Shown here piece after piece: positions 1 through 64,000 of a stretch of 64,000 nt of DNA. The stretch comes from a virus. Under the pieces are notes generated by a model, which worked only from the letters and a program-made list of their open reading frames with translations, was not told the origin of the DNA and did no database searches. Location of the stretch: positions 24,297 through 88,296 of the IMG/VR virus record IMGVR_UViG_3300037245_003526, one strand, 5' to 3'. Positions within the stretch are counted from its first letter, which is position 1, and the number at the start of each line of letters is the position of its first letter. A program made the position numbers and the translations under genes.

Positions 1-28
1 ATTAGTACTTGAACTATTAGTAATAAAA

Positions 29-406
29 TCACTCTTTATTTTCATCTTTACTACCTTTCCAATTTGAAATTTCATCTATTTTACGTTTGGTTACTCCAGC
101 TACTACACCAGAATCTGAACCTCCATCTAAATCAGTTAATACAAAATTATTCTCTCTACAAATATGTGCTAACTGTCTATTTAATCCAAAATCCTCACAT
201 TCACATATGTGATCACCATTCTTAACTAATTCAATTCCTTCACGAACTTTTTTAAGAATTTCATCATCATCTTCTTCATCAAAATTATCATATGGCATAT
301 CTAATTCATCAAAAGACTTTAATTGGAAATCTTCTGGAATGAAAACCACATATGAGGTTGAACTACTATTAGTTATAAAATCCCCTTTAAGTTTCAAAAC
401 TTCCAC
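29..406 (-). CDS. Member 1 of the MKxKGDF(V/I)TNSSSTS N-terminal-motif paralog family (small acidic protein).
   Basis: The ORF-track start at 406 is GTG. A TTG at 395-397 preceded by AAGGAGGTG gives MKLKGDFITNSSSTSYVV, which matches the other five family members. The C-terminus is a divergent acidic region. Confidence 0.6.
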   Translation of the reverse strand: MEVLKLKGDFITNSSSTSYVVFIPEDFQLKSFDELDMPYDNFDEEDDDEILKKVREGIELVKNGDHICECEDFGLNRQLAHICRENNFVLTDLDGGSDSGVVAGVTKRKIDEISNWKGSKDENKE

Positions 407-938
407 CTCCTTTTAAATTTCCCTTACTATCTTTTTTATTTTTTATATCCTCAAGTATATCTCCGAGAACACTATAGTACATCTTTTTGAATATCGATGA
501 AATACTATTAGCTAACCCTTTGAAGAATCTGACTATAAAATCAGTTGCTATTGACCAGAATAAACATATAGGCCAATATGCCATCCAAAAAGCTACCTTT
601 GAAAACATATCATGAAATTGAGGTACAGCATGTTCATATCCATCTCTAAGATATCTTCTCTTGATATCTTTAAGCTTAAGGTAAAACTTTATTATTGAAA
701 AAACTACAGCACCTACAAAGTATATTGATAATCCAATACCAATTGCCTTAGGATTATCCCTTATATAAGGGATAATAGTTGCATCACCAAAACCAACAAG
801 AAGTAAAGCGAATATTATAAGTGCAGCAGTTGATGGATATCCCCTTTCTTCATATACAAAATATCCAAGAAACAAAATCTCAACAGCAACCAATGACCAA
901 AACCAAAATCCTCCAAATATAAAAAATGCATACAACAT
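387..938 (-). CDS. Polytopic membrane protein, function unknown.
   Basis: 183 aa with about five hydrophobic helices. Its 3' end overlaps the start of the family member downstream of it. Confidence 0.45.
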   Translation of the reverse strand: MLYAFFIFGGFWFWSLVAVEILFLGYFVYEERGYPSTAALIIFALLLVGFGDATIIPYIRDNPKAIGIGLSIYFVGAVVFSIIKFYLKLKDIKRRYLRDGYEHAVPQFHDMFSKVAFWMAYWPICLFWSIATDFIVRFFKGLANSISSIFKKMYYSVLGDILEDIKNKKDSKGNLKGGGSFET

Positions 939-941
939 ATC

Positions 942-1961
942 TTACCATCCTTTCTTATCATAGGGACATACAAATCTATCCTTATTTAAAATTTCTCTAA
1001 AGTTTTTAAAAGACTCTCCTTCATCCCATGCCAATTTTATCATAGCTTTATTTGTAGGTACTATGTTTTTTCCATATTGATCTCTGCATCCAAAAGAGCA
1101 AGGCATTAATCTCATATCTGGTGTAACATAGCAACTCATCCTCGCAGCTTCACAACTATCAACATATAATTCTTCACTTTCTGTAAGTTCTCTTACATTA
1201 GCAACTTTATTTACGAGACAACTATCCAACCCAATTTTAAACTTACTTTTGGGTTGTTCAATTAGTCTAGCAAAAGTTTCAAATTGCAAATCGGTTGGAT
1301 GCCAGTCTAAATTCTTTCCCCTACCTTGGGGTTTAAACAGAAGAAATATCACTGCATTCAATCGTTCTACGTCAACTAGACCATCCCATACGTCATTATC
1401 CTCAATGATACTTATCACATCAGAGAATGTATATTTAGAAAATAACTGATGGATATTAGTCTTAACTCCAGCATCCATTAGACGGTTTAATGCTGAATAT
1501 GTGAAGTCTTTTTTGTACATACTTACTGCGACTGCTCCACAATATTTCTTTGATATTTCTATCTGTTCATCTGTAAGACCATTACCGCTAGTAGTATAAT
1601 TTGGAACAACTCCATTTTCTCTAGCGTATCTAAGGATTTGCTCAAAGTATTCATGATGATTAGGATCACCCCTTCCACCAAGAGCTACTTGCATGACATG
1701 ATCCTTTGATGCATGAATAAGTCTTTTAAAATCCAACAGTGACATATTGGGTTCAGAGTCATCTCCCTGATAACAAAACTCACATTTATTTTTACAATGT
1801 CCCATAATGCCTACATCTATCATACTTGGATACTCTAATGAAAATGGATCAGGTTTTCCATCTTTTCCTGAAAGTAATTCCTGGCCGGTTTTAGTGTTAA
1901 ATAGAATAACATAATCTTCATTCTCAACTTTCTTATCATAAGCAAATACAATTTTCTTCAT
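942..1961 (-). CDS. Radical SAM enzyme with a C-terminal Cys-rich, SPASM/twitch-like region.
   Basis: It has a CxxxCxxC cluster (GHCKNKCEFCYQ) and a Gly-rich GGRGDP motif. The C-terminal region carries additional Cys (DSCLVN, DSCEAARMSC, PCSFGC, FVCPY). Confidence 0.7.
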   Translation of the reverse strand: MKKIVFAYDKKVENEDYVILFNTKTGQELLSGKDGKPDPFSLEYPSMIDVGIMGHCKNKCEFCYQGDDSEPNMSLLDFKRLIHASKDHVMQVALGGRGDPNHHEYFEQILRYARENGVVPNYTTSGNGLTDEQIEISKKYCGAVAVSMYKKDFTYSALNRLMDAGVKTNIHQLFSKYTFSDVISIIEDNDVWDGLVDVERLNAVIFLLFKPQGRGKNLDWHPTDLQFETFARLIEQPKSKFKIGLDSCLVNKVANVRELTESEELYVDSCEAARMSCYVTPDMRLMPCSFGCRDQYGKNIVPTNKAMIKLAWDEGESFKNFREILNKDRFVCPYDKKGW

Positions 1962-1976
1962 AAATTATTCCTTTTC

Positions 1977-2744
1977 TTATAAGTATTCTATTGTTATAGA
2001 TTCACAAAATGGTCTTATATAATAATCAAAGTATCTCTCTTTATCAACATCTTCTGTAGTCAAAAGTTTAATCATTGTTTCTGAAATTTCAATATCTCCA
2101 TAAGCTTTTAAGAATATATTGAATTTACCTTTTGCCCCAGGAATACAAAATAACTTAACATTTTCACTATTCAAAATTTCATCCTTAATTTTCTGCATTG
2201 CTTCAAATACTACTACATTCGGTTTACCCTTAACTCCAAAAGCTAACTTCTTTAACATTTTATCCATTTCTGAATATCTATTAGGCACCCCCTTTATTAT
2301 TACATTATTATAATGAGTTGAAATATATCTTTGTCTATCAGATGAGATAACCATTAGATCATAATTCGCTTGCATATCAATAGAAATAAAGTTATCAGTA
2401 GTTTCCTTTAGAGTTCTTTTAACAATAATTCCATCATAAGCTCTTAAAATTAAATCATCTTCTGAAACATTATTTCTTAAAATATATTCCGAAATAGTAG
2501 AATTAGTGATATTCCTCAAAGCTGGGATAAGATTAGGATGCTCTCTCATTAAAAGACCAATTTGAGTATTTCTTTTTAGTTTATCATCTTTGTCAATATT
2601 AGAAAGATCAAATCCAAGATTTTTTAAAAGTCTGTAGTGACAGGAAGAAATATCATATAAGTAAACATCTTTTTGGACTAATTTGCATGTTGGATTTATG
2701 TCCATAATCCTTTTCCCCATTGATGGGTGAGTAATAGTGCTCAC
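1977..2744 (-). CDS. Hypothetical protein.
   Basis: Long ORF in an operon context. No recognisable motif. Confidence 0.4.
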   Translation of the reverse strand: MSTITHPSMGKRIMDINPTCKLVQKDVYLYDISSCHYRLLKNLGFDLSNIDKDDKLKRNTQIGLLMREHPNLIPALRNITNSTISEYILRNNVSEDDLILRAYDGIIVKRTLKETTDNFISIDMQANYDLMVISSDRQRYISTHYNNVIIKGVPNRYSEMDKMLKKLAFGVKGKPNVVVFEAMQKIKDEILNSENVKLFCIPGAKGKFNIFLKAYGDIEISETMIKLLTTEDVDKERYFDYYIRPFCESITIEYL

Positions 2745-2761
2745 CCATCAATATTAACTAT

Positions 2762-3526
2762 CTACCCATAGGTAGTTAGATGCATGAGAGCATTTTCAAT
2801 TTTCATCAAATGTCCAATATCTATTACACCTTCTCTTTTTTCCATGAACCATTTTATAGCTTCATCTTTAGTTGTGATAGATTCAATGGACTTTCTTATT
2901 TGTGCAAACTGAAGTATTAAAAGCTCAGGATCAATTGGTGCTGCTAAATTTGAAAGTATACCTGTTGTATCAGCACTAATTAATTTAACTCCCTTTTCTC
3001 TTTTCTTCATTTTAGTTCTTGCATACGGAATTAAACTTCCTTCAATATTTATACAGAAATATACAATCAAACCTGATTTCACCCCGTAACATTTCAGAAA
3101 TTTTGCATCACTCATATCATTAGTAATTATAAAACAATTGGTATATATTTCCATTGTAGTACCAGGTAAATCAAGAACAGGAAATTGATTTGCATTTTCA
3201 AATACTTTAATATTTCTTTTATCAAAACCTCGCTTATCTTTTCCCCCTTTCGGATCAGAAATAGTGAATATTAAAGTCTCGTCTGGATCAACTCCTTTAA
3301 CATTTAATCTGACATAATTTACATTATCAAAATTTTCGTTATTAGATTTAAACCATTCAGACAATGATGTAATTCCTATCTCTACAGATTCTTCTTGTAC
3401 AGGATCTGGTATAGATTCTGAAGTATCTTCTTGTCTTATTATTCCACCTGGAAGAGCTTCTTCAGAATTTTCATATGATTCAGGTGTCACATCTCCATCC
3501 TGAATCACTTGAGATAAATTATCCAT
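2762..3526 (-). CDS. Hypothetical protein with an acidic N-terminus.
   Basis: 254-aa ORF. No recognisable motif. Confidence 0.4.
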   Translation of the reverse strand: MDNLSQVIQDGDVTPESYENSEEALPGGIIRQEDTSESIPDPVQEESVEIGITSLSEWFKSNNENFDNVNYVRLNVKGVDPDETLIFTISDPKGGKDKRGFDKRNIKVFENANQFPVLDLPGTTMEIYTNCFIITNDMSDAKFLKCYGVKSGLIVYFCINIEGSLIPYARTKMKKREKGVKLISADTTGILSNLAAPIDPELLILQFAQIRKSIESITTKDEAIKWFMEKREGVIDIGHLMKIENALMHLTTYG

Positions 3527-3683
3527 TTAAAAACCTCCTTAATAAACTTGTTTAGCAGGGCAGCACGAAAATCTATTCTTACCTTGATTTATATATACTA
3601 CCCTATATTCATAACCATCCAACATGAAAATTTTTCCCTCCTTAGGTAAAGGTACTTTTTTATCTTCTTTTTTTTCTTCCTTT

Positions 3684-4070
3684 TCAACTTTCACTTCCGG
3701 TGTTTCCATTAATCTCCCTCCGATTCCATTTTTGTTTTACTTCTAAATCTTCTCTCCACTTTGCAGGATCTATATCAGTAAACGCTTCTATAGCTGCTCC
3801 AGATAATGCAAATATTTTTATTAAATATTCATAAGTCTCAACAGGTGAAGTTTTACCAGAACAAGATTCTTTATTGTAATTTAACCATGGAGGAAGTTCT
3901 CCAGAATCCCATTTTTCAACATAACTTTTCTTAGCTTTATCTAATGTAACTTCGATAAATTGTAAAAAACTTGCAATATTTAAATTTTTATCAAATTGAT
4001 AATCTCCAAATACTTTTTGTTGATATTCTCTTTCCTTTAAATATAAATCAAATAAAGTTCCTCTATCCAT
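3684..4070 (-). CDS. Hypothetical protein.
   Basis: 128-aa ORF. Confidence 0.35.
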   Translation of the reverse strand: MDRGTLFDLYLKEREYQQKVFGDYQFDKNLNIASFLQFIEVTLDKAKKSYVEKWDSGELPPWLNYNKESCSGKTSPVETYEYLIKIFALSGAAIEAFTDIDPAKWREDLEVKQKWNRREINGNTGSES

Positions 4071-4084
4071 TTTTAATCTCCTTT

Positions 4085-4336
4085 CTACATTTTAAGAACC
4101 AAACCTACATATCTATTATCAAGGTTTGTAATTGCTTTATTAACTTCTCCGACATTTTGAAAATCAATATAAATACTTTTATCATTATCTAAAGGAACAG
4201 TATAAACTTTATAGAATATAATTCTATTTCTAATTTGTTTATAATGAGATATGTTATTCATATTGATCCTTTGATCACCAACCCTGATAAAATCCTTTTC
4301 TTTATCAGGGTTTTCTTTTTGTACAAAGTTTTCCAT
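4085..4336 (-). CDS. Hypothetical small protein.
   Basis: 83-aa ORF. Confidence 0.3.
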   Translation of the reverse strand: MENFVQKENPDKEKDFIRVGDQRINMNNISHYKQIRNRIIFYKVYTVPLDNDKSIYIDFQNVGEVNKAITNLDNRYVGLVLKM

Positions 4337-4344
4337 AGATTCAC

Positions 4345-5478
4345 CTATTCATTATAAACATAATCCTTTGCCATGATTTCTGATTTATACTTCTCTCTCT
4401 TACGAATTGATACTCCAACTTCTCCTGGACCGGGTTGAAATAATACGAGTCTGTCCCATTTAATCTTCTTACCTTTTTGGACATAATCACTTTCCCATGT
4501 ACAATTTTTCAACCATGTTGGAATCCTCCCTGTATCATGTTTCATAAAAGCAAGCTCGGTAACTCTTGTTGCAAACCTTAGATTAGGAACAATTGTATAA
4601 TTCCATAATCTTCTTTCTTTTGTAAGTCTGACAAGATTCTCTTGACTACTCTCAACTTTAGGATAGGAATCATTATAGTCAGGAACGTCTATATGTACTT
4701 CAAGAGATTTAAACTTTACAGATTTACCATCTGCTTTCATTGATTTACCCCGATCTTTAGGTTTTCCTTCTTCCTCAGTTTCAGGATATTCAATTCCTTC
4801 AGAAATCATTCTTTTCATCTGAGCGAAATTATCTTTCGCTTGTTCAGTCAATCTCTCAATAAGAACCTTTGTTATAAAATAATGATGACCATAAAATGTT
4901 TGCCATCTTGCAGGATGAACAAAATCTTTGAAAACCAGTCTGTTTCCTGTAAATAGTTCATTTTCATTAAGGAAACTATTTTCGCTTCTGGTTGGATCCC
5001 ATTGAATTGTTTTCCACCCTTCGTACCAGTTACCATCTGGAGCAGTTACAGAGAATGATCTTGGTACTCCCCTCACTCCATCTTCTATAACATTATCATC
5101 ATTAATCCTCAGGCCAAATGAAAATACTTCCTTGTTAGAAACAAGACTTAAAATTGGACCATTCCTATTTCCTTCAGATACAACTTTAATACCTTCAGTT
5201 ATAGTTTTTGGTCTCATGCTCTTATAAAAAGGAATATTTACATGAGCATGTCTATAGGCAAGAGTGGATAAGAAACATGCTAAATCCAAATCAGTACCAA
5301 CAAACACTCCATCTCTAAGAGCAGGTGCAGGTTTTCTTTTATAAAGATCATAAACCCACCAGTTAGAAACTTCACTTATAATCAGATCCGGATGGATTCC
5401 CCGGTCTAAAACTTTTTGCATAACACCATGATCAAGTACATTTTTGTGCGTTTTTGCTACAGATTTTTTTTCAGTCAT
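4345..5478 (-). CDS. Hypothetical protein downstream of the RNAP beta/beta-prime pair. It may be RNAP-associated.
   Basis: 377-aa ORF in the same operon direction as RNAP set 1. No motif. Confidence 0.4.
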   Translation of the reverse strand: MTEKKSVAKTHKNVLDHGVMQKVLDRGIHPDLIISEVSNWWVYDLYKRKPAPALRDGVFVGTDLDLACFLSTLAYRHAHVNIPFYKSMRPKTITEGIKVVSEGNRNGPILSLVSNKEVFSFGLRINDDNVIEDGVRGVPRSFSVTAPDGNWYEGWKTIQWDPTRSENSFLNENELFTGNRLVFKDFVHPARWQTFYGHHYFITKVLIERLTEQAKDNFAQMKRMISEGIEYPETEEEGKPKDRGKSMKADGKSVKFKSLEVHIDVPDYNDSYPKVESSQENLVRLTKERRLWNYTIVPNLRFATRVTELAFMKHDTGRIPTWLKNCTWESDYVQKGKKIKWDRLVLFQPGPGEVGVSIRKREKYKSEIMAKDYVYNE

Positions 5479-5496
5479 TTTTCATTTCCCTTTCAT

Positions 5497-6351
5497 TTAA
5501 AAATAGTTATTAGAATTAAAACCACCATTTATACCCTTATACATCATTGCTACAGCTTCACTTGTGTGAATACTTTCTTCATGTACACATTTGACAATCC
5601 AGTCAGTTACTTTATCATTACTATTTAAACCTTGCGCTATTGCTCTAATAGCGTCCTCAACAAACATCGGATTTTTCCATGCATGTTTAGCAATTGTCAT
5701 TTCATCTTCTCTTTTGATAATAGGATATGGAAGAACCTTAACTGCTTTTTCTACTATATCAACAATATCCTCCAACCATAATGGACCTTTTAGATGATGA
5801 GGATGTCCCTCTACAAGAACATTAGCAAATGATCTTTGTGCATGAGGTGCAGCTCCACGACCTTTTCGAGCAAGGTACATTACTAACTCTTTACTACATG
5901 GACAATATGACGCATATTGAACTCTAACTCCTTGAAAGAATTTAAATTCATCTTCATCCAAAAGTTGTCCTTCAAACTTACAATCATAAAATAATGGAAA
6001 CTCATTATCAGATTTTATTGACTGTTTTATAATTGGTAACTTAAAGTCAAATCTCATATAAACATGATCAGTTTCTAAATTATCCCTAAGATCTTTTAAA
6101 ATATTAAGGATTAATGATTGCTTCAATGGTTCATCAAGATACCCACGTAAAGTTCGTATGCATCTTGACATTGAAATACCCTTTATGTTAGATTCTAAAC
6201 TTGCCCTCATAGAAACATTGGCAACCATATTTCTATAGTTGCCGTTTCTAGATTGTAACATAAACGGAACTTCAACATTTTCAACTCCAACCTGTTGAAT
6301 TGGAATTTTTACTTCAGGTTCGCTTTGTTGAATATCCGGTAAATCGCTCAT
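5497..6351 (-). CDS. Hypothetical protein.
   Basis: 284-aa ORF immediately downstream of RNAP beta. Confidence 0.4.
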   Translation of the reverse strand: MSDLPDIQQSEPEVKIPIQQVGVENVEVPFMLQSRNGNYRNMVANVSMRASLESNIKGISMSRCIRTLRGYLDEPLKQSLILNILKDLRDNLETDHVYMRFDFKLPIIKQSIKSDNEFPLFYDCKFEGQLLDEDEFKFFQGVRVQYASYCPCSKELVMYLARKGRGAAPHAQRSFANVLVEGHPHHLKGPLWLEDIVDIVEKAVKVLPYPIIKREDEMTIAKHAWKNPMFVEDAIRAIAQGLNSNDKVTDWIVKCVHEESIHTSEAVAMMYKGINGGFNSNNYF

Positions 6352-6492
6352 ATCACCTCCTTATTTTTTTTCTCTTAAAAAGACTTTTAATTTCATTTCT
6401 AAAATGTTTAGAAATAATTGAAAGTGTAATTAAAAGAATACCAATAAATCCTACTTCATTCTTCATTAATTCAATAAATTCCATTTTATATC

Positions 6493-9400
6493 CTACCTTT
6501 CTACACCTATGGCTTTTAAATAAGCATTTAATAATCTTACAGACTCTGGAATTATAGATTGTTCTTTATCATCTTTCATAAAATCAGAATCTATCTTTGT
6601 CCTTATAAACTCATTTTTCAAATCAATACAATCACTCTTAGTAGTTAGAAACTCAAACAAATTTGCAGAAGCATCATGACCTGTTAAACACGCCATTTCC
6701 ATTTCTCCGCTTCTTTGACCTCCACCATGTTTTCTTCCTGCTAAAGGTTGTAATGTTTTTCTTGCATATGATCCTATTCCTCTAGCTGATAATCTTGTTT
6801 CAGAAATATGAACCATTTTGAAAAAGTACATATAACCTACAGCTATTCTATTCTTAATAATTTCTTTTGCTATAGGTTCGTACACTTCTCTTTTGAATTC
6901 AGTATTTGTATATTCAAGTGCTTTTCTGGTAACATCTAAGTCTACTGATTCAAATGGTGGTTGAATTAAAACAATACTATCAATAAACTTCTCAGTAATT
7001 TCTCCTGGAAGCTGTTGATTAAATTGTTCATAATACCATCCACCATCGGTTCTGTCAATAATTTTGATATAATTAAGTAAGTATAATTTTAACATTTTTT
7101 GTATTTGAGCATCATCTAATCCTTCAACTCTTTTAATTTTTCTATCAAGAATTAATTTCATATATTTTCTTAAATCAGAAAGTGACATAGCTAAATGTAA
7201 TTCATAAAGCTGTCCAATATTCATTCTGCTGATGATACCCAGAGGGTTTATACATATATCAACATGACGACCATCAGGTAATTGTGGCATTTTTTCATGA
7301 GGAACAATTGTTGAAATTACTCCCTTATTTCCATGTCTGTTTCCAACTTTATCACCAACCTGAATAGGTCTGAAAAATATTGCGAATAACTCTACGAAAA
7401 TTCCATTAATTTTTTCATTCTTAATTTTGAATTTTCCTATGTTTGCATGTGTGTCTAATTCATTATCTTTGATAAACTTTATTGCTTCTTTTTTAGGAAG
7501 GTGTTCTGATATTACCCTTCGTAAATCAGTCTCTTTCTCTTGCTGATCTGTAATTTTTTTCTCTACCCATTCTTTATATTCAGGAACATCTTCATTCCAT
7601 TCATTAGCAAATATATTACACTCTGTGATATACAAATTTTTTCTTGCATATAAATTCTTTTCCTGTTTGAAAATATCAAGAAACTCTTGCTGATTAGAAG
7701 GTATAGTTTTTATAATGGCATATGTATCATCCTTTTTAATTCTATCCTCTCTAGTAGGTAGTGGTTTAAAAACATTTTTATCCAAACTTAATAAGAGTTT
7801 ATGAGGTGGAATTGTAAATGACAAATCCATATAATGTACTGATGTAAGTACATTATCATCTCTTAGTCTTTCAGATATTACTATACCATCCTCATAGTTA
7901 TAACCGTACCACTCCATTACAGCAGTAAGTAAATTTTTTCCAATATTAATCTTATTGTCAGTACAATAATTACTCTCTGCTATTATCTGACCTTTACTTA
8001 CTTTGTCACCAAATTTGACATAAATTTTTAAGACATCAAGATTTGAAATATATATCTTTCTATAAGATATATTAAAAATATCTACTTCTTCATTATCATA
8101 AGCAAGAATTAGATATTTTTCATCTAAATAAACTACTTCACCATCCTCCTTTGCAACTTTAACAAACTGTGTTTTATCAGTATATAATCCTTCGCAACCA
8201 GATTGAATCATTGGTACATCAAAATTTTGTAACATGATTGCTTGTCTCATTTGTGATGATGCCATTTGAAGTCTGGTTTGATCATCGTGCTCTAAAAAAG
8301 GAACCATTGAAACTGGAATTGAAATTGGTTGCTTTTCAAGATATTCATTTGTAAAACGTAAATTTTCATCTAACGGAACATTTGGAATTAAGTTTTGTAA
8401 CACTCCACAATTTTCCCTATCAGGAGTATCCACCGGACAAATTCTACCAAACATTGTATCATTAATATCTCGTAAATGCTCAGGTACATTTTGTTTATTA
8501 AAACCTCCAGGACCAACTAAACTCGTTCTACTTAACTTTGTGAGTTCTTCTATTGGATTTATGGAAAAGTCAAATTGAATTATATCTGAAACATTACATT
8601 CTGAAAGAATTTGTGTAGAATTTACATTAAACTTTGGTTGTCTGGCAGTTCTATTAGTAATACAGAAATCGAAGATTATTTTACTTACCTTTGATAATAT
8701 CATATATTCAAAACAACGTATTCTCTTGTTCTGCATGTCTGTATCATCAAAACCTCCAGATTCCATTGTATAGATTAATTCATCAAGAACAGAATCAGTA
8801 TGAAAAAACCTTGAAGTCATAACATCACACTTCATAATAAGGTCTAATGCAAAAACTAAATCTTCACCCTTACCTTTGGCATTATATTTTGAATAATGTC
8901 TTCCTAACTCTTTAATAATATCATCTTGTGAAGTTCTCTTATTTTCATCATAAAAATCTAAAATATCTTTTAAGAAAGCACCATACATTCCATCATTACT
9001 AAAACTATCAGAATTCAAAGAAGATAGTTTAAATTTATTATTCATTTCCTCTACACCAAAATAAGCAAACATTACTAAATGTAAAGGAACCTTTCTTCCT
9101 AAAATACTAATATAAGTATATGGTGAATCTTTTCTATCTTCAAAAACCATTATTTGAGTAACGTTGGTTCTAAGTTTTATACTCTTTCCTCTTGTAACAA
9201 CTGGAATATCAAAAAACTGAAACTGAGGAATTTTTTTCCTGCCATTTATAATTATATAATTATTATCAATAAGTTTTGGAATTTGTATTGATAAATTTAT
9301 TAAAGACGTCCCTTTCTGAAGTCTAATTGATAATGTTTTTTTCAATGTTCTGCTTATATCACCTGTAGAAAATCTTGGTTCCTTAAATTCACATTCCACA

Positions 9401-9552
9401 ACTTCAAAACCAATATCAGCCACAGGTGCTATAATCACTTTAATATCTTCTAATAAAGAACTATATTCATTAGCTCTTATATCAAAAATATTCTTCTCTG
9501 CAAGTTTATAAACTGGATTAGCTATATTCAAAAGTACTCCTCCTTTCAACAA
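6493..9552 (-). CDS. Multisubunit RNA polymerase beta-subunit homolog (set 1).
   Basis: It carries GDKVGNRHGNKGVIS (the beta C-terminal catalytic-region signature) and MASSQMRQA (an NMQRQA-like motif). 1019 aa. Confidence 0.8.
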   Translation of the reverse strand: MLKGGVLLNIANPVYKLAEKNIFDIRANEYSSLLEDIKVIIAPVADIGFEVVECEFKEPRFSTGDISRTLKKTLSIRLQKGTSLINLSIQIPKLIDNNYIIINGRKKIPQFQFFDIPVVTRGKSIKLRTNVTQIMVFEDRKDSPYTYISILGRKVPLHLVMFAYFGVEEMNNKFKLSSLNSDSFSNDGMYGAFLKDILDFYDENKRTSQDDIIKELGRHYSKYNAKGKGEDLVFALDLIMKCDVMTSRFFHTDSVLDELIYTMESGGFDDTDMQNKRIRCFEYMILSKVSKIIFDFCITNRTARQPKFNVNSTQILSECNVSDIIQFDFSINPIEELTKLSRTSLVGPGGFNKQNVPEHLRDINDTMFGRICPVDTPDRENCGVLQNLIPNVPLDENLRFTNEYLEKQPISIPVSMVPFLEHDDQTRLQMASSQMRQAIMLQNFDVPMIQSGCEGLYTDKTQFVKVAKEDGEVVYLDEKYLILAYDNEEVDIFNISYRKIYISNLDVLKIYVKFGDKVSKGQIIAESNYCTDNKINIGKNLLTAVMEWYGYNYEDGIVISERLRDDNVLTSVHYMDLSFTIPPHKLLLSLDKNVFKPLPTREDRIKKDDTYAIIKTIPSNQQEFLDIFKQEKNLYARKNLYITECNIFANEWNEDVPEYKEWVEKKITDQQEKETDLRRVISEHLPKKEAIKFIKDNELDTHANIGKFKIKNEKINGIFVELFAIFFRPIQVGDKVGNRHGNKGVISTIVPHEKMPQLPDGRHVDICINPLGIISRMNIGQLYELHLAMSLSDLRKYMKLILDRKIKRVEGLDDAQIQKMLKLYLLNYIKIIDRTDGGWYYEQFNQQLPGEITEKFIDSIVLIQPPFESVDLDVTRKALEYTNTEFKREVYEPIAKEIIKNRIAVGYMYFFKMVHISETRLSARGIGSYARKTLQPLAGRKHGGGQRSGEMEMACLTGHDASANLFEFLTTKSDCIDLKNEFIRTKIDSDFMKDDKEQSIIPESVRLLNAYLKAIGVER

Positions 9553-9932
9553 TCATGACCCCTTGAGTGTATAAGAAAATTCATCTCACTGTATTCTCTT
9601 GCTATTTTTCTCCTAATATTTTGCTCTATATTTTTTCTAACGCGTTCATAAAAATACTTTTCAGCATCGTATCCAAAAATAATATCACCTTCTTTAGTAA
9701 CCATATGAATTTTAGCAATAAGAATTTTTACATTAATTTTTTGCATAAGTGTTTGTATCAACGTAGCTGAAATATCAGGAGATAGAGCAGCAGAAAAAGA
9801 TATTATTAAAACTTCTGGTTCTAAAGATAATACCGCAATCTCAGAAACTATAGATTGATATATACCATTTTCTATAATCTGTATTTTAGTAGAACAATGT
9901 TCCTTAATTATTTTTTTAATTTTTTCAATCAT
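9546..9932 (-). CDS. Small hypothetical protein between RNAP beta-prime and beta.
   Basis: The ORF-track start at 10112 overlaps beta-prime by 170 nt. An internal Met (MIEKIKK) preceded by AGGGGAGATTTT at about 9932 is a more plausible start. Confidence 0.35.
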   Translation of the reverse strand: MIEKIKKIIKEHCSTKIQIIENGIYQSIVSEIAVLSLEPEVLIISFSAALSPDISATLIQTLMQKINVKILIAKIHMVTKEGDIIFGYDAEKYFYERVRKNIEQNIRRKIAREYSEMNFLIHSRGHDC

Positions 9933-9942
9933 AAAATCTCCC

Positions 9943-12672
9943 CTAAACTCGCTCACCACATAATATTTTATCCATAATCCCTTTATAAAGTCCTGGTTGT
10001 AATATCCCTTTAATAATATGTTTTTTAGGATTTGAGAAAGCAAGACCCATAAGCCAGCTTTCATATGAGGGGACGGTTTGAACGGAATGAAACTGAGGAA
10101 CCAGTTTTTCACGATTTTTAAGAAGACGCCATTTATAAATTCCTACCCACATTAATTGAGAAACTATACACTCAAAGTGAACATGGTTAATAGTACGAGA
10201 AGTATTATAAGTTGTATAAAGATCATCAACTAATTTTGGTATGTCAACATTTTTACCAAACTTATGTAGTAATTTAGATGCCATTGATAAATCACTAACA
10301 ATATCCTGTTGTTTCAACTCATCTACTTCTTCACCTTCTCTTATATTTGCAACTCCACTAGTATGAAATGTTCTTAAAACTAATTGAGTATTACATTCAC
10401 CCATTGATTGAGCAGCAATAATTCCAACAAACTTTGTTTTAAGATCCTCATGTAATTTTCCATAACAAGTATGACATAATTTTTCATTTTTACAATATAT
10501 GGGACTTCTAACATTTATTGTTTTTCCAATAAAGTCCATATAATTATCTTTTGTAATAAGTACTAACTCATCATCTTCAGACATCCATTTATTTATAAGT
10601 TGTTTAGCTTTCTTATCATCACGTATAAATACTTTTAATAAATCCGTTGTACCACAATCTTCAATATCATAACTCAGTAATAAATTTGCTGCTGTAAAAA
10701 TCAATTTTCTTGATAAATAACCAGAAGCTCCAGTATTAAGAGCAACATCAAGAAGACCTTTTCTACTACCATAAGTGGAATTAAAGAAACCTTTTGGGGT
10801 CAAACCACTTATAAAACTATTTTTAATTGGTTCAGGAATTATTTGACCATTAAAATTTGATACAAAACCCCTTGATAAAACTATCTGTTTAGCTTGATCC
10901 CAACTACCTCTAGCTCCAGATTCAATCATATATGAGTATTTAAATCCACTTCTTAAAATATCCATAAGGTCTTTATTCTCAGTTGAGATTTTGAAAACTT
11001 GTTCTCTTATGGACCCAGACGAGTAAATATCATCTCTGACAGTATCAATACCTTCGATATGACAATCATCGAGAGATAGAGTTGGACCGAATAGGGTTGA
11101 GTATTTGAATCCTACGAACTTGATTTTGTCCAACACCTCTGCTGTAGTAGCTAAATTATACTTTCGATTAATATCATTTAATATTCTAATCAATCCTTTT
11201 GAATTAGTAGGTTCAATAATAAGTGGATAATCTTCTGGAAAACATTCATTGAATATTTTAATATCCTCTTGAATAGTTTCCCCTTTATATTCAACTTTTC
11301 TACTTAGTTTTGGAAATTTATTATTAGTAAGTGCATATATACCAAGAACCATATCCTGACTAGGTGTTGTAGTTAAACTGCCATTAGATGGGTTCTTTAA
11401 ATTCTGAGTAATTAACATTTTTTCAATTGCTTCTTGTTTAGTTTCTTCGCTAATAGGAACATATATGGCCATCTGATCTCCATCAAAATCAGCATTAAAT
11501 GGTGGGCAAGATAATGGATGAATTCTAATAACATTATCTAAAGATATTTTAATATAGTATGCTAACATACTAAGTTTATGGAGAGATGGTTGTCTGTTTA
11601 ATATACAAACTTCTCCACTACATATTTCTTCACATAAGGAAAATAAAACTGATGAGTTTGAAGCTATACACTCATCAATAAAATCAATAGATTGATTTAG
11701 CAATTTAAACTGTCCTGTATCTATTAGTTTCTTTGCTACTTCAATCTTAAAGATTTCTAAAAATATAATATAAGGAATTGAACATTGATCAATGTTTAAT
11801 GTTGGATCTGGTACTATGACTGCTCTACCAGAAAAATCTATTCTTTTACCAAGTATGTTTCCCCTGATAAGACCTTCTTTTTTAGAAAGTTTTTCAAGAA
11901 TATAAGCATATAATTCATTTACATCTTTTTGAAGTTGTCTGAAATGATTATAGAATAAGGTATTATCTCTTCTGACATCAATCAGCGATTCTTCAATAAC
12001 TTCTTTCTTTGTAAGAACCTGCATGTAATACTTATTAATCTTATCTGCATATTGTTCACTTCTTAAGGATCCTTTAGTAGCAGGTCTTAAATCAGCAGGT
12101 AATACAATAATACGATCTATTATTAATTCATCAATATTATCATATACAATCTGCCATGGTGAATCTTCCTCCTCGTCAATTGCTTTCTCTGCTAACTTAA
12201 ATACAAGCTCATGTATAGCTTCTAACCCATACCATGCTTCTCGTCCTTCTTCAATTTCATCTGAATTAGTAACTATTAGATCATTATTATCCTCATGTTC
12301 ATCATCCAAAACAAGGACAGATTTTTCATCTCTCATTAGCTTTTTTAAAGCTTCTTTTAATGAGGTACCAGCAAGATCAACTACCAAATCATAAAATACT
12401 GGATTGACCACAGGCACCGGAAGAACTATTTTTGCAAACCTTCTTCTTCGTTCATCACTATTAACAACATCAACACTACATATATTACATGTACCTCCAG
12501 AACCAGATGTTCCATAATATGTACCGCATTGACATGTGTAGTTTTTTAGTGGACCAAATATTTGTTCGCTAAATAGTCCTTCCGGATGAAATTTTTTCTT
12601 ATCCATTACCTTAGTTGTAGTTATTTCAGGAAGGTTTTCTGTAAATTCTGTAAACTTTAGTAGACTCGGCAT
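9943..12672 (-). CDS. Multisubunit RNA polymerase beta-prime-subunit homolog (set 1).
   Basis: It has an N-terminal zinc finger (CQCGTYYG...CNICS), the catalytic NADFDGD, and a trigger-loop region IIAAQSMGECNTQLVLRTFHTSG. 909 aa, ending soon after the trigger loop. Confidence 0.85.
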   Translation of the reverse strand: MPSLLKFTEFTENLPEITTTKVMDKKKFHPEGLFSEQIFGPLKNYTCQCGTYYGTSGSGGTCNICSVDVVNSDERRRRFAKIVLPVPVVNPVFYDLVVDLAGTSLKEALKKLMRDEKSVLVLDDEHEDNNDLIVTNSDEIEEGREAWYGLEAIHELVFKLAEKAIDEEEDSPWQIVYDNIDELIIDRIIVLPADLRPATKGSLRSEQYADKINKYYMQVLTKKEVIEESLIDVRRDNTLFYNHFRQLQKDVNELYAYILEKLSKKEGLIRGNILGKRIDFSGRAVIVPDPTLNIDQCSIPYIIFLEIFKIEVAKKLIDTGQFKLLNQSIDFIDECIASNSSVLFSLCEEICSGEVCILNRQPSLHKLSMLAYYIKISLDNVIRIHPLSCPPFNADFDGDQMAIYVPISEETKQEAIEKMLITQNLKNPSNGSLTTTPSQDMVLGIYALTNNKFPKLSRKVEYKGETIQEDIKIFNECFPEDYPLIIEPTNSKGLIRILNDINRKYNLATTAEVLDKIKFVGFKYSTLFGPTLSLDDCHIEGIDTVRDDIYSSGSIREQVFKISTENKDLMDILRSGFKYSYMIESGARGSWDQAKQIVLSRGFVSNFNGQIIPEPIKNSFISGLTPKGFFNSTYGSRKGLLDVALNTGASGYLSRKLIFTAANLLLSYDIEDCGTTDLLKVFIRDDKKAKQLINKWMSEDDELVLITKDNYMDFIGKTINVRSPIYCKNEKLCHTCYGKLHEDLKTKFVGIIAAQSMGECNTQLVLRTFHTSGVANIREGEEVDELKQQDIVSDLSMASKLLHKFGKNVDIPKLVDDLYTTYNTSRTINHVHFECIVSQLMWVGIYKWRLLKNREKLVPQFHSVQTVPSYESWLMGLAFSNPKKHIIKGILQPGLYKGIMDKILCGERV

Positions 12673-12984
12673 CTATCCCCCTTTATTAAAATTCTTATTC
12701 ATAAACTTTGAAAGTCCTCCGATTAAAAGAAGTAAATGTTTCTTAACCTCTTTAGAAACTACTTCAGGAAGATTTACCAATAGCTCTTCAACAATTTGCT
12801 TAATTTCACTTTTCTCTAGTTCAACTTTTTGTGCTTTGACCTCCTTTTTTATTTGTTCCATCATATTTGGTCTTTTGACAAATACATTCCCTAATTCCCC
12901 TTCTAGTTTTTCTTCTACAATTTCTTTTAAAAGATTTTTTATCAAATCTTTTGTTTCCTCACTTTCCATGTTATCTCCCTTCAT
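12673..12984 (-). CDS. Small K/E-rich helical protein that ends in Gly-Gly.
   Basis: 103 aa with C-terminus ...NFNKGG. It lies immediately downstream of the E1/E2-like cluster. Confidence 0.4.
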   Translation of the reverse strand: MKGDNMESEETKDLIKNLLKEIVEEKLEGELGNVFVKRPNMMEQIKKEVKAQKVELEKSEIKQIVEELLVNLPEVVSKEVKKHLLLLIGGLSKFMNKNFNKGG

Positions 12985-13442
12985 TAAAAATAATTAATTG
13001 GAAGTCTTCCTGCTTCTCCTTCATATCTGATATATTTTTCATCAAAATCCGGCCAAAAATGTGGCGAGTTTAAATTCCAAATCCTTAACATAAACCTTAT
13101 TGCCCATAATTGCTGTTTTAATAATTTCTCTTTCCCACTAATTACCATTCCTTTTAAATCATCTGAAATACAAAAATCCGCCTTTTTACAAAAATATTTA
13201 AAGCTTCCGCTAACTACTTTTCCTTTTGGAATATATGAGTTTGGATGTGCAACATCATATAATGTTATTCCTTCAAATTCATTATCAAATTTATTATTCA
13301 CAAGAATATCATATTTACTTATAATATAATTTTGATGAACCCACTTAATATCATATGTATTTTTTTTCCCTGTATGAAAATCATCAAATCTAATAAGTGC
13401 AGGTTTAATTGTTTCTCTCATTGTTTGTAATATTTCACTCAT
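12984..13442 (-). CDS. Hypothetical protein. It is a weak E2/UBC-like candidate.
   Basis: The ATG at 13440-13442 overlaps the TAA of the upstream E1-like gene as TAATG, a classic coupled-translation arrangement. The track's longer start at 13478 is probably wrong. It has a mid-protein HPN motif followed by a Cys (AHPNSYIPKGKVVSGSFKYFC) at roughly the position seen in UBC folds. Confidence 0.3.
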   Translation of the reverse strand: MSEILQTMRETIKPALIRFDDFHTGKKNTYDIKWVHQNYIISKYDILVNNKFDNEFEGITLYDVAHPNSYIPKGKVVSGSFKYFCKKADFCISDDLKGMVISGKEKLLKQQLWAIRFMLRIWNLNSPHFWPDFDEKYIRYEGEAGRLPINYF

Positions 13443-14329
13443 TATGCACCTCCTGTCTCTGGAATTAATTCTATACATATTCTTTCTTCATTTATTCCTA
13501 TTGTGACTAAATATTCTCTATAAGTAAATACATTATTAGCCATTTCTGATAGAATTCTCATAACATCTTCTGGTGATTGTAATTCATGCTTAGAAATAAT
13601 ATATGAACATAAAGAATCTTCTTTTCTACCAACATAAATAGGTATAGAAGAATCTTTATTTGCTTTTAATATCGCAGGTAAATTTTCAAAATGTCCTGTT
13701 AATTTTTCTTGCCCCTCAAAAGAAATATCATAAATTAAATCCGGTTGATTTTTATATTTTTTAACAGCTATCTGAAATTTATCATCATCATCATCACCCT
13801 TCAAATCTATACTATATTTAATTTCTCTTTCAATAAGTTCCTTAATTTTTCCTGTTCTAACATGTTCATATAACTTAAATGCTGCTCTTCTTATTTCATC
13901 CTTTGAAAAATCACTAGTATAAGTACCCCGTTTTGAAGTACCATATGTTACATATTTATTACAATCAATAACTAACTTATTGAATGAAATATAAAATCTA
14001 ATATCAATATAACCACTCCTATCACAGCTTTCATCTCTACAATCAAAAACCATATCATATGGAATTCTTTTACATGTAGGTTCATCAAATTTTTTATATA
14101 TAGGGTTTACCAATAAATCATCAGTCCTATCTTTTATCATATCACAAAGCGCATATACTTTTTTACGTTTTAAATCTCTAACTCTATAAATAGAGTTTTC
14201 TAAATTTGATTTTTCTACAAAATCATTATCAATAAATGAAAGTTTTTGTAATCCCGGTAAATGAGACATAAACTCAGCGAAGAATCCACCTAACGAACCA
14301 ACACCTATTATTAATACACTTTTAGTCAT
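13442..14329 (-). CDS. ThiF/MoeB/E1-like adenylation-domain protein (E1-like A). Its nucleotide-binding motif is degenerate.
   Basis: VLIIGVGSLGG (GxGxxG), then IDNDFVEKSNLENS where canonical E1s have SNLNRQ, then DMVFDCRDESCDR (DxxDN-like). A GGGAGTG ribosome-binding site precedes it. Confidence 0.6.
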   Translation of the reverse strand: MTKSVLIIGVGSLGGFFAEFMSHLPGLQKLSFIDNDFVEKSNLENSIYRVRDLKRKKVYALCDMIKDRTDDLLVNPIYKKFDEPTCKRIPYDMVFDCRDESCDRSGYIDIRFYISFNKLVIDCNKYVTYGTSKRGTYTSDFSKDEIRRAAFKLYEHVRTGKIKELIEREIKYSIDLKGDDDDDKFQIAVKKYKNQPDLIYDISFEGQEKLTGHFENLPAILKANKDSSIPIYVGRKEDSLCSYIISKHELQSPEDVMRILSEMANNVFTYREYLVTIGINEERICIELIPETGGA

Positions 14330-14411
14330 TCACAATTCACTCCCTTCATATTTTATGATCCCCACTTATAAATAAGCAGGGATCATAAATACTTTTAAAT
14401 TTTAGCAACTA

Positions 14412-14915
14412 TTAACCAACTCTAAATTCATCTATTTCGCGATCGGTTGGGTTTGGTCGATAATAAGATTTCCAAATAAACTGTTTTAAAGCTATTTCCA
14501 TTGGATGTAAATATGGTAAATCATATTGTACATATTTTTTAGAACCATTTGTAATAACCTTAAAATCAATATTCTTGAATTCTCTTAATTTATCTACAAA
14601 ATCACGTTCTTCCTTAATAGTCTTTACTTTTTTTCTTCTTAAATCAAAATAATCATATTCAGTATAATCCTTAATTTTTTTGATTTCCAGGCTTGTGCAT
14701 CGTTTACCTAAAGCATTTCTCGCTCTTTTATATGCTCTTTTTCTTCCTTCTTTCTTATTGAACTGATCATATATAGAGCATATAGAAATACCTCGTGCAA
14801 CTAATAGATTAGATTCTTTTTCTAAAAATAAACACACCGTAACCGAGTTACCAACACATGGAGACTTTTCGTAGTAATAAACATCACGAATATCTGTCAT
14901 GGCTTTGTCAATCAT
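14412..14915 (-). CDS. Hypothetical basic protein inside the Ubl-like operon.
   Basis: 167 aa with a strong GGAAGGAGA ribosome-binding site. No clear motif. It contains Cys and a basic patch. Confidence 0.4.
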   Translation of the reverse strand: MIDKAMTDIRDVYYYEKSPCVGNSVTVCLFLEKESNLLVARGISICSIYDQFNKKEGRKRAYKRARNALGKRCTSLEIKKIKDYTEYDYFDLRRKKVKTIKEERDFVDKLREFKNIDFKVITNGSKKYVQYDLPYLHPMEIALKQFIWKSYYRPNPTDREIDEFRVG

Positions 14916-14977
14916 TTTCTCCTTCCTTTCAGTTGGGGTGAACTGTTATAGTCCACCCCATTTTATAAGTTTAATTT

Positions 14978-15466
14978 CTACAGTCCTACATCAATACCCT
15001 TACGTCCAGATGGTTTCATGAATTCAACATTGTCAGCGTCCTTTAAAATATAAGACGAAGCAACTTCTTTTCCATTAACCAACATCTTTGGAGTAGAAGG
15101 AACATTAAGAACTTCACGAAGAAACTCAGCAACAGCACCAACTTTTTTACCAACAACAGGATATTCACCACTTGAAGCTCCGCAAGAAACCTGTATAGTG
15201 CTTGAGATTCTTCCACTAGAAGAACCTGGTTTCGTCATTACACTCCTTACATTACACTCAACAGCAGTAACTTCACCTGAATTATCAACTTCTCTTGACA
15301 TACTTGCCGTATCGCGTTTTCTTGACTTCTTGGCAGATAACGCTTCAATAATTACTTCTTTCCTCTTTTTAGACATTCCAGGAACATTATGTTTTTTACA
15401 TAAATCTCTCAGATGAGAAACTGTATGTTTTTCCAATGCTTCCACTGTCCATTTAGCTTTACCCAT
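14978..15466 (-). CDS. SAP/Rho-N-like N-terminal domain plus a C-terminal ThiS/MoaD-like beta-grasp. This is the candidate ubiquitin-like protein.
   Basis: The N-terminus TVEALEKHTVSHLRDLCKKHNVPGMSKKRKEVIIEAL fits a SAP bihelical pattern. The C-terminus AVAEFLREVL...KMLVNGKEV...ILKDADNVEFMKPSGRKGIDVGL parallels ThiS/MoaD (TVxELL...VNxxxV...LKDGDEVxxxPPVSGG), but it ends SGRKGIDVGL rather than GG. Confidence 0.45.
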   Translation of the reverse strand: MGKAKWTVEALEKHTVSHLRDLCKKHNVPGMSKKRKEVIIEALSAKKSRKRDTASMSREVDNSGEVTAVECNVRSVMTKPGSSSGRISSTIQVSCGASSGEYPVVGKKVGAVAEFLREVLNVPSTPKMLVNGKEVASSYILKDADNVEFMKPSGRKGIDVGL

Positions 15467-15495
15467 TTTTCTTTTTCCTTTCTTTAAATGTTTTA

Positions 15496-16176
15496 TTAAA
15501 TTACTACTCGTTGTGCGGGTCTTACATTCATCATTTCCATATCAAAGTAAACTTCTGAATTCTTACCCGACCGTACATTACCTACTCCAACTAAGTCATA
15601 AAAATACCAGCACATTATAAGAGCCACAGTTATATTAGCAAATAACACTTGTGGCTCAGATACTGATAGTTCTTCACAACTCATTTGATCCGGAGATCTA
15701 TCTTCCGGGTTGTCTATCTCGGGATGATAGTCAGTAAGAGATGGTGTTATTTTTTTACCATTCTCTCGTATATAAATTTGCACATTTCCGTCAACAAATT
15801 CATTTCCTCCTGAGATTAAAACAACTTTTTCTAATGTAGTACAATAATCAGAAACAATTTTTCTAGTCCTATGATTATCTACACATAAAAATATGACATC
15901 ATCCTCTTCTATAATTCTATTGACATTCCTTGAGGTAACATAGTCTGTACATGTTAAAACTTCTAAATTATCAAATATTGCAATAAGATCTCTTCTCTTA
16001 ATTCTTGCCTTATTACCAAAGTTTGAAAAGGATTGTCTTTCTTTATTCCTTTCCTTGTAACTCTTTCCATCGATCAAAGTAATATTAAATTCACCATCAA
16101 TATAATTAACAAATCTGAAAAGGTTATCGCATAATGCAGAACCAACTCCTCCTAAACCTATAACTTTGATGTTCAT
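15496..16176 (-). CDS. ThiF/MoeB/E1-like adenylating enzyme (E1-like B).
   Basis: VIGLGGVGS (GxGxxG), then LIDGKSYKERNKERQ (a D..E.N..RQ ATP-binding motif), then DDVIFLCVDNHRTRK (DxxDN..R), then VVLISGGNE. Confidence 0.7.
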   Translation of the reverse strand: MNIKVIGLGGVGSALCDNLFRFVNYIDGEFNITLIDGKSYKERNKERQSFSNFGNKARIKRRDLIAIFDNLEVLTCTDYVTSRNVNRIIEEDDVIFLCVDNHRTRKIVSDYCTTLEKVVLISGGNEFVDGNVQIYIRENGKKITPSLTDYHPEIDNPEDRSPDQMSCEELSVSEPQVLFANITVALIMCWYFYDLVGVGNVRSGKNSEVYFDMEMMNVRPAQRVVI

Positions 16177-16191
16177 ATTTACTCCTTTCTA

Positions 16192-17214
16192 CTAAAATAT
16201 ACTAGATTCATCAGGTTCATCAGGTTCTTCTTTAAAACCTAATTTCTCTAATTGGTCTTCATCAAGTTCCTCAAAAATTTCCTGCATAAGAAGCTCTGTT
16301 TTATGCGCTTTATAAGGACACTGTTCACATGGATTCCATTCCTCATTTTTAATTCTGTAACCAGAATCATTTACACTTTCAGGTTTCAGTCTGAATGGAT
16401 TAAAATCATGTACTTTAAGTTTAGTTTCCTCAGGCAAGACTTTTTTAGCTTCTTCTTCATACTTGATTTTATCAACCATCTTTAACCATTTTTTTGGAAA
16501 TTTAATATTTCCGTCTATCACCCCCTTTACTTTATACCCAAGAGATGTCTTAGATGGTCTAACATCCTCTACTTGTTCATATTTTCCCTCCATAAGCGAC
16601 CATTTTTTATAAACTTCTCCAGGAATTTCAAACTCTTCAAGTTTGATTCCATCAATATAATTAGTTGGATCGCAAGTAAATCTTGTTCCATTTGCAACAA
16701 TAGAACAAGAGATTGATATTAAATCATTATTCATATTACCAACTGTAATATGAAGTCCATCAAAATCAACTTCATCTGTATCATCTGTTCCAGAATGAAA
16801 TGCTGACATTCCTGCGTGACTATGTATAGTACCTATCCTTTGATATCCTTTAATCTGTTCATTAAGATAAGCTACAGATCCACTACTAGTTTTCTGTAGA
16901 GGAACCTGAACTTTAAATTTACCAGATTTTTTATTAAAATGTATTACAGTGTTTGCCTCATTACTATTATAATCCTGATATACTTTCTTGAAAAAAGTAA
17001 TAATCTTTCCAAAATCTTCAGCTGAAATTCGTTTGATATTCATTTTTGCTTGAGGTATTATATCATCAGAAAGAAATGAAATCTTATTAATAGGTACTAT
17101 ACTTTCCATGAAACCTACTTTTTTCTTTAAGTAAACTTTATCCTTACAAATAATATATAAAACATCATCTGAAGGCATCTCATTTACACCATCATTTATA
17201 TGTACTTTAAACAT
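16192..17214 (-). CDS. JAB/JAMM (MPN+) family metalloprotease with a C-terminal extension.
   Basis: IHSHAGMSAFHSGTDD matches HxHx7Sx2D, with an upstream Glu. 340 aa, GGGAGGTG ribosome-binding site. Confidence 0.7.
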   Translation of the reverse strand: MFKVHINDGVNEMPSDDVLYIICKDKVYLKKKVGFMESIVPINKISFLSDDIIPQAKMNIKRISAEDFGKIITFFKKVYQDYNSNEANTVIHFNKKSGKFKVQVPLQKTSSGSVAYLNEQIKGYQRIGTIHSHAGMSAFHSGTDDTDEVDFDGLHITVGNMNNDLISISCSIVANGTRFTCDPTNYIDGIKLEEFEIPGEVYKKWSLMEGKYEQVEDVRPSKTSLGYKVKGVIDGNIKFPKKWLKMVDKIKYEEEAKKVLPEETKLKVHDFNPFRLKPESVNDSGYRIKNEEWNPCEQCPYKAHKTELLMQEIFEELDEDQLEKLGFKEEPDEPDESSIF

Positions 17215-27721: not shown

Positions 27722-27937
27722 CTATCCTTCGTAAGTAATTCTTTTTTCTTTATTCCAAAGTTCGTTAGGATAACACATGTTTATCATCCTTTCCGCTTCT
27801 TCAAAAGTATCATAAGAGTACGGTTCAGATTTCTTTCCAGATGGTTTAACTTTATGCCACCCCCTCTCACCATCATTATTGATACTGAAAACTTCCATAT
27901 AAAATTTAATGACCAATACCTCCTTAGTATCCTTCAC
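27722..27937 (-). CDS. Hypothetical small protein.
   Basis: 71-aa ORF. Confidence 0.3.
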   Translation of the reverse strand: MKDTKEVLVIKFYMEVFSINNDGERGWHKVKPSGKKSEPYSYDTFEEAERMINMCYPNELWNKEKRITYEG

Positions 27938-28241
27938 AGTCCACTATTTGTATTCCTTCTGTTTCCTCCAAAAATTCCATCAATACTTCATCCTGTACAC
28001 AAAGATAATGAACCTCTTTACCTTTAGCTTTCATTTCAATTGCTTTTCTATGAAATTTATCAGATAAGAACCAACCTTCTTCCACTGCACCCTTCTCTAT
28101 TTGTTCATCAGTTAACTTTATAATCCTATAAAGTTTAGAAGCATTGAAGTTAGAAATTATATCACCCCCTTCTTTTCTTGAATCTGAAAGTAAAAATGTA
28201 ACAGAGCTACTATTGGTTACAAAATCTCCTCTTAATTTCAT
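27924..28241 (-). CDS. Member of the MKxKGDFVTNSSS family, with the variant motif SSSVTF.
   Basis: It starts MKLRGDFVTNSSSVTFLL. Confidence 0.6.
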   Translation of the reverse strand: MKLRGDFVTNSSSVTFLLSDSRKEGGDIISNFNASKLYRIIKLTDEQIEKGAVEEGWFLSDKFHRKAIEMKAKGKEVHYLCVQDEVLMEFLEETEGIQIVDCEGY

Positions 28242-28249
28242 AACACCAC

Positions 28250-29053
28250 CTATTCACATTTCTTCTGTTTTAAACCACTCCATCCATCAGATACACCAAG
28301 AGGAAATATCCTATCATTTACTGAGACACATAAATTACCATCCCTACATAAAATATTAGTTTCAGCTTTAATATTAGTTTCACATTCCATTGGTACTATA
28401 TCACCCCAATCATCAATGGCACCAATAGCAACTTCAGCTCCATTATAAAGTATATAAGCTTTCTTTTCCCTGCATATTATATCAATCATAGATGAGGAAG
28501 CTGATTTCTGTGCAATAGTATCCAACTTTTTTGCAAGAATATTTATACCCTTTTTGACTTGAGCAATACGTCTCTCAGTAGCATATTCTTTTACAGTTTT
28601 TTTAGCTGTATCAACAACAATCTCTTTTGCTGCATTTTTAGCTACTTTTTCTGAATATGCTTTGAAGTTTGGTATAGCTATAGCAGCCAATATAGCTATA
28701 ATAGAAATTACTATCATCAGCTCTATTAAAGTAAATCCACCTCCCCAACTACCACCTCCCTCACTTGGAGGACTTTCCAACTCACATATCTGTTTTTCAA
28801 ATTTTTCGATGTCTTTCTCACACTTTTTAATCTTTATGGTTACTCTAACTTCTTGTTCCATAGCATCCATTGTAGCTTTAACTTCATTTAATTTTTTAAC
28901 TTTATCTTTTAACTTCTTAACTTTATCCTCAACAGTCTCGGATATAAATTCACCTTGGGTAATTAAATTGACAATTCTTTTACCAACAAATTTCCATAAA
29001 CCCCAAGCAACAAATCCAATGAAAATTAACCCTATTATTCCCTGAGCAAACAT
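28250..29053 (-). CDS. Membrane-anchored coiled-coil protein with an internal type IV prepilin-like motif and a Cys-containing C-terminal domain.
   Basis: N-terminal TM helix, then a K/E-rich coiled coil, then GGGSWGGGFTLIELMIVISIIAILAAIAIPNF. That last stretch is a canonical class III signal with G|FTLIE, about 105 aa in from the start. The C-terminus has multiple Cys, as in pilin D-regions. Confidence 0.5.
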   Translation of the reverse strand: MFAQGIIGLIFIGFVAWGLWKFVGKRIVNLITQGEFISETVEDKVKKLKDKVKKLNEVKATMDAMEQEVRVTIKIKKCEKDIEKFEKQICELESPPSEGGGSWGGGFTLIELMIVISIIAILAAIAIPNFKAYSEKVAKNAAKEIVVDTAKKTVKEYATERRIAQVKKGINILAKKLDTIAQKSASSSMIDIICREKKAYILYNGAEVAIGAIDDWGDIVPMECETNIKAETNILCRDGNLCVSVNDRIFPLGVSDGWSGLKQKKCE

Positions 29054-29142
29054 ATTTTTATCTCCTTTTAATTTTAGAAAATGGGATCCCTAATTAAAGG
29101 GACCCCATTCTTATTAAATATATTTAATACTCTATAATTTAA

Positions 29143-30441
29143 CTATTTTTTTACTGCTCCCTTTGGTATATCCAGATTAAGACCAAGCTGCTTCAAAGCT
29201 ATAAGAGAAAGAACATCCTGCATAGCCAAAGCATCTCCATCTACTCCAGATTTTCCACTACCACCCATCATAACTGTTGGAACAGGTCTTATTGAAAAAG
29301 CATTTGCCCATACTTTCTGTACTCTTTCATAAGTTTTAAGCTTTTGTTCAAGAGCACCATCTGCTCTAAGGACAAGTTTCTTTCTTTCTGATTCACCCTG
29401 ACCCAATAGAATCAGCTCAGCTTTCTTAAATGCAGCAGCTTCCTTATCCAGCTTATTAACTGTCTTTCTTTGCTCACCACCAATTACAGCAACTTGTTTA
29501 TCCCTTTCAGCATTAAGTTCCTGTACCTCTTTATTCTTTTGAGCTTCAACTACAGCACGAACCTTCTTCTGCTCTTCCTCATATTTTGCTTTAGCAACCT
29601 TTGCTTTTCCCTGTGCCTCAATAGTAAGCTTCTCCTGCTCCGCTTTTTTGGCTTCAGTTATAGCAGTTGCAACAGCCATTAAGGATGCCTGTTGAGTAGC
29701 GATCTGTTCTTTAACCTTAGGTGCATATTCAAAAGTTTTAATCTCAAAGTTCTTGAGAGTAATACCTGTCCCCTCTAAAGGATTAGAAAGATATAGAGGT
29801 TGAGAGTTAGGTTTTCCATCTACCGTTTTAATAATTTTGAAAGTTTTATGAACCTTCTCACCAGATATAGGATCGATTACATCTCTTTCCTCATCCATTG
29901 TCTCATATAGACCATTCTCAACCTGGTCTCGTGCCCATGTATTATAATCAATTCTCTTAGAAGCATAAGACTCCTGAGCAGTCATCATATTTGCTGTCAT
30001 CCTCAGAGCATTACGAATAGTTGGAAGAATCATTTTATTTTGTACTTCTTCTGGAGATGCGTAACCATCTTCTGTTATAAGCTCTATAGCATCCTTTGCT
30101 CCAACAGGTAAAAGTACACGAGCAGTTCCTGAGATTTTACATAAGGAACCATCCACAAATCGTACCTCTATTGATTGATCATAACTTCCACCTTCTTCTA
30201 CATCATGTGTAAAGAAGAATGTAAATGCCTTTGGCCAGGTGTCAATGTCACCCCATAATTGAAGCCAAAGTCCTGGTTGCATTTTAGCAGACATTTTTCC
30301 TGTTACGGCTGCCTGCTTTATCTGATATGTACCTTTTCCTACAGTGCTAACAATTTTAGAAGCACATATCAAGGCTATAATAATACATATAACTGATATT
30401 ACTCCAATAACTACACCCCTGTTAATCTCTTGTTTTGCCAT
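29143..30441 (-). CDS. SPFH/band-7 (flotillin/HflK-like) membrane protein.
   Basis: N-terminal TM helix, an SPFH-like core (QPGLWLQLWGDIDTWP...SIEVRFVDG), and an EA-rich coiled coil (KKAEQEKLTIEAQGKAKVAKAKYEEEQKK). Confidence 0.5.
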   Translation of the reverse strand: MAKQEINRGVVIGVISVICIIIALICASKIVSTVGKGTYQIKQAAVTGKMSAKMQPGLWLQLWGDIDTWPKAFTFFFTHDVEEGGSYDQSIEVRFVDGSLCKISGTARVLLPVGAKDAIELITEDGYASPEEVQNKMILPTIRNALRMTANMMTAQESYASKRIDYNTWARDQVENGLYETMDEERDVIDPISGEKVHKTFKIIKTVDGKPNSQPLYLSNPLEGTGITLKNFEIKTFEYAPKVKEQIATQQASLMAVATAITEAKKAEQEKLTIEAQGKAKVAKAKYEEEQKKVRAVVEAQKNKEVQELNAERDKQVAVIGGEQRKTVNKLDKEAAAFKKAELILLGQGESERKKLVLRADGALEQKLKTYERVQKVWANAFSIRPVPTVMMGGSGKSGVDGDALAMQDVLSLIALKQLGLNLDIPKGAVKK

Positions 30442-30533
30442 TTTTCAAAATTCTCCTTACATAAGTTTTTTAATTAAATAACTTCACAATTTCACAATTT
30501 AACATAGTTTTCTACATTCAGTTTTTATTTTTC

Positions 30534-31238
30534 TTAATTACCTCCTTTCCCAGCTTCTGGTTTTAAATATAGATTAATATTAAAAGTACCTTTTTGTCGA
30601 TTTAATGACTTTGTTTCTTTATGTCCATGAATGGTTAGTCTTCCGTCTATTTCCTTATTCCATACCTCTCTTTTTCTAAGTTCTTCAGCAGAATAACAAT
30701 CAGAGGTATTTGCATAATAACCCATAGGATCTCCACCGTTCCAACCATCTCCTCTAGTTTCATTAACTGTTTGATCATATTCAACCATTATTTTTTCACT
30801 ATCAAAATTTTCAAATATTTTTGACATAATTAATTTAAATGTATGATAAGGCATTTCAGTTTTTGGTGAAGTTGTATTTGGTGATAATCCTTCATACTCG
30901 ATTTTTATTTTTGATCCATTTTTTTTAACTCTAACTTTATATGAACCACATGCACCACAATTTTCACAATCTATAACTTTACACATTTCTTTATCTTTCA
31001 GAGTATATCCATCTTCGAACTGGTCAGGATTTCTAATGAAACCTTCAAATTCAAGATTATCATGTTTAATTTTTAGAAATGATGAAAAACCTTTGAATTC
31101 AAGATCATTGCTCATAACTGCAGAAATAAATGATGGAAGATCTATTTCCTCATCTGTAAAAATATTTGTTTTTCCAATTCCTTTTAAAACAAATGATGTC
31201 GAACTACTATTAGTTACAAAATCTCCTTTTATTTTCAT
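30534..31238 (-). CDS. Member of the MKxKGDFVTNSSSTS family, long form.
   Basis: It starts MKIKGDFVTNSSSTSFVL and has the C-terminal GDGWNGGDPMGYY motif shared with 21992-22690. Confidence 0.6.
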   Translation of the reverse strand: MKIKGDFVTNSSSTSFVLKGIGKTNIFTDEEIDLPSFISAVMSNDLEFKGFSSFLKIKHDNLEFEGFIRNPDQFEDGYTLKDKEMCKVIDCENCGACGSYKVRVKKNGSKIKIEYEGLSPNTTSPKTEMPYHTFKLIMSKIFENFDSEKIMVEYDQTVNETRGDGWNGGDPMGYYANTSDCYSAEELRKREVWNKEIDGRLTIHGHKETKSLNRQKGTFNINLYLKPEAGKGGN

Positions 31239-31546
31239 TAACCCCTCCCTTTTTTAATAAGCCATTCAATACCCTCAGAAGCTGCAAAGAATATAAATAT
31301 ACATACTACTGCAATAATAGGTATTCCTACAAACAAACCCAGTATGACTACTACTGGTAACCACATTGGAGAAAGTACCCACCACCATGACCATGCGATT
31401 TTTCCAAGAAGTTTAAGAGTAATGAATATTAATGTAAGAATTTGAGGAAATTTTAAACCATTAACTACATATCTCTGTTTTCCTTCTAATAATTTCATTT
31501 GTTTTTTTAAAGAATCCCCAAAGGATTTTTTTCTCATTTCAACCAT
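31238..31546 (-). CDS. Small membrane protein, holin-like size.
   Basis: 102 aa with two or three TM segments. Its stop overlaps the start of the downstream family member. Confidence 0.4.
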   Translation of the reverse strand: MVEMRKKSFGDSLKKQMKLLEGKQRYVVNGLKFPQILTLIFITLKLLGKIAWSWWWVLSPMWLPVVVILGLFVGIPIIAVVCIFIFFAASEGIEWLIKKGRG

Positions 31547-31547
31547 T

Positions 31548-32957
31548 TTATTCTCCCTTCATAATTTTTAAGAACTGATCTTCATCGACCAGGACTCTTT
31601 TCATATCACTATTTATAAATATAAACTGAATTTTCCATTTCTTTTTATTATAAAATTCAAGTCTTTTATATAAAGTATTTTTAATATTAGGACATCCCAT
31701 ATCTACCATATCAATAATAATAGGAATCTTTTTTCCTTCTTTTAATCTATTTATTCTTCCTGCTAGCTGCTCCATATTACCAACAGGAGATGTAACTACT
31801 AAACAATCTAACCAATTAGCATCTACACCATCACGAATTTTATTTGGAGTCGAAAATACGACATTCTTTTCTAATTCTTTTCTACTCGAACCAGCTACAA
31901 ATCTTCCTTTATTTTCAAGTGGATACCAGTCATATAAAATATCAATTAATTTTTCTACTCTTTCACATATTACTAAAGCTTTTCTTTTTTCATTAGAAAC
32001 TTTCATAACAATAGATTTAACAATGTTCATAAATATTTTAGAATTCTTCATTATATTAAGATATCTTGCTCTTTGAAAGTTTCCATCCCAATGTAAATAT
32101 CTATATCTTCTTGGTTGGTCTATTTGATAATCAAAGCCTATTACAGTAACTCTTGCTGGCATTGTACCTTCAGTGCTCTCAATATTAAAAACTTTACCTA
32201 GATGATATTCAATAATATCTGTATTACCATCATATCTGTATGGTGTAGCACTCAATCCAAATGTTACTCTACATGGCATATGAATTGAGCATTCAGAAAA
32301 TGTTTCAGCTCCAACTGTTGTATGAACTTCATCAGCAATAAATATTCCAAATTTAGCTTTATTTAATTTAATTAAAAATCCAACTCTCTTTCTTTTCAAT
32401 AATGAAATAAATGTTTGATTAGTTCCTATAACTATTGGTTTATCCATTTCTTCATCAAATTTAGCAGAAGATAAAATTCCTATTTGATCAGATTCTAAAT
32501 TTGTGAATTCTACAATTCGATCTCTCCATTGTTTTACTAATGAGTCTCGGTGAACCAGTATAAATGACTTCTTTTTTCTTTCAGCAATTGCATAAATAGA
32601 TATTACTGTTTTACCAGTTCCAGGATTCAATTGAATTATAGCATTATCTTTCGTCAACATAAAATTCATAGTCTTTCTTTGAATATCGTTTCTTGCTATA
32701 ATATTATGCTCTATTTGAATATCTTTGCCTTCATGACTTGTATCAAGTACCTTAAAATCATAATAATTATGAATTGGAAAGAATCTAGGAACATTTAAAT
32801 GTCTTTCTGTTTCTAAAAAATATTTCTGAGTAGTAAAAAGATCAGAATTATATTCCTTTGTTTTTCTTGTTAGATGTGCTCTTATATTACAATAGAAATC
32901 AGTATTATCATATTTATTAGGAATAAGAAGTCCAGATCTTTTAATTATTGATATCAT
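31548..32957 (-). CDS. SF2 DExH-box helicase.
   Basis: Motif I NPGTGKT, motif II DEVH, motif III SAT, motif VI QLAGRINR. Confidence 0.7.
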   Translation of the reverse strand: MISIIKRSGLLIPNKYDNTDFYCNIRAHLTRKTKEYNSDLFTTQKYFLETERHLNVPRFFPIHNYYDFKVLDTSHEGKDIQIEHNIIARNDIQRKTMNFMLTKDNAIIQLNPGTGKTVISIYAIAERKKKSFILVHRDSLVKQWRDRIVEFTNLESDQIGILSSAKFDEEMDKPIVIGTNQTFISLLKRKRVGFLIKLNKAKFGIFIADEVHTTVGAETFSECSIHMPCRVTFGLSATPYRYDGNTDIIEYHLGKVFNIESTEGTMPARVTVIGFDYQIDQPRRYRYLHWDGNFQRARYLNIMKNSKIFMNIVKSIVMKVSNEKRKALVICERVEKLIDILYDWYPLENKGRFVAGSSRKELEKNVVFSTPNKIRDGVDANWLDCLVVTSPVGNMEQLAGRINRLKEGKKIPIIIDMVDMGCPNIKNTLYKRLEFYNKKKWKIQFIFINSDMKRVLVDEDQFLKIMKGE

Positions 32958-32967
32958 TATTTACCTC

Positions 32968-33444
32968 CTAACTTAGAGAATACTGTGCAGCTCCAGAATC
33001 ATTCTCCCAAACTCTTATAAAGCTAACTGTTGGATTATTTTTAAAATTAGCATCTCTTAAATCTTCGCTAAGTTTAAAATATAAATGTTCAGCAAAAACT
33101 TCTGCTGTAGGATCTTGTCCTATAGAACTTATAGTCTGAGTACGATAATCTTGCTTCTTAAAAAATTCTATATTATCCTTATCAACTATATTTAAAATAG
33201 TTGTATGATCAAATACTTTAAGCAAATCATTTACAATTAACTTTAAGTCATGAAAATCAAGAACCATATCATTTTCATTTAATGAATCCGATTTTAATTC
33301 AACTTCAATCTTAAGATTATGTCCATGGATATTCTTACATAACCCTTTGTGTTTACTCAGTCTATGACCAATAGGGATTTTGAATATCTTTCTTAGTCTA
33401 TACATTATTCCTCCTTTATATTTCAGTATATTGTTTAATAACAA
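32968..33444 (-). CDS. queD: QueD/6-pyruvoyl-tetrahydropterin synthase-family protein (6-carboxytetrahydropterin synthase-like).
   Basis: HRL, then the zinc motif CKNIHGH (Cx3HGH), then DFHDLK, DHT.ILN, and QDPTAEVFAEHLY. These sit in the same order as in QueD/PTPS. Confidence 0.75.
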   Translation of the reverse strand: MLLNNILKYKGGIMYRLRKIFKIPIGHRLSKHKGLCKNIHGHNLKIEVELKSDSLNENDMVLDFHDLKLIVNDLLKVFDHTTILNIVDKDNIEFFKKQDYRTQTISSIGQDPTAEVFAEHLYFKLSEDLRDANFKNNPTVSFIRVWENDSGAAQYSLS

Positions 33445-34750
33445 ACTTATTTATATTTTTTAATTTATCTTTAAAATCATCAACTTTATTTTTTATTTCT
33501 GTTGTATCAGTACTAATTGTTAAAAGTTTTTTGATTCTATATTTTTCAGTTAATGTTTTAATCATTTCTACATCGACGCCAGATATTTCGGATATATATT
33601 TATAATTTTTTATAAGTTCTTCTTGAGTAAGAACTTTTCCATATTTAGGTGCGAGAAGTTCAGATAGTGGGCGTCTTATTTTTTCTAAACATTCTAATTC
33701 ATTAATATAGATATTTGCTTTTGAAATCTCTGTATTTAACATATCATTATTAGTTGATCTAAACATTTTAAAAGTTTCAACTAACATTGTATCAATTGGA
33801 GTAACCTGTACATTACCATCAAGATCAACAGTATTTGTCTCAAATGGAACACTTCCTGTAACTGCATCTTTGATATTCTTATCAAGTTCCTTGAATATTT
33901 TAAATCTATTTCTTTGTTTTAATACTGAGAATACTATATTAGTTCCTTTTTCACCATTAGATGAATCAACATAACCAATATCTCCATTTTCTAATTGTTT
34001 TTTAATATTCTTCTTTTTTAATAAAGCTGCATCAAATCCTTTTCCTGGTGGCCAACTTTTAACTGTTATAGTACTTTTTACATTATTTTTTACTGTTTTA
34101 CCAACTACACTAATTTTCGCTTTACCAGTTGTTAAAAGCTGTTCAAGTTCCTCATCTGTTGCAGTTATTTTACAGTTAGAAATAGGTTTAATTATAGGTT
34201 TTGATAATTTTGGATTTAATTTCCAGTATAATCTTTTCCTTAAATCTTCTAATTCATAACAAGGAACCTTCGTACTATATCCAAAACCTATTCCTTGTAA
34301 GTATTCTTTTCCTAAAAGACATAATGGAAACATAGTAGGAAGATAAGAAGGTTCATCATCTAATTCAGATTCAACAAAATCAACATATTTTATATATTTG
34401 AATGCCATATTATTTATAAAACTTGATAATTTACATTCAGTGTATCTTTGTGCTGCTGGGGGTGATGGTATTACACCCAAATTATTACCAAAATTTCCTT
34501 GACCTATAAGAAATCCTTGTTTAACCAATTGAACTATGGTTCCGTATGTATCTCCGTGAGGATGAAACTTTGCTATACATGTTCCATTAACTCTAGCACT
34601 TTTAACCTCTTTATCCCTTGCTATCATATAAGACGTCAATAATATTCTTCTTTCTACTGGTTTAAGTCCGTCTATAGATAATGGTAAAGCTCTAGATTTA
34701 TTTACATATGCACCATAACTTGCATAACATTTTTTTATTAAATTATCCAT
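33416..34750 (-). CDS. Type II topoisomerase DNA breakage-reunion subunit (GyrA/ParC N-terminal, T4 gp52-like).
   Basis: DGLKPVERRIL...SARVNGTCIAKFHPHGDTYGTIVQLVKQGF matches the GyrA/ParC/gp52 signature. Confidence 0.75.
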   Translation of the reverse strand: MDNLIKKCYASYGAYVNKSRALPLSIDGLKPVERRILLTSYMIARDKEVKSARVNGTCIAKFHPHGDTYGTIVQLVKQGFLIGQGNFGNNLGVIPSPPAAQRYTECKLSSFINNMAFKYIKYVDFVESELDDEPSYLPTMFPLCLLGKEYLQGIGFGYSTKVPCYELEDLRKRLYWKLNPKLSKPIIKPISNCKITATDEELEQLLTTGKAKISVVGKTVKNNVKSTITVKSWPPGKGFDAALLKKKNIKKQLENGDIGYVDSSNGEKGTNIVFSVLKQRNRFKIFKELDKNIKDAVTGSVPFETNTVDLDGNVQVTPIDTMLVETFKMFRSTNNDMLNTEISKANIYINELECLEKIRRPLSELLAPKYGKVLTQEELIKNYKYISEISGVDVEMIKTLTEKYRIKKLLTISTDTTEIKNKVDDFKDKLKNINKFVIKQYTEI

Positions 34751-34772
34751 ATATCTCCTTTTTAAAAGTATG

Positions 34773-34887
34773 AGGGTCAGCCAGGATTTGAACCTGGATG
34801 GCTAGCCGGAAGGTTTATTTCTCTGGTTACTATTATCCAGCTCCGTTTGCCTACTAATAGCGTCTTCTCCAATTTCGCCACTGACCC
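34773..34887 (-). tRNA. tRNA-like element, about 115 nt. It has a canonical acceptor stem, a class-II-like D-arm and a T-arm, but the internal anticodon/variable region is too long.
   Basis: GGGTCAG/CTGACCC gives a 7-bp acceptor stem. The D-arm is GCG-AAATTGGAGAAGA-CGC, the same 3-bp D-stem type as tRNA-Leu. The T-arm is CCAGG-TTCAAAT-CCTGG, followed by a discriminator T. About 62 nt lie between the D-arm and T-arm, against the expected 22-37, and no clean 5-bp/7-nt anticodon stem-loop is found. Confidence 0.4.
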
Positions 34888-34909
34888 ACATATCATTTAT
34901 TCACTTTCT

Positions 34910-35101
34910 TCAACCTTTTTCTCTAAGTCTCTCTTGTTCTCTAGCTGCTTTTTTAAGAGCGTGCTTTTCTTCAATCTTCTCTTGTTTAAGTCTTCTCCTT
35001 TCTTTATTTATTACTGATCTACCTTCAGCTTTATAGCGGATGCGTGATTTCTTTTTTTGTCCTCTACCAATTTTTCTTCCTTTTCCTCCAGCGGCTGCCA
35101 T
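34910..35101 (-). CDS. Very basic small protein, possibly nucleic-acid binding.
   Basis: 63 aa, about 45% K/R (GKGRKIGRGQKKKSRIRYK...). Confidence 0.35.
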   Translation of the reverse strand: MAAAGGKGRKIGRGQKKKSRIRYKAEGRSVINKERRRLKQEKIEEKHALKKAAREQERLREKG

Positions 35102-35304
35102 TACACACCTCCCTTTCCTATTAATTTACAATCAACCATTTTTCCTTTTGGTTCAACTAACTCTTTTTTTCGTTTTGAATTACCCCATACACACATTTTA
35201 GTAATGGGTTCAAGATTGTTATCATACTCTGGATGGGAAACACACTTGGTACAAACCTTACATTGATTTGTATATACCTTTGTTCTTCCACTCATATTAC
35301 CCAC
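35101..35304 (-). CDS. Small Cys-rich zinc-ribbon-like protein.
   Basis: CKVCTKC...C..C pattern in 67 aa. Confidence 0.3.
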   Translation of the reverse strand: MGNMSGRTKVYTNQCKVCTKCVSHPEYDNNLEPITKMCVWGNSKRKKELVEPKGKMVDCKLIGKGGV

Positions 35305-37088
35305 TCTCCTTTCAATAGTTTTCTTTTTTCATTTGAGTCAGTAAAAAGTTTTATAATTTTATTTAAATCCTTAGTAAAAGTAACTGGTATTAATCGTCTT
35401 GTATTATCAATTAATACTTTTTTCAATTGATTAGGATTAAGTTCTCCCAATCCTTTTGCCCTTATAAGTTTTCTATTTTCAGATTTAGCTTTACTTACTT
35501 CCTCTTCAGTCCATAATGGTATAAAATTATTTTTTTCATTTATAGCATATAATGGAGTCTGAGCATAGAAGTAATGTCCTGATTTAATAACTTCAGGAAC
35601 TAATACAGCAAGAGCTAATGTTAGAAGACAAAATATATGTAATCCATCTTCATCAGCATCAGTTGCACATATGATTTTTGAATACTTGAGGCTTCTCAAA
35701 TCAAAATTAGGTCCATAACCAGTACCAAGAGACATTATCAATTCTAAAATTTCCTTATTTTTTAATATCTCTTTTTTAGTAGCAGCACTAGGAATCTTTC
35801 CCCTTAAAGGAAGAATTGCATGCTTTCTTGGATCTCTACAATCAACCAAACCACCAGATGCTGATTCACCCTCTGCTATAAAAAGTTCTCCTAACTTAGA
35901 TGTACAATCTCGTAATTTAGTAAACTTAGTTGATGCTCTTCCATTAGTTTTCGGTTTAATTTTTTTAGCATCCATCTTTTGTCTATAATCATGAAATTGT
36001 TGAAGCAATTCATGTAAATGTTCCTTATGCTTCACAAAATATACATCTAATTGTTTTCTCAAACTCTTATTAAAATGCTCAAAATAAGTTTTTCTATTAG
36101 TAAGTTTACTCTTTGTTTGCCCTCCAAATCTTGGTTCTTTTAAACTAAGCATTAAATATGCTCGTAATCCAACTAATGTATCTGTAGGTTGAAAGTTATA
36201 CTCAAGTTTTTTACCTTTTTCAACAAATAAATCTCTTAAAATTTCATAGAGAATATTTATATGAGTTCCGCCATCATCGACAGGTAATAAATTTACTGAA
36301 GATAAAGATTTAGGTGTTACTGATCCAGTCTTTACATATGTTAAAATTACATTAAATTCTTCTGGTGATTTAGAAGTCTTAAAATATGCAACCTTTCCAA
36401 ATTCCTCACTATTTGATATACACGAACTTTTAAAATAATCCATTAGTGATAGTTTCAAAACTTCTTTTTCACCATCAACATTTAAAATAAATGATATATT
36501 TTGTGATAATTCTGCAGAAGCAATTGTGAGACGTCTTTTTATCCTATTAATATCAGGAATTAAAGTCTCAAAATATTTTTTACTTGGTTTGAATTTAATC
36601 ATAGTTGAAAATGGTTTTTTATCTGTAAATGGGGTTATCATATTTCTTTTTAATTTAGAATGTTCAAATTCCCATATACCTCGCTTACCTTCTCTATAGA
36701 CTTCAACAATATAAAAATCACTTAGTGCTGTTAATGTAACAAGACCAACTCCATGAAGTCCAGAGCTTATTTCATATGCTGTTTTACTCCCTCTGAATTT
36801 TGCTCCTGAATGTAACTTGGTTGATATTAATTTGGGAACATTATCAGTTAAGGGAATCCCGCGCCCATTGTCTATAATAGAGAAAACATTATTTTTAGTA
36901 TCAATGTTTACAGCTATTATAGACACATTTCCTGTTTGAGCTTCATCCAATGCATTATCTAATGCTTCTTCAATTAGATGAGTTGGATTCTCAGTACTAC
37001 CTATATACTGATCGGGATTCACCTGAACTGATTCAATATCAGAAAGAGTTTTAATGTCTTTAGCATTATACTCTTTTTCTGTTATCAT
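35292..37088 (-). CDS. Type II topoisomerase ATPase/TOPRIM subunit (GyrB/ParE-like, T4 gp39-like).
   Basis: GHKL motifs EALDNALDE and IIDNGRGIP, then LHGVGL, the TOPRIM motifs EGESASG and ATDADEDG. Confidence 0.8.
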   Translation of the reverse strand: MITEKEYNAKDIKTLSDIESVQVNPDQYIGSTENPTHLIEEALDNALDEAQTGNVSIIAVNIDTKNNVFSIIDNGRGIPLTDNVPKLISTKLHSGAKFRGSKTAYEISSGLHGVGLVTLTALSDFYIVEVYREGKRGIWEFEHSKLKRNMITPFTDKKPFSTMIKFKPSKKYFETLIPDINRIKRRLTIASAELSQNISFILNVDGEKEVLKLSLMDYFKSSCISNSEEFGKVAYFKTSKSPEEFNVILTYVKTGSVTPKSLSSVNLLPVDDGGTHINILYEILRDLFVEKGKKLEYNFQPTDTLVGLRAYLMLSLKEPRFGGQTKSKLTNRKTYFEHFNKSLRKQLDVYFVKHKEHLHELLQQFHDYRQKMDAKKIKPKTNGRASTKFTKLRDCTSKLGELFIAEGESASGGLVDCRDPRKHAILPLRGKIPSAATKKEILKNKEILELIMSLGTGYGPNFDLRSLKYSKIICATDADEDGLHIFCLLTLALAVLVPEVIKSGHYFYAQTPLYAINEKNNFIPLWTEEEVSKAKSENRKLIRAKGLGELNPNQLKKVLIDNTRRLIPVTFTKDLNKIIKLFTDSNEKRKLLKGEWVI

Positions 37089-37510
37089 AATATTCCTTAC
37101 TAAACCATATAAGATCTTGTGCTTTTTTTATAATTACTTTGATTCCATATTTACGAACCAAATAACCAGCAATAAAACATCCAACTCCATAAATAATTAC
37201 AAATTCCATTTTTAAAAACCCCCTTTCTTTTATTTATAAAGAACTTTATTATAAAGTTTCTTACCTTTATCAAAAAGTTTCTTACCTTCTTCAAAAATTA
37301 CAGATAATTTTCCTTCTTTATAAAGATAAAATACTATAATCCCTGAAAGAATTCCTGCAAAATACCCCATAATAAAATCTCCTTTCTTTTTTTTAGTCCA
37401 ATAATTTTACAATAACTTTCATAAGACCAATAATTTTACCAGTTTTAATCAAGTAGAATAATCCAATAATTACTAATATTGTGATTATTGTTGACATAAT
37501 AATCTCCTTT

Positions 37511-37738
37511 CTACCCTCTCGCTCTAATTTTGTTATAATCTCTATGGTAATCGCTATTACATCCTTGTTTAATAGACCATACAGTAAATCTATTTCTTAG
37601 ATATACGAGACCACAATTTTTACATACCATCCACGGTATACCTTTTATCGTGGCTGGTGAATGTTTTTCAAATGTATATTTAACTTCAGTTGAGATATCA
37701 GAAAAATCTACAGTTTTCCAAACACCTCCTTTTCCCAT
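37511..37738 (-). CDS. Small Cys-containing protein.
   Basis: 75 aa with CKNCG...C. Confidence 0.3.
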   Translation of the reverse strand: MGKGGVWKTVDFSDISTEVKYTFEKHSPATIKGIPWMVCKNCGLVYLRNRFTVWSIKQGCNSDYHRDYNKIRARG

Positions 37739-37750
37739 TTCCTTTCCTTT

Positions 37751-39049
37751 CTAGCCATCTATTCTGACTACATATCCAGTTTTATTAACATTATCTGCTG
37801 TACCACCTTTTTGAATAACATAAATGATTTTCTTGGGTAAATATTTTTTTGGCATACCATTTATATTATCAGTATATCCATCTGTAAAACATAATACAAC
37901 ATCAGGATTAAGTTTTTTACATCTCTCAAGAGCAGGTGCTAATACTGTACCTCCTCGTCCTTTTACCTCAAAATCAATATCTTTAACTTTTTTAACTTGA
38001 TATTCTTTCTGAATTACTGTATCTATTTCCATAACTGTTAACTTACAAAATCTATCACCTTCAATAACATTTCTGACACCTGATAAACCTTCTTTAATAT
38101 CATCAGGTGACATACTACCAGATACATCAATTACTACAATAATATCAAAAGTTAAATCTCGAGCACGACCAGGAAATGGACTTATAGCGGGAAGATTACT
38201 ATTTTCACCAATCATAAATGTATAAGTCCTTTTTCTACTTACTTTAGCAAATGCTCTCTTGAATTTACTATATCTTGATGCCTTTACTAATTTTCGAATG
38301 ATCATAAAATATGGAGCTTTTGGTGGTCTAAGAGCTTTATCAATAAGTTCCCTGATATATGCTGGAAGATCACCTCTTCCTCTTTCAAAATTCTTTAAAG
38401 AATCCTTTATAAGATCTTGAATATAATTATCTACTGATCTTGATAAAGCACTAACATCACCAGACTGTTTAGTTATGTTCTTCCATTCAGAATGGTCATC
38501 CATAGATTTACCTACACTTTTTAAACCTTCCGCGCATTCACCTCCCCCATTTTTCTTATTTTTTTCATCTTGTTTTAATAACTCTTTAAAATAGAATTCA
38601 GTCGGTTTATTATCCGGTAACTTATACATCTTTGGATGAAGAACTGGCCAATCCTTTCCATCAATTTTAAGAGTTTTTGGTAAATCTATTAAATGGTTTA
38701 CAGAACAATCAGCAGCTATATTCCAAATAATAGCTTTTCGCATTTTTTGCATATCACTTACTTCATTTGAAAGTATTCGTAATAGTCTTGAAATATGTTT
38801 ATTCAAAACATGCATACCTTCATGTTCAATTATTTGCTTTAAAACACTATCCTCTGTGCCCATTAAAAGTTTAGGGTGAAAAACCAAAGTTATAGTTCCA
38901 TTGATATTTGGTTTAACTCCCATTATAGAAGGGATTGATTCACTTTCTTCCCTTCTAATTCTACTAAAAAGATAACCCCAGTAACTACTCTTCAAAGTCA
39001 TCTTTGCTACCAGATTTTTCAACCTTTCATCAGGAGTTATATTTTTCAT
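37751..39049 (-). CDS. vWA-domain protein with an N-terminal HExxH metallopeptidase-like motif.
   Basis: HEGMHVLNKH (HExxH) and the MIDAS motif DIIVVIDVSGSMSPDD (DxSxS). Confidence 0.6.
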   Translation of the reverse strand: MKNITPDERLKNLVAKMTLKSSYWGYLFSRIRREESESIPSIMGVKPNINGTITLVFHPKLLMGTEDSVLKQIIEHEGMHVLNKHISRLLRILSNEVSDMQKMRKAIIWNIAADCSVNHLIDLPKTLKIDGKDWPVLHPKMYKLPDNKPTEFYFKELLKQDEKNKKNGGGECAEGLKSVGKSMDDHSEWKNITKQSGDVSALSRSVDNYIQDLIKDSLKNFERGRGDLPAYIRELIDKALRPPKAPYFMIIRKLVKASRYSKFKRAFAKVSRKRTYTFMIGENSNLPAISPFPGRARDLTFDIIVVIDVSGSMSPDDIKEGLSGVRNVIEGDRFCKLTVMEIDTVIQKEYQVKKVKDIDFEVKGRGGTVLAPALERCKKLNPDVVLCFTDGYTDNINGMPKKYLPKKIIYVIQKGGTADNVNKTGYVVRIDG

Positions 39050-39054
39050 ACATT

Positions 39055-40266
39055 CTAATCCCCTTTCCCTTGTTTTACCATTACTTCATAAAACAAGGTT
39101 TTATAATCCGGAAATTCCTTATTCATTTGGACATGTAATTCTGCTATATATTTGAATTCAGGACCTGTTCTACTGAAATTATCAATGGCCGTTACAAATA
39201 TAGCTGCTGTATCCAATGGAATATCTATCAAAAACTGTGAAACGTTCTTCTTATTACTCTTTTGGTATTGTGGACGAGAAGTTGACATATATGTTAAGAA
39301 GCTCGTCATAATATTTCCAAGAGATGCATTATCTTTTTCCTTAACAAATTTGAGAATTCTTGGTCGAACCTCTTTATAACTCTCAAAGATTTCTCTTGGA
39401 TTGATATCTTTATTTTCCCTGAGAAATTCCATAAACATTCTTGCCTTACCAGTATTCAATAATCCAGATGCTAAAATTTGAATAGAATCAAAATTATTTT
39501 CTACTTTCCCATTAAGATCATATTTAATAAGTTGATATGATAATTTTTCATAACTTGCTGGATTTGCAAAAACCATCCCTTGCTTTTGTGCCTCAAAATC
39601 ATATAAATAATCAGGATGAGTTTGAATAAACTCAATTATTGTTTGATGAAACTTGTTTTTTATTGCATGATTCAAAAAGTCAGGTACACTTACTTCAGTA
39701 TAAAAATGAAGCTGCCTTCTTAGACCAGCTGCGTCCTCCATAGTATCCATAGTATATTCAGATGTGTCCGGGTTATCTATGGTTACCACATACCAGTGTT
39801 TTGGAAAGTCCATAAGATGAATTTTATATTCATTTTGAACCTGCCATAATAGCTGTTGAAGAGTATGATCTCCTCTGGAAAATTCATCTATTACGAATAA
39901 ACCATGTGAATCTTGATCATCAGGAACAAAATTTGAATAAAGCATTTCAAACTTCTTTCCGTCAACAGGAAAAGGAATTATAAAATCATCTCTTGAAAGA
40001 ACTGGAGCCTTAACCATTATCATATTAAATTTGATATCAAGCTCTTCAGTTAATTCATCCACTATCTGTTGACATATAGCAGTCTTACCAACTCCAGCAG
40101 GACCGATAATATGAAAACATTGTCTTTCTATATCTACCCCTTTTTCCCACGCATTTTCAGTAAGTTTGATATCCTCTTTTATGAGAGTTTTAATTTTAGA
40201 AATACTTAATACTGAAATATTAAGTTGCTCAAAATATTCCAACTGGGTTTCTTCTTTATCCGCCAT
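39055..40266 (-). CDS. MoxR-like AAA+ ATPase, the partner of the vWA protein.
   Basis: Walker A GPAGVGKT and Walker B LFVIDEF. It is adjacent and co-directional with the vWA gene, as in MoxR-VWA pairs. Confidence 0.55.
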   Translation of the reverse strand: MADKEETQLEYFEQLNISVLSISKIKTLIKEDIKLTENAWEKGVDIERQCFHIIGPAGVGKTAICQQIVDELTEELDIKFNMIMVKAPVLSRDDFIIPFPVDGKKFEMLYSNFVPDDQDSHGLFVIDEFSRGDHTLQQLLWQVQNEYKIHLMDFPKHWYVVTIDNPDTSEYTMDTMEDAAGLRRQLHFYTEVSVPDFLNHAIKNKFHQTIIEFIQTHPDYLYDFEAQKQGMVFANPASYEKLSYQLIKYDLNGKVENNFDSIQILASGLLNTGKARMFMEFLRENKDINPREIFESYKEVRPRILKFVKEKDNASLGNIMTSFLTYMSTSRPQYQKSNKKNVSQFLIDIPLDTAAIFVTAIDNFSRTGPEFKYIAELHVQMNKEFPDYKTLFYEVMVKQGKGD

Positions 40267-40267
40267 T

Positions 40268-40585
40268 TCAATCCCCTTTCTTAGTAAATGTATCTTTCAA
40301 TTTTATAAAATAATTAACCAATGTTCCTACTAAAGGTTTTCCATTTGGAATTGTTGCATTTTTAACTTCAACTATTTCGTCAATAAATTGACTATAATCT
40401 GATACTTTCATTTTTCTTGCTTCAAGAGTACTAGTAAAAATATTCATCTTTCTCTCAGATGGTTCAAATAAATTTCTTTTCTTTGTCAAAGATTTGAAAT
40501 ATGGTAAGGCGTCTTGACACATCTGAGTACACATCATTCCAACAATACATTCATCGCAAGGACATTCAGATTTGTCCATAAACAC
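40268..40585 (-). CDS. Cys-rich small protein.
   Basis: CPCDECIVGMMCTQMC in 105 aa. Confidence 0.35.
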   Translation of the reverse strand: MFMDKSECPCDECIVGMMCTQMCQDALPYFKSLTKKRNLFEPSERKMNIFTSTLEARKMKVSDYSQFIDEIVEVKNATIPNGKPLVGTLVNYFIKLKDTFTKKGD

Positions 40586-40597
40586 CTCTCAATCAAC

Positions 40598-40639
40598 ATT
40601 AAAAAATGGACTTGCAACAATATTATTGCAAGTCCATTT
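40598..40639 (-). terminator. Rho-independent terminator-like hairpin for minus-strand transcription.
   Basis: A 14-bp perfect stem (AAATGGACTTGCAA / TTGCAAGTCCATTT) with an 8-nt loop. On the minus strand it is followed by UUUUUUAAUG. It lies about 30 nt downstream of the coiled-coil gene stop. Confidence 0.45.
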
Positions 40640-40667
40640 ATAATATTAATAGTGCTTAATATCTTAC

Positions 40668-41705
40668 TTATTTACTTTTTCCGCTTGTTTCCATCATACT
40701 TTTCATCTTATCAAACATTTCGCTATTCTGAGCACCCTTTACAGTTTCGCCGGCAAGTTCTTTAAGCTCTTTATATGCAGAATCAAGCTTTGTAGTCAGA
40801 GTAGTTTCCTTCTCTTTAGCATCTACTAATAACTGAGTTAAATTTTCCTTATCTGCTGTGAGTTTAGCAATCACAGTTTCTTTTTCAAGCTGATAAAATT
40901 TCTTCTCAGTTTCAAATTGCTTGGTTGCTATTCCTGCTGCCTTACCAACTGCTGCCTTTTCTGCTGACTTTACAGTTTCAGGAATTAAATCAATTATTGT
41001 CTGTTGTTCTTGAGCATCTTTCTTTTCTTTATTGAAGTCAGCCATTTCCTCGGAAAACAATTTCTGAGTAGCTTCAAGTTCATCATACAACTTCGCGACA
41101 GCTTCTTTATGAGCTCTTATCTTAATTTCAAGCTCATCAGAAAGTTCATTTGTTTTCTGAAGTCTTTTTCGTTCAAATTCATAATCTAACTCAGAAACTT
41201 TCTTTCGATTTTCAACTGTTGCTTCTTTTTGAGTTTCCATTAAATCTTTTCTTACCTCAGAAATTCTTACCTCGAATTGCTTAATTTCCTCATTTTTGGA
41301 AATACGTAATTCTTCTTTCTGTAATTCATGTGCATCAAGTAAAGCAGCAAGGGAAAATGCACTCTTTTCAATACCAAATAACTCCTTTAATTCATCTTCC
41401 TTCAGTTTTATAGCCTCAACTAAAGTAGTGTATTTGGTATGAGCTTCCTCGGTACTTGTTTTGAATGTTTCAAGATGTAACATAAGACCATCTACTGATA
41501 CAACTCCATTACCATCCACGCTGTCCAGAACTTCCCTTTTCTTTTCACTCTGTTTAATTGCATCGGCATTCATAAGGACCTGACCTTTCTCTGACAATTT
41601 TTCTGTAGCTTCTTTATAAGCTGCCCAAATTTTATCTTTTGTACTCTTGTAAGAAACATTACCTGTACTTTTCTCTGTCATTTTTCGATCTCCTTTATTA
41701 TTCAT
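40668..41705 (-). CDS. Long coiled-coil protein (scaffold-like or structural). The real start is probably at 41681.
   Basis: K/E-rich heptad-like sequence throughout. The second Met (MTEKST) is preceded by AAAGGAGA with an 8-nt spacer. The first Met has no ribosome-binding site. Confidence 0.4.
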   Translation of the reverse strand: MNNKGDRKMTEKSTGNVSYKSTKDKIWAAYKEATEKLSEKGQVLMNADAIKQSEKKREVLDSVDGNGVVSVDGLMLHLETFKTSTEEAHTKYTTLVEAIKLKEDELKELFGIEKSAFSLAALLDAHELQKEELRISKNEEIKQFEVRISEVRKDLMETQKEATVENRKKVSELDYEFERKRLQKTNELSDELEIKIRAHKEAVAKLYDELEATQKLFSEEMADFNKEKKDAQEQQTIIDLIPETVKSAEKAAVGKAAGIATKQFETEKKFYQLEKETVIAKLTADKENLTQLLVDAKEKETTLTTKLDSAYKELKELAGETVKGAQNSEMFDKMKSMMETSGKSK

Positions 41706-41763
41706 TGTTTCGTTAGTTAAGGGGTAGAACCATTTCTACCCCTTTTTAAAAAATCAGTTTTTT

Positions 41764-42681
41764 CTAGAACTGAATATTTTCAAAGTCAAAATTAGTATCA
41801 ACTACTTGCTGAGTTTTTGCTGATTCACTTGTTTCGCTTGCTGCTTCCTTCTCAACAGAAGGTTTTGTATCAGGAATCTTATTTTCATCTGGTACAGATG
41901 CTTGAGAATAACCTGTTGCAACTTCCTTTGACCAATCAATTTTTTCACCGAATTTTTCCTGAGTTTCTTTTGCAATTCGTAAAACATCCATTACGACTTT
42001 TTTCGGTAATTTTCCTTGTGCTTCAAATGTGAAAACATCTTTCTCCCCATGTGCTGATTGAGCTTTACCCATTCCTACATGAGTAATAAATCTTTTGTTA
42101 TTAACAGTTGCTTTTTCAAAAGATTTGGATTTTTCAGTTACTGGTTCAAAAATTGGATCTAAATCCATATGAAACATATCACTAAGATATTGTGAAACAT
42201 TATTGTACTTTGTTCCTTTTCCCCTTAAAAATATAAAAATAGGTTTATCATCTTTAAGAACAGGGTTACCGGATTCATCACAATAGATTCCTCCAATAAT
42301 AATTTGCTCTCTACAATCTTTACAAAAATCACTTGCTGCTCTTTCCCCTGAATTGGTTCCGCATTGACGATCATTGTATCCAAACCATGGTGGTTGTGGA
42401 GTCTTTTTAAAACTGAAGCAATCAGTTTTCTGTCTTCCAGCAACTGTTACTGATTTCATCAGTATTTTCTTTACATGTGTTACAATGATATTAACACTAT
42501 CAAGATTATATTCAACACCACGAACTTGAAGTTTTCCAGCAAGTTCCTCTAAATCAGCATGATTCTTTCTTGTTTTACCAGCAATATAAATGCTATGAAA
42601 AAACTCATCTTCTGGTGCAACTGGTTGTTGATCTACATATCCTGTTTCTCCCAATCCTGCATAATCTTCATAACTAGTCAT
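41764..42681 (-). CDS. Hypothetical protein with a Cys cluster and an acidic C-terminal tail.
   Basis: CGTNSGERAASDFCKDC, and a C-terminus ...VVDTNFDFENIQF that resembles SSB-like acidic tails. This is speculative. Confidence 0.35.
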   Translation of the reverse strand: MTSYEDYAGLGETGYVDQQPVAPEDEFFHSIYIAGKTRKNHADLEELAGKLQVRGVEYNLDSVNIIVTHVKKILMKSVTVAGRQKTDCFSFKKTPQPPWFGYNDRQCGTNSGERAASDFCKDCREQIIIGGIYCDESGNPVLKDDKPIFIFLRGKGTKYNNVSQYLSDMFHMDLDPIFEPVTEKSKSFEKATVNNKRFITHVGMGKAQSAHGEKDVFTFEAQGKLPKKVVMDVLRIAKETQEKFGEKIDWSKEVATGYSQASVPDENKIPDTKPSVEKEAASETSESAKTQQVVDTNFDFENIQF

Positions 42682-42694
42682 CTAAGACCTCCTT

Positions 42695-43291
42695 TTACTT
42701 ATTTGTTATTAAACACCAATTACTATTATTTCTATCATCTGGAATAGTAACTATACTAAATTCATTATTAAACCAGCATTTCATATTTCGATCCATTAAC
42801 TCGCTTGATAATATTTTTCTGACATTCTTATATTTAGGAAGTTCAGTAACAGAAGGATCTTCAATAGTTATAGGAATTACCTTTCTAACTTTTTCTTCTG
42901 AAATATCACCCATTATTAATTTAGTATGCGGACAATATACAATTACTAATCTATTTCCAACCATTCTGAAAATTTCATTTTTATAAAAGTATGTATTTGT
43001 ATCAAGATCAAATACTACAGAATCCGTACTAAGAACACGTTTAATTGAAGTATGTTGTCTACAAAGAATATTTAAATTCTTTTTTGATATACAAATTTCA
43101 CAATCACTGGGATCGGCTTTATAATTTATACCGTTTGTTTCAAAATCTTCGTCAGCTGCTCTCTTAAAATAATACATAATTTTACGTTTATTCAACATAA
43201 ACTTTATGATAGCTATCGGAAAGACCTTATTATCTAATTTCTCAACAAACTTTTCAGTCGATACAATATTTGTTAACTTCATTTTAAACAT
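42695..43291 (-). CDS. Hypothetical protein.
   Basis: 198-aa ORF. Confidence 0.35.
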   Translation of the reverse strand: MFKMKLTNIVSTEKFVEKLDNKVFPIAIIKFMLNKRKIMYYFKRAADEDFETNGINYKADPSDCEICISKKNLNILCRQHTSIKRVLSTDSVVFDLDTNTYFYKNEIFRMVGNRLVIVYCPHTKLIMGDISEEKVRKVIPITIEDPSVTELPKYKNVRKILSSELMDRNMKCWFNNEFSIVTIPDDRNNSNWCLITNK

Positions 43292-43350
43292 ATCCTCCTT
43301 TAAAAATAAATCTAAACGAAAAACGACAAAAAGGGAAACCTCGTACCTAT

Positions 43351-43428
43351 CCGACTTAGGTCTGTTGGATATGTACTAGTTTCTCAATATATGAGATAAC
43401 TAGCACATATCCAACAGACCTAAGTCGG
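43351..43428. repeat. 78-bp near-perfect palindrome (long inverted repeat).
   Basis: CCGACTTAGGTCTGTTGGATATGTACTAGTT-TCTCA-ATATA-TGAGA-TAACTAGCACATATCCAACAGACCTAAGTCGG. There is about 1 mismatch in roughly 36 bp of arms, and the inner part is itself palindromic. Confidence 0.7.
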
Positions 43429-43736
43429 TTAAAATAATGTGGAGGTAATCTATCGTAAGAAAAAGATATGGATAAAGGAATCAAATTGTCCTTTATGGGT
43501 ATCTTTTTATTAAATAATTAAACTTTTATACCATACTTTTTGATTTTGTCTTTGATTATAGATGGTAACTCAATTTGTAACGTTTTTGCTAATTCGACTT
43601 TTTGCTGAAGTGTGGCTCGTCTTATTGCAGCCAGCAGTTGTCGATTTAGCTTTTGAATCGCAATTTTTATAGCACTTTTCTCTGACATTTCACTCACATT
43701 CCCTTAACGAATCCAGCTTGATTATCATCAGTGCAT

Positions 43737-44000
43737 TTATTTGTCTATATCCCCCCCTTCCGTCATAAGTCCTAAGATTTCTTTAGCAAGATTTTGAACA
43801 CCCTTACCAAACATTTTAAAACGTCCCTTTGCCAATTTCCAACAAAAATTAATCATAGAAATTGGGTTAGAAAATATAGTATCAATATGATTATGAAGTA
43901 ACTTAGTTAAGTCTTCATCAAGCTCTTCAAGCTCTTCAAGCTCATTCTGATCTATTTTTTCTTCCTTAATATCCTGATTTAATTTGTTTCCCATAAACAA
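43737..44000 (-). CDS. Hypothetical small protein.
   Basis: 87-aa ORF preceded by a 170-bp AT-rich intergenic region that contains a TATATATATATAG tract. Confidence 0.3.
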   Translation of the reverse strand: MFMGNKLNQDIKEEKIDQNELEELEELDEDLTKLLHNHIDTIFSNPISMINFCWKLAKGRFKMFGKGVQNLAKEILGLMTEGGDIDK

Positions 44001-44170
44001 TTCTCCTTAGTTCAACGGTATGTACTTTATCCTATTTTTTATGTAATTGGAAAAAATACATTATATATGTTTCCTTCTTCTTGATTTAATATTTGTGTCT
44101 ATGTGTTTTTTGTGTGAAACTCTTTCTCTTGTATATTTATATATATAGTTTATTGAGTTTATATAATATT

Positions 44171-44467
44171 TTATTCTGCTATTACTAATACTGGTTGAGC
44201 GGGATTATCAAGGTCATAAACTAAATTATGATCCTGAAATTTCCTATCTGCTACTGACATTCTATTTTTCATACCAGATGACATATACTGATTTTCATAA
44301 AAAAATGAACAACCATTTTTAAAATCAAATGATATTCCATCTGGAGTTTCAACTACTTCTTTTACAAATGCTCTATCAATAACAATGTTTAATTCAATAC
44401 TCTTTTTCTTGATTGTTAATGTTTTATTAGATAATTTTACTTTTGCTTCTTTATTCGCTTTTATCAT
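44171..44467 (-). CDS. Hypothetical small protein.
   Basis: 98-aa ORF. Confidence 0.3.
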   Translation of the reverse strand: MIKANKEAKVKLSNKTLTIKKKSIELNIVIDRAFVKEVVETPDGISFDFKNGCSFFYENQYMSSGMKNRMSVADRKFQDHNLVYDLDNPAQPVLVIAE

Positions 44468-45053
44468 AATTAACTCCTTCTATCATTCTTAATACAATTA
44501 ACATTCTAAATTTTTCAGTGATTTCATAGAACCATTTAATGATCCCGTCTTTATAATATGTTCTCAAGAAAAAAGTAATTAACTCATTTAAATCCCTGGA
44601 TTCTATCTGATCTTCAATTTCAGAGATAACTTTCATAGAATTATTTTCACAATATTTAACTACATCTAGACCCCGTAATTCTACTTTTAAGAACTTCCAA
44701 ACATCACTTAAAAAACTAATACAATCATAATTAATGAACTCTAAAAACTCATATAGATCATTCATAATAAGTTGATTATTAAATTCTGGTCTTGGAGTGA
44801 ATTCAAACTCATATAGTTCATCAATTTTTTCTAAAATTTTAATACAAGCAGCTTTTTGATTAGGAATGGGTAATCCTTTTACTATCCATATATTATTTGA
44901 ATAAATTTCCTTGAATTCTGGGGTTCCTATACTATCAACAAGCTCCAAAATATCATATTGGTTTGATGCTTCTTCTTGATTACCTACTAAATCCTCATCA
45001 TCCATTTCTAAAGGACTTATAGAAGAACCCATCAAAATTTTTAAATTATTCAT
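44451..45053 (-). CDS. Hypothetical protein.
   Basis: 200-aa ORF directly downstream of RNAP beta set 2. Confidence 0.35.
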   Translation of the reverse strand: MNNLKILMGSSISPLEMDDEDLVGNQEEASNQYDILELVDSIGTPEFKEIYSNNIWIVKGLPIPNQKAACIKILEKIDELYEFEFTPRPEFNNQLIMNDLYEFLEFINYDCISFLSDVWKFLKVELRGLDVVKYCENNSMKVISEIEDQIESRDLNELITFFLRTYYKDGIIKWFYEITEKFRMLIVLRMIEGVNYDKSE

Positions 45054-45054
45054 T

Positions 45055-48000
45055 TTATCTCCAAATCATTAAACTTATAAAGTATGAATTTAATAAATCT
45101 CTTACCGGTGCATGTTTAGGAGGTCTATACTTAGCACCACCTGTTTGAATAATATCAGATAATATTTCATTCTTTGTTACATGATCATCAGATAAAGGAC
45201 CAAAAAATTCTTCTAGTAAAGAAGGACAATTATAAGAAATAAATGAATACGTATCTAATTCACCCATTCTTTGACCACCGTCTTTTCTTTTGCCGGCAGT
45301 AGGTTGAAATGTCTTGGATGTAATAGGTCCAGTACTTCTAACATGAAGTTTTTCAGATCCTATATGTTCAAGTTTAAGCATATACAAATATCCAACTGCT
45401 ACTGGATATTTTGTTGTTGTATTATACTCTGGAAGTCTTAATTTATATCCAGGTTTTAATTTAAGTGCTTTTAAAGTAGCTAAAATTTCTTTATAAGATG
45501 GAGCTTTAAAAGGAGGAATTAATAATGTCATACTCCCGCTAGCTTTTACTTGACTAATAAATTTAGTAAACATAGCAGCAGACATACCTCTAAATTTAGA
45601 TATAAGACCCTTACTAAATTCTTTATTTTTAGTAGTATCAAGTTTAGGTAAGACTTGATTCAATAATGCCACTACTTTTGGTTTATTATTTAATTTTATT
45701 ATTTGTCTTCCTAACTCATGCGAAATTAAACCTGTATATGTTTCATAAAACTGACCAACATTCATTCTTCCTATAATACCTACAGGATTTAAAATAATAT
45801 CTATTCGATCTCCAGTTGGGGAAATAGGCATATTTTCATCTTTTTCAATTAATGAAATAATACCCTTTGCTCCATGTCTATTAGTTAACTTATCACCAAC
45901 CATAACTGGTAGCTCTTGTTCTACTTTAAATCTTATAACAACACCTTTTACATTTTCACCCCTATTAGTAAATTTTTCTTTAGGTTTTAGTTTATATCTT
46001 TTTCTGGTTCTATCAACAAGTGGTTTCAATTCTGGAAATATACTTTCTCTTAAATTAGAAAACACTTCAATATCAACAATTTTCCCACCTGGTGATTTTT
46101 TAATATAGTGTCCTGCTATGATATCAACACCTTCTTCTTCCTCGTCATAACCTATTAATTGCTCGATTTCACCCACTGTTTTTCGTATTAACACTTCACC
46201 TTTTTCAGTTTCAGCACCTAACTCAACCATTTTTATAATTCTATCACCTTTATCAATTTGTACTTCTTCAACTATTCCATGAAGTGATGTAAGGAGTTCT
46301 TTCTTAACAACTGATTCTGAAATAACAATACCATCCTCAAAATTATGACCCTTATAAGGCATAAATGCTACACATAAAGTTCTACCTAAAGCTATAGATC
46401 CAGAAGTAATACATGAACCCTCAGCAATAATTTGTTTATTTTTAACAACCTGACCAACTTTAACTACCGGTTTGAAAACACTTAAAGTATTTTTTCCAGC
46501 TCCTGATCTAAGATGAACTGGTACTATATCAATCTTATTAGTCTTCCCACCTGTGCAAGTAACACTAATAAAATCCTCAGTAATATTTTTTATTTTTCCA
46601 TTACATGGTGATCTTTTAATAAATGCATCAGATAAGACACTAGTTAATATTGATTCATATCCTGTTTGAATAGATGGTGTTTCTGGATTCTTTAGTGGTA
46701 CAGACTGTCTTTGCTGATTACATCCAAACATAACTCTGTTACCATCATTATTTTCTACAAAAGGAATTTGAGCTGCAGTAGTTGAAAGTAAACCAGAATC
46801 TTCTCCTTCCTTAATACCTTTTGGAGTTATTAAACCTCTTGCTGATGTAATATATGCATCAACAGTAAGCTGCTGAACTATTCCTACATTTTCACCTTCT
46901 GGTGTATCTAATGTATCAATATTTCCATACATAGATGTATGGACATTTCTTCCTTCCATTTGAATTGCCGTCTTATCAGGTATTCCTCCAATTGATTTAC
47001 CTACTGGAGATATTCTTGTTTTGGTAGCCATTTCTTCAACTGGATTTGCATATTCCATATCAACAACAATTTCTGAATTTATAAATTCGCTTAATACTTT
47101 TGTTGGAGATAATTCAAAAGTTGCTTTCTTGTTTCCGGATAATACTTGCTCTTTATATTCTGTATATGAAGCTAATATTTGTTTTTGTGCTAGATGTACT
47201 AAAATCTCAGAGTTTCTTATTCTTTGATTTGAGACATCATTTCTTTTTTGTGTAAATCCTTCAACTGCTTTAGACGCCATGTATTTCATTATTAAATCAA
47301 GATTACTTGGTAATTGTTGATTTATAAGAACTTGTTTAGCAACCGGATCAACAATATTTTCTAAGTTTGATTGGATTAAAAATGTAGAATTTATTCTTCC
47401 GCTCATTTTTATTATAAGATCATTAAAATATTCTTTTGTACCAAATTCTTTATCTATTTTAAATGAAGAAATATTAGCATGTATAAAAGATTGACATAAT
47501 TCTTCTTGAAGTTTAGTTTCAGCTCCATTGAAAACTATATATTTATTCGGTTCAATCAAAGATCTAAATTTTTCCTCTTTTGGACGTTCCTCTTCAAACT
47601 TATGGGTTAGATTATATAATTTTAATGTTTCTTTAAAACCAAAACTAAAAGCAAGTAGTATCATTAATGGAAGTTTATAAGAACCAATATAAGCTTCTAA
47701 GTATTCTTCTCTTATAGTTCTCTTACTCCATATATGAAATGTAGAATAACTACTTTCAAATTTTGAGTCAAATTGTTTAGGAAATGAAATAGGATTAAGA
47801 ACTATTTGATTAATTAAACATTTCTTTCTACCATTAACAAGAAATGTTCCATCTTCTGATATCTTAGGTACATCTATTCGAACTACATGTTTTTTATTAT
47901 ACATACCTGTTAATGTTACTTCGACAGTATTTATATCTGATCTACTTAGTTCACCCATATTAGTTGGTTTTTCAATTATTTTAATACTCTTATAAGTTAG

Positions 48001-49143
48001 TGGAACCTCTTTAGTTTTTAGAACCTTAAATGAGTTTGCCATATCCTTTTTAAGATTAGTTTCAAAATCAATTTTTCTCTTCTCAAATAAATGTTCAGGA
48101 GACTTATTATCAACCATTTTTGGAGCATTAGATAATTGTATTACTACATCTCCTGAAGTTGTTTCAGTCTTTTGAGGTTTTAGTAGTTCATCAGCATATT
48201 GTCTATCAACTACTTTTAATGAAAGTAATTTCTTAGCTTTAGGAATAGATTTAGCAGTTCTAGATGCCTTTTCAATATCACCTGAAGTCCTGTATAATAT
48301 TGAAGCAGTTGCAATTTCTCTAGCATCATTGTCATCAACTAAATCATAAGTAACCTTATCCATTTCTTTTTTATTTTTTGTAAAAAAGTCATAGATAGCA
48401 GCAAAAATTTTAGACCTATTAGAAGGACTAACGTCTCCATCAATTCTTCTCATTATAGAGGATGTAGCAAGACTAATTTTCTTATGTTCTTCTTCTTCTG
48501 TATCTATAAGTTTTATATTCTTTAAAAATTGTTTAACCCTTGTAAATTTGAAGTCTTTGTCTTTTATAAGCAGTCTATAATTAGATGAAGATTCATTTAT
48601 AATATTCATAATCAAATGATCATAATTAATTTCTTCCTTCTTTAAATCAAGTAATAAAGGAAATATCTTTCTATCAATTAGACTCTTTGTTTCTTTAGTA
48701 GCATCAACTGAATATAAAAGAACTTTCTGATAATTTGGAGGGAAACTACTTAGAACTTTTAAAAGCATATTTTTAATTAAGAAACCTGCTCTTTGTCTAT
48801 AATTAGTAACCTTGTATGATATGTCTATTGTATTTAAAAAACCGGAAAGGTCATATACTAAATTTTGTCCCTTTGGTACTTTCTGGTTAGAACTTAAAGC
48901 AAGTAAACTATGACTTTTATATAAATTCTTTATATCAGGAGTTAAATAAGAAATTGGAATCTTTGTACGCGGAACTATTACATACCTAACATCTATTCGT
49001 TTCAAATTCAACTTTTCGTAATCATCTATAAAAGATGAATTTTCACTAAAATAGATTAATAAAAAAGGTTCTTTTCTATTTTGAGGAAAACGAATTCCAT
49101 CTACTAGATGTGTATATTGTCTTATTGATTTGAATTGAATCAT
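45055..49143 (-). CDS. Multisubunit RNA polymerase beta-subunit homolog (set 2).
   Basis: GDKLTNRHGAKGIIS, and CNQQRQS-like and other beta-region motifs. 1362 aa. Confidence 0.85.
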   Translation of the reverse strand: MIQFKSIRQYTHLVDGIRFPQNRKEPFLLIYFSENSSFIDDYEKLNLKRIDVRYVIVPRTKIPISYLTPDIKNLYKSHSLLALSSNQKVPKGQNLVYDLSGFLNTIDISYKVTNYRQRAGFLIKNMLLKVLSSFPPNYQKVLLYSVDATKETKSLIDRKIFPLLLDLKKEEINYDHLIMNIINESSSNYRLLIKDKDFKFTRVKQFLKNIKLIDTEEEEHKKISLATSSIMRRIDGDVSPSNRSKIFAAIYDFFTKNKKEMDKVTYDLVDDNDAREIATASILYRTSGDIEKASRTAKSIPKAKKLLSLKVVDRQYADELLKPQKTETTSGDVVIQLSNAPKMVDNKSPEHLFEKRKIDFETNLKKDMANSFKVLKTKEVPLTYKSIKIIEKPTNMGELSRSDINTVEVTLTGMYNKKHVVRIDVPKISEDGTFLVNGRKKCLINQIVLNPISFPKQFDSKFESSYSTFHIWSKRTIREEYLEAYIGSYKLPLMILLAFSFGFKETLKLYNLTHKFEEERPKEEKFRSLIEPNKYIVFNGAETKLQEELCQSFIHANISSFKIDKEFGTKEYFNDLIIKMSGRINSTFLIQSNLENIVDPVAKQVLINQQLPSNLDLIMKYMASKAVEGFTQKRNDVSNQRIRNSEILVHLAQKQILASYTEYKEQVLSGNKKATFELSPTKVLSEFINSEIVVDMEYANPVEEMATKTRISPVGKSIGGIPDKTAIQMEGRNVHTSMYGNIDTLDTPEGENVGIVQQLTVDAYITSARGLITPKGIKEGEDSGLLSTTAAQIPFVENNDGNRVMFGCNQQRQSVPLKNPETPSIQTGYESILTSVLSDAFIKRSPCNGKIKNITEDFISVTCTGGKTNKIDIVPVHLRSGAGKNTLSVFKPVVKVGQVVKNKQIIAEGSCITSGSIALGRTLCVAFMPYKGHNFEDGIVISESVVKKELLTSLHGIVEEVQIDKGDRIIKMVELGAETEKGEVLIRKTVGEIEQLIGYDEEEEGVDIIAGHYIKKSPGGKIVDIEVFSNLRESIFPELKPLVDRTRKRYKLKPKEKFTNRGENVKGVVIRFKVEQELPVMVGDKLTNRHGAKGIISLIEKDENMPISPTGDRIDIILNPVGIIGRMNVGQFYETYTGLISHELGRQIIKLNNKPKVVALLNQVLPKLDTTKNKEFSKGLISKFRGMSAAMFTKFISQVKASGSMTLLIPPFKAPSYKEILATLKALKLKPGYKLRLPEYNTTTKYPVAVGYLYMLKLEHIGSEKLHVRSTGPITSKTFQPTAGKRKDGGQRMGELDTYSFISYNCPSLLEEFFGPLSDDHVTKNEILSDIIQTGGAKYRPPKHAPVRDLLNSYFISLMIWR

Positions 49144-49149
49144 ATTCTA

Positions 49150-49899
49150 TTACCTGTTCCTATATGTAGAGCTTCCAAGTCTTGTTGATCTTCTTTCACC
49201 TTCTTTAAGTGTTCCTGTCATAACTCGTTCTATTATTGAAGTTTCTACTCGTTCTTCAGAAATTAAACCAGTCTTAATAGCATCATTAATATTCTCAAAT
49301 GCTAGACCGTTTATAAATCCTTCTGAGAATATTACCTTCTTTAAATTAACCAAAACAGGATCCCATTTTCTAGCAAGTCTAGCAGGTTGTTGTAAATTAT
49401 TCTTGTCCCTTAAAACCTGACTACAAACAACCTCTAAATGAACAGCATCCATATCAGAGTTTTTAGCATATACAGCTAATATTTTTCTAAATAAATGTGA
49501 TGCATCCTTTAATAGTTCTCTACCACCTATAAGTCTTTCAACATAAGCTATCTGTCCCTTTATCTCCGCTGCCTCAGTCGAAACTTCAAGTATAGTTGAG
49601 TTAGCTTCATATTGTAATTTTATATATTCCCTTCCTATTTTTTCAAGTTCATATACCTTTAACTCAACAGAATAATCCAATGTAATATCAATAATCTTAT
49701 CACTAAATTCTGCTTTTGATATTAAAGATTTAACCCATATCTTACCATTCTCAATTCGCATATTCTCTTTATCATATTGTGTCATGTCCAATGTAATCGT
49801 ACATGGCTTAATAGCAACTAAAACATTCTCTTCCTGCTTTAAATATTCCTTTATTTTTTTTGCCATTATAATTATACCCTTTTTGGATGAGTCTTCCAT
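49150..49899 (-). CDS. Hypothetical protein between RNAP beta and beta-prime of set 2.
   Basis: 249-aa ORF. Confidence 0.4.
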   Translation of the reverse strand: MEDSSKKGIIIMAKKIKEYLKQEENVLVAIKPCTITLDMTQYDKENMRIENGKIWVKSLISKAEFSDKIIDITLDYSVELKVYELEKIGREYIKLQYEANSTILEVSTEAAEIKGQIAYVERLIGGRELLKDASHLFRKILAVYAKNSDMDAVHLEVVCSQVLRDKNNLQQPARLARKWDPVLVNLKKVIFSEGFINGLAFENINDAIKTGLISEERVETSIIERVMTGTLKEGERRSTRLGSSTYRNR

Positions 49900-50174
49900 A
49901 ACTTTCTATTTTCTTCTTTTCTTCTTTTCTCTTCTTTTTTACGAGCTTCTATCTTTTTTATTTTATCTACGTTTTCTGATTTTTTAAGATTAAGTTCCTT
50001 TTTTTGTTTTTTATTTTTTGCTTTTACTTTTGCTATTTTATATAATGTAGAAGTACCTATTCCTGCAGCAATTATTGCAGATAGCGAAATACCATGTTTT
50101 TTTGCTAATCTCTTAATTTTATCTAATTTCTCACCCTCTGTTTGAATACAACTTAAGTAATTTTCAAGTATCAT
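49872..50174 (-). CDS. Small basic K/E/R-rich protein.
   Basis: 100 aa (KKEEKRRKEENRK). Confidence 0.3.
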   Translation of the reverse strand: MILENYLSCIQTEGEKLDKIKRLAKKHGISLSAIIAAGIGTSTLYKIAKVKAKNKKQKKELNLKKSENVDKIKKIEARKKEEKRRKEENRKLWKTHPKRV

Positions 50175-50176
50175 TT

Positions 50177-52522
50177 TTATACCTCCAATCCTGATAAAGG
50201 ATCGTTATTTATAATATCATTTAACATTTCTCTTTTAATTAATGTGACTGCTCCACCAGTATGGAAGCTACGCATAATTAATTGAGTCCCCCTCTCTCCA
50301 ATTATTTGAGAAGCTAATATTCCAATAAAAGGAGTTCGGTGTCTATTTAATAATTTTCCATAACATGTATGACAAATTTTAGCTGACTTACAAAATACTG
50401 GACTTCTTAAATTAACTATATCTCCAACTTTAACTTTTGATGCTTCAATAGTCATTAATTTTCCATTTTTAATAACATATCTACCAGATAATCTACTTAA
50501 TAAATCTGCAGTAAGTTTAAGATCTAAAGTACGTTTAGTACCACAATCTTTAAGATTTCTATTAATCTCAACTGTATTTAATAAGTAAGCCAATTTTCTC
50601 GACATATATCCTGTATCAGCAGTATTAATAACACGGTCAATAGTTCCTTTACGAGCTCCTTGAGATGCATTGAAATATTCTACATTAGTAAGACCATCTG
50701 CAAATGAACCTGAAATAGGATCAAGAATATTTCCATCAGAGTCTCCAATAATTCCCTTAGCTACAAGAATTTGCATTGGTTGACCCCAACCCTTTGTTGA
50801 TCCAGATTCAACTAAATCACCAAATCCTGTATCTTTTAATTCTTTTTCTACTATTTTTTGAGCTTCAGCAAGTAATTTTTCTGCTTCTTCAGGAGTAGCA
50901 GTTTTTAATTTATCTTTTATTACATATATTTTTTTAGGGAGTTCAAAAGTATCTAAAGTCAAGCTTGGAGCTCCTATAGTTACCCATTTAAATCCTTCCT
51001 CTTTTAATCTATCAATAACCTTCATTGTTACTTCTTGACCTAGTTTATTAAAAATCTTTTCTATCAATTCGCTAACAACTTTTTTAGTAGCTATCTCATT
51101 TACAAATGGTATAACCTTAGGTAAACAACTATTGAATATTGCTCTTCCTGCTGTAGAAGTAACTCCTCTATATCTTACAGGTCTATAAATTTCACCTGTA
51201 TATTTTTGTAGTTCTTCAGTAGTTACCGCAATTGATGGTTTAGAAACTTTTTTATTTTTTGTTAAAATATAAAACCCACCCCACATTTCCTTCTTAAAAT
51301 CAAAAGCAAATTTTCTAGATGAAGTTCCGCTGGTAAGTCTCATCATTTTTTCTCTTGCTTCTGTTTGTGCTTCATCAGTAAGAGGGTGAAATACAGCAAC
51401 TGTGTCACCGTCAAAGTCAGCATTATGAGCCTCGACTTGGACAGTTGACATTAATATAGTATTACCTCTATGTAAAACAGGATTATAACCTAAATAACTT
51501 TGTGTTTGTAAAACAGGATCTCGTTTTAGAACTATTACTCTACCCTTCATTGCAACTTCAGTAGCTTCATAAAATAACTCATATAAAGTCACTGGTATTT
51601 TATCACCTTCTTTAATAGATTTAATAATTTTTTTAACACTATCAACTGATAATTCAAGACCTGTATATTTTTCTACCTCTTCTGCTAGTATATTTTTATC
51701 CACTTTTCCTGAATATAATAATCTATGCATAAGAAATGGTTCGAATAAACCAACTGCCATTCGTAATGGAATACCTGCTTCATTAGTCTTCATTTCTGGA
51801 CCTGGACTAATAACTGCTCTTCCACTAAAGTCTACACGTTTACCAAGCATAAGCTTTCTTACAATACCAGACTTTTTACTTATTTTAGATCTAATAAAAT
51901 TATCATGTTCTAAAATAGCATTTTGTAATGCATAATTTAAAAGATCATAAAGCGGACCAGAACCACTAGAACGAACTTGAGATGCTCTTCTCATAACTGT
52001 AAGATAAACATCATTCAACGGATCTATCATCCAATTACCATCGTCTTGTCGTAATGCTGGTCTTAAGTCAGGAGGAATGACTGGTAACTTATCTAAAAAA
52101 ATTGTATCTCTTTTATTCTCTTTTTTTAGAAAATCTATAAGCTTATCTCTCGTTTCTGTTTCCCCGCGAAATTTAATCTTTGGAAACATTTTTATAAACT
52201 CTTTAATTCCAGTTACTCCACCTCTATCTACCATCACAAGTTTTTTCTCTTCATCTAAAATAAACGATCTTTCAGTTGATAAAAATTTTTCTATTTTCTT
52301 ATCGAGTTGAAGTATTATTCTATAAGCGGCAGGATGAATTATTTTAGCATTTAATTCAATATATGAAAAGATCAATCTTCTTTCTTTAGAACCTTCTGGA
52401 CCGAAAATTCTTTCACTAAAAAGACCATTCTCATGAAATCCTCCTGATCTATCAGTGGATAACATAGATGTAACCGGATTAAGATTCCTAATAAAACCTT
52501 TCAAAGAAATAAGTTTTAGCAT
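50177..52522 (-). CDS. Multisubunit RNA polymerase beta-prime-subunit homolog (set 2).
   Basis: The catalytic NADFDGD, and a trigger-loop region CHTCYGKLLNRHRTPFIGILASQIIGERGTQLIMRSFHTGGA. 781 aa. Confidence 0.85.
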   Translation of the reverse strand: MLKLISLKGFIRNLNPVTSMLSTDRSGGFHENGLFSERIFGPEGSKERRLIFSYIELNAKIIHPAAYRIILQLDKKIEKFLSTERSFILDEEKKLVMVDRGGVTGIKEFIKMFPKIKFRGETETRDKLIDFLKKENKRDTIFLDKLPVIPPDLRPALRQDDGNWMIDPLNDVYLTVMRRASQVRSSGSGPLYDLLNYALQNAILEHDNFIRSKISKKSGIVRKLMLGKRVDFSGRAVISPGPEMKTNEAGIPLRMAVGLFEPFLMHRLLYSGKVDKNILAEEVEKYTGLELSVDSVKKIIKSIKEGDKIPVTLYELFYEATEVAMKGRVIVLKRDPVLQTQSYLGYNPVLHRGNTILMSTVQVEAHNADFDGDTVAVFHPLTDEAQTEAREKMMRLTSGTSSRKFAFDFKKEMWGGFYILTKNKKVSKPSIAVTTEELQKYTGEIYRPVRYRGVTSTAGRAIFNSCLPKVIPFVNEIATKKVVSELIEKIFNKLGQEVTMKVIDRLKEEGFKWVTIGAPSLTLDTFELPKKIYVIKDKLKTATPEEAEKLLAEAQKIVEKELKDTGFGDLVESGSTKGWGQPMQILVAKGIIGDSDGNILDPISGSFADGLTNVEYFNASQGARKGTIDRVINTADTGYMSRKLAYLLNTVEINRNLKDCGTKRTLDLKLTADLLSRLSGRYVIKNGKLMTIEASKVKVGDIVNLRSPVFCKSAKICHTCYGKLLNRHRTPFIGILASQIIGERGTQLIMRSFHTGGAVTLIKREMLNDIINNDPLSGLEV

Positions 52523-52525
52523 TTA

Positions 52526-52945
52526 TTATTTTTTCCCTAATTCATTTCTAAGTCTTGTAGTAGATAATCTTTTCAAATATGCTTGTCTATTACTCTTCGG
52601 TAGTGGTTTAGAATATTTAGCATTCATTTTACTTAATTTATTAATTATTACTTGAAGTTGGTCTGGTGGAACTTCTGGTTTACCTGCTAATTTTTTAGCA
52701 AGTTTCATAGAAAATTGTATCATTTCAGGACTTCTCATACCTGCTCTTGAACATATAGGAAATAAAACACTACCTGATTTTTTTCTTATTGTTAAATAAC
52801 ATTTGTTATTTTTGATAGAGTCCTTGGCCATATAATCAGCTGTAAGAAATTTAAGATCATCATGATGAGACATAGGGGAAATTAAATTAGTAGCTTGTCT
52901 AAGAAGCTCTTCCAATACTTGAAAACTCTTTTGTAACTTTTCCAT
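52526..52945 (-). CDS. Hypothetical protein.
   Basis: 139-aa ORF immediately downstream of beta-prime set 2. Confidence 0.35.
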   Translation of the reverse strand: MEKLQKSFQVLEELLRQATNLISPMSHHDDLKFLTADYMAKDSIKNNKCYLTIRKKSGSVLFPICSRAGMRSPEMIQFSMKLAKKLAGKPEVPPDQLQVIINKLSKMNAKYSKPLPKSNRQAYLKRLSTTRLRNELGKK

Positions 52946-53063
52946 TTTTAAACTCCCATTATAAGTTTATATTTTGTTCTAAAAAAAATCACTTTTTACT
53001 AGCGCTATATTTTTTATATCTTTATTTTGAAAGTATAACTTATTAATGAATATATATGGAGTT

Positions 53064-53579
53064 TTACTTTATAACATATTTTCTAACCATTGATTCTACA
53101 ACAGCAGCATCAACAAAATTACCTGGACATGTAAGTTCTTCATCACTTGAAACTTCACTATGAAATTTAATCTTGCTAGGAGATAAAGTAAACATCTTTA
53201 AAAATGGATTCAGAACTCTATATGCAAGAACTTCATAACATCTTTTTTCTGGAATTTTAAAATCATAGTTACCCATTAAAGCTACATGGATTGCATTGTT
53301 GTTTATATCAGAAGAGATGTCATCCCAATCACATAAATAGACTGATGGACGGCAAATTATTGGTTGGTAATCTTCTTTAATTTTATCTATTACATAGTGA
53401 TAATTTATATCACCTTGTTTCTTTTCTAAAACTCCCTTAGTTAAACCAGGCATCTGAAATTTAGAATTATCAATTCTTGATTCAGGGTTGTCATATATTT
53501 CAGAGGTATGATGGAGGATAATCCATCTCACTTTTCCTCGTCTTACTTTGAACATACTTGGTTTAAATGGTATTTTCAT
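53064..53579 (-). CDS. N-acetylmuramoyl-L-alanine amidase of the Amidase_2/PGRP family, T7-lysozyme-like (cell-wall hydrolase).
   Basis: WIILHHTSE, NYHYVI, NAIHVALMGN, and KFHSEV...CPGN parallel the T7 lysozyme zinc ligands His/His/Cys and its core motifs. Confidence 0.65.
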   Translation of the reverse strand: MKIPFKPSMFKVRRGKVRWIILHHTSEIYDNPESRIDNSKFQMPGLTKGVLEKKQGDINYHYVIDKIKEDYQPIICRPSVYLCDWDDISSDINNNAIHVALMGNYDFKIPEKRCYEVLAYRVLNPFLKMFTLSPSKIKFHSEVSSDEELTCPGNFVDAAVVESMVRKYVIK

Positions 53580-53588
53580 AATTAATCC

Positions 53589-54407
53589 TTATGTAAAGAA
53601 ACTTTTAATTTCATCAGGTACTCTAGATGGAGCAGCAACTAAACTTTTAAGAGCAGCAGTTCCAGTAGCAATAGATGCAGTTGCAGAATTTAAAGCAGTA
53701 TCGCCAGTATCTAATAAATCTGCTTGTGCATCAATTATAATATCTTTTTGTGCTTGAGAAATTCCAGAATCATTCATCAATCTGTCATCTTGTAAAAATC
53801 CATCATCATCAACATACATTTCATCTAATAAATAATCAACATATTGAATCTTATTAGTTAGATCTGCTCCAGTACATATAGCATCCATACAATCGAATAA
53901 TTCATCAATAGATGAAAGAAAATCAGGTACCTTTAATTCCTCAAGTAGTCTATTAACAGCATTAATAGCAGTAGCTATTGGTAATTCAACTAATGATGTT
54001 AATAATTGTAACTGATCTTCTAAAGCACTAATTGAAGCATTTAATGTGTTATTTAATAGTTCAAATGCTATATTATTTGCACTTTGTGCATTTATTGTAT
54101 CTTCTAAAAGACCACATGCTTCCATCATAGTAAGCCATTCATCATCACCCTCAACAACAGGTATAGTTCCTAAAACTGCATCAAAAATATCATTTAAACC
54201 ATCCTCAATATCACCAATAGCTGAAGCAGCTTCTCCTACTATGTCATCTAATAGATCTCGTATAGCATCAACTGGAGCATCAATTGCATCTGCAGTCATT
54301 TCTAAAACTTCTATTGCTGCATCTAATTGTTTTTCAAAACTAGCGCATACAGATCCTTGTGGTCCAGATGATAATTCTGGCATATCAATTACTGGTGGTA
54401 TAGCCAT
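53589..54407 (-). CDS. Acidic Ala/Asp/Leu-rich helical protein.
   Basis: 272 aa with a low-complexity acidic composition. Its GC looks higher than its neighbours. Confidence 0.35.
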   Translation of the reverse strand: MAIPPVIDMPELSSGPQGSVCASFEKQLDAAIEVLEMTADAIDAPVDAIRDLLDDIVGEAASAIGDIEDGLNDIFDAVLGTIPVVEGDDEWLTMMEACGLLEDTINAQSANNIAFELLNNTLNASISALEDQLQLLTSLVELPIATAINAVNRLLEELKVPDFLSSIDELFDCMDAICTGADLTNKIQYVDYLLDEMYVDDDGFLQDDRLMNDSGISQAQKDIIIDAQADLLDTGDTALNSATASIATGTAALKSLVAAPSRVPDEIKSFFT

Positions 54408-54412
54408 TTTAT

Positions 54413-55336
54413 TTACCTTTCTCCACTAGGTTTATCGGGTGTTACTCCAGATGCTAGAGCAGCAAAACCTCCGCTATTTTCTGAGACAACAGATCCATCT
54501 ATAGTAACTGGTCCAGCCGATTGAATAGCAGTATTTTTTATAGATTTTAGATTCATAGATCCATTTGCTTGATCATTAATATTAGCTCCTGCTTTTCTTT
54601 GAATACCTGTAGCAGCTTCTTGAAGAATTTGAGAAGCTTTTATTTTCAAATCTCCAGTAGCTTCAATATGAATATTTTTTGCTTTTATTTTTAAATCTCC
54701 AGCCATTTCAATATTAAGAGTTTTATTCTTAATATCAAAATTGATATAATCACCAAAACGAGACTTTATTAAAATTTTCTCATTAGCATAAGCTCCATCA
54801 GTTCCTGGTCTTTCATCTAATAAAATTGTATTCTGATTATTAGTTATTGTATAAACTGAATCTGTATCTCCGCTTGGTGGTTCTTTTATCATATGTTTTT
54901 TTCCAGTTATTTCAACTCTAGCATCATCAGGATCATCTGAAATAACTATGCATCTTCCATCATGTGATTTAAATATTACCCATTTATCTTCATGATCATT
55001 TCCGAGTTGACATTCAGGTAACACTTTTGCATTTTCAAGATCACAAGCAGCAAAATAATATGGTTTATTAATATTTCCAGCTTCAAAAAATACCCAAACC
55101 CAACTTCCATTTTTTGGAATATAACATGTACCCATAAACTGATGTTCAGGGTCATCATTTTCATTTCTTCCACCAATAGGATTATTGGCAGGTCTAGCAA
55201 GAAGTCCAGCATTTTCTTCAGTAACTTCAGGCATTATTTGAGGAATCCAAACTACTACTCTTCCGAAAAATTCAGTATCCTTATTTCCTATAACCTTCGC
55301 TCTATAAAATCCTAGTAGTCTATCTCCGACATCCAT
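54413..55336 (-). CDS. Baseplate central spike / cell-puncturing protein (gp5 or VgrG-like OB-fold plus beta-helix).
   Basis: N-terminal FYRAKVIGNKDTEFFGRVVVWIP fits the gp5/VgrG OB-fold pattern. The C-terminus has repeats GDLKIKAKNIHIEATGDLKIKASQI typical of spike beta-helices. Confidence 0.5.
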   Translation of the reverse strand: MDVGDRLLGFYRAKVIGNKDTEFFGRVVVWIPQIMPEVTEENAGLLARPANNPIGGRNENDDPEHQFMGTCYIPKNGSWVWVFFEAGNINKPYYFAACDLENAKVLPECQLGNDHEDKWVIFKSHDGRCIVISDDPDDARVEITGKKHMIKEPPSGDTDSVYTITNNQNTILLDERPGTDGAYANEKILIKSRFGDYINFDIKNKTLNIEMAGDLKIKAKNIHIEATGDLKIKASQILQEAATGIQRKAGANINDQANGSMNLKSIKNTAIQSAGPVTIDGSVVSENSGGFAALASGVTPDKPSGER

Positions 55337-55346
55337 AAATTCACTC

Positions 55347-56240
55347 CTACCTAAAGATTATTTTTGATATCTCCATAATTTTGGCAAATTCTCCTTCATT
55401 ATTTCTATAGTATGCTGCTGAAGCTACTGCTGGGGTTACCCCAGGAACATTACTTGCTGTCATAACAGAAATAAATCTTGAACAATCTTCTAAAACAGGT
55501 AAAAAACCAACCCCTAAAAATCTATATATTTTTGAAGCAAAATTATATTTACCTATTCCTGGGAGTACTTTAAAATCTGATAATGCTCTAATGAACTCAT
55601 TGATATTAGAAAAATCATATTTCTTAAGTTCATTAAGTTCATCCACATAACTATATCCAGATGCCATTGTAGATAATCTAAATGATTCTTCTCCTTTAAT
55701 TCCAAAAAATGATGTTAGTATATAACAACTAATAAAAAATTTAAACTTTGGAATTTGAGTAGAATATATTCCAAGTAGTCCATACTCTTTTCCAAATATT
55801 TTAACAAATGTTGATAATATATATGAAACTATTACTTGAGCAAATCTATCAGGAACAGTAGCTTTTTTAGTAACCAATTTTTTAAAGCAAACACCATAAA
55901 CTAAACTAGCATATAAATCTCTTGGACTTGGATTTGTTGGAGATATATCTCTTACACCAAATGAACTTAGATTTATAATAATACTTTTAGTTGGTTTATT
56001 ATATGACACTGGTAAAGAATAACCAGCTAAATATACAATATTAAATTCTTCTTTTTTACTTTTTAAAAGAGAATAAACTGATTTTTTAGTAAAATGATCA
56101 ATTCGTGATTCCATAAGATCCATAACTGATCGAACTTTTTCCGGACCATTTTTAATTGAATTAGCTCTAATAACACCAGGTGTTAAACTTAGAACATTTG
56201 AAATGTCTTTTAATAAAACAAATTTATCTTTTATAATCAT
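55347..56240 (-). CDS. Hypothetical protein in a probable structural cluster.
   Basis: 297-aa ORF. Confidence 0.35.
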   Translation of the reverse strand: MIIKDKFVLLKDISNVLSLTPGVIRANSIKNGPEKVRSVMDLMESRIDHFTKKSVYSLLKSKKEEFNIVYLAGYSLPVSYNKPTKSIIINLSSFGVRDISPTNPSPRDLYASLVYGVCFKKLVTKKATVPDRFAQVIVSYILSTFVKIFGKEYGLLGIYSTQIPKFKFFISCYILTSFFGIKGEESFRLSTMASGYSYVDELNELKKYDFSNINEFIRALSDFKVLPGIGKYNFASKIYRFLGVGFLPVLEDCSRFISVMTASNVPGVTPAVASAAYYRNNEGEFAKIMEISKIIFR

Positions 56241-56241
56241 T

Positions 56242-56622
56242 TTACCAATCTATTTCCTCTGAGGCAGTTTTTGAAAATTTATCCTCTGTAACCTTTATTA
56301 TAGCTGAGAATTTTGGAATAATAACTTCATTTAAACTAAATTCTTCAATTGACATAACTCCATTTACATACATAAGAAGAGGTGCTAAAACTACTGTGTT
56401 ATACTCATCCCAACTTAAATAATCCGGTCTCATTATATACTTAGATTCAAAGTCTCTTTTTTCGGAATGTCTTAATAAATAGAAAAGATTTTTTTCAAGA
56501 GCCCATAAACTTGGCGAGGTGAATGTAAAATACCCATTAGTAGTTTTATAGCGGTCACCCATAAAATCTATATCTATAGGTAGGTCTTTATTTCTCTTAC
56601 TTATTTGATCTATTGTATCCAT
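56242..56622 (-). CDS. Hypothetical protein.
   Basis: 126-aa ORF. Confidence 0.3.
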   Translation of the reverse strand: MDTIDQISKRNKDLPIDIDFMGDRYKTTNGYFTFTSPSLWALEKNLFYLLRHSEKRDFESKYIMRPDYLSWDEYNTVVLAPLLMYVNGVMSIEEFSLNEVIIPKFSAIIKVTEDKFSKTASEEIDW

Positions 56623-57226
56623 TTACACTCCCAGGATAATTATCTCTTGACCATGAACAATTACCTTCATTAACTGAAAGTCTCTGATTAATAGTATCAA
56701 GATCATCATCGTCCATATGAGAAGAGTAATCATTTACAAATTGTGTATAATTTCCTTTAATCAATTCTATAGGTATTGATAAAAAACCATTATGAAATTT
56801 TTCATGTATTGATTTTATAAGAGTTATATACCCAACCCTATTTTGAAAATGTATTTCAATAGCTTCTCTTGCAATATCAAAAGAGCAAAATTCTTCTTCT
56901 TTTTCTATTTTTTCATTTATAATAGATTTAACAAGTACAAATAATGATGGAAGATGATGATGTACTTCTATAGTACATTGATCCATTCTCTCTTCAGTAA
57001 TCATACATGTATTTATACCCAATATATCTATAATATAATTTTTCCAATGTCTATATTCAACACTATTTCTTACATTTCTTTCACATGCTTTTATAAATTT
57101 AATATACTCTGATTCATTTTCAAAATTTCTCACTCTCAATGGAAGACGAAATGGATATTGATCACTATATAATTCTAGTCCCTCAATATTAGATTTTACT
57201 TCAGTATCATCTTTATCTTTTTCCAT
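56597..57226 (-). CDS. Hypothetical protein.
   Basis: 209-aa ORF. Confidence 0.35.
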   Translation of the reverse strand: MEKDKDDTEVKSNIEGLELYSDQYPFRLPLRVRNFENESEYIKFIKACERNVRNSVEYRHWKNYIIDILGINTCMITEERMDQCTIEVHHHLPSLFVLVKSIINEKIEKEEEFCSFDIAREAIEIHFQNRVGYITLIKSIHEKFHNGFLSIPIELIKGNYTQFVNDYSSHMDDDDLDTINQRLSVNEGNCSWSRDNYPGSVNGYNRSNK

Positions 57227-57235
57227 ATTTTACTC

Positions 57236-59029
57236 CTAATATGCAGCTTGAGTTATACTGTCGCCACCTTTTTTATTAGTTGATATTGATGATACTATTG
57301 ATGAAGCCATCCAAGCAACAGAAATTAGAAATACTATAAAAATTAAAGTATGTATACCACCAAAGAAAGAATCAAAAATAGCTGAAAGATTAATAGCTAT
57401 ACCGTATCCAGCAGTTCCTATACCAGCAATTAATACAGTTGCAAAAATAAGAGCAATAATTAATTCCTTATCCCAATCATTATCTCCTTGTTTAATTGAT
57501 TTAGGAATATTACTTCTAGTTTTTATTACAATTCTCTTTAGAAGATCAGAAGCTTTTTTCTTATCTTTACATTGTATAGCAATTAAAGATGCAACACCGT
57601 CCGCTACTTTATCAGGAACGCCAGGTAGTGAATTTTTAAGAACTTTAATTGAAAATCTATGTATATTATTAAAGTTTTTTATTTTTTTTGCAGAATATCT
57701 TTTAATACCATCCATTGAAACTTGTGGTATGTTTGTTGATTTTATAAGTTTCTGAAATCTAATAAAATCTTTTGATTCAACAGCACCTTTCAAATTAGTA
57801 ATAAATCTTTTTGCTGAAGTGCTTGAAGGAAAATATTTTTTAGCTTTTTCATATGCATCGCCAATAATACCTTCTTCTAAAAATTCTTCCTCTAAAACTT
57901 CTTCCTTAATAAATTTGTTTGGATAATATTTTCTTAATTTTTCTAATGCAAGATCGTCTTTTAGTAACATTTTATTTACTCTCCCTCTTACTCTAAATAA
58001 AGGTCCAGAAGATCTCTTTATATCTTCTATATCTTTAAAAGCTGTTCCCATCTCCTTACTAATAGATGAATATAAATATGAATGATTAGTTATCGAACAC
58101 ATTCCCCTAAACTCTTTCATACAAAATATAGTTCGTGCATTTACATCATCATTAATTATAAATGAACTCCAACCTAAAGAATATAATCTTTTTACAGAAC
58201 CAGCGTCTAATAAAAAATCTTTTTTAAGATCAACATTATTAAGCATTACAAATAAATCTTTTTTGTAATCAGTTAATCCTAAAACAATATCTTTCTTCCA
58301 ATTACCTGATAGAGTTCCTTTATAAAGCTCAGAACCAACAAAACCAGTCCATCCTAACGCAGGCGCAACAGTTACCTTCCATATTCTATTAGCTATCCCA
58401 TACATAAATCTTAAAATTTTTCTAGATTGTATATGAATATTTGCTGCAAAACTAGATCTATTTTTATCATTCATCATCAATTGAATAAGCGATGTATCAT
58501 TTTGAATAACAAATGGTACTACCTTAACTCCAAGTATTTGTGTACCAGTATCCTCAACAGAAATTTGAATATAAGTTGGTTCAACAGTAAGTGTATCACC
58601 TTGAGTTTTTCCAACCTTAATTGTTTCTTGTCTTGGAGGTATAGCTTTTATTGGTGTCGAAGCTGGTGGAACTGTAATGCTAATTGGTCTTTCCCCAGAT
58701 GGTCTCATAGTAGTAGGAGTTTTTTTCTTTTCTTTAGAATCTCCGAATTTCAGATTGAATTGATCTTCCTTATCCTTATCTGCTTCAATAACTACATTTT
58801 CTAATCTAAACATTCCTGCTGCTTTAGTTGAGATTATTTTGATTGCCTTACCACTTTTTCCTATTAAACCACCTTTACCTTTAGCTTTCTTTGCGAGATT
58901 TTTATTTACGGAATCGAATAATGAATCTTGTCTATAAACTAATATATATTTCTCCAGAGCTTTACAAACACCAGGTAGTACATCTGGACTAATTGTTTTT
59001 GAAACAATTAAAGGGTATATAACTATCAT
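57236..59029 (-). CDS. Large protein with C-terminal transmembrane helices, possibly a virion or injection-associated protein.
   Basis: 597 aa. Its last 70 aa form two hydrophobic helices. Confidence 0.4.
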   Translation of the reverse strand: MIVIYPLIVSKTISPDVLPGVCKALEKYILVYRQDSLFDSVNKNLAKKAKGKGGLIGKSGKAIKIISTKAAGMFRLENVVIEADKDKEDQFNLKFGDSKEKKKTPTTMRPSGERPISITVPPASTPIKAIPPRQETIKVGKTQGDTLTVEPTYIQISVEDTGTQILGVKVVPFVIQNDTSLIQLMMNDKNRSSFAANIHIQSRKILRFMYGIANRIWKVTVAPALGWTGFVGSELYKGTLSGNWKKDIVLGLTDYKKDLFVMLNNVDLKKDFLLDAGSVKRLYSLGWSSFIINDDVNARTIFCMKEFRGMCSITNHSYLYSSISKEMGTAFKDIEDIKRSSGPLFRVRGRVNKMLLKDDLALEKLRKYYPNKFIKEEVLEEEFLEEGIIGDAYEKAKKYFPSSTSAKRFITNLKGAVESKDFIRFQKLIKSTNIPQVSMDGIKRYSAKKIKNFNNIHRFSIKVLKNSLPGVPDKVADGVASLIAIQCKDKKKASDLLKRIVIKTRSNIPKSIKQGDNDWDKELIIALIFATVLIAGIGTAGYGIAINLSAIFDSFFGGIHTLIFIVFLISVAWMASSIVSSISTNKKGGDSITQAAY

Positions 59030-59045
59030 AATTTATCTCCAAAGC

Positions 59046-59945
59046 CTATAATAAAAATACTGGGCTAACATCCTTAGGTTTAGAGCTTTTCTCTATTTTT
59101 TGTGTAATATTATTACCATCTTCTTTACAATACTTTTTGTAGAGACACCATTTACATTGCTCTTTATCTGCTCCTATTGGATCAGGAACAACTTTATCAA
59201 CAAGACAAGTTTTAATAACTCTAGCTCTTTTTAAAAATTTCAATCCCAATTCATGATTAACAGGAACATCAAAAGGAATAATTCGTTTTAGATTTCTTAT
59301 AATGTAAACGATAGTAATTGTATCAATTTTATAATTATACTCAGTATTAAGAATATAACTATAAATAACACCTTGATGGTAATGAATATCAAGGTATGTA
59401 TTTTTAAATTTGTCAATATCTATAGATTTATATTCGATTAAAAAATTATCTCTTAAGTCATCAATTCTACCTTTAACTTTAAATTTTTCACTAATAATAC
59501 TTTTTTCAGATTCATTATTTGACAAATCTTGAATTATATTATGTATTTCAGTTCCAATTTTATTAATCAAATATAAATATGAAAACGAATAGAGCTTATT
59601 AAGATCTATTTCATATTTCATTCTATCATAATAAACTTTTCGCGAACATGAAATTAGCTCTGTTACTGAAATAAAAGGACGCTCATAACTTTGCCGTCTT
59701 TTATGTTCATCAATAAGTTTTGACCTCATTAAAGCTTCAAACTTATGAACATCAAACCCTTTTGATGATTTAATATATCTTTCAAACTTAACATCAGAAT
59801 GAATATCTTTTAAGGATACTATGGAATTATCGGTTGATTCTTTAGAAACTTCTCCAATAGGAATTGGTTTAGATTCCTTTTGAAGAAGTTTCTCTTTTTT
59901 TAAGTACGTTAATAAGTCTTCATATTTATTATTCAGTGAGCTCAT
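59046..59945 (-). CDS. Cas4-like PD-(D/E)xK nuclease with a 4-Cys (Fe-S) cluster.
   Basis: N-terminal ELISCSRKVYY, then GRIDDL and IEYKS (D...ExK), and C-terminal CKWCLYKKYC. This is the same arrangement as Cas4/AddB. Confidence 0.6.
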   Translation of the reverse strand: MSSLNNKYEDLLTYLKKEKLLQKESKPIPIGEVSKESTDNSIVSLKDIHSDVKFERYIKSSKGFDVHKFEALMRSKLIDEHKRRQSYERPFISVTELISCSRKVYYDRMKYEIDLNKLYSFSYLYLINKIGTEIHNIIQDLSNNESEKSIISEKFKVKGRIDDLRDNFLIEYKSIDIDKFKNTYLDIHYHQGVIYSYILNTEYNYKIDTITIVYIIRNLKRIIPFDVPVNHELGLKFLKRARVIKTCLVDKVVPDPIGADKEQCKWCLYKKYCKEDGNNITQKIEKSSKPKDVSPVFLL

Positions 59946-60492
59946 TAGCCTCCTGAATAAATAGTGCGCTTTCTACAAGACTATCGCGAAGAACTTTATA
60001 AGCATCTTCTACAAGTTCACCTTCCCAATCATTTAAAACTTCTGGAGTATCAGTTTCTGTCAGAGCTCTTCCCATTAGAAGGTTATCTATAGCTAATCCG
60101 AATGCTTTTTGCTGAATTTTTTCTTTAACGATATCTTCGATTATTAAGTTTTCATCTTCTTCAATTGCAATTTGAAGTTCAGCTTTTATATCCTTTTTTC
60201 CTTGCTCAGTTTTAACTAGTTCTTCTGCATTTTCTCTAGCAACTTTAGCATTTTCTTTGCTTGTATGTCTAAGATCTTCAGTACTTACTTCCATATCTAC
60301 TGCTTCAGGTTTATGTCCTATTAAACCATACATCTCAATCATTAGAGACATTAAAGCACCTTTAACTCCAATATATTCTTCAATCAAACCTGGGCAGCAA
60401 CCACTCATTTCTGCAACTGGTTTTCCAAAAAATACGTAGTCAAGTGAATAAAAGTTTTCAAGAACCCTTATTTTACTTTCTTTTTGTAACAT
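59929..60492 (-). CDS. Hypothetical acidic protein.
   Basis: 187-aa ORF. Confidence 0.35.
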   Translation of the reverse strand: MLQKESKIRVLENFYSLDYVFFGKPVAEMSGCCPGLIEEYIGVKGALMSLMIEMYGLIGHKPEAVDMEVSTEDLRHTSKENAKVARENAEELVKTEQGKKDIKAELQIAIEEDENLIIEDIVKEKIQQKAFGLAIDNLLMGRALTETDTPEVLNDWEGELVEDAYKVLRDSLVESALFIQEANELTE

Positions 60493-60506
60493 GATAAAAT
60501 TCCCCC

Positions 60507-60803
60507 TTATTCTAGGTCTAAGAAACTTGCCGTTTCATCCTCAATTATTTCTAGTGAAACTCTTCTTGTATCACTAGGAAAATGTGTGTTCTTTATAGCA
60601 AGAGTTATAGTTTTTAAACTATCAATAGTTCTACCTTTCTTCCCTATAATCTTGCCAAGATCACTTTTTAAACTCTTTATTTGAATTATTACATTTTTAG
60701 TCGAAACTGTCGCTATTATTTTTATTTCATCTGGGTTGTCAACAAGAAGTTTAACAGTTTTAGTGACATACTCCTCCAAAACTTCCGACATTTTTTTCTG
60801 CAT
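60507..60803 (-). CDS. KH-domain-like small RNA-binding protein.
   Basis: LGKIIGKKGRTIDSLK fits the KH motif IGxxGxxI. Confidence 0.4.
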   Translation of the reverse strand: MQKKMSEVLEEYVTKTVKLLVDNPDEIKIIATVSTKNVIIQIKSLKSDLGKIIGKKGRTIDSLKTITLAIKNTHFPSDTRRVSLEIIEDETASFLDLE

Positions 60804-60888
60804 AACTCTTCCTCCTTCAATAGTAAACCAAGTAACATAATTCCATTTGTAATTTGTTCTATAAATTTACTATTGAAGGAAGTTACTA

Positions 60889-62118
60889 CTATTCAATTAT
60901 AGGGTTCAGTCTATCAACTATCTCATTCTTAATTACTTCATCTACAGCATCATCAAATGTTTTCTTAAATTTAGGATCGCTTTTATAAAGATTTTCTGCT
61001 TCCTTTGCTCTAAACTTTCTCTGCTCTGGATCATTAACAATATGTAACCATCCTCCGGGAGCTTTTATTCTTTTCTGTTCTCTTAAAAATAAAAATGAAG
61101 TCCAGAAGTCTGAAAAACCTGTAACAAATGATCCTACCAAATTGATCTCTTGATTCGGTGGAAATAATTTACACTTTATAGTTTTACATTTTATAATAAC
61201 ACCTTCAAATCCATATAATTCAGGATCCATATTTCCACCAGGTCTCATTTCAAGCATAGTAAAAGCATTATATTTTAATGATTGACCACCAGGTACTGTT
61301 TTACCAGCAGTTAAAAATTTCAAATCTTTTGGAGGAGTATATGTAGTCAATTTTAACTCATCCCTAAGTTGATTTATTGCTACCCATGCAATCGAATATT
61401 GGGCACATTTTGCGAGATATTTTGGAACTAACATTGATAATAATCTTGCCTTGAATCCAATAACCTTATTTACATCCTCTGCTTCTCTTTCCTTTTCAGA
61501 TAAAGTATTAGCTATTGAATCCCATACCATTATAGAAGGTACCTTTTGCATTTCTTTCAATTCTTTGAAGATACATGTAGTTTCTAAATGTTTAAAAATC
61601 TTTTCAATAGTACAATCACTATATGGTTTAATTTTTGGATATCTAACACCTAAATTTGATAACCGTACTGAGGTTGTAGCTTCCTCCGAGTCAAGATAAG
61701 ATGCTAAAAAGTTTTTAAATTTTAACTGACCTGATCCTATTGTCTGGATAGCAAGCATTGACTTTCCACTTCCTGGTGTTCCTACGATTTGACTCATAGC
61801 ACCTACTGGAAAACCTCCACCAATATAAGCATTTAATATTTTTATTGGAGTTGGTACAACTATTTTAGTTCCAGAATCAGGAAGTAACTTTGCCTTTACT
61901 TTTAGAAACTTACCAAATTCACTATATAAGTCATCAATTACTGCCTCTGGTTTTAAAGGTTCTACCTCATCTGAATCTGTTTCAACCTTTATAGACTTCA
62001 TTGTGTCATTCAAATCTTCGGCTGTAACATCTGCAGGACCTTCTTGTTCATCCATTTCTTTTTGTAATTTCTTTTCTACATCATCTAATTCATATTCATC
62101 TTTTTTGTCAGTATTCAT
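60889..62118 (-). CDS. RecA/UvsX-family recombinase.
   Basis: [31 protein letters not shown] parallels the RecA motif [32 protein letters not shown] parallels the RecA INQ(I/L)R loop. Confidence 0.7.
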   Translation of the reverse strand: [409 protein letters not shown]

Positions 62119-62625
62119 TTATACTCCTTTTGCATTTAGATTTTCTTCTAGTGATTCGGATATTGTTTCATCTTCAGATTTTGGAATATTTAATTCTCTC
62201 TTATCAATAATACTAATAGGAGTTTTTTTCTTTGTTGTTTTCTTTTTCTTGGTTATTTTATCTTCTACTTTTATTTTCTTTCTATGAAGATGTTCAACTT
62301 TCTTTGCTAAATCTCTAACGTTAAATAAACTATCTAAATCATCCTCTCCAGCAACCTTAACCTTGCGGCGAATATCTATTTCATCTTTCATAGTTTTAAT
62401 TAATTCTTTTCTAACGTCTAAGAGTACATTAAGAAGTGATACAGCAGTCTTAATTTTTTCTTCAAAAAATCTCTGATATCTAGCATCTAATTTAGTAGGA
62501 AATAATTTATTAATATCAGCCTTAAGATCTTCAACATCTTTAATCATTTCTTTTAGAGCATCTCTTTGATTTTGAAAATCTCCTAATAATTCATCAATTA
62601 CTTCATGGTTAGATTTTCCGTCCAT
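62119..62625 (-). CDS. Hypothetical coiled-coil protein.
   Basis: 168 aa, K/E rich. Confidence 0.3.
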   Translation of the reverse strand: MDGKSNHEVIDELLGDFQNQRDALKEMIKDVEDLKADINKLFPTKLDARYQRFFEEKIKTAVSLLNVLLDVRKELIKTMKDEIDIRRKVKVAGEDDLDSLFNVRDLAKKVEHLHRKKIKVEDKITKKKKTTKKKTPISIIDKRELNIPKSEDETISESLEENLNAKGV

Positions 62626-62835
62626 TTAACTCTCCATTATTACTTTCATTTTTCCAGTTTGATCAAGGTTACTTCGTATATGACCAGACTCAATAATATT
62701 TCCACCAGCATCAACAAATTCGCATGTGAATATATTTTCTCTGTCTGTACTTGCTCCGAGGCATGATCCATCCTTATTATATTTACATTTTATTGCGTGT
62801 GGACATCCTTCTTTTTCTTTTAGAACTATAGTCAT
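62626..62835 (-). CDS. Small Cys-rich protein in frame with, and 4 codons downstream of, the RNR ORF stop.
   Basis: CPHAIKC...C...C. It has its own strong ribosome-binding site, AGGAGAAATAAA-ATG. Confidence 0.3.
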   Translation of the reverse strand: MTIVLKEKEGCPHAIKCKYNKDGSCLGASTDRENIFTCEFVDAGGNIIESGHIRSNLDQTGKMKVIMES

Positions 62836-62847
62836 TTTATTTCTCCT

Positions 62848-63891
62848 TTATATTTCACATGATCCAGTTGCACATTGTACATCTTCCATTTTAAATGAAT
62901 TATCAACTTTCTTATTTAAATTCAAATGTTGTTTAACTTTATCTTCAGACATTACTGTTAGAGGTTGACCTTCTCTACAACCATCTCTATATACAGTTAC
63001 ACCTTTTAAATCCTTTACGGATTCAAGAAGAAGAGAATCTAAATCATTAATTGTTGTATCATGAGGAAGATTAATGGTTTTTGAAACTGCTGCATCCACA
63101 TGTTTTTGAACTGTTTGTTGCATTTCAAAATGATCCTTTGGTTGAATATCAAAAGAATCTACAAACCACTCTGGAATTTCCTCTCCTGATTTTAATAATT
63201 CCATATATCTTGGATGAATATATTCTCTTTTAGATACCCTATCTTTTCTTTCATAAGCTTTAGAAAATAGAGGTTCAATTCCACTTGTATAATCTGTCAA
63301 TAAACTTATAGTTCCTGTTGGAGCAAAACTTAAACAAGTAACATTTCGTATTCCTTTTTCCTTAATATCCATTCGCATAGATAAAGGAAGTTTTCTTACA
63401 AATGATGCTTTACTATAAGGTACAGGTTCAAATTTAGTAAATGCTCCCTTTTCAACAGCAAGTTCAATTGAAGCTTGATAAGCGCATTCTTTAACAAATT
63501 TAACCAATCTATCAACCTCAGCTAAAGCTTTTTCTGACCCATATCTTAAACCTTTAGAAAATAAATATTCAGCAAGACCAAGAACTCCTAATCCAATTCT
63601 TCTTGAGTTATGAGCTTTAATATCATTTTCTTTAAGTACATATTTATTCATTTCTATTACATTATCAAGAAATCTTATAGCTAATTTAATAGTATTTTCT
63701 AATTTTATCCAATTAGTATTAACATTGGTTATAAAACTAGGTAGTACTAATGAACCTAAACAACATATATCATGAGGTGATAAAACAGCTTCTCCACAAG
63801 GATTTGTAGATACTACTGGATCATAATAATAAGAATTATTTTTAAATAAATTTGAAAAGTTTAATAGACCTGGTTCAGCATGATTTAACAT
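62848..63891 (-). CDS. nrdJ: C-terminal portion of a class II (adenosylcobalamin-type) ribonucleotide reductase.
   Basis: AEPGLL...NPCGEAVLSPHDICCLGS is the class II active-site Cys motif NPCGE. TVYRDGCREGQ matches TVYRDGSR. The ORF is only 347 aa, and an in-frame stop at 63975-63977 lies upstream of its Met. Confidence 0.55.
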   Translation of the reverse strand: MLNHAEPGLLNFSNLFKNNSYYYDPVVSTNPCGEAVLSPHDICCLGSLVLPSFITNVNTNWIKLENTIKLAIRFLDNVIEMNKYVLKENDIKAHNSRRIGLGVLGLAEYLFSKGLRYGSEKALAEVDRLVKFVKECAYQASIELAVEKGAFTKFEPVPYSKASFVRKLPLSMRMDIKEKGIRNVTCLSFAPTGTISLLTDYTSGIEPLFSKAYERKDRVSKREYIHPRYMELLKSGEEIPEWFVDSFDIQPKDHFEMQQTVQKHVDAAVSKTINLPHDTTINDLDSLLLESVKDLKGVTVYRDGCREGQPLTVMSEDKVKQHLNLNKKVDNSFKMEDVQCATGSCEI

Positions 63892-64000
63892 ATTTTTAAC
63901 AATTTTATTCCATATAAATCTTGCCTTTTCTTTTCCATAAGTTCTTTGCTTAAATTTAAATTCCCAGTCTTTATCTAATTCAACTGCTTCTAAAAATTGA

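Follow-up and report, generated by a model that had tools for sequence, protein, structure and literature searches.

A shared N-terminal tag defines a large family of phage and bacterial proteins whose genes are linked to those of SPASM-type radical SAM enzymes

Introduction

Why should several proteins of one giant phage, which differ over most of their length, all begin with the same 16 residues? The question is raised by a stretch of viral DNA of 64,000 nucleotides (the window), in which a sequence-only reading had listed six minus-strand ORFs with a common N-terminal block. Two functions were suggested for this block, namely a capsid-targeting propeptide, by analogy with the internal proteins of phage T4, or a leader recognised by a maturase. 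The shared start is due to membership in one very large, undescribed protein family, and the genes of this family are tied to genes for SPASM-type radical SAM (rSAM) enzymes in both phages and bacteria, which is a new result. These data are best read as pointing to a RiPP-like maturase, with the tagged proteins as its putative substrates of protein size.

The family and its N-terminal tag

The six ORFs are all present on the minus strand, where they had been placed (Table 1). Nevertheless, their number was understated, as the window holds seven copies and an eighth lies past its left edge. Copy 7 has 147 aa in full on an overlapping contig (L202), where it is followed by copy 8 (119 aa). In addition, copy 1 is a real ORF, but its extent had to be corrected from 29-406, with a GTG start at 406, to 29-397. 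Its start is most likely the TTG at 397-395, 5 nt after GGAGGTGG, which gives the N-terminus MKLKGDF....

Table 1. Tag genes, radical SAM genes and an intervening membrane protein gene in the window
Feature	Position	Strand	Description
Copy 7	1..45	-	N-terminal 15 codons only, MKIKSDFITNSSSTN...; gene runs off the left edge of the window
Copy 1	29..397	-	122 aa; class S1, as copy 4
Small multi-pass membrane protein	387..938	-	183 aa; encoded between the rSAM1 gene and the clustered tag genes
Radical SAM type 1 (rSAM1)	942..1961	-	339 aa; CKNKCEFC and 4 conserved C-terminal Cys
Radical SAM type 2 (rSAM2)	20947..21978	-	343 aa; CNLKCEYC ... CEGCNWTC
Copy 2	21992..22690	-	232 aa; long form with GGWDGGDPMGDY; AF2 body beta-rich
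Copy 3	22700..23035	-	111 aa; class S3; at least 8 further contigs carry orthologues
Copy 4	27087..27497	-	136 aa; class S1
Copy 5	27924..28241	-	105 aa; class S4; GxGGY-type C-terminal ending, here ...DCEGY
Copy 6	30534..31238	-	234 aa; long form with GDGWNGGDPMGYY

The tag is the only universal feature of the family, and its consensus over residues 1-16 is M-K-(I/L/V)-(K/R)-x-(D/G/S)-F-(V/I)-(T/S)-N-S-S-S-(T/S)-S-(F/Y). Its position is fixed, with the Asn at residue 10 in 278 of 284 members (98%). Across these 284 members, N10, S11 and S12 are conserved in 100%, S13 in 99% and F7 in 98%. The nucleotide core that had been singled out as conserved, GGAGATTTTRTAACYAAYAGTWSYTC, is matched six times in the window at no more than one mismatch, versus no match in 100 shuffles. 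Selection at the level of the peptide, as first proposed, is supported by 92 synonymous versus 59 non-synonymous pairwise codon differences in codons 2-15 of the seven copies, and by swaps of Ser12 and Ser13 between the AGY and TCN codon families.

A sequence search beyond the window retrieved 1,955 cluster representatives at E<=1e-3, and the giant phage of the window has seven to eight genes with the same first 16 residues. There is no entry for the family in Pfam or NCBIfam, and only phrog_7397 ("unknown function") covers one body class. This class, of ~171 aa, follows rSAM1 and is represented in cultured RB43/RB16/KP15-like phages; one member (L014) matches phrog_7397 over its full length (E 7e-14), and another match reaches 7e-6. 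Scans of the six proteins against Pfam, NCBIfam, PHROGs and PADLOC gave nothing significant except a weak match of the tag to phrog_7397, which for copies 3 and 4 is confined to the tag (E 0.017-0.022). No GenBank phage is related to the region at the nucleotide level, and tblastn with one long form and with copy 4 returned spurious matches only. Similarly, literature searches with motif strings and for radical SAM genes of jumbo phages, RB43 and Slopekvirus or for SPASM found no description, and the KP15/KP27 paper holds no data on the tag or rSAM genes.

Some proteins appeared to carry a second, internal block in a tandem two-module arrangement. Three of the four such proteins retain an internal Met-Lys-x-Lys/Arg, and they may be read-through or gene-calling artefacts. 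MftA suggested a C-terminal aromatic residue as a second site common to all members, but such a residue is not general (31 of 284 members); it is strong only in the 110-130-aa class ending in GxGGY (13 of 49) and in bacterial members.

Bodies of the tagged proteins

Family members have 80-250 aa and at least four body classes. The bodies had been described as unrelated, which holds between classes but not within them, as copies 1 and 4 align over their full length and so do copies 2 and 6. After removal of the N-terminal ~19 residues, hhalign gives probabilities below 14% between the four classes, bearing out the view of one short N-terminal module on several different bodies. These bodies are indeed acidic, with pI 4.3-5.7 versus a window median of 6.55. 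The motif GW(D/N)GGDPMGxY is limited to the two long forms within the window, but elsewhere it occurs family-wide in long and mid-length forms.

For every paralogue in the window, other phages encode orthologues that match in the body, and these often occupy the same syntenic position. For instance, copy 4 lies directly against the start of SbcD/Mre11 (26079-27086), as is also the case in another locus (L032); the class of copy 5 is homologous to bacterial rSAM-adjacent proteins. As the body classes are conserved across phages and syntenic, the paralogues do not form the diversifying arsenal that had been envisaged; they are old, conserved paralogue classes.

AlphaFold modelling, suggested as a check, gives confident folded bodies in two AF2 models, with pLDDT of 86 (mean, copy 4) and 78. 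In both, beta1 begins at residue 13-15, and residues 1-10 score below 50, although the absence of some binding partner, whatever its nature, would account for such low scores just as well. In these models, residues 1-10 are predicted to be a flexible tail and residues ~13-18 the first beta-strand of a class-specific acidic body. The predicted folds either match nothing in the PDB or bear a weak likeness to AdoMetDC, and PDB sequence searches with family profiles found nothing.

Another reading is self-processing, in which N10-S11 would be cleaved through Asn cyclisation or through serinolysis like that of pyruvoyl proenzymes, with the rSAM acting elsewhere. This would remove a decapeptide and leave a reactive N-terminus ahead of beta1. 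The tagged proteins have no AdoMet_dc sequence signature and no Pfam or PDB sequence match. Moreover, self-cleavage of AdoMetDC takes place at an internal X-Ser bond and leaves a beta chain of ~60 aa, whereas the candidate 10/11 site would make a "beta chain" of a decapeptide. Self-processing of this kind is quite improbable.

Linkage to radical SAM enzymes

The enzymes encoded near the tag genes combine a CxxxCxxC radical SAM core with a C-terminal SPASM/twitch auxiliary-cluster domain. rSAM2 lies above the cut-off of the Pfam Radical_SAM model and rSAM1 just below it, while SPASM is passed by gp164 of Klebsiella phage Miro and by L039r (TIGR04085). The rSAMs of AT-rich phages retain only four C-terminal Cys, having lost the CxxCx5Cx3C half of SPASM; those of rSAM1 constitute such a reduced SPASM/twitch domain. 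The alignment of rSAM2 with SPASM maturases spans the whole enzyme, with scores under the curated cut-offs. The best NCBIfam matches are MftC, PapB, GeoRSP and WgkB, with no curated family model reaching its cut-off, and the nearest solved relatives in the PDB are SuiB, SkfB, PqqE and BtrN; PDB sequence searches with single rSAMs found nothing. A PqqD/RRE domain has no Pfam or NCBIfam match in the rSAMs or their neighbours, and the N-terminal extension of rSAM1 has only ~45 aa. Neither a leader protease nor an exporter is present alongside the tag and rSAM genes.

Linkage of the kind seen between substrate and maturase genes is observed in rSAM1 loci, bacterial cassettes, Vibrio phage D479 and cultured phages. 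In loci anchored on rSAM1, the start of a tag gene is found no more than 1.5 kb downstream of rSAM1 in 63 of 92 cases (68%) versus 6 of 88 upstream (7%), an asymmetry (15-fold; OR ~30, p ~8e-19; median gap 14 nt) to be read with the fact that most loci come from one jumbo-phage clade and so are not phylogenetically independent. An rSAM is located within 10 kb in 11 of 17 family-anchored viral loci; a family gene follows rSAM1 in 7/7 loci and lies within 1 kb of rSAM2 in 9/12. In the window, family genes cluster directly downstream of rSAM1, and the rSAM2 gene is 14 nt downstream of copy 2; the linkage covers rSAM1 and probably rSAM2 as well. It is not obligate, as a flanking tag gene is missing from 26 of 110 rSAM1 loci, and rSAM2 belongs to a conserved synteny block that is also present without tag genes (L019, L022). 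The membrane protein encoded between rSAM1 and the tag genes may be part of the system. Small TM proteins resembling it also follow rSAM in other loci.

The same pair is found in bacteria, in Deltaproteobacteria chromosomal loci with 56-64% GC (L035, L037 and L039). Here, 1-3 tag genes are followed directly, or with an overlap, by a gene for a SPASM rSAM that is orthologous to rSAM1 of the window (32-36% identity). The flanks carry TsaD, phn-transporter and LysR/ABC-F genes and no virion genes. This bears on the proposal that the tag is a capsid- or compartment-targeting propeptide from which a decapeptide is later clipped. The capsid-targeting sequence (CTS) of T4 has 10 residues, and the T4 internal proteins likewise share an N-terminal peptide of about that length among unrelated phage proteins; the flexible 10-residue tail, the high copy number in a jumbo phage and the acidic, cargo-like bodies would also agree with such a role. 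In contrast to the T4 proteins, the tag has no protease consensus, either Glu-type or T4/phiKZ-type, and its genes are found among replication and recombination genes and not among head genes. Because the bacterial cassettes carry the tag together with an rSAM but no virion genes, and targeting would give no reason for the rSAM linkage, the T4 analogy is disfavoured, and capsid targeting is considered extremely unlikely.

Among cultured phages, the tag and rSAM genes of Vibrio phage D479 are 1.4 kb apart. In RB43/KP15-like phages, the two are 18-20 kb apart and form a pair only at the genome-wide scale; for instance, Klebsiella phage Miro has no tag gene beside its rSAM, the tag gene being ~20 kb off. 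Across deposited phages, the tag protein is found in 175 records and the rSAM in 173, with an identical genus breakdown. In total, the gene linkage is seen in four lineages. The tag could otherwise be a plain structural motif, the first strand and turn of a fast-evolving domain superfamily, with the rSAM neighbourhood as inherited synteny and no coupling at all. Residues 13-18 do belong to the sheet in both AF2 models, and a single phage clade with strong synteny supplies a large part of the linkage data. Nevertheless, the block begins at residue 1 in 98% of members, unlike ordinary domains, the bodies have different predicted folds, and the linkage recurs in unrelated genomic backgrounds with its marked downstream bias, all of which makes a purely structural motif very improbable.

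A putative maturase tag

The recurrent linkage to SPASM rSAMs gives strong new support to the suggestion that the tag is a leader recognised by a maturase. On balance, the tag is probably a recognition and modification site for the co-encoded SPASM/twitch rSAM. The tag would couple the proteins to this enzyme, which would most probably bind the exposed N-terminal tail and carry out radical chemistry on the invariant F-V-T-N-S-S-S after translation, for example a cross-link or the oxidation of Ser. A genome would then need just one or two maturases for its many tagged proteins, in what would be a counterpart, at the scale of proteins, of RiPP precursor/maturase pairs or of sulfatase/anSME. We infer the status of the tagged proteins as substrates, the tail as the site and the kind of chemistry from the family, the fixed position of its tag, its predicted tail-plus-fold anatomy and the linkage. 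The size of the putative substrates counts against this proposal, as they would be unusually large, folded proteins, and so do the non-obligate linkage and the missing RRE match, protease and exporter.

Several known systems share parts of this logic. In SuiA/SuiB (streptide), MftA/MftC (mycofactocin), PqqA/PqqE and SkfA/SkfB, the nearest by profile, a CxxxCxxC rSAM with a SPASM/twitch domain is also encoded next to its partner gene or genes, several partners per enzyme are possible, and a short conserved N-terminal sequence is common to otherwise variable partners. By contrast, the partners found here are folded proteins of 100-240 aa with several folds instead of peptides of 20-80 aa, and do not resemble short precursors made of leader or follower plus core; conservation is concentrated at the very N-terminus, where the invariant residues are small and polar. 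Full-size substrates are known for anSME, a SPASM rSAM without an RRE that acts on a Ser within a short motif near the N-terminus of complete sulfatases. The enzymes are alike in having the rSAM motif near their N-terminus and a size of ~340-380 aa. Nevertheless, the anSME motif C/S-x-P/A-x-R is absent from the tag consensus F-V-T-N-S-S-S-T-S-(F/Y), the tagged proteins have no sulfatase match in Pfam, and the anSME model (TIGR03942) scores far below its cut-off. In the prochlorosin system (ProcM/ProcA), many paralogous precursors with a conserved N-terminal recognition sequence and divergent remainders are served by one or two enzymes, an arrangement like the many tagged paralogues per genome seen here. 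The enzyme is a LanM instead of an rSAM, however, and the remainders are hypervariable cores, whereas here they are conserved orthologous classes.

A bolder reading, with chances a little short of even, is a new kind of post-translational system, in which full-size proteins with several unrelated folds would carry a portable 16-residue N-terminal tag that marks them for modification by a dedicated SPASM rSAM. The product of such a system might be a cross-link, or else a carbonyl "warhead/cofactor" derived from Ser where beta1 begins. It would have expanded hugely in a jumbo-phage clade and would also occur in the classic T4-related phages RB43, RB16 and KP15 and in Deltaproteobacteria.

The gene linkage fits equally well with a tag that docks proteins on the rSAM without being modified, the variable bodies serving either to recruit the enzyme to different targets, for instance nucleic acid or proteins of DNA metabolism, or to regulate or chaperone it. 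Individual paralogues hold conserved positions beside SbcD, SbcC and GyrB, and one tagged protein has a BRCT domain (L038). However, absolutely invariant small polar residues such as T-N-S-S-S would be expected at a site of chemistry more than in a peptide used for docking, and the bacterial cassettes consist of tag proteins and rSAM only, with no third conserved gene for a target. Docking alone is judged unlikely.

Implications

To our knowledge, almost all known radical SAM/SPASM maturases act on small peptides (RiPPs), apart from a few cofactor and enzyme maturations. If the tag is a maturase site, the reach of radical peptide chemistry would widen to many kinds of folded protein from phages and bacteria, thousands of which appear to share the tag. 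RB43, RB16 and KP15 grow on tractable hosts, and thus the hypothesis is directly testable. If correct, it would also assign functions to a pair of "hypothetical" genes that ~175 cultured phages of Klebsiella, Enterobacter, Cronobacter and E. coli have in common, phages which serve phage-therapy work, and it would account for a paralogue family that is among the largest in a jumbo-phage clade.

Tagged proteins and selection on the tag

The six minus-strand ORFs that begin with the tag, a conserved block of 16 N-terminal residues, were found where the sequence-only reading had placed them, and a degenerate codon-aware pattern together with a six-frame peptide scan added a seventh, cut off by the left edge, with its start at position 45. 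An overlapping public contig shows copy 7 at its full 147 aa, followed by an eighth copy of 119 aa. The start of copy 1 is almost certainly the TTG at 397-395, giving MKLKGDF..., and this codon is preceded by an GGAGGTGG Shine-Dalgarno. The conserved DNA core was likewise recovered, as 26 nt with 6 matches in the window and 0 in shuffles. Over codons 2-15 of the seven copies, pairwise differences amount to 92 synonymous and 59 non-synonymous, and the codons of Ser12 and Ser13 alternate between AGY and TCN; thus, selection acts on the peptide, as had been proposed. The bodies behind the tag are indeed acidic: their pI values range from 4.3 to 5.7, whereas the median for the window is 6.55.

Features of the window discussed in the text
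Feature	Position	Strand
Copy 7 (incomplete)	45 to left edge	-
Copy 1	29-397	-
Small multi-pass membrane protein	387-938	-
rSAM1 (type 1)	942-1961	-
GCHY-1 and PTPS/QueD-like genes	5497-6351, 32968-33444	-
RNA polymerase beta/beta'-like sets	6493-12672, 45055-52522	-
Block downstream of rSAM2	13442-17214, 17207-19792	-
rSAM2 (type 2)	20947-21978	-
Copy 2	21992-22690	-
Copy 3	22700-23035	-
Copy 4	27087-27497	-
Copy 5	27924-28241	-
267-aa protein with N_methyl match	28250-29053	-
Copy 6	30534-31238	-

An exhaustive search of 1.84 billion cluster representatives with the long-form profile returned 1,955 proteins at E<=1e-3, mostly of 80-180 aa, and nearly all matches start at residue 1. The invariant Asn occupies position 10 in 278 of the 284 members retrieved. 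Conservation reaches 100% for N10, S11 and S12, 99% for S13, 98% for F7 and 97% for T9, with K2 and K/R4 near-invariant. On other viral contigs, a 20-kb stretch contains 1-6 copies, which always share a strand and frequently form tandem arrays. The window proteins have no entry in Pfam, NCBIfam or PADLOC, one body class corresponds to phrog_7397 of PHROGs ('unknown function'), and no description of the family was found in the searchable literature. Four database proteins (P0088, P0094, P0115 and P0120) hold two tag-plus-body modules in tandem within a single polypeptide. In three, an internal Met-Lys-x-Lys/Arg is preserved, so that these may be read-through or stop-recoding artefacts, and P0088, where the internal Met is absent, may be a true fusion.

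Body classes

When the first 20 residues are removed, the BLASTP groups formed by the bodies span phages, and each copy in the window is matched by orthologues of its body in other phages. The bodies had been described as unrelated. This holds between the four window classes, among which no homology is detectable (hhalign, below 14%), but not within them: copies 1 and 4 form one class, alignable over its full length and with a second conserved block, D-x-G-S-x-x-G, and copies 2 and 6 form the long class, with the motif GDGW(D/N)GGDPMGxY. Homology links the long class to a mid-length class (hhalign 97%), and the class of copy 5, which ends in ...GxGGY*, to bacterial members (hhalign 89%, E 2e-6). 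Paralogues also hold conserved positions. For instance, in both the window and L032, a compared contig, the long form precedes rSAM2 and WYL_2, and the copy-4 type overlaps the start of SbcD. Given these orthologues and positions, the family combines a single tag with several body classes that are old and conserved, rather than forming the diversifying arsenal suggested before.

At the SbcD/Mre11 start, the copy-4-class gene abuts or overlaps in two distant genomes (window junction 27087/27086; L032 8390-8393), an arrangement suggesting that it is translationally coupled to the genes of the SbcCD nuclease. In addition, the tag occurs on a much larger, DNA-metabolism-related protein, a 668-aa product with a BRCT domain (MKVRTDFVTNSSSTSY...; L038 1301-3307, a Lachnospiraceae MAG contig of 45% GC).

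Linkage to radical SAM enzymes

Family-anchored loci were scanned for CxxxCxxC ORFs. In 11 of 17 such loci, and twice in the window, a radical SAM ORF of ~331-353 aa abuts or overlaps a family gene on the same strand. These enzymes fall into two clades, represented by rSAM1 (type 1) and rSAM2 (type 2). For type 1, family genes lie directly downstream in 7/7 loci. Of 12 informative type 2 loci, 7 have a family gene directly upstream and 9 have one no more than 1 kb away; this linkage is less secure because L019 and L022 contain the type 2 synteny block (SbcC ... rSAM2, WYL_2 ... 861-aa protein ...) but no family genes in it. When non-redundant loci from metagenomes and IMG/VR were anchored on type 1 instead, 76 of 110 had a family gene in the 1.5 kb downstream of the enzyme (median gap 14 nt). 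As an internal control, a family gene was present downstream in 63/92 and upstream in 6/88 (odds ratio ~30, p ~8e-19), with densities of 0.45/kb and 0.03/kb, respectively. Most of these loci belong to one clade, so that none of the counts is phylogenetically independent.

A small multi-pass membrane protein is encoded between rSAM1 and the tag-gene cluster of the window (compare L064, L076, L131 and L175, downstream of rSAM1). At loci with no tag gene downstream of rSAM1, the enzyme is followed by recurring genes for a small TM protein, a ~203-aa protein ('...FYKxSKxKP...GNMNDDDP...') and a ~160-aa protein whose N-terminus is signal-peptide-like; the products might serve as partners or substrates in place of tagged proteins.

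Pfam Radical_SAM recognises the two window enzymes, rSAM2 above the cut-off and rSAM1 just below it. An alignment that spans all of type 2 but scores below cut-off connects it to PapB and QhpD-type SPASM maturases. Type 1 orthologues match the SPASM domain model, with MftC as best full-length match. The solved relatives nearest to the type 1 profile are SuiB, SkfB, PqqE and BtrN, and the alignment to SuiB leaves out its N-terminal RRE. Judged by sequence, the enzymes are an uncharacterised SPASM/twitch subfamily, because no curated family matches them at cut-off. In the type 1 alignment (A5), the AT-rich phage enzymes have lost the CxxCx5Cx3C segment and kept four C-terminal cysteines, whereas bacterial and L007 orthologues retain it; the former probably carry one auxiliary cluster, not two.

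Bacterial loci and deposited phages

A scan of 185,579 genomes yielded only seven loci. Three are on Deltaproteobacteria/Desulfomonile contigs (56-64% GC), where an rSAM of 358-383 aa comes directly after, or overlaps, 1-3 family genes (MKIR.DFVTNSSSTSY...). This enzyme is a full-length orthologue of rSAM1 (32-36% identity, E ~1e-50) with a complete SPASM CxxCx5Cx3C. In the Desulfomonile cassette (L039), the tag gene spans 8001-8411 and the rSAM gene 8401-9486. The flanks differ and are all cellular (TsaD and a CDF transporter; a phosphonate ABC transporter; an AddB-like nuclease, ABC-F, LysR and a Ser/Thr kinase), so that the tag/rSAM pair alone is common to them. The capsid-targeting role raised by the sequence-only reading is disfavoured, as the tag is carried by these bacterial cassettes and, in addition, its genes are surrounded by those for replication and recombination.

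Of the records for 50,697 deposited phages, 173 contain an rSAM1 homologue and 175 the ~171-aa class of the family (for instance, Kiwi_ER50 CDS0126, MKIRSGFVSNSSSSSFIV...), with the same genus breakdown, which includes RB43, RB16, Lw1, KP15, KP27, Miro and Matisse. In RB43/KP15-type phages, the tag gene is 18-20 kb from the rSAM; in KP15 (NC_014036), the former spans 70373-70885 and the latter 90119-91240. The sole outlier with an rSAM is Vibrio jumbo phage D479, where MKIRNGFVSNSSSSSFVIT... lies 1.4 kb upstream of it.

Other features of the phage

The source contig (about 244.5 kb, 30% GC) has no nucleotide relative among deposited phages. It encodes two separate multisubunit RNA polymerase beta/beta'-like sets, both with NADFDGD; jumbo phages of the phiKZ/AR9 style typically have two such sets. 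Pfam matches on homologous contigs identified the GTP cyclohydrolase I type 2 (GCHY-1) and PTPS/QueD-like genes, which may point to a pathway of the 7-deazaguanine type for modifying DNA or nucleotides. The block downstream of rSAM2, conserved in L019, L020 and L022, encodes a WYL_2-like protein (Pfam match), proteins of ~861 and ~340 aa, and one or two of ~226-295 aa that by eye look JAB-like and ThiF/E1-like (GxGxxG); the block might encode a conjugation system of the ubiquitin-like type. Finally, a 267-aa protein matches Pfam N_methyl above cut-off at residues 106-127, placing a type IV pilin-like N-terminal methylation motif mid-protein.

Proposed function

A functional linkage between the tag family and the rSAM enzymes is very likely. 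What the linkage consists of is less certain, and we lean modestly towards the tagged proteins being maturase substrates, whose N-terminal tail would be what the enzyme recognises and also where the chemistry takes place. This model is the simplest reading because the peptide is chemically odd, invariant and strictly N-terminal (F-V-T-N-S-S-S), because the tail is predicted to be exposed (as with all structural inferences, from two AF2 monomer models), because the folds behind it are unrelated and because rSAM pairing recurs; the paired enzyme is of the peptide-maturase type without an RRE. Competing with it are an adaptor or partner role of the tagged proteins, a tag that is a plain structural motif, and self-processing at N10|S11, the evidence for which consists of a weak AdoMetDC likeness and a pLDDT boundary. 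If the tagged proteins are substrates, the chemistry might, for example, be a Ser-to-formylglycine-type oxidation like that of anSME or a Phe/Asn/Ser/Thr cross-link like those of triceptides and streptide. As for the proteins themselves, acidic bodies and nearby genes for SbcCD, gyrase and helicase, together with one BRCT fusion, hint that they may mimic or bind nucleic acids or DNA enzymes.

Follow-up and report, generated by a model that had tools for sequence, protein, structure and literature searches.

Several radical SAM enzymes of the SPASM class, such as anSME/AtsB and QhpD, render a full-length protein functional by acting on a short motif within it, either converting Ser or Cys to formylglycine or introducing thioether crosslinks; anSME itself possesses a full seven-Cys SPASM domain with two auxiliary clusters. 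The SuiB/StrB-type RiPP maturases act on short peptides and are encoded next to genes that share a conserved N-terminal recognition sequence; in SuiB (5v1s), CteB (5why) and SkfB (6efn) the radical SAM core leads into an auxiliary-cluster domain at the C-terminus. The SPASM and twitch motifs are defined by the hairpin CX9-15GX4C, and the full SPASM has seven cysteines in the arrangement CX9-15GX4C-gap-CX2CX5CX3C-gap-C with two auxiliary clusters (PMC6231123). SPASM/twitch enzymes are also known to make protein-derived cofactors (PMC6231123).

The locus reported here resembles the SuiB/StrB-type systems in both domain order and gene arrangement. It lies in a 64,000-nucleotide stretch of phage DNA (the window), which encodes two radical SAM enzymes, here rSAM1 and rSAM2, and several proteins united by a conserved N-terminal sequence, the tag (Table 1). 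Unlike the SuiB-type maturases, rSAM1 is phage-encoded and has one predicted auxiliary cluster, and Pfam and NCBIfam searches detected no PqqD-like winged helix to serve as a RiPP recognition element. Its partners also differ from the short peptides of the RiPP maturases: they are folded proteins of 60-234 aa with up to 11 paralogs.

Table 1. Radical SAM enzymes, tagged family members and the intervening gene in the window
Feature	Positions	Strand	Length	Remarks
Tagged member (start only)	1..45	minus		MKIKSDFITNSSSTN...; cut by the window edge
Tagged member	29..397	minus	122 aa	MKLKGDFITNSSSTSYVVFIPEDF...; TTG start at 397; 'IPxDF' subfamily
Putative multi-pass membrane protein	387..938	minus	183 aa	several long hydrophobic stretches, read in the translation
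rSAM1, radical SAM enzyme	942..1961	minus	339 aa	ATG start; N-terminal beta element of three strands (residues 10-32); CX3CX2C in a partial TIM-barrel core; twitch-like C-terminal Cys set (C248, C270, C277, C288, C332)
rSAM2, second radical SAM enzyme	20947..21978	minus	343 aa	CNLKCEYC at residue 13; C-terminal C253, C283 and CEGCNWTC
Tagged member	21992..22690	minus	232 aa	MKYKGDFVTNSSSTSF...; gene directly precedes rSAM2
Tagged member	22700..23035	minus	111 aa	MKIRGDFVTNSSSTSY...
Tagged member	27087..27497	minus	136 aa	MKIKGDFITNSSSTSYVVYIPDDF...; shares the subfamily of 29-397
Tagged member	27924..28241	minus	105 aa	MKLRGDFVTNSSSVTF...
Tagged member	30534..31238	minus	234 aa	MKIKGDFVTNSSSTSF...; paralog of 21992-22690

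An earlier note on this DNA, made from the sequence alone, had described the rSAM1 gene as a Cys-rich SPASM-like radical SAM enzyme, and both an alignment and an AlphaFold2 model bear out the reading frame and its cysteines. The CX3CX2C motif occupies residues 56-63 (CKNKCEFC; C56/C60/C63). Across a 24-sequence alignment of homologs (52-67% identity) these three cysteines are invariant together with C248, C270, C288 and C332, and position 277 is usually Cys. The segment C270-x12-M-x4-C288 fits the twitch hairpin, with G replacing the M in two homologs (P0010 and P0019), and the CX2CX5CX3C block of the full SPASM was not found in the alignment. Hence, the four to five conserved C-terminal cysteines fit a truncated, twitch-like SPASM with one predicted auxiliary cluster rather than the full seven-Cys domain.

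In the profile searches that the note had proposed, Radical_SAM (PF04055) aligns with rSAM1 at 27.4 bits (E 4.5e-6), the gathering score of 29.5 lying just above, and a precomputed PF04055 match is present in most homologs. The SPASM models PF13186 and TIGR04085 gave no rSAM1 match at E <= 0.1 in Pfam and NCBIfam; a precomputed PF13186 match is found in 9 of the best 120 homologs, and the weak full-length NCBIfam alignments are with the SPASM families NirJ2 and MftC. Among phage families, phrog_7293 matches rSAM1 with E 7e-30. Homologs number 3901 in a collection of 5.8 billion proteins; among 185,579 species genomes there are only five matches, all on contigs of MAGs, and the family is essentially viral. 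A megablast search of window positions 1-8000 against the cultured phage collection returned no nucleotide match.

The AlphaFold2 model of rSAM1 (pLDDT 89.3, pTM 0.89) places two strands, 276-279 and 284-286, between C270 and C288, and its N-terminal region consists of three strands only, with no helices. A Foldseek search with this model recovered 130 PDB matches at E <= 0.001, the top 50 of which are all radical SAM enzymes, with SuiB as the best (E 5e-13, TM 0.65), followed by CteB, SkfB, PqqE, TigE, anSME and EpeE. The closest structures to the predicted fold are the peptide (RiPP) maturases SuiB, CteB and SkfB, with which rSAM1 shares only 12-17% identity; sequence likeness to solved structures is essentially nil: the single sequence finds no match in the PDB, and a profile of the 24 sequences finds SkfB alone (E 0.017).

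DesII, BlsE, viperin and BtrN are also among the fold matches, and some 3.5 kb upstream of rSAM1 there is a FolE2 gene, with a QueD-like gene elsewhere in the window. rSAM1 might act on a small molecule or nucleotide, in the manner of viperin, QueE or a 7-deazapurine/pterin pathway enzyme working with FolE2 and QueD, or as a sugar dehydrogenase like BtrN and DesII, with the tagged family being unrelated to it. We consider this highly improbable, even with FolE2 near the enzyme in four further loci (L001, L002, L007 and L011) and weak scores against viperin and pVip models. The viperin model NF038283, whose cut-off is 180 bits, reaches 21.3 and aligns with no more than residues 52-148, and the 29 bits of the PADLOC pVip model fall on the generic N-terminal half alone. 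In agreement with the earlier note, which had set QueE aside, no QueE model is among the NCBIfam matches at E <= 0.1, and QueE structures are absent from the top 50 fold matches. The best of those matches are peptide maturases, and to our knowledge viperin and QueE have no conserved C-terminal auxiliary-cluster Cys. Linkage to FolE2 is confined to a single group of closely related phages and is missing from the other contexts compared, the baseplate/sheath and Miro loci among them; the two upstream ORFs (1977-2744 and 2762-3526) are likewise conserved solely in that group. FolE2 and QueD were accordingly rejected as pathway partners of rSAM1, and QueE, MoaA, viperin and anSME were rejected as its identity on curated thresholds.

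Downstream of rSAM1, a single membrane-protein gene precedes the first family member, as had been described. It starts 3 nt after the rSAM1 gene and shares an 11-nt overlap with the member gene; nothing resembling a terminator was found between the three. On the matching contig L094 the order is enzyme, membrane protein and three tandem tagged members, the second of which, equivalent to the member cut by the window edge, has 147 aa and the third 119 aa. The 183-aa protein has no tblastn relative in the other loci compared (L001-L094) and no family match above any cut-off; it was therefore rejected as a third component, and is peculiar to its own phage lineage, outside the conserved system. In relatives, genes of the 'IPxDF' subfamily directly follow rSAM1.

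The tagged family is defined by a 16-residue sequence at the extreme N-terminus, M-K-x-K-x-D-F-[VI]-T-N-S-S-S-x-x-[FY]. It begins at residue 1 in all 187 family ORFs, where the start codon falls exactly five codons before the conserved Asp. By this rule the member next to the membrane-protein gene, present as the earlier note had said, starts at the TTG at 397 and not at the GTG at 406. N10, S11 and S12 are 100% invariant among the 187 ORFs. The family is large and fast-diverging, comprising 3361 or more clusters when grouped at 50% identity, and the tag stands at residue 1 in most of the best 150 of the 3361 cluster representatives. The Ser codons of the tag are drawn from both the AGY and the TCN families, which indicates selection at the protein level, and all four Thr codons are in use; a nucleotide-level explanation of the tag was ruled out on this evidence. 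For Lys, AAA is the dominant codon. A few proteins have an internal second copy of the tag, and a free N-terminus may therefore not be required.

Beyond the tag the proteins, with a median length of 137 aa, are highly diverse: their C-terminal parts fall into 21 mutually unrelated clusters. Searches of Pfam, NCBIfam and PADLOC with the tagged proteins gave nothing meaningful, and the sole family match is that of phrog_7397, to which no function is assigned, with a 'core' subfamily. Structure prediction for the tagged proteins was run on database proteins. In the AlphaFold model of the member at 29-397 (pLDDT 83.3) a small α/β domain follows residues 1-10, which have pLDDT below 50 (mean 45), the remaining domain being confident; the first 10 residues of the tag are thus predicted to form an unstructured tail. 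No fold match was found for this model. The partners being folded proteins rather than short peptides, with no obvious leader/core division or protease, counts against a maturase reading and makes the RiPP analogy a loose one.

In the same model S11-F16 run into beta strand 1, and the C-terminus of the 'core' subfamily has conserved acidic and His residues (...DE.G....LEH...SHH-COOH) resembling a metal or active site. Both features count against the tag being simply a substrate, as the Ser motif could belong to the members' own active site. The tagged proteins might, then, be small enzymes in which one Ser of the motif is turned by the radical SAM enzyme into a protein-derived cofactor, formylglycine-like or similar, much as anSME/AtsB treat sulfatases; this is a sub-case of the modification favoured below, to which the presence of anSME among the structural matches of rSAM1 lends some colour. 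We judge this unlikely: the sulfatase motif C/S-x-P/A-x-R is absent from the tag, the anaerobic sulfatase maturase model TIGR03942 is not among the NCBIfam matches of rSAM1 and neither is TIGR03906, the C-terminal domains of the subfamilies have no detectable similarity to one another and a known enzyme fold was not found.

The association between enzyme and tag was seen in both directions. Among 86 related loci, 64 have one to 11 tagged genes downstream of the enzyme on the same strand (178 tagged ORFs, against two short spurious ones on the opposite strand), the first lying no more than 500 nt from the enzyme in 53 of the loci; in 27 the distance is 50 nt at most. In the other 22 a tagged gene was not seen in the DNA covered, and for at least one such contig members lie elsewhere on it (L076, L145). 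The linkage is retained at 40% enzyme identity (L092) and spans different-looking gene contexts: an RNA polymerase/FolE2 module and a baseplate/sheath module. Conversely, a search with a DNA pattern encoding the tag alone returned 116 new stretches, of which 52 contain rSAM1 and 15 more contain rSAM2. The related loci come from large myovirus-like phages that are varied yet interconnected. Of 92 loci compared by single linkage of their flanking genes, 89 fall together in one group, and the truly independent observations of linkage are therefore far fewer than the loci. The earlier proposal of a maturase that is linked with the family beside it by way of a recognition sequence gains support from these two counts and from the 16-residue tag, the enzyme-substrate relation being one that we infer from gene neighbourhood and co-occurrence.

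The second enzyme, rSAM2, which the earlier note had missed, is unrelated to rSAM1 in sequence and directly follows two tagged members in the window. Its homologs in the 15 stretches found through the tag are 45-49% identical, and there the tagged gene ends about 10 nt before the rSAM2 start or overlaps it. It is tied to the tagged family as consistently as rSAM1.

Among cultured phages, the only relative of rSAM1 is the 'radical SAM superfamily protein' of Slopekvirus and Pseudotevenvirus, as in Klebsiella phage Miro (gp164), KP15, Raoultella phage Rpl1 (gene 228) and the E. coli phages Lw1, phT4A, RB16 and RB43. This relative, with 29% identity over 92-96% of the length, occurs in 171 of 50,697 records, and a tagged protein in 175 of the 50,697; the two are found together in about 170 T4-like genomes, and the counts agree for the genera listed for both (Slopekvirus, and Pseudotevenvirus RB16/RB43). 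Like the window, records of these genera carry a tagged protein (MKIRSGFVSNSSSSSFIV...SHH). The two systems differ in several respects: the Slopekvirus enzyme has about 384 aa and a C-x7-C-x2-C motif, against 339 aa and CX3CX2C in rSAM1; it keeps the CX2CX5C of the second SPASM cluster (CRNCPAYAVC), which rSAM1 lacks; and the cultured phages have just one tagged gene, which lies 18-20 kb away from that of the enzyme, and no match to rSAM2, whereas the window phage has several members and rSAM2. In the literature searched, no substrate has been proposed for the Slopekvirus/Pseudotevenvirus enzyme.

This distance between the two genes would suit an alternative in which the radical SAM genes are mere neighbours and the tag serves another process, as a virion packaging or injection signal or as a translation-initiation or stability element. 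The polymorphic internal proteins of phage T4 share a common capsid-targeting sequence, the IP/Alt sequence. The tagged proteins recall them, as hypervariable small phage proteins seemingly united only by a short conserved N-terminus. AAA-rich second and fourth codons are common translation enhancers, and AAA dominates the Lys codons of the tag. Nevertheless, we take this alternative to be very unlikely. The T4 targeting motif differs from the tag, involves no radical SAM enzyme in T4 and belongs with a protease site (L/I-x-E) that is absent after the tag in the sequences; the synonymous variation rules out a nucleotide-level element past the first codons. Moreover, it leaves unexplained why members of two unrelated radical SAM families are found, at dozens of loci, only 0-50 nt away from tagged genes, and why tag and enzyme co-occur in matching genera where they are unlinked.

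That two different radical SAM enzymes are tied to one tag is also what might be expected if the tag were a docking peptide, by which the tagged proteins, as exchangeable adaptor or specificity subunits, steer rSAM1 and rSAM2 to third-party targets: host proteins, nucleic acids or metabolites. F-box proteins, which share a short motif, offer a comparison. An invariant tag joined to highly diverse C-terminal domains would suit this arrangement, as would a tail predicted to be flexible, as in a segment that becomes ordered on binding, and the conserved N-terminal beta element of the enzyme could pair with the tag. Against this, we know of no radical SAM enzymes with exchangeable adaptor subunits, many phages, including all the cultured ones, have a single member, and the absolute invariance of N-S-S suits a chemical rather than a docking requirement; docking is therefore improbable in our estimate.

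With moderate confidence we favour tag-directed modification: rSAM1 would be a twitch-type radical SAM protein maturase in a phage-specific system comprising the tagged family and, often, rSAM2. On top of what was computed, namely the enzyme class and fold, the tag and the selection on it, the two-way linkage and the phage-only distribution, we infer a putative substrate (the tag), the residue modified and the chemistry as follows. Each family protein would present, in its exposed N-terminal tail, a common sequence for both recognition and modification, which rSAM1 may bind via its own three-stranded beta element in place of the canonical RiPP recognition element. Cleavage of SAM at the CX3CX2C cluster would yield a 5'-deoxyadenosyl radical that takes a hydrogen within the invariant F7-S13 segment, and the single auxiliary cluster would then handle the electron, resulting in a covalent modification. 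Candidate chemistries include: conversion of Ser to a formylglycine-like aldehyde, as by anSME/AtsB, which the Ser-rich motif makes plausible; a C-C or C-O crosslink of the kind formed by SuiB-type cyclases; and epimerisation. The variable C-terminal domains would be functional payloads, either effectors or small enzymes, all matured through the one tag. The literature searched on the tag motif and on phage radical SAM/RiPP systems holds nothing describing such an enzyme-tag pair, and no curated family covers it.

More tentatively, as a possibility to which we give appreciable but lesser credence, maturation of this kind may be phage-wide, with one or two dedicated radical SAM enzymes placing a novel modification, for instance an aldehyde derived from Ser or an intramolecular crosslink, on the invariant tag of thousands of small phage proteins that are not otherwise related. 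If this is true, one enzyme would arm a fast-diversifying array of effectors, which might act in host takeover or anti-defence. Should the inference hold, large phages would own a radical SAM protein-modification machinery directed by a universal N-terminal tag, and SPASM/twitch maturase biology, so far a matter of short bacterial peptides and a handful of cellular enzymes, would extend to families of folded viral proteins. With the tag as a guide, a large class of phage genes now called 'hypothetical' could also be catalogued, and new modification chemistry could come to light. The idea lends itself to direct testing, as distant but complete enzyme-tag pairs are present in T4-like phages in culture that infect E. 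coli, Klebsiella and Enterobacter.

rSAM1, the radical SAM enzyme under study, lies in a window of ~30% G+C in which long ORFs run end to end, nearly all on the minus strand. Its genes include those for pieces of a multisubunit RNA polymerase, ribonucleotide reductase, topoisomerase, RecA and SbcCD, and this gene content is a large-phage profile. The RNA polymerase genes are of the sort typical of those large phages that have an RNA polymerase of their own, and Rpb1 domains are found in two ORFs. One window protein is 100% identical to a protein on a 244,552-bp JGI contig. The earlier note had proposed the order radical SAM enzyme, membrane-protein gene, family member, and the ORF map bears this out: the membrane-protein gene starts 3 nt past the rSAM1 stop codon, the family member is the next gene and overlaps it by 11 nt, and no terminator-like sites were found between the three. 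On the contig with an identical enzyme the order is enzyme, membrane protein, and members of 122, 147 and 119 aa. The hydrophobic protein is without a relative in any related locus, and its gene, situated between rSAM1 and the tagged array, appears to be a lineage-specific insertion. Elsewhere in the window, the ThiF/E1-PRTRC cluster may constitute a phage-borne ubiquitin-like activation module.

Features of the window discussed in the text
Feature	Position	Strand	Remarks
First tagged member	29-397	-	
Hydrophobic protein	387-938	-	183 aa, several long hydrophobic segments evident in the translation; downstream of rSAM1
rSAM1	942-1961	-	ATG start, 339 aa
FolE2-type GTP cyclohydrolase I	5497-6351	-	Pfam E 2e-66
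Multisubunit RNA polymerase beta-like	6493-9552	-	Rpb2 domains
Multisubunit RNA polymerase beta'-like	9943-12672	-	Rpb1 domains
Two ThiF/E1-like adenylyltransferase homologs, PRTRC-system protein-A-like gene	13442-14329, 15496-16176, 16192-17214	-	one cluster
rSAM2 (second radical SAM enzyme)	20947-21978	-	343 aa; CNLKCEYC at residue 13; immediately follows two tagged genes
Tagged gene before rSAM2	21992-22690		
SbcC-like and SbcD-like nucleases, tagged member	23050-25242, 26079-27086, 27087-27497	-	
267-aa protein	28250-29053	-	between tagged genes
QueD/PTPS-like protein	32968-33444	-	80.8 bits, just under TIGR03367 cut-off 89.25

The family postulated in the earlier note is real: BLAST and phmmer comparison of the first member with all window ORFs recovered five further members, and a seventh, starting at position 45, is truncated at the window boundary. 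The six share their N-terminus only (MK[ILY][KR]GDF[VI]TNSSS[TV][ST][FY]). All 187 tagged ORFs of the related loci and the window have a start codon (ATG 141, TTG 24, GTG 22) exactly five codons ahead of the Asp; hence, the tag is M1-K2-x-K4-x-D6-F7-[VI]8-T9-N10-S11-S12-S13-x-x-[FY]16. By this spacing the first member, previously bounded at 29-406, starts with the TTG at 397. N10, S11 and S12 are invariant across 158 unique tagged sequences. At Ser11-13 the codons are drawn from both the AGY and the TCN family, and at Thr9 all four codons occur; selection is therefore on the peptide, not the DNA. Past residue 20 the tagged proteins form 21 BLAST clusters, the largest being a 'core' type of 160-170 aa, which matches phrog_7397 (annotated 'unknown function') and has a conserved C-terminus (...DE.G....LEH......SHH-COOH). 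A profile of the first 35 residues matched 3361 representatives (50% identity clusters; E <= 0.001) among 1.84 billion, and in most of the best 150 of these the match begins at residue 1. A few proteins (P0246, P0247, P0249) have two tag copies, one at residue 1 and one internal, and look like fusions of two family members; hence, a free N-terminus may not be essential.

In the predicted structure of the first member (81 aligned sequences; pLDDT 83.3, pTM 0.76), residues 1-10, its most conserved part, have a mean pLDDT of 45. Residues 13-18 make up strand 1 of a small alpha/beta domain, which has no significant match in the PDB. A strictly conserved tail that is unstructured, as modeled, would be expected of a peptide bound, and possibly modified, by a partner. 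Rival readings are that the tag is a docking peptide of adaptor subunits, that the members are enzymes in which the Ser motif is turned into a cofactor, or that the tag is a packaging or translation signal.

The CxxxCxxC motif noted previously is CKNKCEFC at rSAM1 residues 56-63. The Pfam Radical_SAM score (27.4 bits, E 4.5e-6) falls slightly short of the gathering score (29.5). None of the NCBIfam hits comes near its cut-off; those of full length are to SPASM families (NirJ2, MftC), and the hits include no QueE model, in agreement with the earlier view that the enzyme is not QueE. The PHROG match is phrog_7293, annotated 'unknown function'. A viperin identity was rejected (21 bits against an NCBIfam cut-off of 180), as was pVip, for which PADLOC hits are confined to the generic N-terminal half. 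rSAM1 has 3901 homologs in a 5.8-billion-protein collection; among the best 120, one is 97% identical and the others 52-67%, many are on 100-300 kb contigs, and 9 have a precomputed SPASM (PF13186) hit. In a 24-sequence alignment C56, C60, C63, C248, C270, C288 and C332 are invariant and position 277 is usually Cys. SPASM domains have seven cysteines and two auxiliary clusters, and twitch domains are truncated versions with one, the signature elements being CX9-15GX4C and CX2CX5CX3C (PMC6231123). C270-x12-M-x4-C288 (G instead of M in the homologs P0010 and P0019) fits the first element and the second is missing from the alignment; because of this the C-terminal domain is classified, by its motifs, as twitch-like and not as a full SPASM domain. 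The AlphaFold2 model is confident (pLDDT 89.3, pTM 0.89), with three beta strands ahead of the barrel (10-13, 17-21, 28-32). Foldseek against the PDB places SuiB at the top (E 5e-13, TM 0.65), followed by CteB, SkfB, DesII, viperin, BlsE, PqqE, TigE, BtrN, anSME and EpeE; sequence similarity to solved chains is negligible.

The linkage of enzyme and tag holds in both directions. Starting from the enzyme, 64 of 86 loci (contigs with enzyme homologs plus 80 viral loci) have tagged ORFs, with 1 to 11 copies each: 178 are on the enzyme's strand versus 2 short spurious ORFs on the opposite strand, four are upstream of the enzyme and the remainder downstream. The first downstream member starts <=500 nt from the enzyme stop codon in 53 loci and <=50 nt in 27. 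The linkage is kept in gene neighbourhoods of differing appearance, with an RNA polymerase/FolE2 module (the window, L001, L002) or a baseplate/sheath module (L004), and at 40% enzyme identity (L092). In one of these relatives (L002, 247 kb) a run of small ORFs at 4236-6133, upstream of the enzyme, gives DnaJ-type CxxCxGxG zinc-finger hits. A tag HMM confirmed the remaining 22 loci as empty, and for at least one there are members elsewhere on the contig (L076 vs L145). The phages that supply the related loci are large and form an interconnected set, so independent confirmations are fewer than loci; the most independent are L092 and the unlinked co-occurrence in T4-like phages.

Starting from the tag, a scan of the viral collection with a degenerate DNA pattern for ATG-K-x-K-x-D-F-V-T-N-S-S-S alone gave at least 116 new stretches. 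Among the 116 listed, 52 have an rSAM1 homolog and 15 others an rSAM2 homolog (45-49% identity); in all 15 of the latter a tagged gene ends ~10 nt ahead of the rSAM2 start or overlaps it, the arrangement seen in the window. rSAM2, unrelated in sequence to rSAM1, shows weak, full-length similarity to the maturase models PapB and QhpD. Both enzymes occur on some contigs (e.g. those of L029 and L103, and of L047 and L171), and no rSAM2 relatives were found in cultured phages. Further tagged genes in the window are dispersed among DNA-metabolism genes 20-28 kb from rSAM1, one abutting the SbcD start. In the 267-aa protein a prepilin-type N-terminal cleavage/methylation motif is found not at the N-terminus but internally, at residues 106-127.

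In cultured phages the nearest enzyme shares 29% identity and is present in 171 of 50,697 records, all from T4-like phages of Slopekvirus and Pseudotevenvirus (KP15, Miro, Lw1, phT4A, RB16 and RB43 among them); the core-type tagged protein (MKIRSGFVSNSSSSSFIV...SHH) occurs in 175 records, 18-20 kb from the enzyme. Counts of the two are equal for Enterobacter, Cronobacter, Citrobacter, Escherichia, Raoultella, Pseudotevenvirus and Buttiauxella, and are 115 (tagged protein) against 108 (enzyme) for Klebsiella. The distant homolog gp164 of Klebsiella phage Miro (L087 5941-7095) has C-x7-C-x2-C (TTKCNGPAGKLCGFCY) instead of CX3CX2C. From the second SPASM cluster it keeps CRNCPAYAVC, a stretch lost in the window's rSAM1 subfamily. 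The 185,579 species-representative genomes yielded no more than five loci; each of the five is on a MAG contig, and two carry tagged genes. Hence, on this census, the family is essentially viral.

The weakest rival is a small-molecule role for rSAM1 connected with FolE2/QueD. The FolE2-type and QueD/PTPS-like proteins of the window represent the opening steps of a pathway to 7-deazaguanine or pterin; neither QueE nor QueC was found within the 64-kb window. This rival ranks last because the linkage of FolE2 is confined to a single clade of close relatives, and the cofactor-pathway models give no match. The best-supported interpretation instead takes rSAM1 to be a radical SAM maturase of the twitch type, with the N-terminal tag as its substrate or ligand, and rSAM2 to act on the same tag. 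Established directly are the class and fold of rSAM1, the tag with its conservation at protein level, the two-way linkage and the viral distribution. In the proposed reaction the tag would enter the rSAM1 active site, a hydrogen would be abstracted within F7-S13, and the auxiliary cluster would take part in the reaction. By analogy, compatible chemistries include Ser oxidation (anSME), crosslinking (SuiB-type cyclases) and epimerisation.

No curated family in Pfam, NCBIfam or PADLOC covers the tagged proteins, and full-text literature searches on the motif and on radical SAM/RiPP systems in phages found nothing relevant. SPASM/twitch maturases that act on leader-bearing substrates are, as a general kind of system, already known. 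New are the phage setting, the placing of a universal residue-1 tag on proteins that are folded and hypervariable, the size of the tagged family and the presence of two enzymes.

Follow-up and report, generated by a model that had tools for sequence, protein, structure and literature searches.

Two multisubunit RNA polymerase gene sets in a large uncultivated tailed phage of the mReC clade

Among the RNA polymerases (RNAPs) with which the locus described here can be compared are those from two sources. The non-virion RNAP (nvRNAP) of the phages phiKZ and AR9 comprises gp55, gp74, gp71/73, gp123 and gp68 in phiKZ and g270, g154, g105, g089 and g226 in AR9, and the virion RNAP (vRNAP) of phiKZ is built from the subunits gp180, gp80, gp176, gp178 and gp149. 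The second source is the mReC clade, the multi-subunit-RNAP-encoding Caudovirales (Weinheimer and Aylward, Nat Commun 2020, PMC7481178).

The element from which our window (the whole 64-kb stretch of DNA that was analysed, out of about 245 kb) derives is a large uncultivated tailed phage of this published clade. One gene of the window has a 100% identical copy on a 244.5-kb contig, and several relatives (L005/L091, L007/L093, L009/L096, and L011 together with L097) are contigs that the mReC dataset lists under 'Metagenomic phage' (PMC7481178). On those contigs, the dataset records a beta subunit of ~1011-1019 aa with a beta' subunit of ~899-904 aa, and a second pair of ~1362-1367 and 1002-1009 aa; its table also places both sets together on contigs of 277 kb and 308 kb (PMC7481178). 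The arrangement is thus not new, as the clade and both types of gene pair were already contained in the 2020 dataset.

The catalytic core encoded by set 1

The first-pass annotation had placed an RNAP gene pair at 6493-12672, and both genes are indeed found there. Together with two small ORFs they form a densely packed gene string on the minus strand:

6493..9531, minus strand: set-1 beta, 1012 aa, unsplit; Pfam Rpb2 domains 3, 6 and 7
9546..9932, minus strand: orf128, small ORF between set-1 beta' and beta
9943..12672, minus strand: set-1 beta', 909 aa, unsplit; Pfam Rpb1 domains 1-5
12673..12984, minus strand: orf103, small, acidic and helical; adjoins the 5' side of set-1 beta'

Strand and order had to be corrected: read from 12672 to 6493 on the minus strand, beta' (909 aa) comes first and beta (1012 aa) second, and a third gene, a 128-aa accessory ORF (9932..9546), separates the two.

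The zinc finger, NADFDGD motif and trigger loop ascribed earlier to beta' were all located in the ORF at 12672..9943 (minus strand), with the first zinc site at C47/C49/C62/C65, NADFDGD at residues 393-399 (DFDGD at 395-399), the second zinc site at C673/C727/C733/C736 and the trigger-loop histidine at H770. A sequence search of the PDB gave a bacterial beta' chain as the best match (E 2.8e-94), and since E-values against solved bacterial beta' chains reach down to 1e-94, a chance match is ruled out. Bacterial beta' chains were also the best PDB matches of the AF2 model (pLDDT 77; TM 0.72-0.77, E 1e-42). A profile alignment to E. coli beta' shows that SI3, the greater part of the jaw and the rudder loop are absent from the set-1 protein, which also has no counterpart of the last ~50 residues. 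The earlier description of a compact beta' that ends shortly after the trigger loop is therefore apt with respect to compactness, which reflects the absence of lineage-specific insertions of the cellular enzymes while core regions are retained, but not with respect to the end of the protein, as a C-terminal module of ~120 aa is kept.

The proposed beta homolog was likewise borne out by its match to Pfam Rpb2 domains 3, 6 and 7 (E 7.5e-50) within the ORF at 9552..6493 (minus strand), which carries GDKVGNRHGNKGVIS. This ORF as listed begins at 9552; a TTG at 9531 sits 8 nt after AAGGAGG (9539-9545), and because this ribosome-binding site and the N-termini of relatives agree, the TTG at 9531 is most likely the true start, predicting a protein of 1012 aa. 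The lysines K735 and K743 correspond to K1065 and K1073 of E. coli. The profile alignment spans residues 439-578, 656-837 and 1049-1336 of E. coli beta, whose SI1 and SI2 the set-1 protein lacks, and the rifampicin-pocket residues D516 and H526 of bacterial beta are replaced by F329 and K339. The alignment to bacterial RpoB/RpoC, which had been proposed as a check, finds only lineage-specific parts absent from set 1 and the catalytic core complete. Judged by these alignments, set 1 holds every catalytic element: both double-psi beta-barrels, the Mg-binding DFDGD and two zinc sites, and in addition bridge helix and trigger loop as well as the fork and switch regions.

The best 120 homologues of set-1 beta' are 885-923 aa in length (two with inteins), 56-80% identical and located on contigs of up to 304 kb; the closest match is 80% identical, and the window sequence itself is new. 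Synteny around set 1 is kept among relatives. Homologues of orf103 occupy the same place, ending just 5' of beta', in L002, L011, L013, L020 and L030, and this protein, for which Pfam and PHROG searches gave no significant match, is possibly an accessory factor. The ORF between the two subunit genes, orf128, starts with an ATG at 9932 preceded by a GGGGAG site and found no match in family searches. The one homologue found is that of L002, the closest relative (32% identity), whereas L001 and L003, where beta directly follows beta', lack this ORF; it is a lineage-specific insertion and not a conserved RNAP component.

The second gene set and its split beta'

A second pair, noted in the first pass at 45055-52522, is real and supported by Pfam. 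The complete set extends from 52945 to 44451, about 32 kb from set 1:

44451..45053, minus strand: orf200, directly 3' of set-2 beta; conserved
45055..49143, minus strand: set-2 beta, 1362 aa, unsplit; Pfam Rpb2 domains 3 and 6
49150..49866, minus strand: set-2 beta' C-terminal module, 238 aa, a separate gene with ATG at 49866 (listed ORF 249 aa, from 49899)
49872..50174, minus strand: orf100, lysine-rich small ORF at the beta' split site
50177..52522, minus strand: set-2 beta' main part, 781 aa, N-terminus through trigger loop; Pfam Rpb1 domains 1, 2, 3 and 5; NADFDGD
52526..52945, minus strand: orf139, small basic protein; adjoins the 5' side of set-2 beta'

The view that each subunit is encoded by one large ORF thus applies to set 1 and to set-2 beta, but not to set-2 beta', which is divided into parts of 781 and 238-249 aa with a 100-aa ORF between them. 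In relatives with an undivided 1005-aa beta', residues ~781-1002 correspond to the C-terminal module (45-50% identity). The module is matched by hhalign to the end of set-1 beta' with a probability of 98.9%, and its homologues that stand alone form at least 70 clusters of 225-244 aa. Some relatives share the split and others possess a fused gene; at the split site, relatives carry zero, one or two unrelated ORFs, and a homologue of orf100 was present in none of the fetched loci. Set-2 beta exceeds its set-1 counterpart by an N-terminal extension of ~350 aa.

Both flanking ORFs are candidate accessory components of set 2, orf139 as a subunit and orf200 as a factor. The former is placed identically in every set-2 locus fetched and has 103 cluster representatives, nearly all of 120-160 aa, in a library of 1.84 billion proteins; its AF2 model (pLDDT 71) gave no fold match in the PDB. 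Homologues of orf200, which found no match in family searches, stand right after beta in L005, L006, L008, L009, L092, L093 and L097.

The claim of two distinct multisubunit RNAPs is upheld, as each locus has its own beta' with NADFDGD and its own beta with GDK..RHG.KG. Set 1 and set 2 are 26-28% identical (~31% on trimmed columns), and the paralogues align end to end, residues 1-797 of set-1 beta' with 1-781 of the 781-residue set-2 protein and residues 64-1019 of beta with 397-1362. This identity of ~28%, together with the separate active-site motifs of set 2, shows that the loci do not encode two halves of a single enzyme. Both sets also occur together on the 149-kb, 207-kb and 255-kb contigs of relatives. 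Within the 64-kb window, no RNAP fragments beyond the two sets were detected, and searches of these 64 kb of about 245 kb gave no gene for alpha, omega or sigma.

Proposed assignment to virion and non-virion polymerases

The comparison with jumbo phages and their virion and non-virion RNAPs, drawn already in the first-pass annotation, is plausible and is backed by reciprocal similarity to the phiKZ/AR9 subunit families, which points to set 1 as a putative non-virion-type and set 2 as a putative virion-type enzyme. When PHROG families were assigned as virion or non-virion by anchoring with phiKZ proteins, set-1 beta' scored higher with the non-virion families for both its N part (122 vs 88 bits) and its C part (131 vs 75 bits), as did set-1 beta (119 vs 73 bits). 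Conversely, the virion families prevailed for the N part of set-2 beta' (161 vs 87 bits) and for set-2 beta (181 vs 143 bits); a counter-signal comes from the C half of set-2 beta', which scored slightly higher with the non-virion family (119 vs 93 bits). The best phiKZ-type PHROGs were phrog_2986, the family of gp180 (the virion beta' N piece), for the main part of set-2 beta', and phrog_3148, the family of gp178 (virion beta), for set-2 beta. The C-terminal module matches phrog_2926, the family of the virion head protein gp176, and such a module is present only in set 2, not in set 1. Comparison with AR9 by blastp gave the same picture: set-1 beta' matched non-virion g270 with 99.8 bits vs 41 for virion g145, set-2 beta' had g145 as its best AR9 match (130 bits vs 67 for g270), set-1 beta matched non-virion g105, and the N-terminal region of set-2 beta matched virion g189. 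With set-2 beta as the query, tblastn matched phiKZ-like genes whose annotation reads 'structural head protein', and immediately upstream of set 2 itself are baseplate-like and amidase genes. AR9 homologues were found for 12 ORFs of the window, including an AAA ATPase and zincin/vWA pair, an SF2 helicase, UvsX and gyrase.

As the best explanation of the data in their entirety, we consider it reasonably likely that in this mReC phage set 1, with its complete and compact core, is the counterpart of the nvRNAP and set 2 that of the vRNAP. One enzyme would then probably be made in the cell and the other be carried in the virus particle. By analogy with phiKZ/AR9-type phages, set 2 would be a late product, made along with the structural proteins, then packaged and injected with the DNA, to transcribe early genes, set 1 among them; set 1, synthesized post-infection, would transcribe the middle and late genes. 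Promoter specificity may come from phage factors rather than from a sigma factor. For the fifth subunit of the nvRNAP (phiKZ gp68, AR9 g226), no homologue was found in the window (64 kb of about 245 kb), and a promoter motif search established none, with sigma-70-like matches at chance level. If this scheme is true, the phage would be independent of the host RNAP.

Our neighbor-joining trees, which are crude, give a mixed signal on this assignment. In the tree of the beta' C part, set 1 groups with the nvRNAPs of AR9 and phiKZ (90% bootstrap); in the tree of full-length beta', set 1 and set 2 are sisters (98%), and the virion and non-virion proteins of phiKZ come together on long branches; the beta tree is poorly resolved, with a grouping of set 2 and vRNAP at 21% support. 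The full-length sister grouping and the beta tree leave room for an independent duplication inside mReC, separate from that of phiKZ/AR9, in which case any virion/non-virion division would be convergent and not inherited. This is possible but rather doubtful. It would agree with the publication of the mReC RNAPs as a single clade (PMC7481178) and with the slightly greater closeness of the two sets to each other (~31%, trimmed columns) than to the phiKZ/AR9 pieces. Rate differences alone, however, cannot yield the reciprocal best-match pattern, the C-part tree places the nvRNAPs with set 1, and the mutual attraction of the phiKZ proteins is an expected artefact because their branches are very long.

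It is also conceivable, and in our estimate unlikely, that both RNAPs act only inside the cell on different temporal or promoter classes, or one of them as a backup, with none packaged and the host RNAP reading the early genes. Packaging of set 2 is a prediction from homology with phiKZ/AR9-type phages, the sister position in the full-length tree fits a clade-internal duplication apart from the phiKZ virion/non-virion split, and strong Shine-Dalgarno sites occur in the window together with hairpins resembling intrinsic terminators, as they do in ordinary phages that depend on the host. The resemblance of set 2 to virion families (gp180, gp178 and gp176-like), in which the phiKZ proteins bear structural head protein annotations, its position next to baseplate-like genes and the chance-level sigma-70-like matches speak against this reading.

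It is highly improbable that set 1 represents a host rpoC-rpoB fragment, captured recently and serving as an auxiliary gene, or that the contig is cellular. The closest solved structures by sequence and fold are bacterial beta' chains, and bacterial contaminants make up the top tblastn rows for the phage collection; this reading is nevertheless already contradicted by an identity of only about 27-29% to any bacterial beta', by the beta'-then-beta order opposite to that of rpoBC, by homologues of uniformly ~900 aa whose viral contigs (100-300 kb) keep phage synteny, and by the phage-type genes of the window (baseplate, topoisomerase II, UvsX and SbcC). A single RNAP whose complementary fragments are shared between the loci, to which the split of set-2 beta' lends a precedent by showing that fragmentation occurs in this genome, is ruled out by the end-to-end alignment of the paralogues and by a full beta' (NADFDGD and trigger loop) and beta (two catalytic lysines) at each locus.

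Comparison with described polymerases

[quoted passage not shown] Its subunits are single polypeptides, whereas those of phiKZ and AR9 are in four pieces, and it is far less diverged from bacterial RNAP, with ~300 bits to E. coli beta' vs 56-100 to the phiKZ/AR9 pieces. Set 2 shares with the vRNAP a separate small gp176-family protein as the C-terminal-most beta' module and a long N-terminal extension on beta; it differs in that it consists of three polypeptides vs at least five, and in that beta' is one 1005-aa protein in several relatives. With bacterial RpoB/RpoC, set 1 has the conserved catalytic architecture in common, but the identity is about 27%, its gene order is reversed, and it lacks the insertions SI1, SI2 and SI3 as well as jaw, rudder loop and C-terminal tail.

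A beta' encoded by a single large ORF (1090-1127 aa) is also known from cultured phages, namely Yersinia YerA41 and vB_Yru_GN1, Rhizobium Kleczkowskaviridae (RHph_TM30), Vibrio Va2 and Cobetia Carin-5, and in GN1 a 925-aa beta directly follows beta', the order seen in set 1. The proteins of these phages differ in being only 24-28% identical and in falling outside both window sets in the neighbor-joining trees.

The mReC study differs from ours in having used RNAP genes as phylogenetic markers, and its main text makes no mention of two polymerases per genome, virion/non-virion roles or a split set-2 beta' (PMC7481178). The mReC clade and our window agree in the adjacent full-length beta and beta' genes on contigs of large uncultivated tailed phages and in subunit sizes (beta ~1000-1020 with beta' ~900 aa; beta ~1360 with beta' ~1005 aa), and contigs of the mReC dataset are relatives of the window at 53-69% identity, several of them with both pairs.

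The set-1 polymerase and its clade

Every gene of the window (~30% G+C) is encoded on the minus strand, including the RNAP gene pair at 6493-12672 that a first-pass annotation had recognized; both of its large ORFs were found and identified as beta' and beta by Pfam. The gene order (beta' first, then beta), an intervening gene for a 128-aa protein and the TTG start of beta are details that this annotation did not contain. The genes of this first set (set 1), together with the main genes of the second (set 2), are as follows.

12672..9943, minus strand: set-1 beta', 909 aa; Pfam Rpb1 domains 1-5; NADFDGD
9932..9546, minus strand: orf128, a 128-aa gene between set-1 beta' and beta with its own GGGGAG ribosome-binding site
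9552..6493, minus strand: set-1 beta ORF; Pfam Rpb2 domains 3, 6 and 7, E down to 7.5e-50
52522..50177, minus strand: set-2 beta' main part, 781 aa, from the N-terminus to the trigger loop
49143..45055, minus strand: set-2 beta, 1362 aa, with an N-terminal extension of ~350 aa

The most likely start codon of set-1 beta is the TTG at 9531, 8 nt past an AAGGAGG sequence, which would yield a 1012-aa protein and agrees with the N-termini of its relatives. The motifs previously named for set 1 are all present: GDKVGNRHGNKGVIS, NADFDGD, the CxC...CxxC zinc motif and the trigger loop around H770. Pairwise and profile alignments of the set-1 family with E. coli RpoC and RpoB recovered every feature of the bacterial-type catalytic core, that is, the double-psi beta-barrels of both subunits, both zinc sites, DFDGD, the bridge helix, the trigger loop and the two catalytic beta lysines (K735 and K743, equivalent to E. 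coli K1065 and K1073); the lid and the clamp helices of beta' are likewise conserved.

Table. Equivalent beta' residues in E. coli and set 1
Site; E. coli; set 1
First zinc site; C70/72/85/88; C47/49/62/65
Catalytic aspartates; D460/462/464; D395/397/399
Second zinc site; C814/888/895/898; C673/727/733/736
Trigger-loop histidine; H936; H770

Missing from set-1 beta' are the last ~50 residues and the rudder loop (E. coli 310-326), and the E. coli stretch 954-1226 (SI3 and most of the jaw) is reduced to ~25 residues. The subunit is therefore as compact as had been proposed, but it does not simply stop after the trigger loop, since a C-terminal module of ~120 residues past this element is retained. 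The set-1 beta profile aligns to E. coli beta 439-578, 656-837 and 1049-1336; its N-terminal lobes are ~180 residues shorter than those of E. coli, residues 579-655 of the latter correspond to only 13, and the flap/SI2 region is ~70 residues shorter. In the pairwise alignment, the rifampicin-pocket residues D516 and H526 of E. coli are replaced by F329 and K339, which suggests that the set-1 enzyme might be insensitive to rifampicin. An AlphaFold2 model of set-1 beta' built from a 42-sequence alignment (pLDDT 77, pTM 0.70) had bacterial beta' chains as its best Foldseek matches (E ~1e-42, query-normalised TM 0.72-0.77), and the nearest solved structures by sequence are also bacterial beta' chains (best E 2.8e-94).

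Weinheimer & Aylward (2020) defined the mReC clade of metagenomic tailed phages with full-length RNAP subunits by the presence, on one viral contig, of beta and beta' proteins of at least 800 aa each and a NADxDGD motif (PMC7481178). In the window, a 909-aa beta' with NADFDGD and a 1012-aa beta are encoded by adjacent genes, and phage hallmark genes were found. Relatives with 53-69% identical proteins are the mReC-dataset contigs Ga0180432_10000070, Ga0180432_10000164, Ga0180434_10000255 and Ga0180433_10000139, listed in the supplementary dataset with the same metagenome id and the same length (PMC7481178). Neighbour-joining (NJ) trees, a crude procedure differing from that of the mReC paper, set both polymerase sets apart from E. 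coli and S. aureus at 98%. The window is a new member of this published clade, and both of its pair types are already on record: Ga0180432_10000070 (149,482 bp), Ga0180431_10000006 (308,335 bp) and SMTZ23_10000005 (277,139 bp) each carry two pairs, one with beta of ~1000-1019 and beta' of ~899-902 aa, the other with beta of ~1362-1367 and beta' of ~1002-1009 aa (PMC7481178). The main text of that paper is silent on two polymerases per genome or a functional division between them (PMC7481178), and we found no later literature describing either for mReC genomes. Neither a capsid nor a terminase gene was found within the 64-kb window (the mReC features being a gp23-type MCP, PF07068, and a shared TerL family), and our search for a cultured mReC member of this subclade returned none. 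The 'Moraphages' (PMC12619734) were rejected as the clade of this phage, no RNAP genes being reported for them.

The small ORF orf139 at set 2 has a 100% identical counterpart on a 244,552-bp contig, which points to a jumbo-sized phage genome as the source; IMG/VR contigs that carry both sets measure 149, 207 and 255 kb. The set-1 beta' family is very large in metagenomes and uniform in length: its best 120 homologues measure 885-923 aa, are 56-80% identical and stem from contigs of up to 304 kb, with inteins in two. These two, P0061 and P0097 (1056 and 1065 aa), contain the intein-splicing domain PF14890, so that some clade members have an intein inside beta'. Two others (P0107 and P0195) were deposited as archaeal MAG proteins (Candidatus Thorarchaeota, Thermoplasmata); these labels probably reflect mis-binned phage contigs from sediment metagenomes.

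The neighbours of set-1 beta' that are kept in relatives are ThiF-like genes upstream, beta downstream, and FolE2. In the window, the upstream cluster (13442-19792, minus strand) encodes two ThiF/E1-like proteins (13442-14329 and 15496-16176), a protein with a weak JAB-peptidase match (16192-17214), a 162-aa protein with weak Rho_N and ThiS-like matches (14978-15466) and an 861-aa protein for which no matches were found. The cluster resembles a ubiquitin-like conjugation module, and its ThiF genes and large ORF are kept in the related loci L001 and L002. A FolE2-type GTP cyclohydrolase I (5497-6351, E 2e-66), whose gene adjoins RNAP genes in relatives too, and two radical-SAM proteins (942-1961 and 20947-21978; all minus strand) suggest a possible 7-deazaguanine-type nucleotide or DNA-modification pathway.

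The set-2 polymerase and its divided beta' subunit

Sets 1 and 2 are 26-28% identical, a distance about equal to that of either from E. coli, and no further RNAP fragments were found elsewhere in the window. The previously proposed presence of two distinct RNAPs in one element is thereby borne out, and the possibility that the two loci are fragments of a single enzyme is refuted. The accompanying claim of one ORF per subunit stands for set-1 beta', set-1 beta and set-2 beta but fails for set-2 beta', whose C-terminal module is encoded separately.

Two ORFs of 100 aa (orf100) and 249 aa sit between the main part of set-2 beta' and beta, the latter probably comprising 238 aa in reality, with its ATG at 49866 as in relatives. 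By sequence comparison, this ORF is the C-terminal module of set-2 beta': it is collinear with residues ~781-1002 of the relatives' unsplit beta' proteins of 1005-1010 aa (45-50% identity), hhalign matches its family to the C-terminal end of the set-1 beta' family at a probability of 98.9%, and it matches phrog_2926, the phiKZ gp176 family (E 3e-7), which no other module of either polymerase matched. Searches against PDB sequences with the single sequence and with a profile gave no match at E <= 1 and do not contribute to this identification; tblastn against cultured phages found no counterpart either.

An assembly error is excluded as the origin of the split, since the identical break point recurs in relatives (L005/L091, L009/L096, L008/L094, L095, L041 and L046), with insertions of 0, 1 or 2 unrelated ORFs. 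Fused set-2 beta' genes are present in L006/L092, L093, L097, L037 and L038, and stand-alone modules of 225-244 aa form at least 70 clusters in the protein collection.

Relationship to the virion and non-virion polymerases of jumbo phages

The first-pass annotation had drawn a parallel to jumbo phages with a virion (v) and a non-virion (nv) RNAP. As references we used phiKZ and the AR9 record, which labels virion and non-virion subunits, and PHROG families anchored with phiKZ proteins. Besides those in the table, PHROG 3233 (gp149, v beta C) and PHROG 2926 (gp176, virion head protein) were included.

Table. PHROG scores of the polymerase subunits; families (phiKZ anchors): 2987 (gp55), nv beta' N; 3015 (gp74), nv beta' C; 3295 (gp71/73), nv beta; 2986 (gp180), v beta' N; 2962 (gp80), v beta' C; 3148 (gp178), v beta
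Part; nv score; v score
Set-1 beta' N part; 122 bits (2987); 88 bits (2986)
Set-1 beta' C part; 131 bits (3015); 75 bits (2962)
Set-1 beta; 119 bits (3295); 73 bits (3148)
Set-2 beta' N part; 87 bits (2987); 161 bits (2986)
Set-2 beta' C part; 119 bits (3015); 93 bits (2962)
Set-2 beta; 143 bits (3295); 181 bits (3148)

The scores are largely reciprocal, with set 1 nearer the non-virion and set 2 nearer the virion families; the C half of set-2 beta' is the sole exception. Blastp against AR9 ORFs gave the same picture: set-1 beta' scores 99.8 bits with the non-virion g270 and 41 bits with the virion g145, set-2 beta' 130 bits with g145 and 67 bits with g270, and set-1 beta matches the non-virion g105, the N-terminal region of set-2 beta the virion g189. 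Twelve ORFs are common to the window and AR9 at E <= 1e-5, including an AAA ATPase and zincin/vWA pair, an SF2 helicase, UvsX, gyrase/topoisomerase II subunits, NrdE and g242. In the first 250 kb of phiKZ (including gp54 and gp39), blastp matches came only from the window's four RNAP ORFs. This quarter of the genome thus yielded no match to the chimallin shell protein or the PhuZ tubulin of the nucleus-forming Chimalliviridae.

The NJ trees (Kimura distances, 200 bootstraps), crude for such divergence, are mixed. In the beta' C-part tree, with AR9 added, set 1 groups with both non-virion RNAPs at 90% and set 2 with both virion RNAPs at only 21%, and the beta tree gives no resolution. The full-length beta' tree joins the two sets of the window at 98% and the two phiKZ enzymes on long branches; its input contained three misassigned ORFs (L027, L029 and L031) and one bacterial beta' (L080), all of which the C-part tree excluded. 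Independent duplication within mReC, favored by this full-length topology, is accordingly a live alternative; the reciprocal PHROG scores, the AR9 matches and the C-part tree instead give moderate support to a correspondence of set 1 to the non-virion enzyme and weaker support to one of set 2 to the virion enzyme.

We tentatively propose, at somewhat less than even confidence, that both RNAPs of phiKZ/AR9-type jumbo phages, virion and non-virion, have slowly evolving and largely unsplit orthologues in mReC phages, with the set-2 split site in transition. If so, the two-polymerase strategy would be older than the fragmented genes of cultured jumbo phages, duplication coming first and gene splitting later, and set-2 beta' would be caught between states, fused or split by lineage exactly at the phiKZ gp80/gp176 junction. 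Such orthology would count against the multi-piece phage enzymes as the ancestral form. It would also supply simple virion RNAP versions of two or three polypeptides, and better-behaved models for assembly and promoter finding by alpha-less, sigma-less phage RNAPs; according to a 2020 review, no virion RNAP had been purified by then. Orthologues of jumbo-phage RNAPs in medium-sized phages have already been mentioned (Iyer et al., 2021), and the proposal would be of interest to specialists in phage transcription but would not overturn current views.

Gene neighbourhood and a possible division of labour

The positions of orf103 (upstream of set-1 beta'), orf139 (upstream of set-2 beta') and orf200 (downstream of set-2 beta) are kept in relatives, which makes them candidates for missing partners of the polymerases and, should the orthology with the jumbo-phage enzymes hold, for missing assembly or specificity factors. 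The orf139 family has 103 cluster representatives, nearly all of 120-160 aa; a known RNAP accessory fold was rejected for orf139, since its AF2 model (pLDDT 71) had no PDB match at E <= 0.001. None of the small ORFs has a significant match in phiKZ or AR9. By their distribution, orf128 and orf100 are lineage-specific insertions; together with the 0-2 genes found between beta' and beta in the mReC table, varying by contig (PMC7481178), they make the junctions look like hot spots for the insertion of small genes.

Among ~50 ORFs scanned in the window, which covers about a quarter of the genome, no Pfam match to alpha, omega or sigma was found. The fifth, promoter-specificity subunit of non-virion RNAPs belongs to fast-diverging proteins: phiKZ gp68 had no blast match within this quarter of the genome, and AR9 g226 was the best AR9 match of no window ORF. 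All intergenic regions were read for promoters. The recurring AAACTTAT was rejected as unconvincing, with 20 matches versus 10.4 expected, mostly inside genes, and sigma-70-like sites occur in the window at chance frequency. A whole-window Rfam scan at the gathering threshold gave no match. Other features of the window are:

28250-29053 and 29143-30441, minus strand: prepilin-type N-methylation-motif protein and adjoining SPFH/Band-7 protein; L001 has this pair after its RNAP genes
34773-34887, minus strand: tRNA-like element, 115 nt, in an intergenic gap
37089-37510, minus strand: three tandem ORFs of ~35-50 aa each with hydrophobic cores and their own AAGGAG sites, occupying a seeming 422-nt intergenic gap
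37751-40266, minus strand: AAA ATPase, then zincin-like/vWA (DUF2201) protein, paired and ordered as AR9 g028/g029
43348-43431: inverted repeat, 34 nt, 94% complementary, 16-nt spacer, inside a 445-nt non-coding gap
43456-43512: imperfect hairpin, 24 nt, after this repeat
62848-63891, minus strand: 347-aa ORF matching only the C-terminal part (profile 183-523) of the ribonucleotide reductase large-subunit barrel domain

The tRNA-like element has a 7-bp acceptor stem (GGGTCAG/CTGACCC), a canonical T arm and greatly expanded anticodon and variable regions; it scored 30.5 bits with Rfam tRNA (gathering score 29) in a small-region search and was not called by ARAGORN or the whole-window scan. Possible roles of the inverted repeat are those of a terminator, an origin or a protein-binding site. 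The reductase gene may be split or interrupted, and its N-terminal part would lie beyond the window end.

The two complete bacterial-type catalytic cores are inherited together across the clade, and baseplate-like genes and an amidase gene immediately precede set 2. This position, and the resemblance of set 2 to head-associated phiKZ proteins, lend themselves to a model, drawn from homology with phiKZ/AR9-type phages, in which set 2 would be synthesized late, packaged and injected to transcribe early genes, and set 1 would be made early and then take over middle and late transcription. With these roles, infection could proceed without a need for the host RNAP.

The set-1 pair itself is ordinary for its clade, as full-length phage beta/beta' pairs were published in 2020 and hundreds exist in metagenomes. 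More useful is its context, two full polymerases per genome whose similarity mirrors the virion/non-virion pair of phiKZ-like phages. Set 1 is nearer to the phiKZ/AR9 non-virion families than to the virion families by PHROG scores, AR9 blastp and the beta' C-part tree, but each of its subunits is one ORF in the window and in every relative examined, whereas beta' and beta of the phiKZ/AR9 non-virion enzyme are each split into N and C parts. Set 2 is nearer to the families of the phiKZ virion RNAP, with which it shares a separate C-terminal beta' piece resembling gp176 and SPN3US gp244. Compared with the phiKZ-like pair, the mReC polymerases are built from far fewer polypeptides and are much less diverged from bacterial RNAP.

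Follow-up and report, generated by a model that had tools for sequence, protein, structure and literature searches.

The window, i.e. the whole 64,000-nt stretch of viral DNA that was analysed, probably comprises a phage-encoded ubiquitin-like (Ubl) conjugation/deconjugation module of the PRTRC type, which would form part of the conserved core of an uncultured jumbo-phage clade; the conjugation itself and its targets are what we infer. The initial annotation had described seven minus-strand genes at 12673-17214 as a phage Ubl-transfer operon (E1, JAB, beta-grasp, E2-like) adjoining the RNA polymerase beta-prime gene. All seven ORFs were verified at these coordinates and are tightly packed, and this reading was supported by all tests run. 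While the named genes stand, the upstream edge does not, since the best-supported E2 lies outside it, in an 861-aa ORF whose stop overlaps the JAB start and which is a further member of the module. The genes are as follows:

17207-19792, minus strand: 861-aa protein with an N-terminal E2-like domain, Prok-E2_D / PRTRC protein B type (orthologue profile matches)
16192-17214, minus strand: JAB/JAMM metalloprotease, PRTRC protein A type (TIGR03735 PRTRC_A 1.9e-9, Prok-JAB 3e-4)
15496-16176, minus strand: E1-B, active-looking ThiF/MoeB-type adenylating enzyme, PRTRC ThiF type (Pfam ThiF 1.6e-17)
14978-15466, minus strand: C, 162-aa SAP/Rho_N-Ubl tag (Rho_N/SAP head, beta-grasp tail)
14412-14915, minus strand: D, basic 167-aa protein, variable insert (gene-position comparison across loci)
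13442-14329, minus strand: E1-A, degenerate E1-like protein (ThiF 2.8e-12 over aa 3-112 only)
12984-13442, minus strand: F, 152-aa HPN-Cys protein, possibly a minimal E2 of the UBC type or a variant E2 (conserved H66-P67-N68 and C91)
12673-12984, minus strand: G, small helical protein encoded immediately before beta-prime (syntenic in 70/88 loci)
9943-12672 (beta-prime) and 6493-9552 (beta), minus strand: multisubunit phage RNA polymerase (Pfam RNA_pol_Rpb1 and Rpb2 domains in orthologues)

The intergenic gaps comprise 15 nt (JAB/E1-B), 29 nt (E1-B/C), 62 nt (C/D) and 82 nt (D/E1-A), F and G overlap by 1 nt, and the ATG of beta-prime follows immediately after the stop codon of G. The complete order E2-JAB-E1-Ubl-E1A-F-G-beta'-beta was found in 65 of 88 related loci, while most of the remaining loci showed a compatible part of the same order; in one locus (L085), E1-A and F are missing. 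Such a cluster, recurring in independent metagenomes, is far beyond chance. Since the full order is kept across many metagenomes despite protein identities of 25-60%, and since stops and starts overlap, selection on the module can be assumed. RPOC and RPOB were located downstream of the module in every locus of sufficient length, i.e. the RNA polymerase genes are its invariant downstream neighbours. Besides the RNA polymerases, the window contains genes for a topoisomerase II, UvsX and a helicase.

The E2 candidate best supported by profile comparisons resides at the N-terminus of the 861-aa protein (approximately aa 60-262, nt 19007-19615). Five of eight orthologues matched PF14460 (best 2.2e-6), with the L008 orthologue reaching 27.9 bits compared to a gathering score of 25, and four of the eight matched TIGR03737 PRTRC_B. 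A comparison with plasmid and phage PRTRC_B-type proteins by hhalign resulted in a probability of 80.5% (E 1.3e-5). Searched alone, the window's own protein showed no Pfam match and a non-significant Prok-E2_D score, and its assignment as an E2 is therefore based on the orthologues and the profile-profile probability. The candidate catalytic Cys189 (nt 19226-19228) lies eight residues past Asn181 (N-x7-C), and both residues are invariant across 35 sequences. The remaining ~600 aa are conserved and are a candidate region for substrate selection.

For the JAB protease, the HxHx7Sx2D motif read in the initial annotation was located at H131-x-H133-x7-S141-x2-D144 (nt 16783-16824), with Glu86 upstream and a half zinc-ribbon (NPCxxC) in the C-terminal vicinity. 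The motif residues and Glu86 are invariant in eight orthologues, and the motif is kept in 72 of 73 unique relatives. More than 273 JAB homologues were found, and the profile of the phage proteins matched plasmid PRTRC protein A at 1e-15. E1-B, for which an intact GxGxxG and NxxRQ had been claimed, indeed showed all residues expected for adenylation as well as a conserved cysteine (invariant: GLGGxG, D36, N44, R47, Q48, K56, D100, R105, C167), and its GLGGxG, NxxRQ and VDN motifs are kept in 72 of 73 relatives. The match to PRTRC_ThiF (2.2e-10) spans positions 12-225 of the 245-position model. Cys167 (MSCEEL, nt 15676-15678), the candidate catalytic residue, aligns with the SC of PRTRC ThiF proteins and apparently with MoeB C187. 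E1-B carries neither a rhodanese domain nor Zn CxxC pairs.

The tag (gene C) had been described as a SAP protein with a ThiS/MoaD-like C-terminus, and both parts were recovered. Residues 8-54 (nt 15305-15445) form a helical head of the Rho_N/SAP type, and a flexible linker connects it to a beta-grasp domain at aa 87-157 (nt 14996-15208), whose last residues are G154-R-K-G157. The exact GxKG C-terminus was found in 59 of 93 tag copies, with occasional copies carrying 1-5 extra residues. Most relatives would make the tag ready to use. Five residues (IDVGL, nt 14981-14995) follow Gly157 in this phage and would have to be trimmed. The tag family furthermore includes stand-alone versions of 65-75 aa and head-to-tail poly-Ubl arrays in which every repeat ends in GxKG. 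Altogether, the conserved GxKG, the occasional extra residues, the stand-alone versions and the poly-Ubl arrays represent, on the level of sequence, a behaviour typical of protein modifiers. No match to the PRTRC_C and Prok_Ub models was obtained for the tag.

E1-A is E1-like, as proposed, with regard to its ThiF match and GxGxxG, but it is degenerate: among its relatives GxGxxG was present in 69/69 and NxxRQ in 0/69. Its Rossmann nucleotide-binding half (aa 1 to ~120) carries GxGxxG, D34xD36, K57 and DCRD, and a PDB profile search returned MoeB, ThiF, MccB, Cap2 and Uba5, all of these matches being confined to profile positions 4-120. A middle region and a C-terminal region of ~75 aa follow; for the latter, neither a PDB or Pfam match nor a detectable similarity to a ubiquitin-fold domain was found. 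The C-terminal end (...ELIPETG(A/G/S)A) is conserved: 76 of 82 copies finish with G[AGS]A, and the last five codons vary freely at their synonymous sites. The TAATG overlap indicates that E1-A and F are translationally coupled. The HPN...Cys of F, as noted in the initial annotation, is kept in 62 of 65 unique relatives, while by fold the protein is only weakly E2-like.

The claim of a tightly coupled seven-gene operon holds for D in this window, but not throughout the related phages, since its position is empty in three of the eight loci examined (L003, L006, L008); L004, L005 and L007 showed other content. D gave no family match in profile searches and is probably outside the module core. G, noted as a GG-terminated small protein, does end in GG here, but in this window only, and its C-terminus is unconserved. 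The terminal KGG (AAA GGG GGA TAG ATG) falls on the purine-rich ribosome-binding site for beta-prime, and G was therefore rejected as a Ubl; it is possibly associated with the RNA polymerase.

Although a kinship to the Bil and CBASS types had been proposed, the closest relative is the uncharacterised PRTRC cassette (ParB-related, ThiF-related cassette; NCBIfam TIGR03734-TIGR03742), which occurs on plasmids, in ICEs and in some prophages. The two share the gene order B-A-ThiF, in which the phage JAB resembles protein A, the E2_D domain protein B, and E1-B the ThiF protein of PRTRC. The ends of PRTRC protein C (GTKG, GAKG+NHA, GTKG) show the same GxKG as the phage tag. Compared to PRTRC, all phage scores lie under the curated cut-offs, the tag combines a ThiS/MoaD-like body with the Rho_N/SAP head, the E2 is fused to the ~600-aa extension, and a degenerate E1 and the HPN-Cys protein F are added. 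The phage module also lacks ParB and proteins D, E and F of PRTRC, and is found in lytic-type jumbo-phage genomes beside the RNA polymerase genes. A literature search found no biochemical work on any PRTRC-type system. PRTRC is usually annotated as serving DNA partitioning or maintenance. It is named after ParB, and a prophage paper (PMC13366799) calls it a putative partitioning cassette. This annotation and the DNA-binding-type head of the tag would fit a role in genome segregation instead of protein tagging, which we regard as very improbable here: no ParB or PRTRC D/E/F homologue was found in the module or within 10 kb to either side, what has been retained is precisely the enzymatic Ubl core, and no prophage or plasmid features were seen in the window.

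By sequence and by fold, the tag matches ThiS, MoaD and TtuB best, so that a thiocarboxylate role is conceivable. E1-B would then adenylate a sulfur carrier for a thio-modification that is specific to the phage and made on DNA, tRNA or a cofactor, while the JAB merely trims the carrier, as in QbsE/QbsC/QbsD and CysO/MoeZ/Mec+, where residues past the terminal Gly are removed, and the E2-like proteins serve other roles. Such systems have the same tag fold and E1 adenylation core as the phage module; the best curated matches of E1-B are ThiF and MoeB, Cys167 aligns with the residue used by sulfur-transfer E1s, and nucleotide-modification genes (GCHY-1, PTPS, radical SAM) lie nearby in these phages. 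Nonetheless, this explanation is unlikely. The E1s scored 44.9 bits compared to MoeB/ThiF equivalog cut-offs of 275, and no rhodanese domain, cysteine desulfurase or acceptor (MoaE, ThiG, TtuA, CysM) was found in any 20-kb neighbourhood examined. Translational coupling links JAB and E1 to a conserved E2-family domain with an invariant cysteine, the tag terminates in KG and not GG, and we know of no poly-Ubl precursor forms among sulfur carriers. The two outcomes that the initial annotation had set against its own reading, namely ordinary MoeB/ThiF sulfur-carrier enzymes with a MoaD partner and no E2, or a JAB ORF lacking the MPN fold, contrast with the E2 domain, the full MPN+ motif and the low E1 scores found here. 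Every bacterial E1/E2/JAB system for which the literature search found experimental work is anti-phage, and the phage proteins could therefore also mainly interfere with host Ubl immunity. Bil (operon type 6D; BilA Ubl, BilB E2, BilC JAB, BilD E1) combines the same four activities in one operon; in established work the Ubl of such sets is reportedly conjugated to protein lysines and removed by the JAB. Bil is, however, a host-encoded defence, its E2 belongs to a different family (Prok-E2_A), and in PADLOC only E1-B gave a marginal BilD match (0.037), while the other proteins matched no Bil model. Type II CBASS shares the E1/E2/JAB chemistry through Cap2 (E2-E1 fusion) and Cap3 (JAB), and the Rossmann half of E1-A, and only this half, scored best against Cap2 in PADLOC (1.9e-10). 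This match and the catalytic degeneracy of E1-A would also fit an interference with host immunity. In CBASS, what is conjugated is the Gly/Ala tail at the C-terminus of a protein itself, a possible analogy to the G(A/G/S)A end of E1-A. The phage module differs by the missing CD-NTase, separate E1 and E2 genes and a dedicated beta-grasp tag. Poly-Ubl forms are shared with Bub (operon type 6E; BubA poly-Ubl, BubB E2-like, BubCD E1-peptidase), and BubB and BubCD are among the weak structural and sequence matches, but E1 architecture and peptidase differ and no significant sequence relationship was found. Interference with host immunity appears quite improbable, since the module encodes a conserved tag of its own, with a matching terminal motif, as well as an E1 in which no catalytic residue is missing, and belongs to the plasmid-borne PRTRC lineage rather than to those of Bil, CBASS or Bub. 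Anti-defence genes are usually accessory and patchily distributed, while this module is core and syntenic.

For the favoured PRTRC-type conjugation module, a mechanism can be proposed from family knowledge, starting from the observed tag fold, GxKG end, E1-B residues, E2_D homology and N-x7-C. The JAB would remove the five-residue tail after Gly157 in this phage; E1-B would bind ATP, adenylate Gly157 and load the tag on Cys167 as a thioester, from which it would be handed on to Cys189 of the E2 domain. The ~600-aa C-terminal part would pick the targets and hence act as a built-in E3-like module, and the JAB would also reverse the modification. E1-A and F are most likely an auxiliary pair partnering or regulating E1-B and E2, either as a pseudo-heterodimeric E1 or in a second transfer step; complete and degenerate adenylation-type subunits are likewise encoded together in the eukaryotic heterodimeric E1s (SAE1/SAE2, NAE1/UBA3), which is an analogy only. 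The roles assigned to E1-A, F, D and G are guesses. Judging by the nucleic-acid-binding head of the tag and the module's fixed place upstream of the RNA polymerase genes, the targets may lie on DNA or in the transcription machinery, of either phage or host. Altogether, what looks like a complete tagging kit, from the activating and the carrier enzyme to the tag and the protease that takes it off again, is fixed beside the RNA polymerase genes of uncultured giant phages. To date, work on such systems has dealt only with bacterial defence against phages, while here the kit is carried by the phage.

The window is read entirely from the minus strand, with a GC content of 27-35%. It also carries genes for a topoisomerase II, a UvsX-like recombinase, a helicase and a second multisubunit RNA polymerase set, and based on these hallmark genes its source is an uncultured jumbo phage. 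Compared at the DNA level with 50,697 deposited phage records, the window resembled none of them, and a JAB protein identical to the window copy (P0001) was found on a 244,552-bp metagenomic contig. The initial annotation had proposed an operon for conjugation of a ubiquitin-like protein (Ubl) next to the RNA polymerase beta-prime gene, and its seven open reading frames were all recovered with the same boundaries. The genes of the module are packed with gaps of 0-82 nt or with overlapping stop and start codons. The features are as follows:

17207-19792, minus strand: 861-aa protein with a candidate E2 domain
16192-17214, minus strand: JAB protein
15496-16176, minus strand: E1-B, ThiF family
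14978-15466, minus strand: protein C, the putative Ubl (tag)
14412-14915, minus strand: protein D
13442-14329, minus strand: E1-A
12984-13442, minus strand: protein F
12673-12984, minus strand: protein G
9943-12672, minus strand: RNA polymerase beta-prime
6493-9552, minus strand: RNA polymerase beta
45055-49143 (1362 aa) and 50177-52522 (781 aa), minus strand: second RNA polymerase set, PHROG 'RNA polymerase beta subunit' families

Since this second set is present, the phage encodes two RNA polymerases; the Ubl module is linked only to the pair of 909 aa and 1019 aa.

While a scan of IMG/VR with the single E1-B sequence found nothing, a scan with an E1-B alignment succeeded and yielded at least 112 contigs with an E1-B relative, from which 80 loci were fetched, and the order of the module was recognised in these. 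The complete order of 861-aa protein, JAB, E1-B, Ubl, E1-A, F, G, beta-prime and beta was determined in 65 of 88 loci. Most of the others showed a partial order, several of them at contig ends, or a small open reading frame remained undetected. One locus (L085, 11237-11990) proceeds from E2-JAB-E1-Ubl directly to the RNA polymerase genes and truly lacks E1-A and F, which are therefore dispensable in at least one lineage. Judged by this gene order, the putative Ubl toolkit is a conserved, syntenic core block beside the RNA polymerase genes.

E1-B belongs to the ThiF family (1.6e-17) and matches TIGR03736, the ThiF protein of the PRTRC cassette (ParB-related, ThiF-related cassette of plasmids, ICEs and some prophages), over nearly the full length at 2.2e-10 and 40.3 bits, compared to a cut-off of 144.75. 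Reciprocal profile comparisons with PRTRC ThiF gave 8e-12 and 2e-8. The GxGxxG and NxxRQ motifs, described as intact in the initial annotation, were found to be invariant, as were the ribose-binding Asp, the Lys, the Mg-binding Asp and a Cys after the adenylation core. This residue, Cys167, aligned with C187 of MoeB and with the SC found in ThiF proteins of plasmid PRTRC cassettes.

A similar picture was obtained for JAB, whose HxHx7Sx2D motif had already been pointed out. The JAMM/MPN+ zinc site is complete (E86, H131xH133, S141, D144) and invariant in the orthologues, and the motif is kept in 72 of 73 unique relatives. JAB matched TIGR03735 (PRTRC protein A, NCBIfam) at 1.9e-9, covering model positions 27-187 of 192 and scoring 37.3 bits against a curated cut-off of 101.8, and the phage JAB profile matched plasmid PRTRC protein A at 1e-15 and 3e-8. 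By these profile scores, JAB is a homologue of PRTRC protein A, but not an equivalog. Its C-terminal part is highly variable (window 16192-16330; homologues P0019-P0120): the window copy ends with a short acidic tail and one NPCxxC half zinc-ribbon, and in relatives that reach 450-600 aa there are several CxxC pairs of the zinc-ribbon type, some being annotated as RpoP-like or HypA-like.

An E2-like protein had been expected within the operon. An E2-family domain is indeed encoded there, but the best candidate lies upstream of the genes initially considered, in the 861-aa open reading frame, which ends inside the start codon region of JAB and was found in every relative. Five of eight orthologues matched Pfam Prok-E2_D (PF14460; best 2.2e-6, one above the gathering score) and four of eight matched PRTRC protein B (TIGR03737). 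Since the window copy alone had no Pfam match, its E2 assignment is by orthology. Compared to PRTRC_B-type proteins of plasmids and a Bacillus phage, the profile of the N-terminal domain reached an hhalign probability of 80.5% (E 1.3e-5). Asn181 and Cys189 did not vary among 35 sequences, and they lie as far apart as the Asn and Cys of classical E2s. Altogether, family matches and motif make this N-terminal domain the strongest E2 candidate. The remaining ~600 aa are conserved and comprise no recognisable family; repeated 'GD' beta-barrel-like motifs were observed in this region (window 17207-19000). Its sole PDB profile match, Thermotoga NusG domain II, was non-significant (E 0.037); beside RNA polymerase genes the match is curious but unproven.

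For protein C, a structure predicted with 104 relatives (pLDDT 85) comprises a floppy linker followed by a domain modelled as a beta-grasp fold at a pLDDT of 96-98. Within this family of 104 members, 51 matched Pfam ThiS, 61 Rho_N and only one FHA. Model and ThiS matches agree with the ThiS/MoaD-like C-terminus that had been assigned to this protein. Protein C shows both traits of ubiquitin-like modifiers, a predicted beta-grasp fold and a C-terminal Gly that is exposed and conserved. The exact GxKG end is present in 59 of 93 locus copies; 18 of the 93 carry one extra Cys after it, and a few are extended by 1-5 residues of other kinds, as is the window copy with its tail IDVGL. An exhaustive search gave 380 representatives, including stand-alone versions of 65-75 aa and head-to-tail arrays of 3-4 repeats with GxKG closing each repeat. 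Five such tandem poly-Ubl proteins (P0206, P0208, P0264, P0270, P0309) look much like polyubiquitin. Based on its C-terminal ends and on these stand-alone and array forms, the tag family behaves like a protein modifier. A further protein of 3308 aa (P0321) contains 19 weak matches to the tag domain, and in five of 88 loci the E2 gene has a second gene of the Ubl family on its upstream side.

The relation to PRTRC extends to the gene order. Plasmid cassettes read ParB-E-C-F-(D)-B-A-ThiF, and the phage module keeps the B-A-ThiF core in the same order: E2 domain, JAB and E1-B in the window and in 88 loci correspond to B-A-ThiF of Novosphingobium and Ralstonia plasmids. The end of the phage tag also resembles the ends of PRTRC protein C (GTKG, GAKG+NHA, GTKG), although only the C-terminal 13 columns including GxKG could be aligned (hhalign E 0.0026, probability 11%), and PRTRC_C (TIGR03738) was absent among the NCBIfam matches listed for the 104 family members. 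No ParB Pfam family was detected in the 10-kb flanks of seven loci, no NCBIfam match to PRTRC D, E or F was detected among the window proteins, and the phage E1-A, F and G profiles did not match the plasmid PRTRC proteins E or F. Since all scores lie below the curated cut-offs, the phage module is, at the level of sequence profiles, a derived relative of PRTRC and not a member. A full PRTRC cassette in a Burkholderia prophage was termed a 'partitioning cassette' (2026 paper, PMC13366799). The E2_D-JAB-ThiF triad was also observed in the cultured Bacillus jumbo phage vB_BceM_WH1 (gp214-216; L093:4704-7798) and on the Butyrivibrio (Firmicutes) plasmid pNP144 (L090:4294-8708), the latter with a Rad52-family gene and a 113-aa open reading frame between JAB and ThiF; near both triads, no tag gene was detected with the tag profile.

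Contrary to this, the likeness to Bil and CBASS Cap2/Cap3 systems that had been suggested does not hold, as the profiles match no further than the generic Rossmann half. For Bil, PADLOC matched only E1-B (BilD, 0.037), and neither JAB nor the tag, F or the 861-aa protein gave a match. For CBASS type II, the PADLOC E1-E2 profiles matched only the Rossmann half of E1-A (aa 2-97), and the phage module comprises neither a CD-NTase nor an E2-E1 fusion.

The second E1 of the initial annotation, E1-A, can be retained only in part. It resembles E1s only over its first ~120 residues and keeps GxGxxG, two Asp, Lys and DCRD, whereas NxxRQ is missing in all 69 unique relatives, so that E1-A is probably not an adenylating enzyme. 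Its end reads G(A/G/S)A in 76 of 82 copies. F starts with a TAATG overlap with E1-A and is preceded by AGGAGGTGCA-TAATG (window 13442-13460), by which the end of the E1-A gene coincides with the ribosome-binding site of F. A mere ribosome-binding-site constraint was nonetheless ruled out as the reason for the conserved end: since the third positions of the terminal codons vary freely, the protein end itself is under selection. For the C-terminal 75 residues, homology to the tag or any known domain found no support and no fold could be assigned.

For F, proposed as the E2-like member because of its HPN...Cys, the motif stands: 50 sequences all have HPN and one Cys, and the usual arrangement is HPN-x8-C (48 of 65 relatives), in line with the distance of ~7-8 residues between HPN and the catalytic Cys in E2s. 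Relative to those orthologues in the alignment in which HPN and Cys lie closest together, the window copy is longer by an insert of 13 residues. As Foldseek and profile comparisons found nothing, F is a plausible but unproven minimal E2-like protein. An origin of F as a paralogue of the E2_D domain found no support. Protein D is missing or replaced in several relatives.

G, whose terminal GG had been noted, was discarded as a Ubl. This end occurs only in the window; its coding sequence, AAAGGGGGA, comes immediately ahead of the beta-prime start (window 12673-12690, AAAGGGGGA-TAG-ATG) and coincides with the ribosome-binding site of beta-prime. Since gene ends and the ribosome-binding sites of the genes that follow overlap in this way, a terminal 'GG' is a misleading Ubl signature in this genome. 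A 64-aa open reading frame ending in KGG (20152-20346) was likewise ruled out as a Ubl, its KGG end being absent from the closest orthologue (L002).

Taking the folds, motifs, family assignments, conserved tag end, translational coupling and synteny observed here together with what is established for E1/E2/JAB systems, a conjugation route can be drawn by analogy. E1-B would adenylate Gly157 of the tag, and in this phage JAB would first need to remove IDVGL. The tag could then travel via Cys167 of E1-B to Cys189 of the E2 domain, with the large C-terminal part of the 861-aa protein choosing the target and JAB reversing the mark. E1-A and F might, speculatively, form a regulatory or second-step pair. 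Equally speculative targets would be DNA-bound or transcription proteins, which only the Rho_N/SAP head of the tag and the constant location of the module ahead of the RNA polymerase genes suggest.

The main competing explanation is a sulfur-carrier role of tag and E1, since the tag resembles ThiS/MoaD and the E1 resembles ThiF/MoeB. An ordinary MoeB/ThiF enzyme with a MoaD partner and no E2 had indeed been named at the outset as the case that would overturn the proposal. However, the scores lie far under the equivalog cut-offs (E1-B at best 44.9 bits vs 275 for ThiF; tag at best 16.6 vs 49.5 for MoaD), and orthologues of the 861-aa protein place an E2-family domain in the module. Furthermore, none of the sulfur donor or acceptor enzymes looked for (rhodanese, MoaE, ThiG, TtuA) occurs in the neighbourhoods examined, and poly-Ubl relatives of the tag exist. 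These observations argue against a sulfur-carrier role. A much more specific scenario, which we consider rather unlikely, would be that this jumbo-phage lineage owns a eukaryote-like tagging cascade marking host or phage transcription machinery or nucleoid proteins during takeover. Its E1 would consist of two subunits, an active E1-B and a degenerate E1-A, and the conserved C-terminal region of the latter would either be transferred itself or serve to recruit an E2. The cascade would further comprise a pair of E2-type proteins, with a built-in substrate-recognition module fused to one of them, a deubiquitinase-like JAB and a DNA-/RNA-binding Ubl.

Some observations concern the surroundings of the module. 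A 188-aa open reading frame (9546-10112) shares 170 nt, in a different frame, with the 3' end of beta-prime (9943-12672). At its position, relatives carry a 134-aa gene (L002) or, in several other loci, genes of 61-79 aa, and the 188-aa frame may represent a small protein associated with RNA polymerase, with its start placed wrongly. Upstream, a conserved block (window 20346-27086, related loci L002-L008) comprises genes for a WYL_2-domain protein, a radical SAM enzyme (20947-21978, CxxxCxxC) and SbcC-like and SbcD-like nucleases. In relatives the region is flanked by GCHY-1 and PTPS (QueD-like) genes, which hints at a 7-deazaguanine-type DNA modification.

In the literature so far, host defence is the only demonstrated role of bacterial E1/E2/JAB/Ubl systems (Bil, CBASS Cap2/Cap3, Bub), and no paper on a phage-owned Ubl conjugation system and no mechanistic paper on PRTRC was found. 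JAB, ThiF and Ubl go unmentioned in a comparative survey of jumbo phages from 2021, and a review from 2026 includes ubiquitin signalling for giant eukaryotic viruses, not for jumbo phages. Reviews of jumbo phages do not name signalling of the ubiquitin type as a phage function. Accordingly, the PRTRC-like kind was already known computationally and the phage-owned module appears to be new, its conjugation activity and targets being putative. Since cultured Bacillus jumbo phages such as vB_BceM_WH1 carry the E2_D-JAB-ThiF triad, experiments are feasible. For the PRTRC cassette, which plasmids and ICEs often carry and which has lacked a known mechanism since it was first defined, the module would offer a tractable starting point. 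If the tagging cascade were true, it would be the first Ubl conjugation system of a virus of bacteria and would also give this widespread cassette a function. With this module it becomes conceivable that phages modify proteins of the host or of their own after translation, by attaching a Ubl that binds nucleic acids.

Follow-up and report, generated by a model that had tools for sequence, protein, structure and literature searches.

The window analysed here, a 64,000-nucleotide stretch of viral DNA, carries on its minus strand a gene cassette in the order 861-aa protein, JAB, E1-B, Ubl, a variable insert, E1-A and an overlapping HPN...Cys E2-like gene, and two RNA polymerase genes come after the E2-like end. 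The genes and motifs of the cassette are as follows.

12673..12984, minus strand: 103-aa Lys/Glu-rich protein, positionally conserved after the E2-like gene in most loci (HMM)
12984..13442, minus strand: E2-like protein of 152 aa, 3' of E1-A
13239-13247, minus strand: HPN of the 152-aa E2-like protein, with its invariant Cys91 at 13170-13172
13442..14329, minus strand: E1-A, 295-aa ThiF/E1-fold protein (open reading frame and profile match)
14288..14305, minus strand: E1-A Rossmann motif GxGxxG, here GVGSLG (from the translation; Gly 100% conserved in 96 representatives)
14192..14209, minus strand: E1-A SNLENS in place of S-N-L-x-R-Q (Arg to Asn, Gln to Ser)
14033..14044, minus strand: E1-A DCRD, in which D99 corresponds to MoeB D130 (Mg/catalytic Asp)
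13445..13657, minus strand: E1-A C-terminal beta-beta-alpha-beta-beta domain, beta-grasp-like, ending ETGGA
14412..14915, minus strand: 167-aa gene in the slot between Ubl and E1-A, found in 29 of 87 loci
14978..15466, minus strand: Ubl, with a HeH/Rho_N-like N-terminus, a low-complexity linker and a ThiS/MoaD/TGS-like beta-grasp C-terminus
15496..16176, minus strand: E1-B, 226 aa, adenylation domain and crossover loop with Cys
16033..16047, minus strand: E1-B NKERQ (N44, R47 and Q48, equivalent to MoeB N70, R73 and Q74)
15862..15879, minus strand: E1-B DNHRTR (D100, N101 and R105, equivalent to MoeB D130, N131 and R135)
15676..15678, minus strand: E1-B Cys167 (QMSCEEL), candidate catalytic Cys on the crossover loop
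16192..17214, minus strand: JAB/JAMM metallopeptidase; alpha+beta domain at the N-terminus, CxxC at the C-terminus
17207..19792, minus strand: 861-aa protein with a Prok-E2_D/PRTRC_B-like E2 domain at residues ~160-235

The cassette is a strongly syntenic set of a jumbo-phage clade, a large uncultivated family of giant phages. Gene order was identical in 82 of 87 loci, the slot between Ubl and E1-A being variable and holding zero to three other small genes in loci that lack the 167-aa gene. E1-B was present in all 35 E1-A-centred loci having enough upstream sequence. Five of the 87 loci keep E1-B, Ubl and JAB but have neither E1-A nor the E2-like gene within 8 kb; these contigs are partial, therefore E1-A may sit elsewhere in those genomes. 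E1-A is translationally coupled to the 152-aa E2-like gene and not to E1-B, the ATG of the E2-like gene overlapping the E1-A stop codon (TAATG), and the stop region of the 861-aa gene overlaps the start of JAB. Synteny and gene coupling, like the domain content and motif conservation described below, were read directly from the genes. A family search with the 103-aa Lys/Glu-rich protein gave no match. A radical SAM gene lies near the cassette, and QueC-like genes lie near it in relatives.

An earlier note on this DNA, made without database searches, had recognized two E1-like reading frames on the minus strand. Profile searches confirmed both, with PF00899 (ThiF) matching E1-A over residues 3-112 at 46.7 bits and E1-B over residues 3-159 at 63.9 bits, against a gathering cut-off of 28.1; both proteins have the E1 adenylation fold of that superfamily. 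E1-B is also matched nearly end to end by NCBIfam PRTRC_ThiF (2.2e-10) and has more than 1400 homologs, mostly more than 50% identical. Its Rossmann motif is GLGGVG, and in the HMMER alignment R47/Q48 fall on MoeB R73/Q74, as expected from the N..RQ motif noted before; the catalytic residues, N44 and these two included, are conserved in at least 95% of 76 orthologs, D100 (the Mg Asp) and K56 (the ATP-site Lys) are invariant, and so is C167 in ortholog sets of n=36 and n=76. The proposed DxxDN..R signature survived in part: E1-B has DN..R, but Leu97 stands where DxxDN begins with Asp, and Lys takes the place of the second Asp in DxD. The candidate catalytic cysteine, whose position the note had suggested inspecting, is C167 on the crossover loop of E1-B, which spans ~37 residues; in E1-A the loop is reduced to ~6 residues without a Cys, a loss that the note had not recorded. 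The N-terminal helix of MoeB, NAE1, SAE1 and BilD supplies an Arg finger in trans. Neither phage protein has this helix: E1-B lacks it, and E1-A, like every member of its family, begins 3 residues ahead of strand beta1 (MTKSVLIIG). Judged by its motifs, E1-B is a complete minimal E1.

We then compared E1-A across 96 diverged representatives of its family (clusters at 50% identity). Both GxGxxG and DxxD had been described as retained, and they are, as GVGSLG and DCRD, the latter followed by Glu in place of Asn. The reported replacement of SNLNRQ by SNLENS was equally sound: HMMER alignments against UBA3 and MoeB put N45/S46 on the canonical Arg/Gln. Arg of N-x-x-R-Q is missing in 93 of the 96 representatives and Gln in 95, with Ser in its place in 85, so that the loss is a family-wide trait and not peculiar to the gene in the window; the family consensus at this site is [KR]-N-[LI]-x-N-S-[IV]-[YF]. 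GxGxxG, D34 (the ribose Asp), K57 and D99 are 99-100% conserved (D99 in 95/96, K57 in 96/96) and N42 at least 96%, and the family has conserved basic residues of its own in R98 (kept in 87/96) and R111. Arg and Gln are lost, yet basic residues are strongly over-represented at a shifted site: Lys or Arg stands at position 41 of the motif in 77% of family members (background 13%) and at one or other of four neighbouring positions in 94%. The E1-A of the window itself has Ser at 41 and Glu/Asn at 44/45. The adenylation-domain fold extends from residue 1 to ~175 and is followed by a C-terminal extension containing an extra domain of ~115 residues, which the earlier description lacked. The family tail G-[AGS]-A is conserved at the protein level, the last residue being Ala.

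Because GxGxxG, D34, K57 and D99 are so nearly invariant and a basic residue is enriched close by, E1-A probably still binds nucleotide. Because it has no phosphate-contacting Arg/Gln, crossover loop or catalytic Cys, it is predicted to be incapable of forming a thioester by itself. With a near-perfect nucleotide pocket and an enriched base at position 41, E1-A could nevertheless be catalytically active in its own right. It would then be a self-contained adenylating enzyme in which a relocated basic residue substitutes for the canonical Arg, and its substrate would be either its own beta-grasp tail, making E1-A an E1-Ubl fusion that works in trans in a homodimer, or some other C-terminus; the coupled E2-like protein would attack the acyl-adenylate directly with its Cys, as in Bub or CBASS-type systems, and E1-A and E1-B would run two parallel pathways. 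The invariance of the pocket and Mg Asp, the basic residues at and around position 41, the family-specific R98 and R111 and the conserved small-residue tail all agree with this proposal. The nearest E1 fold to E1-A is moreover that of Cap2 (PADLOC E1-E2 model, 1.9e-10), whose E1 domains conjugate a whole enzyme by its C-terminus, and BubCD provides the precedent of an E1 without a catalytic Cys that hands Ubl straight to E2 (PMC11601596). We still regard autonomous activity as unlikely: the relocated base is not fixed, as the window illustrates, there is no crossover loop, by which known E1s clamp the Ubl tail, the final residue is Ala instead of Gly, and E1-A always occurs with the E1-B module, a constancy not expected of a pathway that runs by itself.

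The remaining genes of the cassette resemble a carrier, a deconjugating peptidase and E2 enzymes. Among 67 Ubl orthologs, Rho_N was matched by 54, TGS by 46 and ThiS, the ThiF partner family, by 39. In the window the protein ends ...KPSGRKG followed by IDVGL; ~70% of orthologs end exactly in ...G[KRS]KG and the others are 1-5 residues longer. With its conserved C-terminal Gly, Ubl corresponds to the small beta-grasp protein of PRTRC/6d systems. JAB has HxHx7SxxD in 74/74 orthologs and a conserved E86, and matches Pfam Prok-JAB weakly and NCBIfam PRTRC protein A at 1.9e-9 (residues 18-177). In the 861-aa protein an LPN-x7-C motif with invariant N181 and C189 is superposed by hhalign on the HPN..C of E2s; PF14460 is matched by 27 of 34 orthologs (best 2.2e-6, at most 22 bits, all below the 25-bit cut-off) and TIGR03737 by 2 of 10. 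All 67 orthologs of the 152-aa E2-like protein have H66 and C91, P67/N68 are at least 90% conserved among them, and HPN and Cys are 8 residues apart in most orthologs but 22 in the window because of an insert. Against the PDB its family profile finds E2s as the top non-designed matches, with HPN..C aligned (E 0.3-1.5), the commonest Pfam match is UQ_con, found in only 4 of 67 members (best 0.0059), and hhalign against four eukaryotic E2s gave E 2e-4 at 46% probability over 81 columns. The cassette thus apparently has two E2-like enzymes, both assignments scoring under curated thresholds.

These partners bear on whether the locus might instead encode a ThiS/MoaD-ThiF/MoeB-type sulfur-carrier system, devoted to cofactor or nucleoside/DNA thio-modification and not to protein conjugation, with two E1-like proteins serving two carrier steps. 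ThiF/MoeB are the best-named sequence matches of E1-A and E1-B, ThiS and MoaD profiles match Ubl, and the neighbouring radical SAM gene and the QueC-like genes of relatives would fit such chemistry. We consider it very improbable, as the same conserved array holds two invariant-Cys E2-like proteins and an active-looking JAB, neither rhodanese nor cysteine desulfurase was seen in it, and Ubl has a HeH nucleic-acid-binding-type domain and often post-Gly extensions that need trimming; the scores of E1-A and E1-B against the ThiF/MoeB equivalog models are also far under the cut-offs.

The earlier note had interpreted the two E1-like genes as an active/inactive pair resembling SAE1/UBA2 and NAE1/UBA3. 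The asymmetry is real and conserved family-wide, with a complete E1-B and one Cys-less half, but the Cys-less half conforms to the eukaryotic pattern only in part. NAE1 and SAE1, the eukaryotic inactive subunits, have lost GxGxxG, the ribose Asp, Lys and Mg-Asp. E1-A has lost only Arg/Gln of its adenylation site and is probably not a degenerate, non-nucleotide-binding subunit of that kind, nor does it have the helix by which an inactive subunit supplies its Arg finger in trans. In an obligate heterodimer E1-B would be the active, Cys-bearing subunit and E1-A the inactive one, which would also bring a UFD-like beta-grasp recruiting the coupled E2, so that the IAD-AAD-Cys-UFD layout of canonical E1s would be rebuilt from two phage genes. 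Such an assembly would explain why E1-A is never found without E1-B (35/35 loci), why its beta-grasp-like domain occurs with an adjoining E2-like gene, and from where an active HPN-Cys E2 beside a Cys-less E1-A obtains activated Ubl, for which some source is required; bacterial BilD already has an IAD/AAD pseudo-dimer (PMC10557695). It is somewhat less easily reconciled with the near-complete pocket of E1-A, with the lack of an Arg-finger helix in both proteins, and with genes that stand apart, separated by Ubl and the variable insert and each coupled to other partners. Five loci carry E1-B with no E1-A within 8 kb, PRTRC-type relatives of E1-B function with one E1 gene, and E1-A terminates in a strongly conserved G-[AG]-A that is foreign to UFDs. 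We therefore rate the heterodimer as possible, if on the unlikely side. Slightly more doubtful still is the larger proposal that these core genes of a widespread jumbo-phage clade, beside RNA polymerase, form a full E1-E2-Ubl-DUB cascade, in which a split IAD/AAD-Cys/UFD E1 heterodimer feeds two E2-like enzymes; if true, viruses would have a split form of an architecture that has been taken as characteristic of eukaryotic and Bil-type E1s.

Gene coupling, together with the profile matches, suggests a different organization, which we favour tentatively, at a probability of roughly 45%: E1-A and E1-B would not be duplicates of one enzyme but the E1-fold parts of two linked modules of a phage Ubl conjugation cassette. 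E1-A is always accompanied by the first module, and this module occurs without E1-A and its E2 nearby in 5 loci. What we infer from this arrangement are the enzymatic steps that follow, a need of module 2 for E1-B, and whatever physical contact the two E1-fold proteins might make. Module 1, similar to PRTRC or the '6d' type of Iyer, would comprise the 861-aa protein with its Prok-E2_D-type domain, JAB, E1-B and Ubl. E1-B would adenylate the C-terminal Gly of Ubl and then load Ubl onto Cys167, JAB would remove the short C-terminal extensions of Ubl (IDVGL in the window) and undo conjugates, and Ubl would pass to the Cys of an E2-like protein. Module 2 would consist of E1-A and the coupled HPN-Cys E2-like protein, a split and rearranged E1/E2 pair of the Cap2 type. 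Within it E1-A would most likely be an E2-bound nucleotide-binding adaptor, activated Ubl coming from E1-B, and its beta-grasp with the G-[AG]-A tail may be a UFD-like dock for E2 or may insert this tail into an adenylation site.

Compared with NAE1/APPBP1-UBA3 and SAE1-UBA2, E1-A retains GxGxxG, the ribose Asp, Lys and Mg-Asp, the phage pair has neither the Arg-finger helix nor a CYS domain (E1-B has a short loop only), and the beta-grasp sits on the Cys-less subunit, ends in G-[AG]-A and belongs to a gene not adjacent to that of E1-B. E1-B shares with MoeB-MoaD and ThiF-ThiS its minimal size, the ATP-site equivalents of D62, N70, R73, Q74, D130 and R135 and a beta-grasp carrier with a terminal Gly, but it lacks CxxC zinc motifs, the Arg-finger helix and sulfur-transfer partners, and its cassette includes E2-like proteins and JAB. 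In CBASS, Cap2 is one polypeptide in which an N-terminal E2 is fused to a C-terminal E1 bearing a catalytic Cys, and it occurs beside a CD-NTase and with the JAB protein Cap3, whereas the phage genes are separate and ordered E1 then E2, and E1-A has no Arg, crossover loop or Cys and has an extra beta-grasp-like domain; CD-NTase is not present in the phage array, which on this count is not a CBASS Cap2 system.

A pairing of inactive and active adenylation domains is already known from prokaryotes in fused form, in BilD of the Type II BilABCD anti-phage operons, where the two make a pseudo-dimer within one polypeptide (PMC10557695). The phage cassette resembles that system in having an E2, a JAB DUB and a Ubl with extra post-Gly residues, which in Bil are removed by the DUB (PMC10557695). 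Unlike the phage proteins, BilD takes its Arg finger from the inactive domain, has an inserted 80-residue CYS domain and serves host defence (PMC10557695); the phage E1s are separate, minimal and phage-encoded, and E1-B matches the BilD model at E 0.037 only.

PRTRC, type 6d of Iyer, Burroughs and Aravind, combines a Ubl, a JAB with JAB-N, an E1, an E2 lacking the HPN His and a helical protein (PMC1779556). The best named matches of E1-B and JAB are PRTRC_ThiF and PRTRC_A, and for the E2 domain in the 861-aa protein they are Prok-E2_D/PRTRC_B, all as distant relatives only: E1-B scores 40.3 bits against TIGR03736 (cut-off 144.75), JAB 37.3 bits against TIGR03735 (cut-off 101.8) and the E2 domain 13.9 bits against TIGR03737 (cut-off 131). 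The phage cassette differs in fusing the E2 domain to a region of ~600 residues, in joining Ubl to a HeH domain, in adding a second E1-like and a second, HPN-type E2-like protein, and in its setting, a jumbo-phage core region beside RNA polymerase genes. The ParB-family gene of PRTRC cassettes was not noticed among the genes called in the related loci. Like PRTRC/6d, the phage cassette has an E2 domain (in the 861-aa protein) with LPN and not HPN, a terminal Gly on Ubl and a small, fast-evolving, helical-looking protein.

Two proteins of the ThiF/E1 fold, E1-A and E1-B, are encoded in the window, and the earlier note had read them as the inactive and active halves of a pair.

13442-14329, minus strand: E1-A, 295 aa
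15496-16176, minus strand: E1-B, 226 aa

Both exceed the Pfam ThiF threshold in the ThiF-family alignment (PF00899) that the note had proposed. HMMER alignments to MoeB and UBA3 place D36, N44, R47, Q48, D100, N101 and R105 of E1-B on MoeB D62, N70, R73, Q74, D130, N131 and R135, and the Arg and Gln are invariant in E1-B orthologs, confirming that E1-B keeps the ATP-contacting motif. In the corresponding alignments of E1-A, D34, N42, K57, D99 and R104 fall on canonical residues and N45 and S46 fall on the Arg and Gln; the description of E1-A as carrying SNLENS in place of SNLNRQ was correct and its coordinates were verified. The loss is family-wide: among 96 representatives (clusters at 50% identity), from which all E1-A family statistics were taken, only 3 have the Arg and 85 have Ser for Gln. 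The missing Arg stabilizes the ATP phosphates in MoeB-type enzymes (MoeB, ThiF). Two asymmetries go beyond the earlier note. In E1-B, the GNVQIY strand is followed by a ~37-residue loop carrying an invariant Cys (QMSC167EEL), which occupies the place of the crossover-loop cysteine in ThiF, MoeB and UBA5; this loop and its Cys are absent from E1-A, in which the equivalent connection spans ~6 residues without Cys, and E1-A carries ~115 extra C-terminal residues. Judged from its sequence, E1-A is unable to form a thioester. The two proteins are only 17% identical over their first ~105 residues, which rules them out as recent paralogs.

The reading of E1-A as an inactive half thus holds for the Arg, the crossover loop and the Cys, all of which are lost, but not for the nucleotide pocket, which is kept at 96-100% (GxGxxG 100%, D34 100%, N42 96%, K57 100%, D99 99%); R104 is conserved in 76% of the representatives, or 86% counting Lys. 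The family form of the motif is [KR]-N-[LI]-x-N-S-[IV]-[YF], in which position 41 is K/R in 77% of the family versus a background of 13%, and one of four neighbouring positions is basic in 94%. The location of the basic residue varies, as the window protein has Ser41 together with Lys40, Glu44 and Asn45. Because the pocket residues are kept and the family-specific motif is enriched in a basic residue, E1-A very probably still binds nucleotide. The preserved pocket argues against a possible pairing of E1-A with E1-B as a eukaryote-style heterodimeric E1, as the pockets of NAE1 and SAE1 are far less preserved. The trans Arg finger of MoeB, NAE1, SAE1 and BilD sits on an N-terminal helix; E1-A and E1-B each begin 2-3 residues ahead of strand beta1 and neither has such a helix, a further point against the heterodimer.

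To place the two genes in their context, gene families were mapped by HMM on the window and 86 related loci, gathered through five contig look-ups plus a scan of IMG/VR. A common order was found in 82 of the 87 loci: an 855-aa-class protein, JAB, E1-B, a ~160-aa protein, 0-3 variable small genes, E1-A, a ~150-aa protein, a ~100-aa protein, and RNA polymerase beta' and beta. The ~160-aa protein is a Ubl, so the variable genes are inserted in the slot between Ubl and E1-A. The big protein, JAB, E1-B and Ubl form the E1-B module, which is present in all 35 E1-A-centred loci having enough upstream sequence. Five loci (L033, L035, L059, L071 and L082; 8.7-14 kb; approximately two lineages) keep this module without E1-A and the E2-like gene downstream, and their downstream genes include PP-loop QueC-like ('SGGADS') and ThyX-like proteins. 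Loci of this kind also count against an obligate heterodimer, although E1-A could lie elsewhere in these genomes, the contigs being partial; a pattern scan requiring exact motif matches did not return it from these partial contigs, which is weak evidence. Two loci have more than one Ubl-like gene: one carries three in tandem between E1-B and E1-A (L073:983-2356), and in the other an extra Ubl-like ORF precedes the big protein with the E2 domain (L039:4259-4585).

The partner genes were then assigned from their conserved motifs and profile matches.

13170-13247, minus strand: HPN-to-Cys segment of the E2-like protein encoded after E1-A, with a 14-residue insert (spacing 22 versus 8) in the window and its closest relatives
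16192-16330, minus strand: C-terminal part of JAB, with a CxxC (NPCEQCPY; conservation of C296 and C299 at least 90%) and an acidic tail behind it
17207-19792, minus strand: 861-aa protein, upstream of JAB, with an E2-like domain (Prok-E2_D / PRTRC_B type) at residues ~160-235 containing LPN-x7-C

The Ubl matches Rho_N (HeH domain) in 54 of 67 orthologs, TGS in 46 and ThiS in 39, and ends exactly in ...G[KRS]KG in ~70% of orthologs, the others having 1-5 added residues (IDVGL in the window). The JAB motif HxHx7SxxD is present in 74/74 orthologs; in some relatives the C-terminal region of JAB contains several CxxC pairs and the proteins reach 590 aa. The E2-like domain of the 861-aa protein matches Pfam Prok-E2_D in 27 of 34 orthologs, the window copy itself being unannotated, and 2 of 10 orthologs match PRTRC protein B. 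In a profile alignment its invariant LPN-x7-C (N181, C189) lies on the E2 HPN-x7-C, and its other ~600 residues match nothing. In the ~150-aa protein after E1-A, a His and a Cys are invariant and arranged HPN...C, the best natural PDB matches of its profile are E2s aligned at HPN...C, UQ_con is the Pfam family most often matched by its members, and hhalign against four eukaryotic E2s gave an E value of 2e-4 over 81 columns. These sub-threshold but mutually consistent results suggest that this protein is probably an E2. As the 861-aa protein also has an E2-like domain, the locus would encode two E2-like proteins, both weakly assigned given their low scores. The insert in the window E2-like protein carries a second Cys (KYFCKK). 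The presence of two E2-like proteins and JAB makes a pure sulfur-carrier role of the cassette unlikely.

The start codon of the E2-like gene overlaps the stop codon of E1-A (TAATG) in the window and many relatives. This coupling of E1-A to the E2-like gene, rather than to E1-B, again counts against a heterodimer, which would on the other hand explain how an apparently active E2 is loaded beside a Cys-less E1-A. Altogether, these sequences are best read as a conjugation cassette of the phage, with E1-B acting as the canonical activating enzyme. E1-A would be an E1-fold protein that is thioester-incompetent, probably binds nucleotide, partners the second E2-like protein and depends on the E1-B module.

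An AF2 model of E1-A built from 34 homologs was confident (pLDDT 85.9, pTM 0.83), and its C-terminal 100 residues modelled alone gave a pLDDT of 85 with the order helix, beta-beta-alpha-beta-beta. The modelled domain may be beta-grasp-like, on weak scores; with this beta-grasp as UFD, a heterodimer would reassemble the canonical E1 layout from two separate chains. No relatives of the domain were returned by Pfam and PDB profile searches, and a sequence relationship to the Ubl was rejected (hhalign E 0.47). E1-A ends in a conserved E-T-G-[AG]-A tail (Gly at -3 in 83%, A/G/S at -2 in 98%, Ala as last residue in 94%). The Shine-Dalgarno sequence (AGGAGG) of the next gene lies within the last E1-A codons, but the tail is not its by-product: the Thr, Gly and Ala codons vary synonymously and the tail stays where a separate upstream Shine-Dalgarno serves the E2 gene, so the constraint acts on the protein. 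As a third option, E1-A may be active through a relocated basic residue, acting on its own tail or feeding its E2 directly. Precedents for this option are CBASS, with conjugation of a whole enzyme through its C-terminus, and the Bub E1s without a catalytic Cys (PMC11601596). At one locus (L063:8727-9956), an apparent in-frame fusion of 409 aa joins the N-terminal part of the Ubl (HeH and beta-grasp start) to E1-A; because it lacks the C-terminus of the Ubl, this ORF probably reflects a frameshift or an assembly error and not a working fusion protein.

The window is AT-rich (GC ~30%), with nearly every long ORF on the minus strand, and the cassette is flanked by the following genes.

6493-12672, minus strand: RNA polymerase beta' (909 aa) and beta (1019 aa), multisubunit type, unsplit, downstream of E1-A
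20346-21978, minus strand: radical SAM gene (343 aa) and small WYL_2-like gene, directly upstream of the cassette
21992-22690, minus strand: protein with an N-terminal 'K..F(V/I)TNSSSTSF' motif, near-identical in its family (several ORFs in L082:11161-15062)

The polymerase subunits are ~28% identical to their best GenBank phage-collection matches and much shorter than their bacterial counterparts; in relatives, 1-3 small genes separate them. The gene after RNA polymerase beta in L003 encodes a GTP cyclohydrolase I (GCHY-1), and window ORF 5497-6351 is equivalent by position alone. Further upstream, synteny with L001, L003, L004 and L006 indicates an SbcC/SMC-like gene. The 'K..F(V/I)TNSSSTSF' family has several paralogous copies in one relative (L082). 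A promoter and terminator scan gave nothing above background. Megablast returned no annotated phage near-identical to the window, and the closest ThiF genes of GenBank phages share 27% identity and lie in a different gene context. Identical or near-identical copies of the cassette proteins occur on metagenomic contigs of 55-245 kb, and contigs of relatives reach 306 kb. The window probably derives from a jumbo phage that is uncultivated.

In the bacterial world, the characterized cases of ubiquitin-like conjugation are so far mainly anti-phage host defence (CBASS Cap2/Cap3, Bil, Bub) or sulfur transfer. Here, a large group of phage genomes of 200-300 kb carries a full set of parts as a syntenic core block, i.e., two E1-fold proteins, two E2-like proteins, JAB and a Ubl whose HeH domain is of a nucleic-acid-binding type. 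If the cassette conjugates proteins, it would represent a phage-side use of ubiquitin-like chemistry, and its location in the genome hints at a possible involvement in transcription, genome handling or virion assembly. The unequal E1 pair offers a natural experiment on the division of labour in E1s, with three candidate arrangements: an inactive and an active half split over two genes, an E1 without Cys that serves an E2 as adaptor, and an E1 fused to a Ubl.

The PRTRC/6d and Cap2 systems are already known, and in eukaryotes inactive/active adenylation pairs are heterodimers. The literature searched gave no description of a jumbo-phage E1/E2/Ubl/JAB cassette, and neither it nor the viral structure set (BFVD), which gave generic viral ThiF matches alone (TM < 0.5), contained an E1-fold protein combining the motif variant of E1-A with a beta-grasp extension and a G-[AG]-A end. 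An inactive/active adenylation pair occurs as a fused bacterial pseudo-dimer in BilD (PMC10557695). E1-B and JAB match NCBIfam PRTRC ThiF and PRTRC protein A over nearly their full length; the Ubl and the E2-like protein gave no matches to PRTRC C, B, E and F. The combination of E1-B, JAB, Prok-E2_D-type E2 and Gly-ended Ubl corresponds in gene content to the '6d' operon type (Iyer, Burroughs and Aravind; PMC1779556), for which an E2 without the HPN histidine is described, and the histidine is likewise missing from the Prok-E2_D-type E2 here. E1-A, in turn, finds its best model match in the CBASS 'E1-E2' Cap2 (1.9e-10 versus 6.6e-5 for E1-B), which is also its closest structural counterpart.
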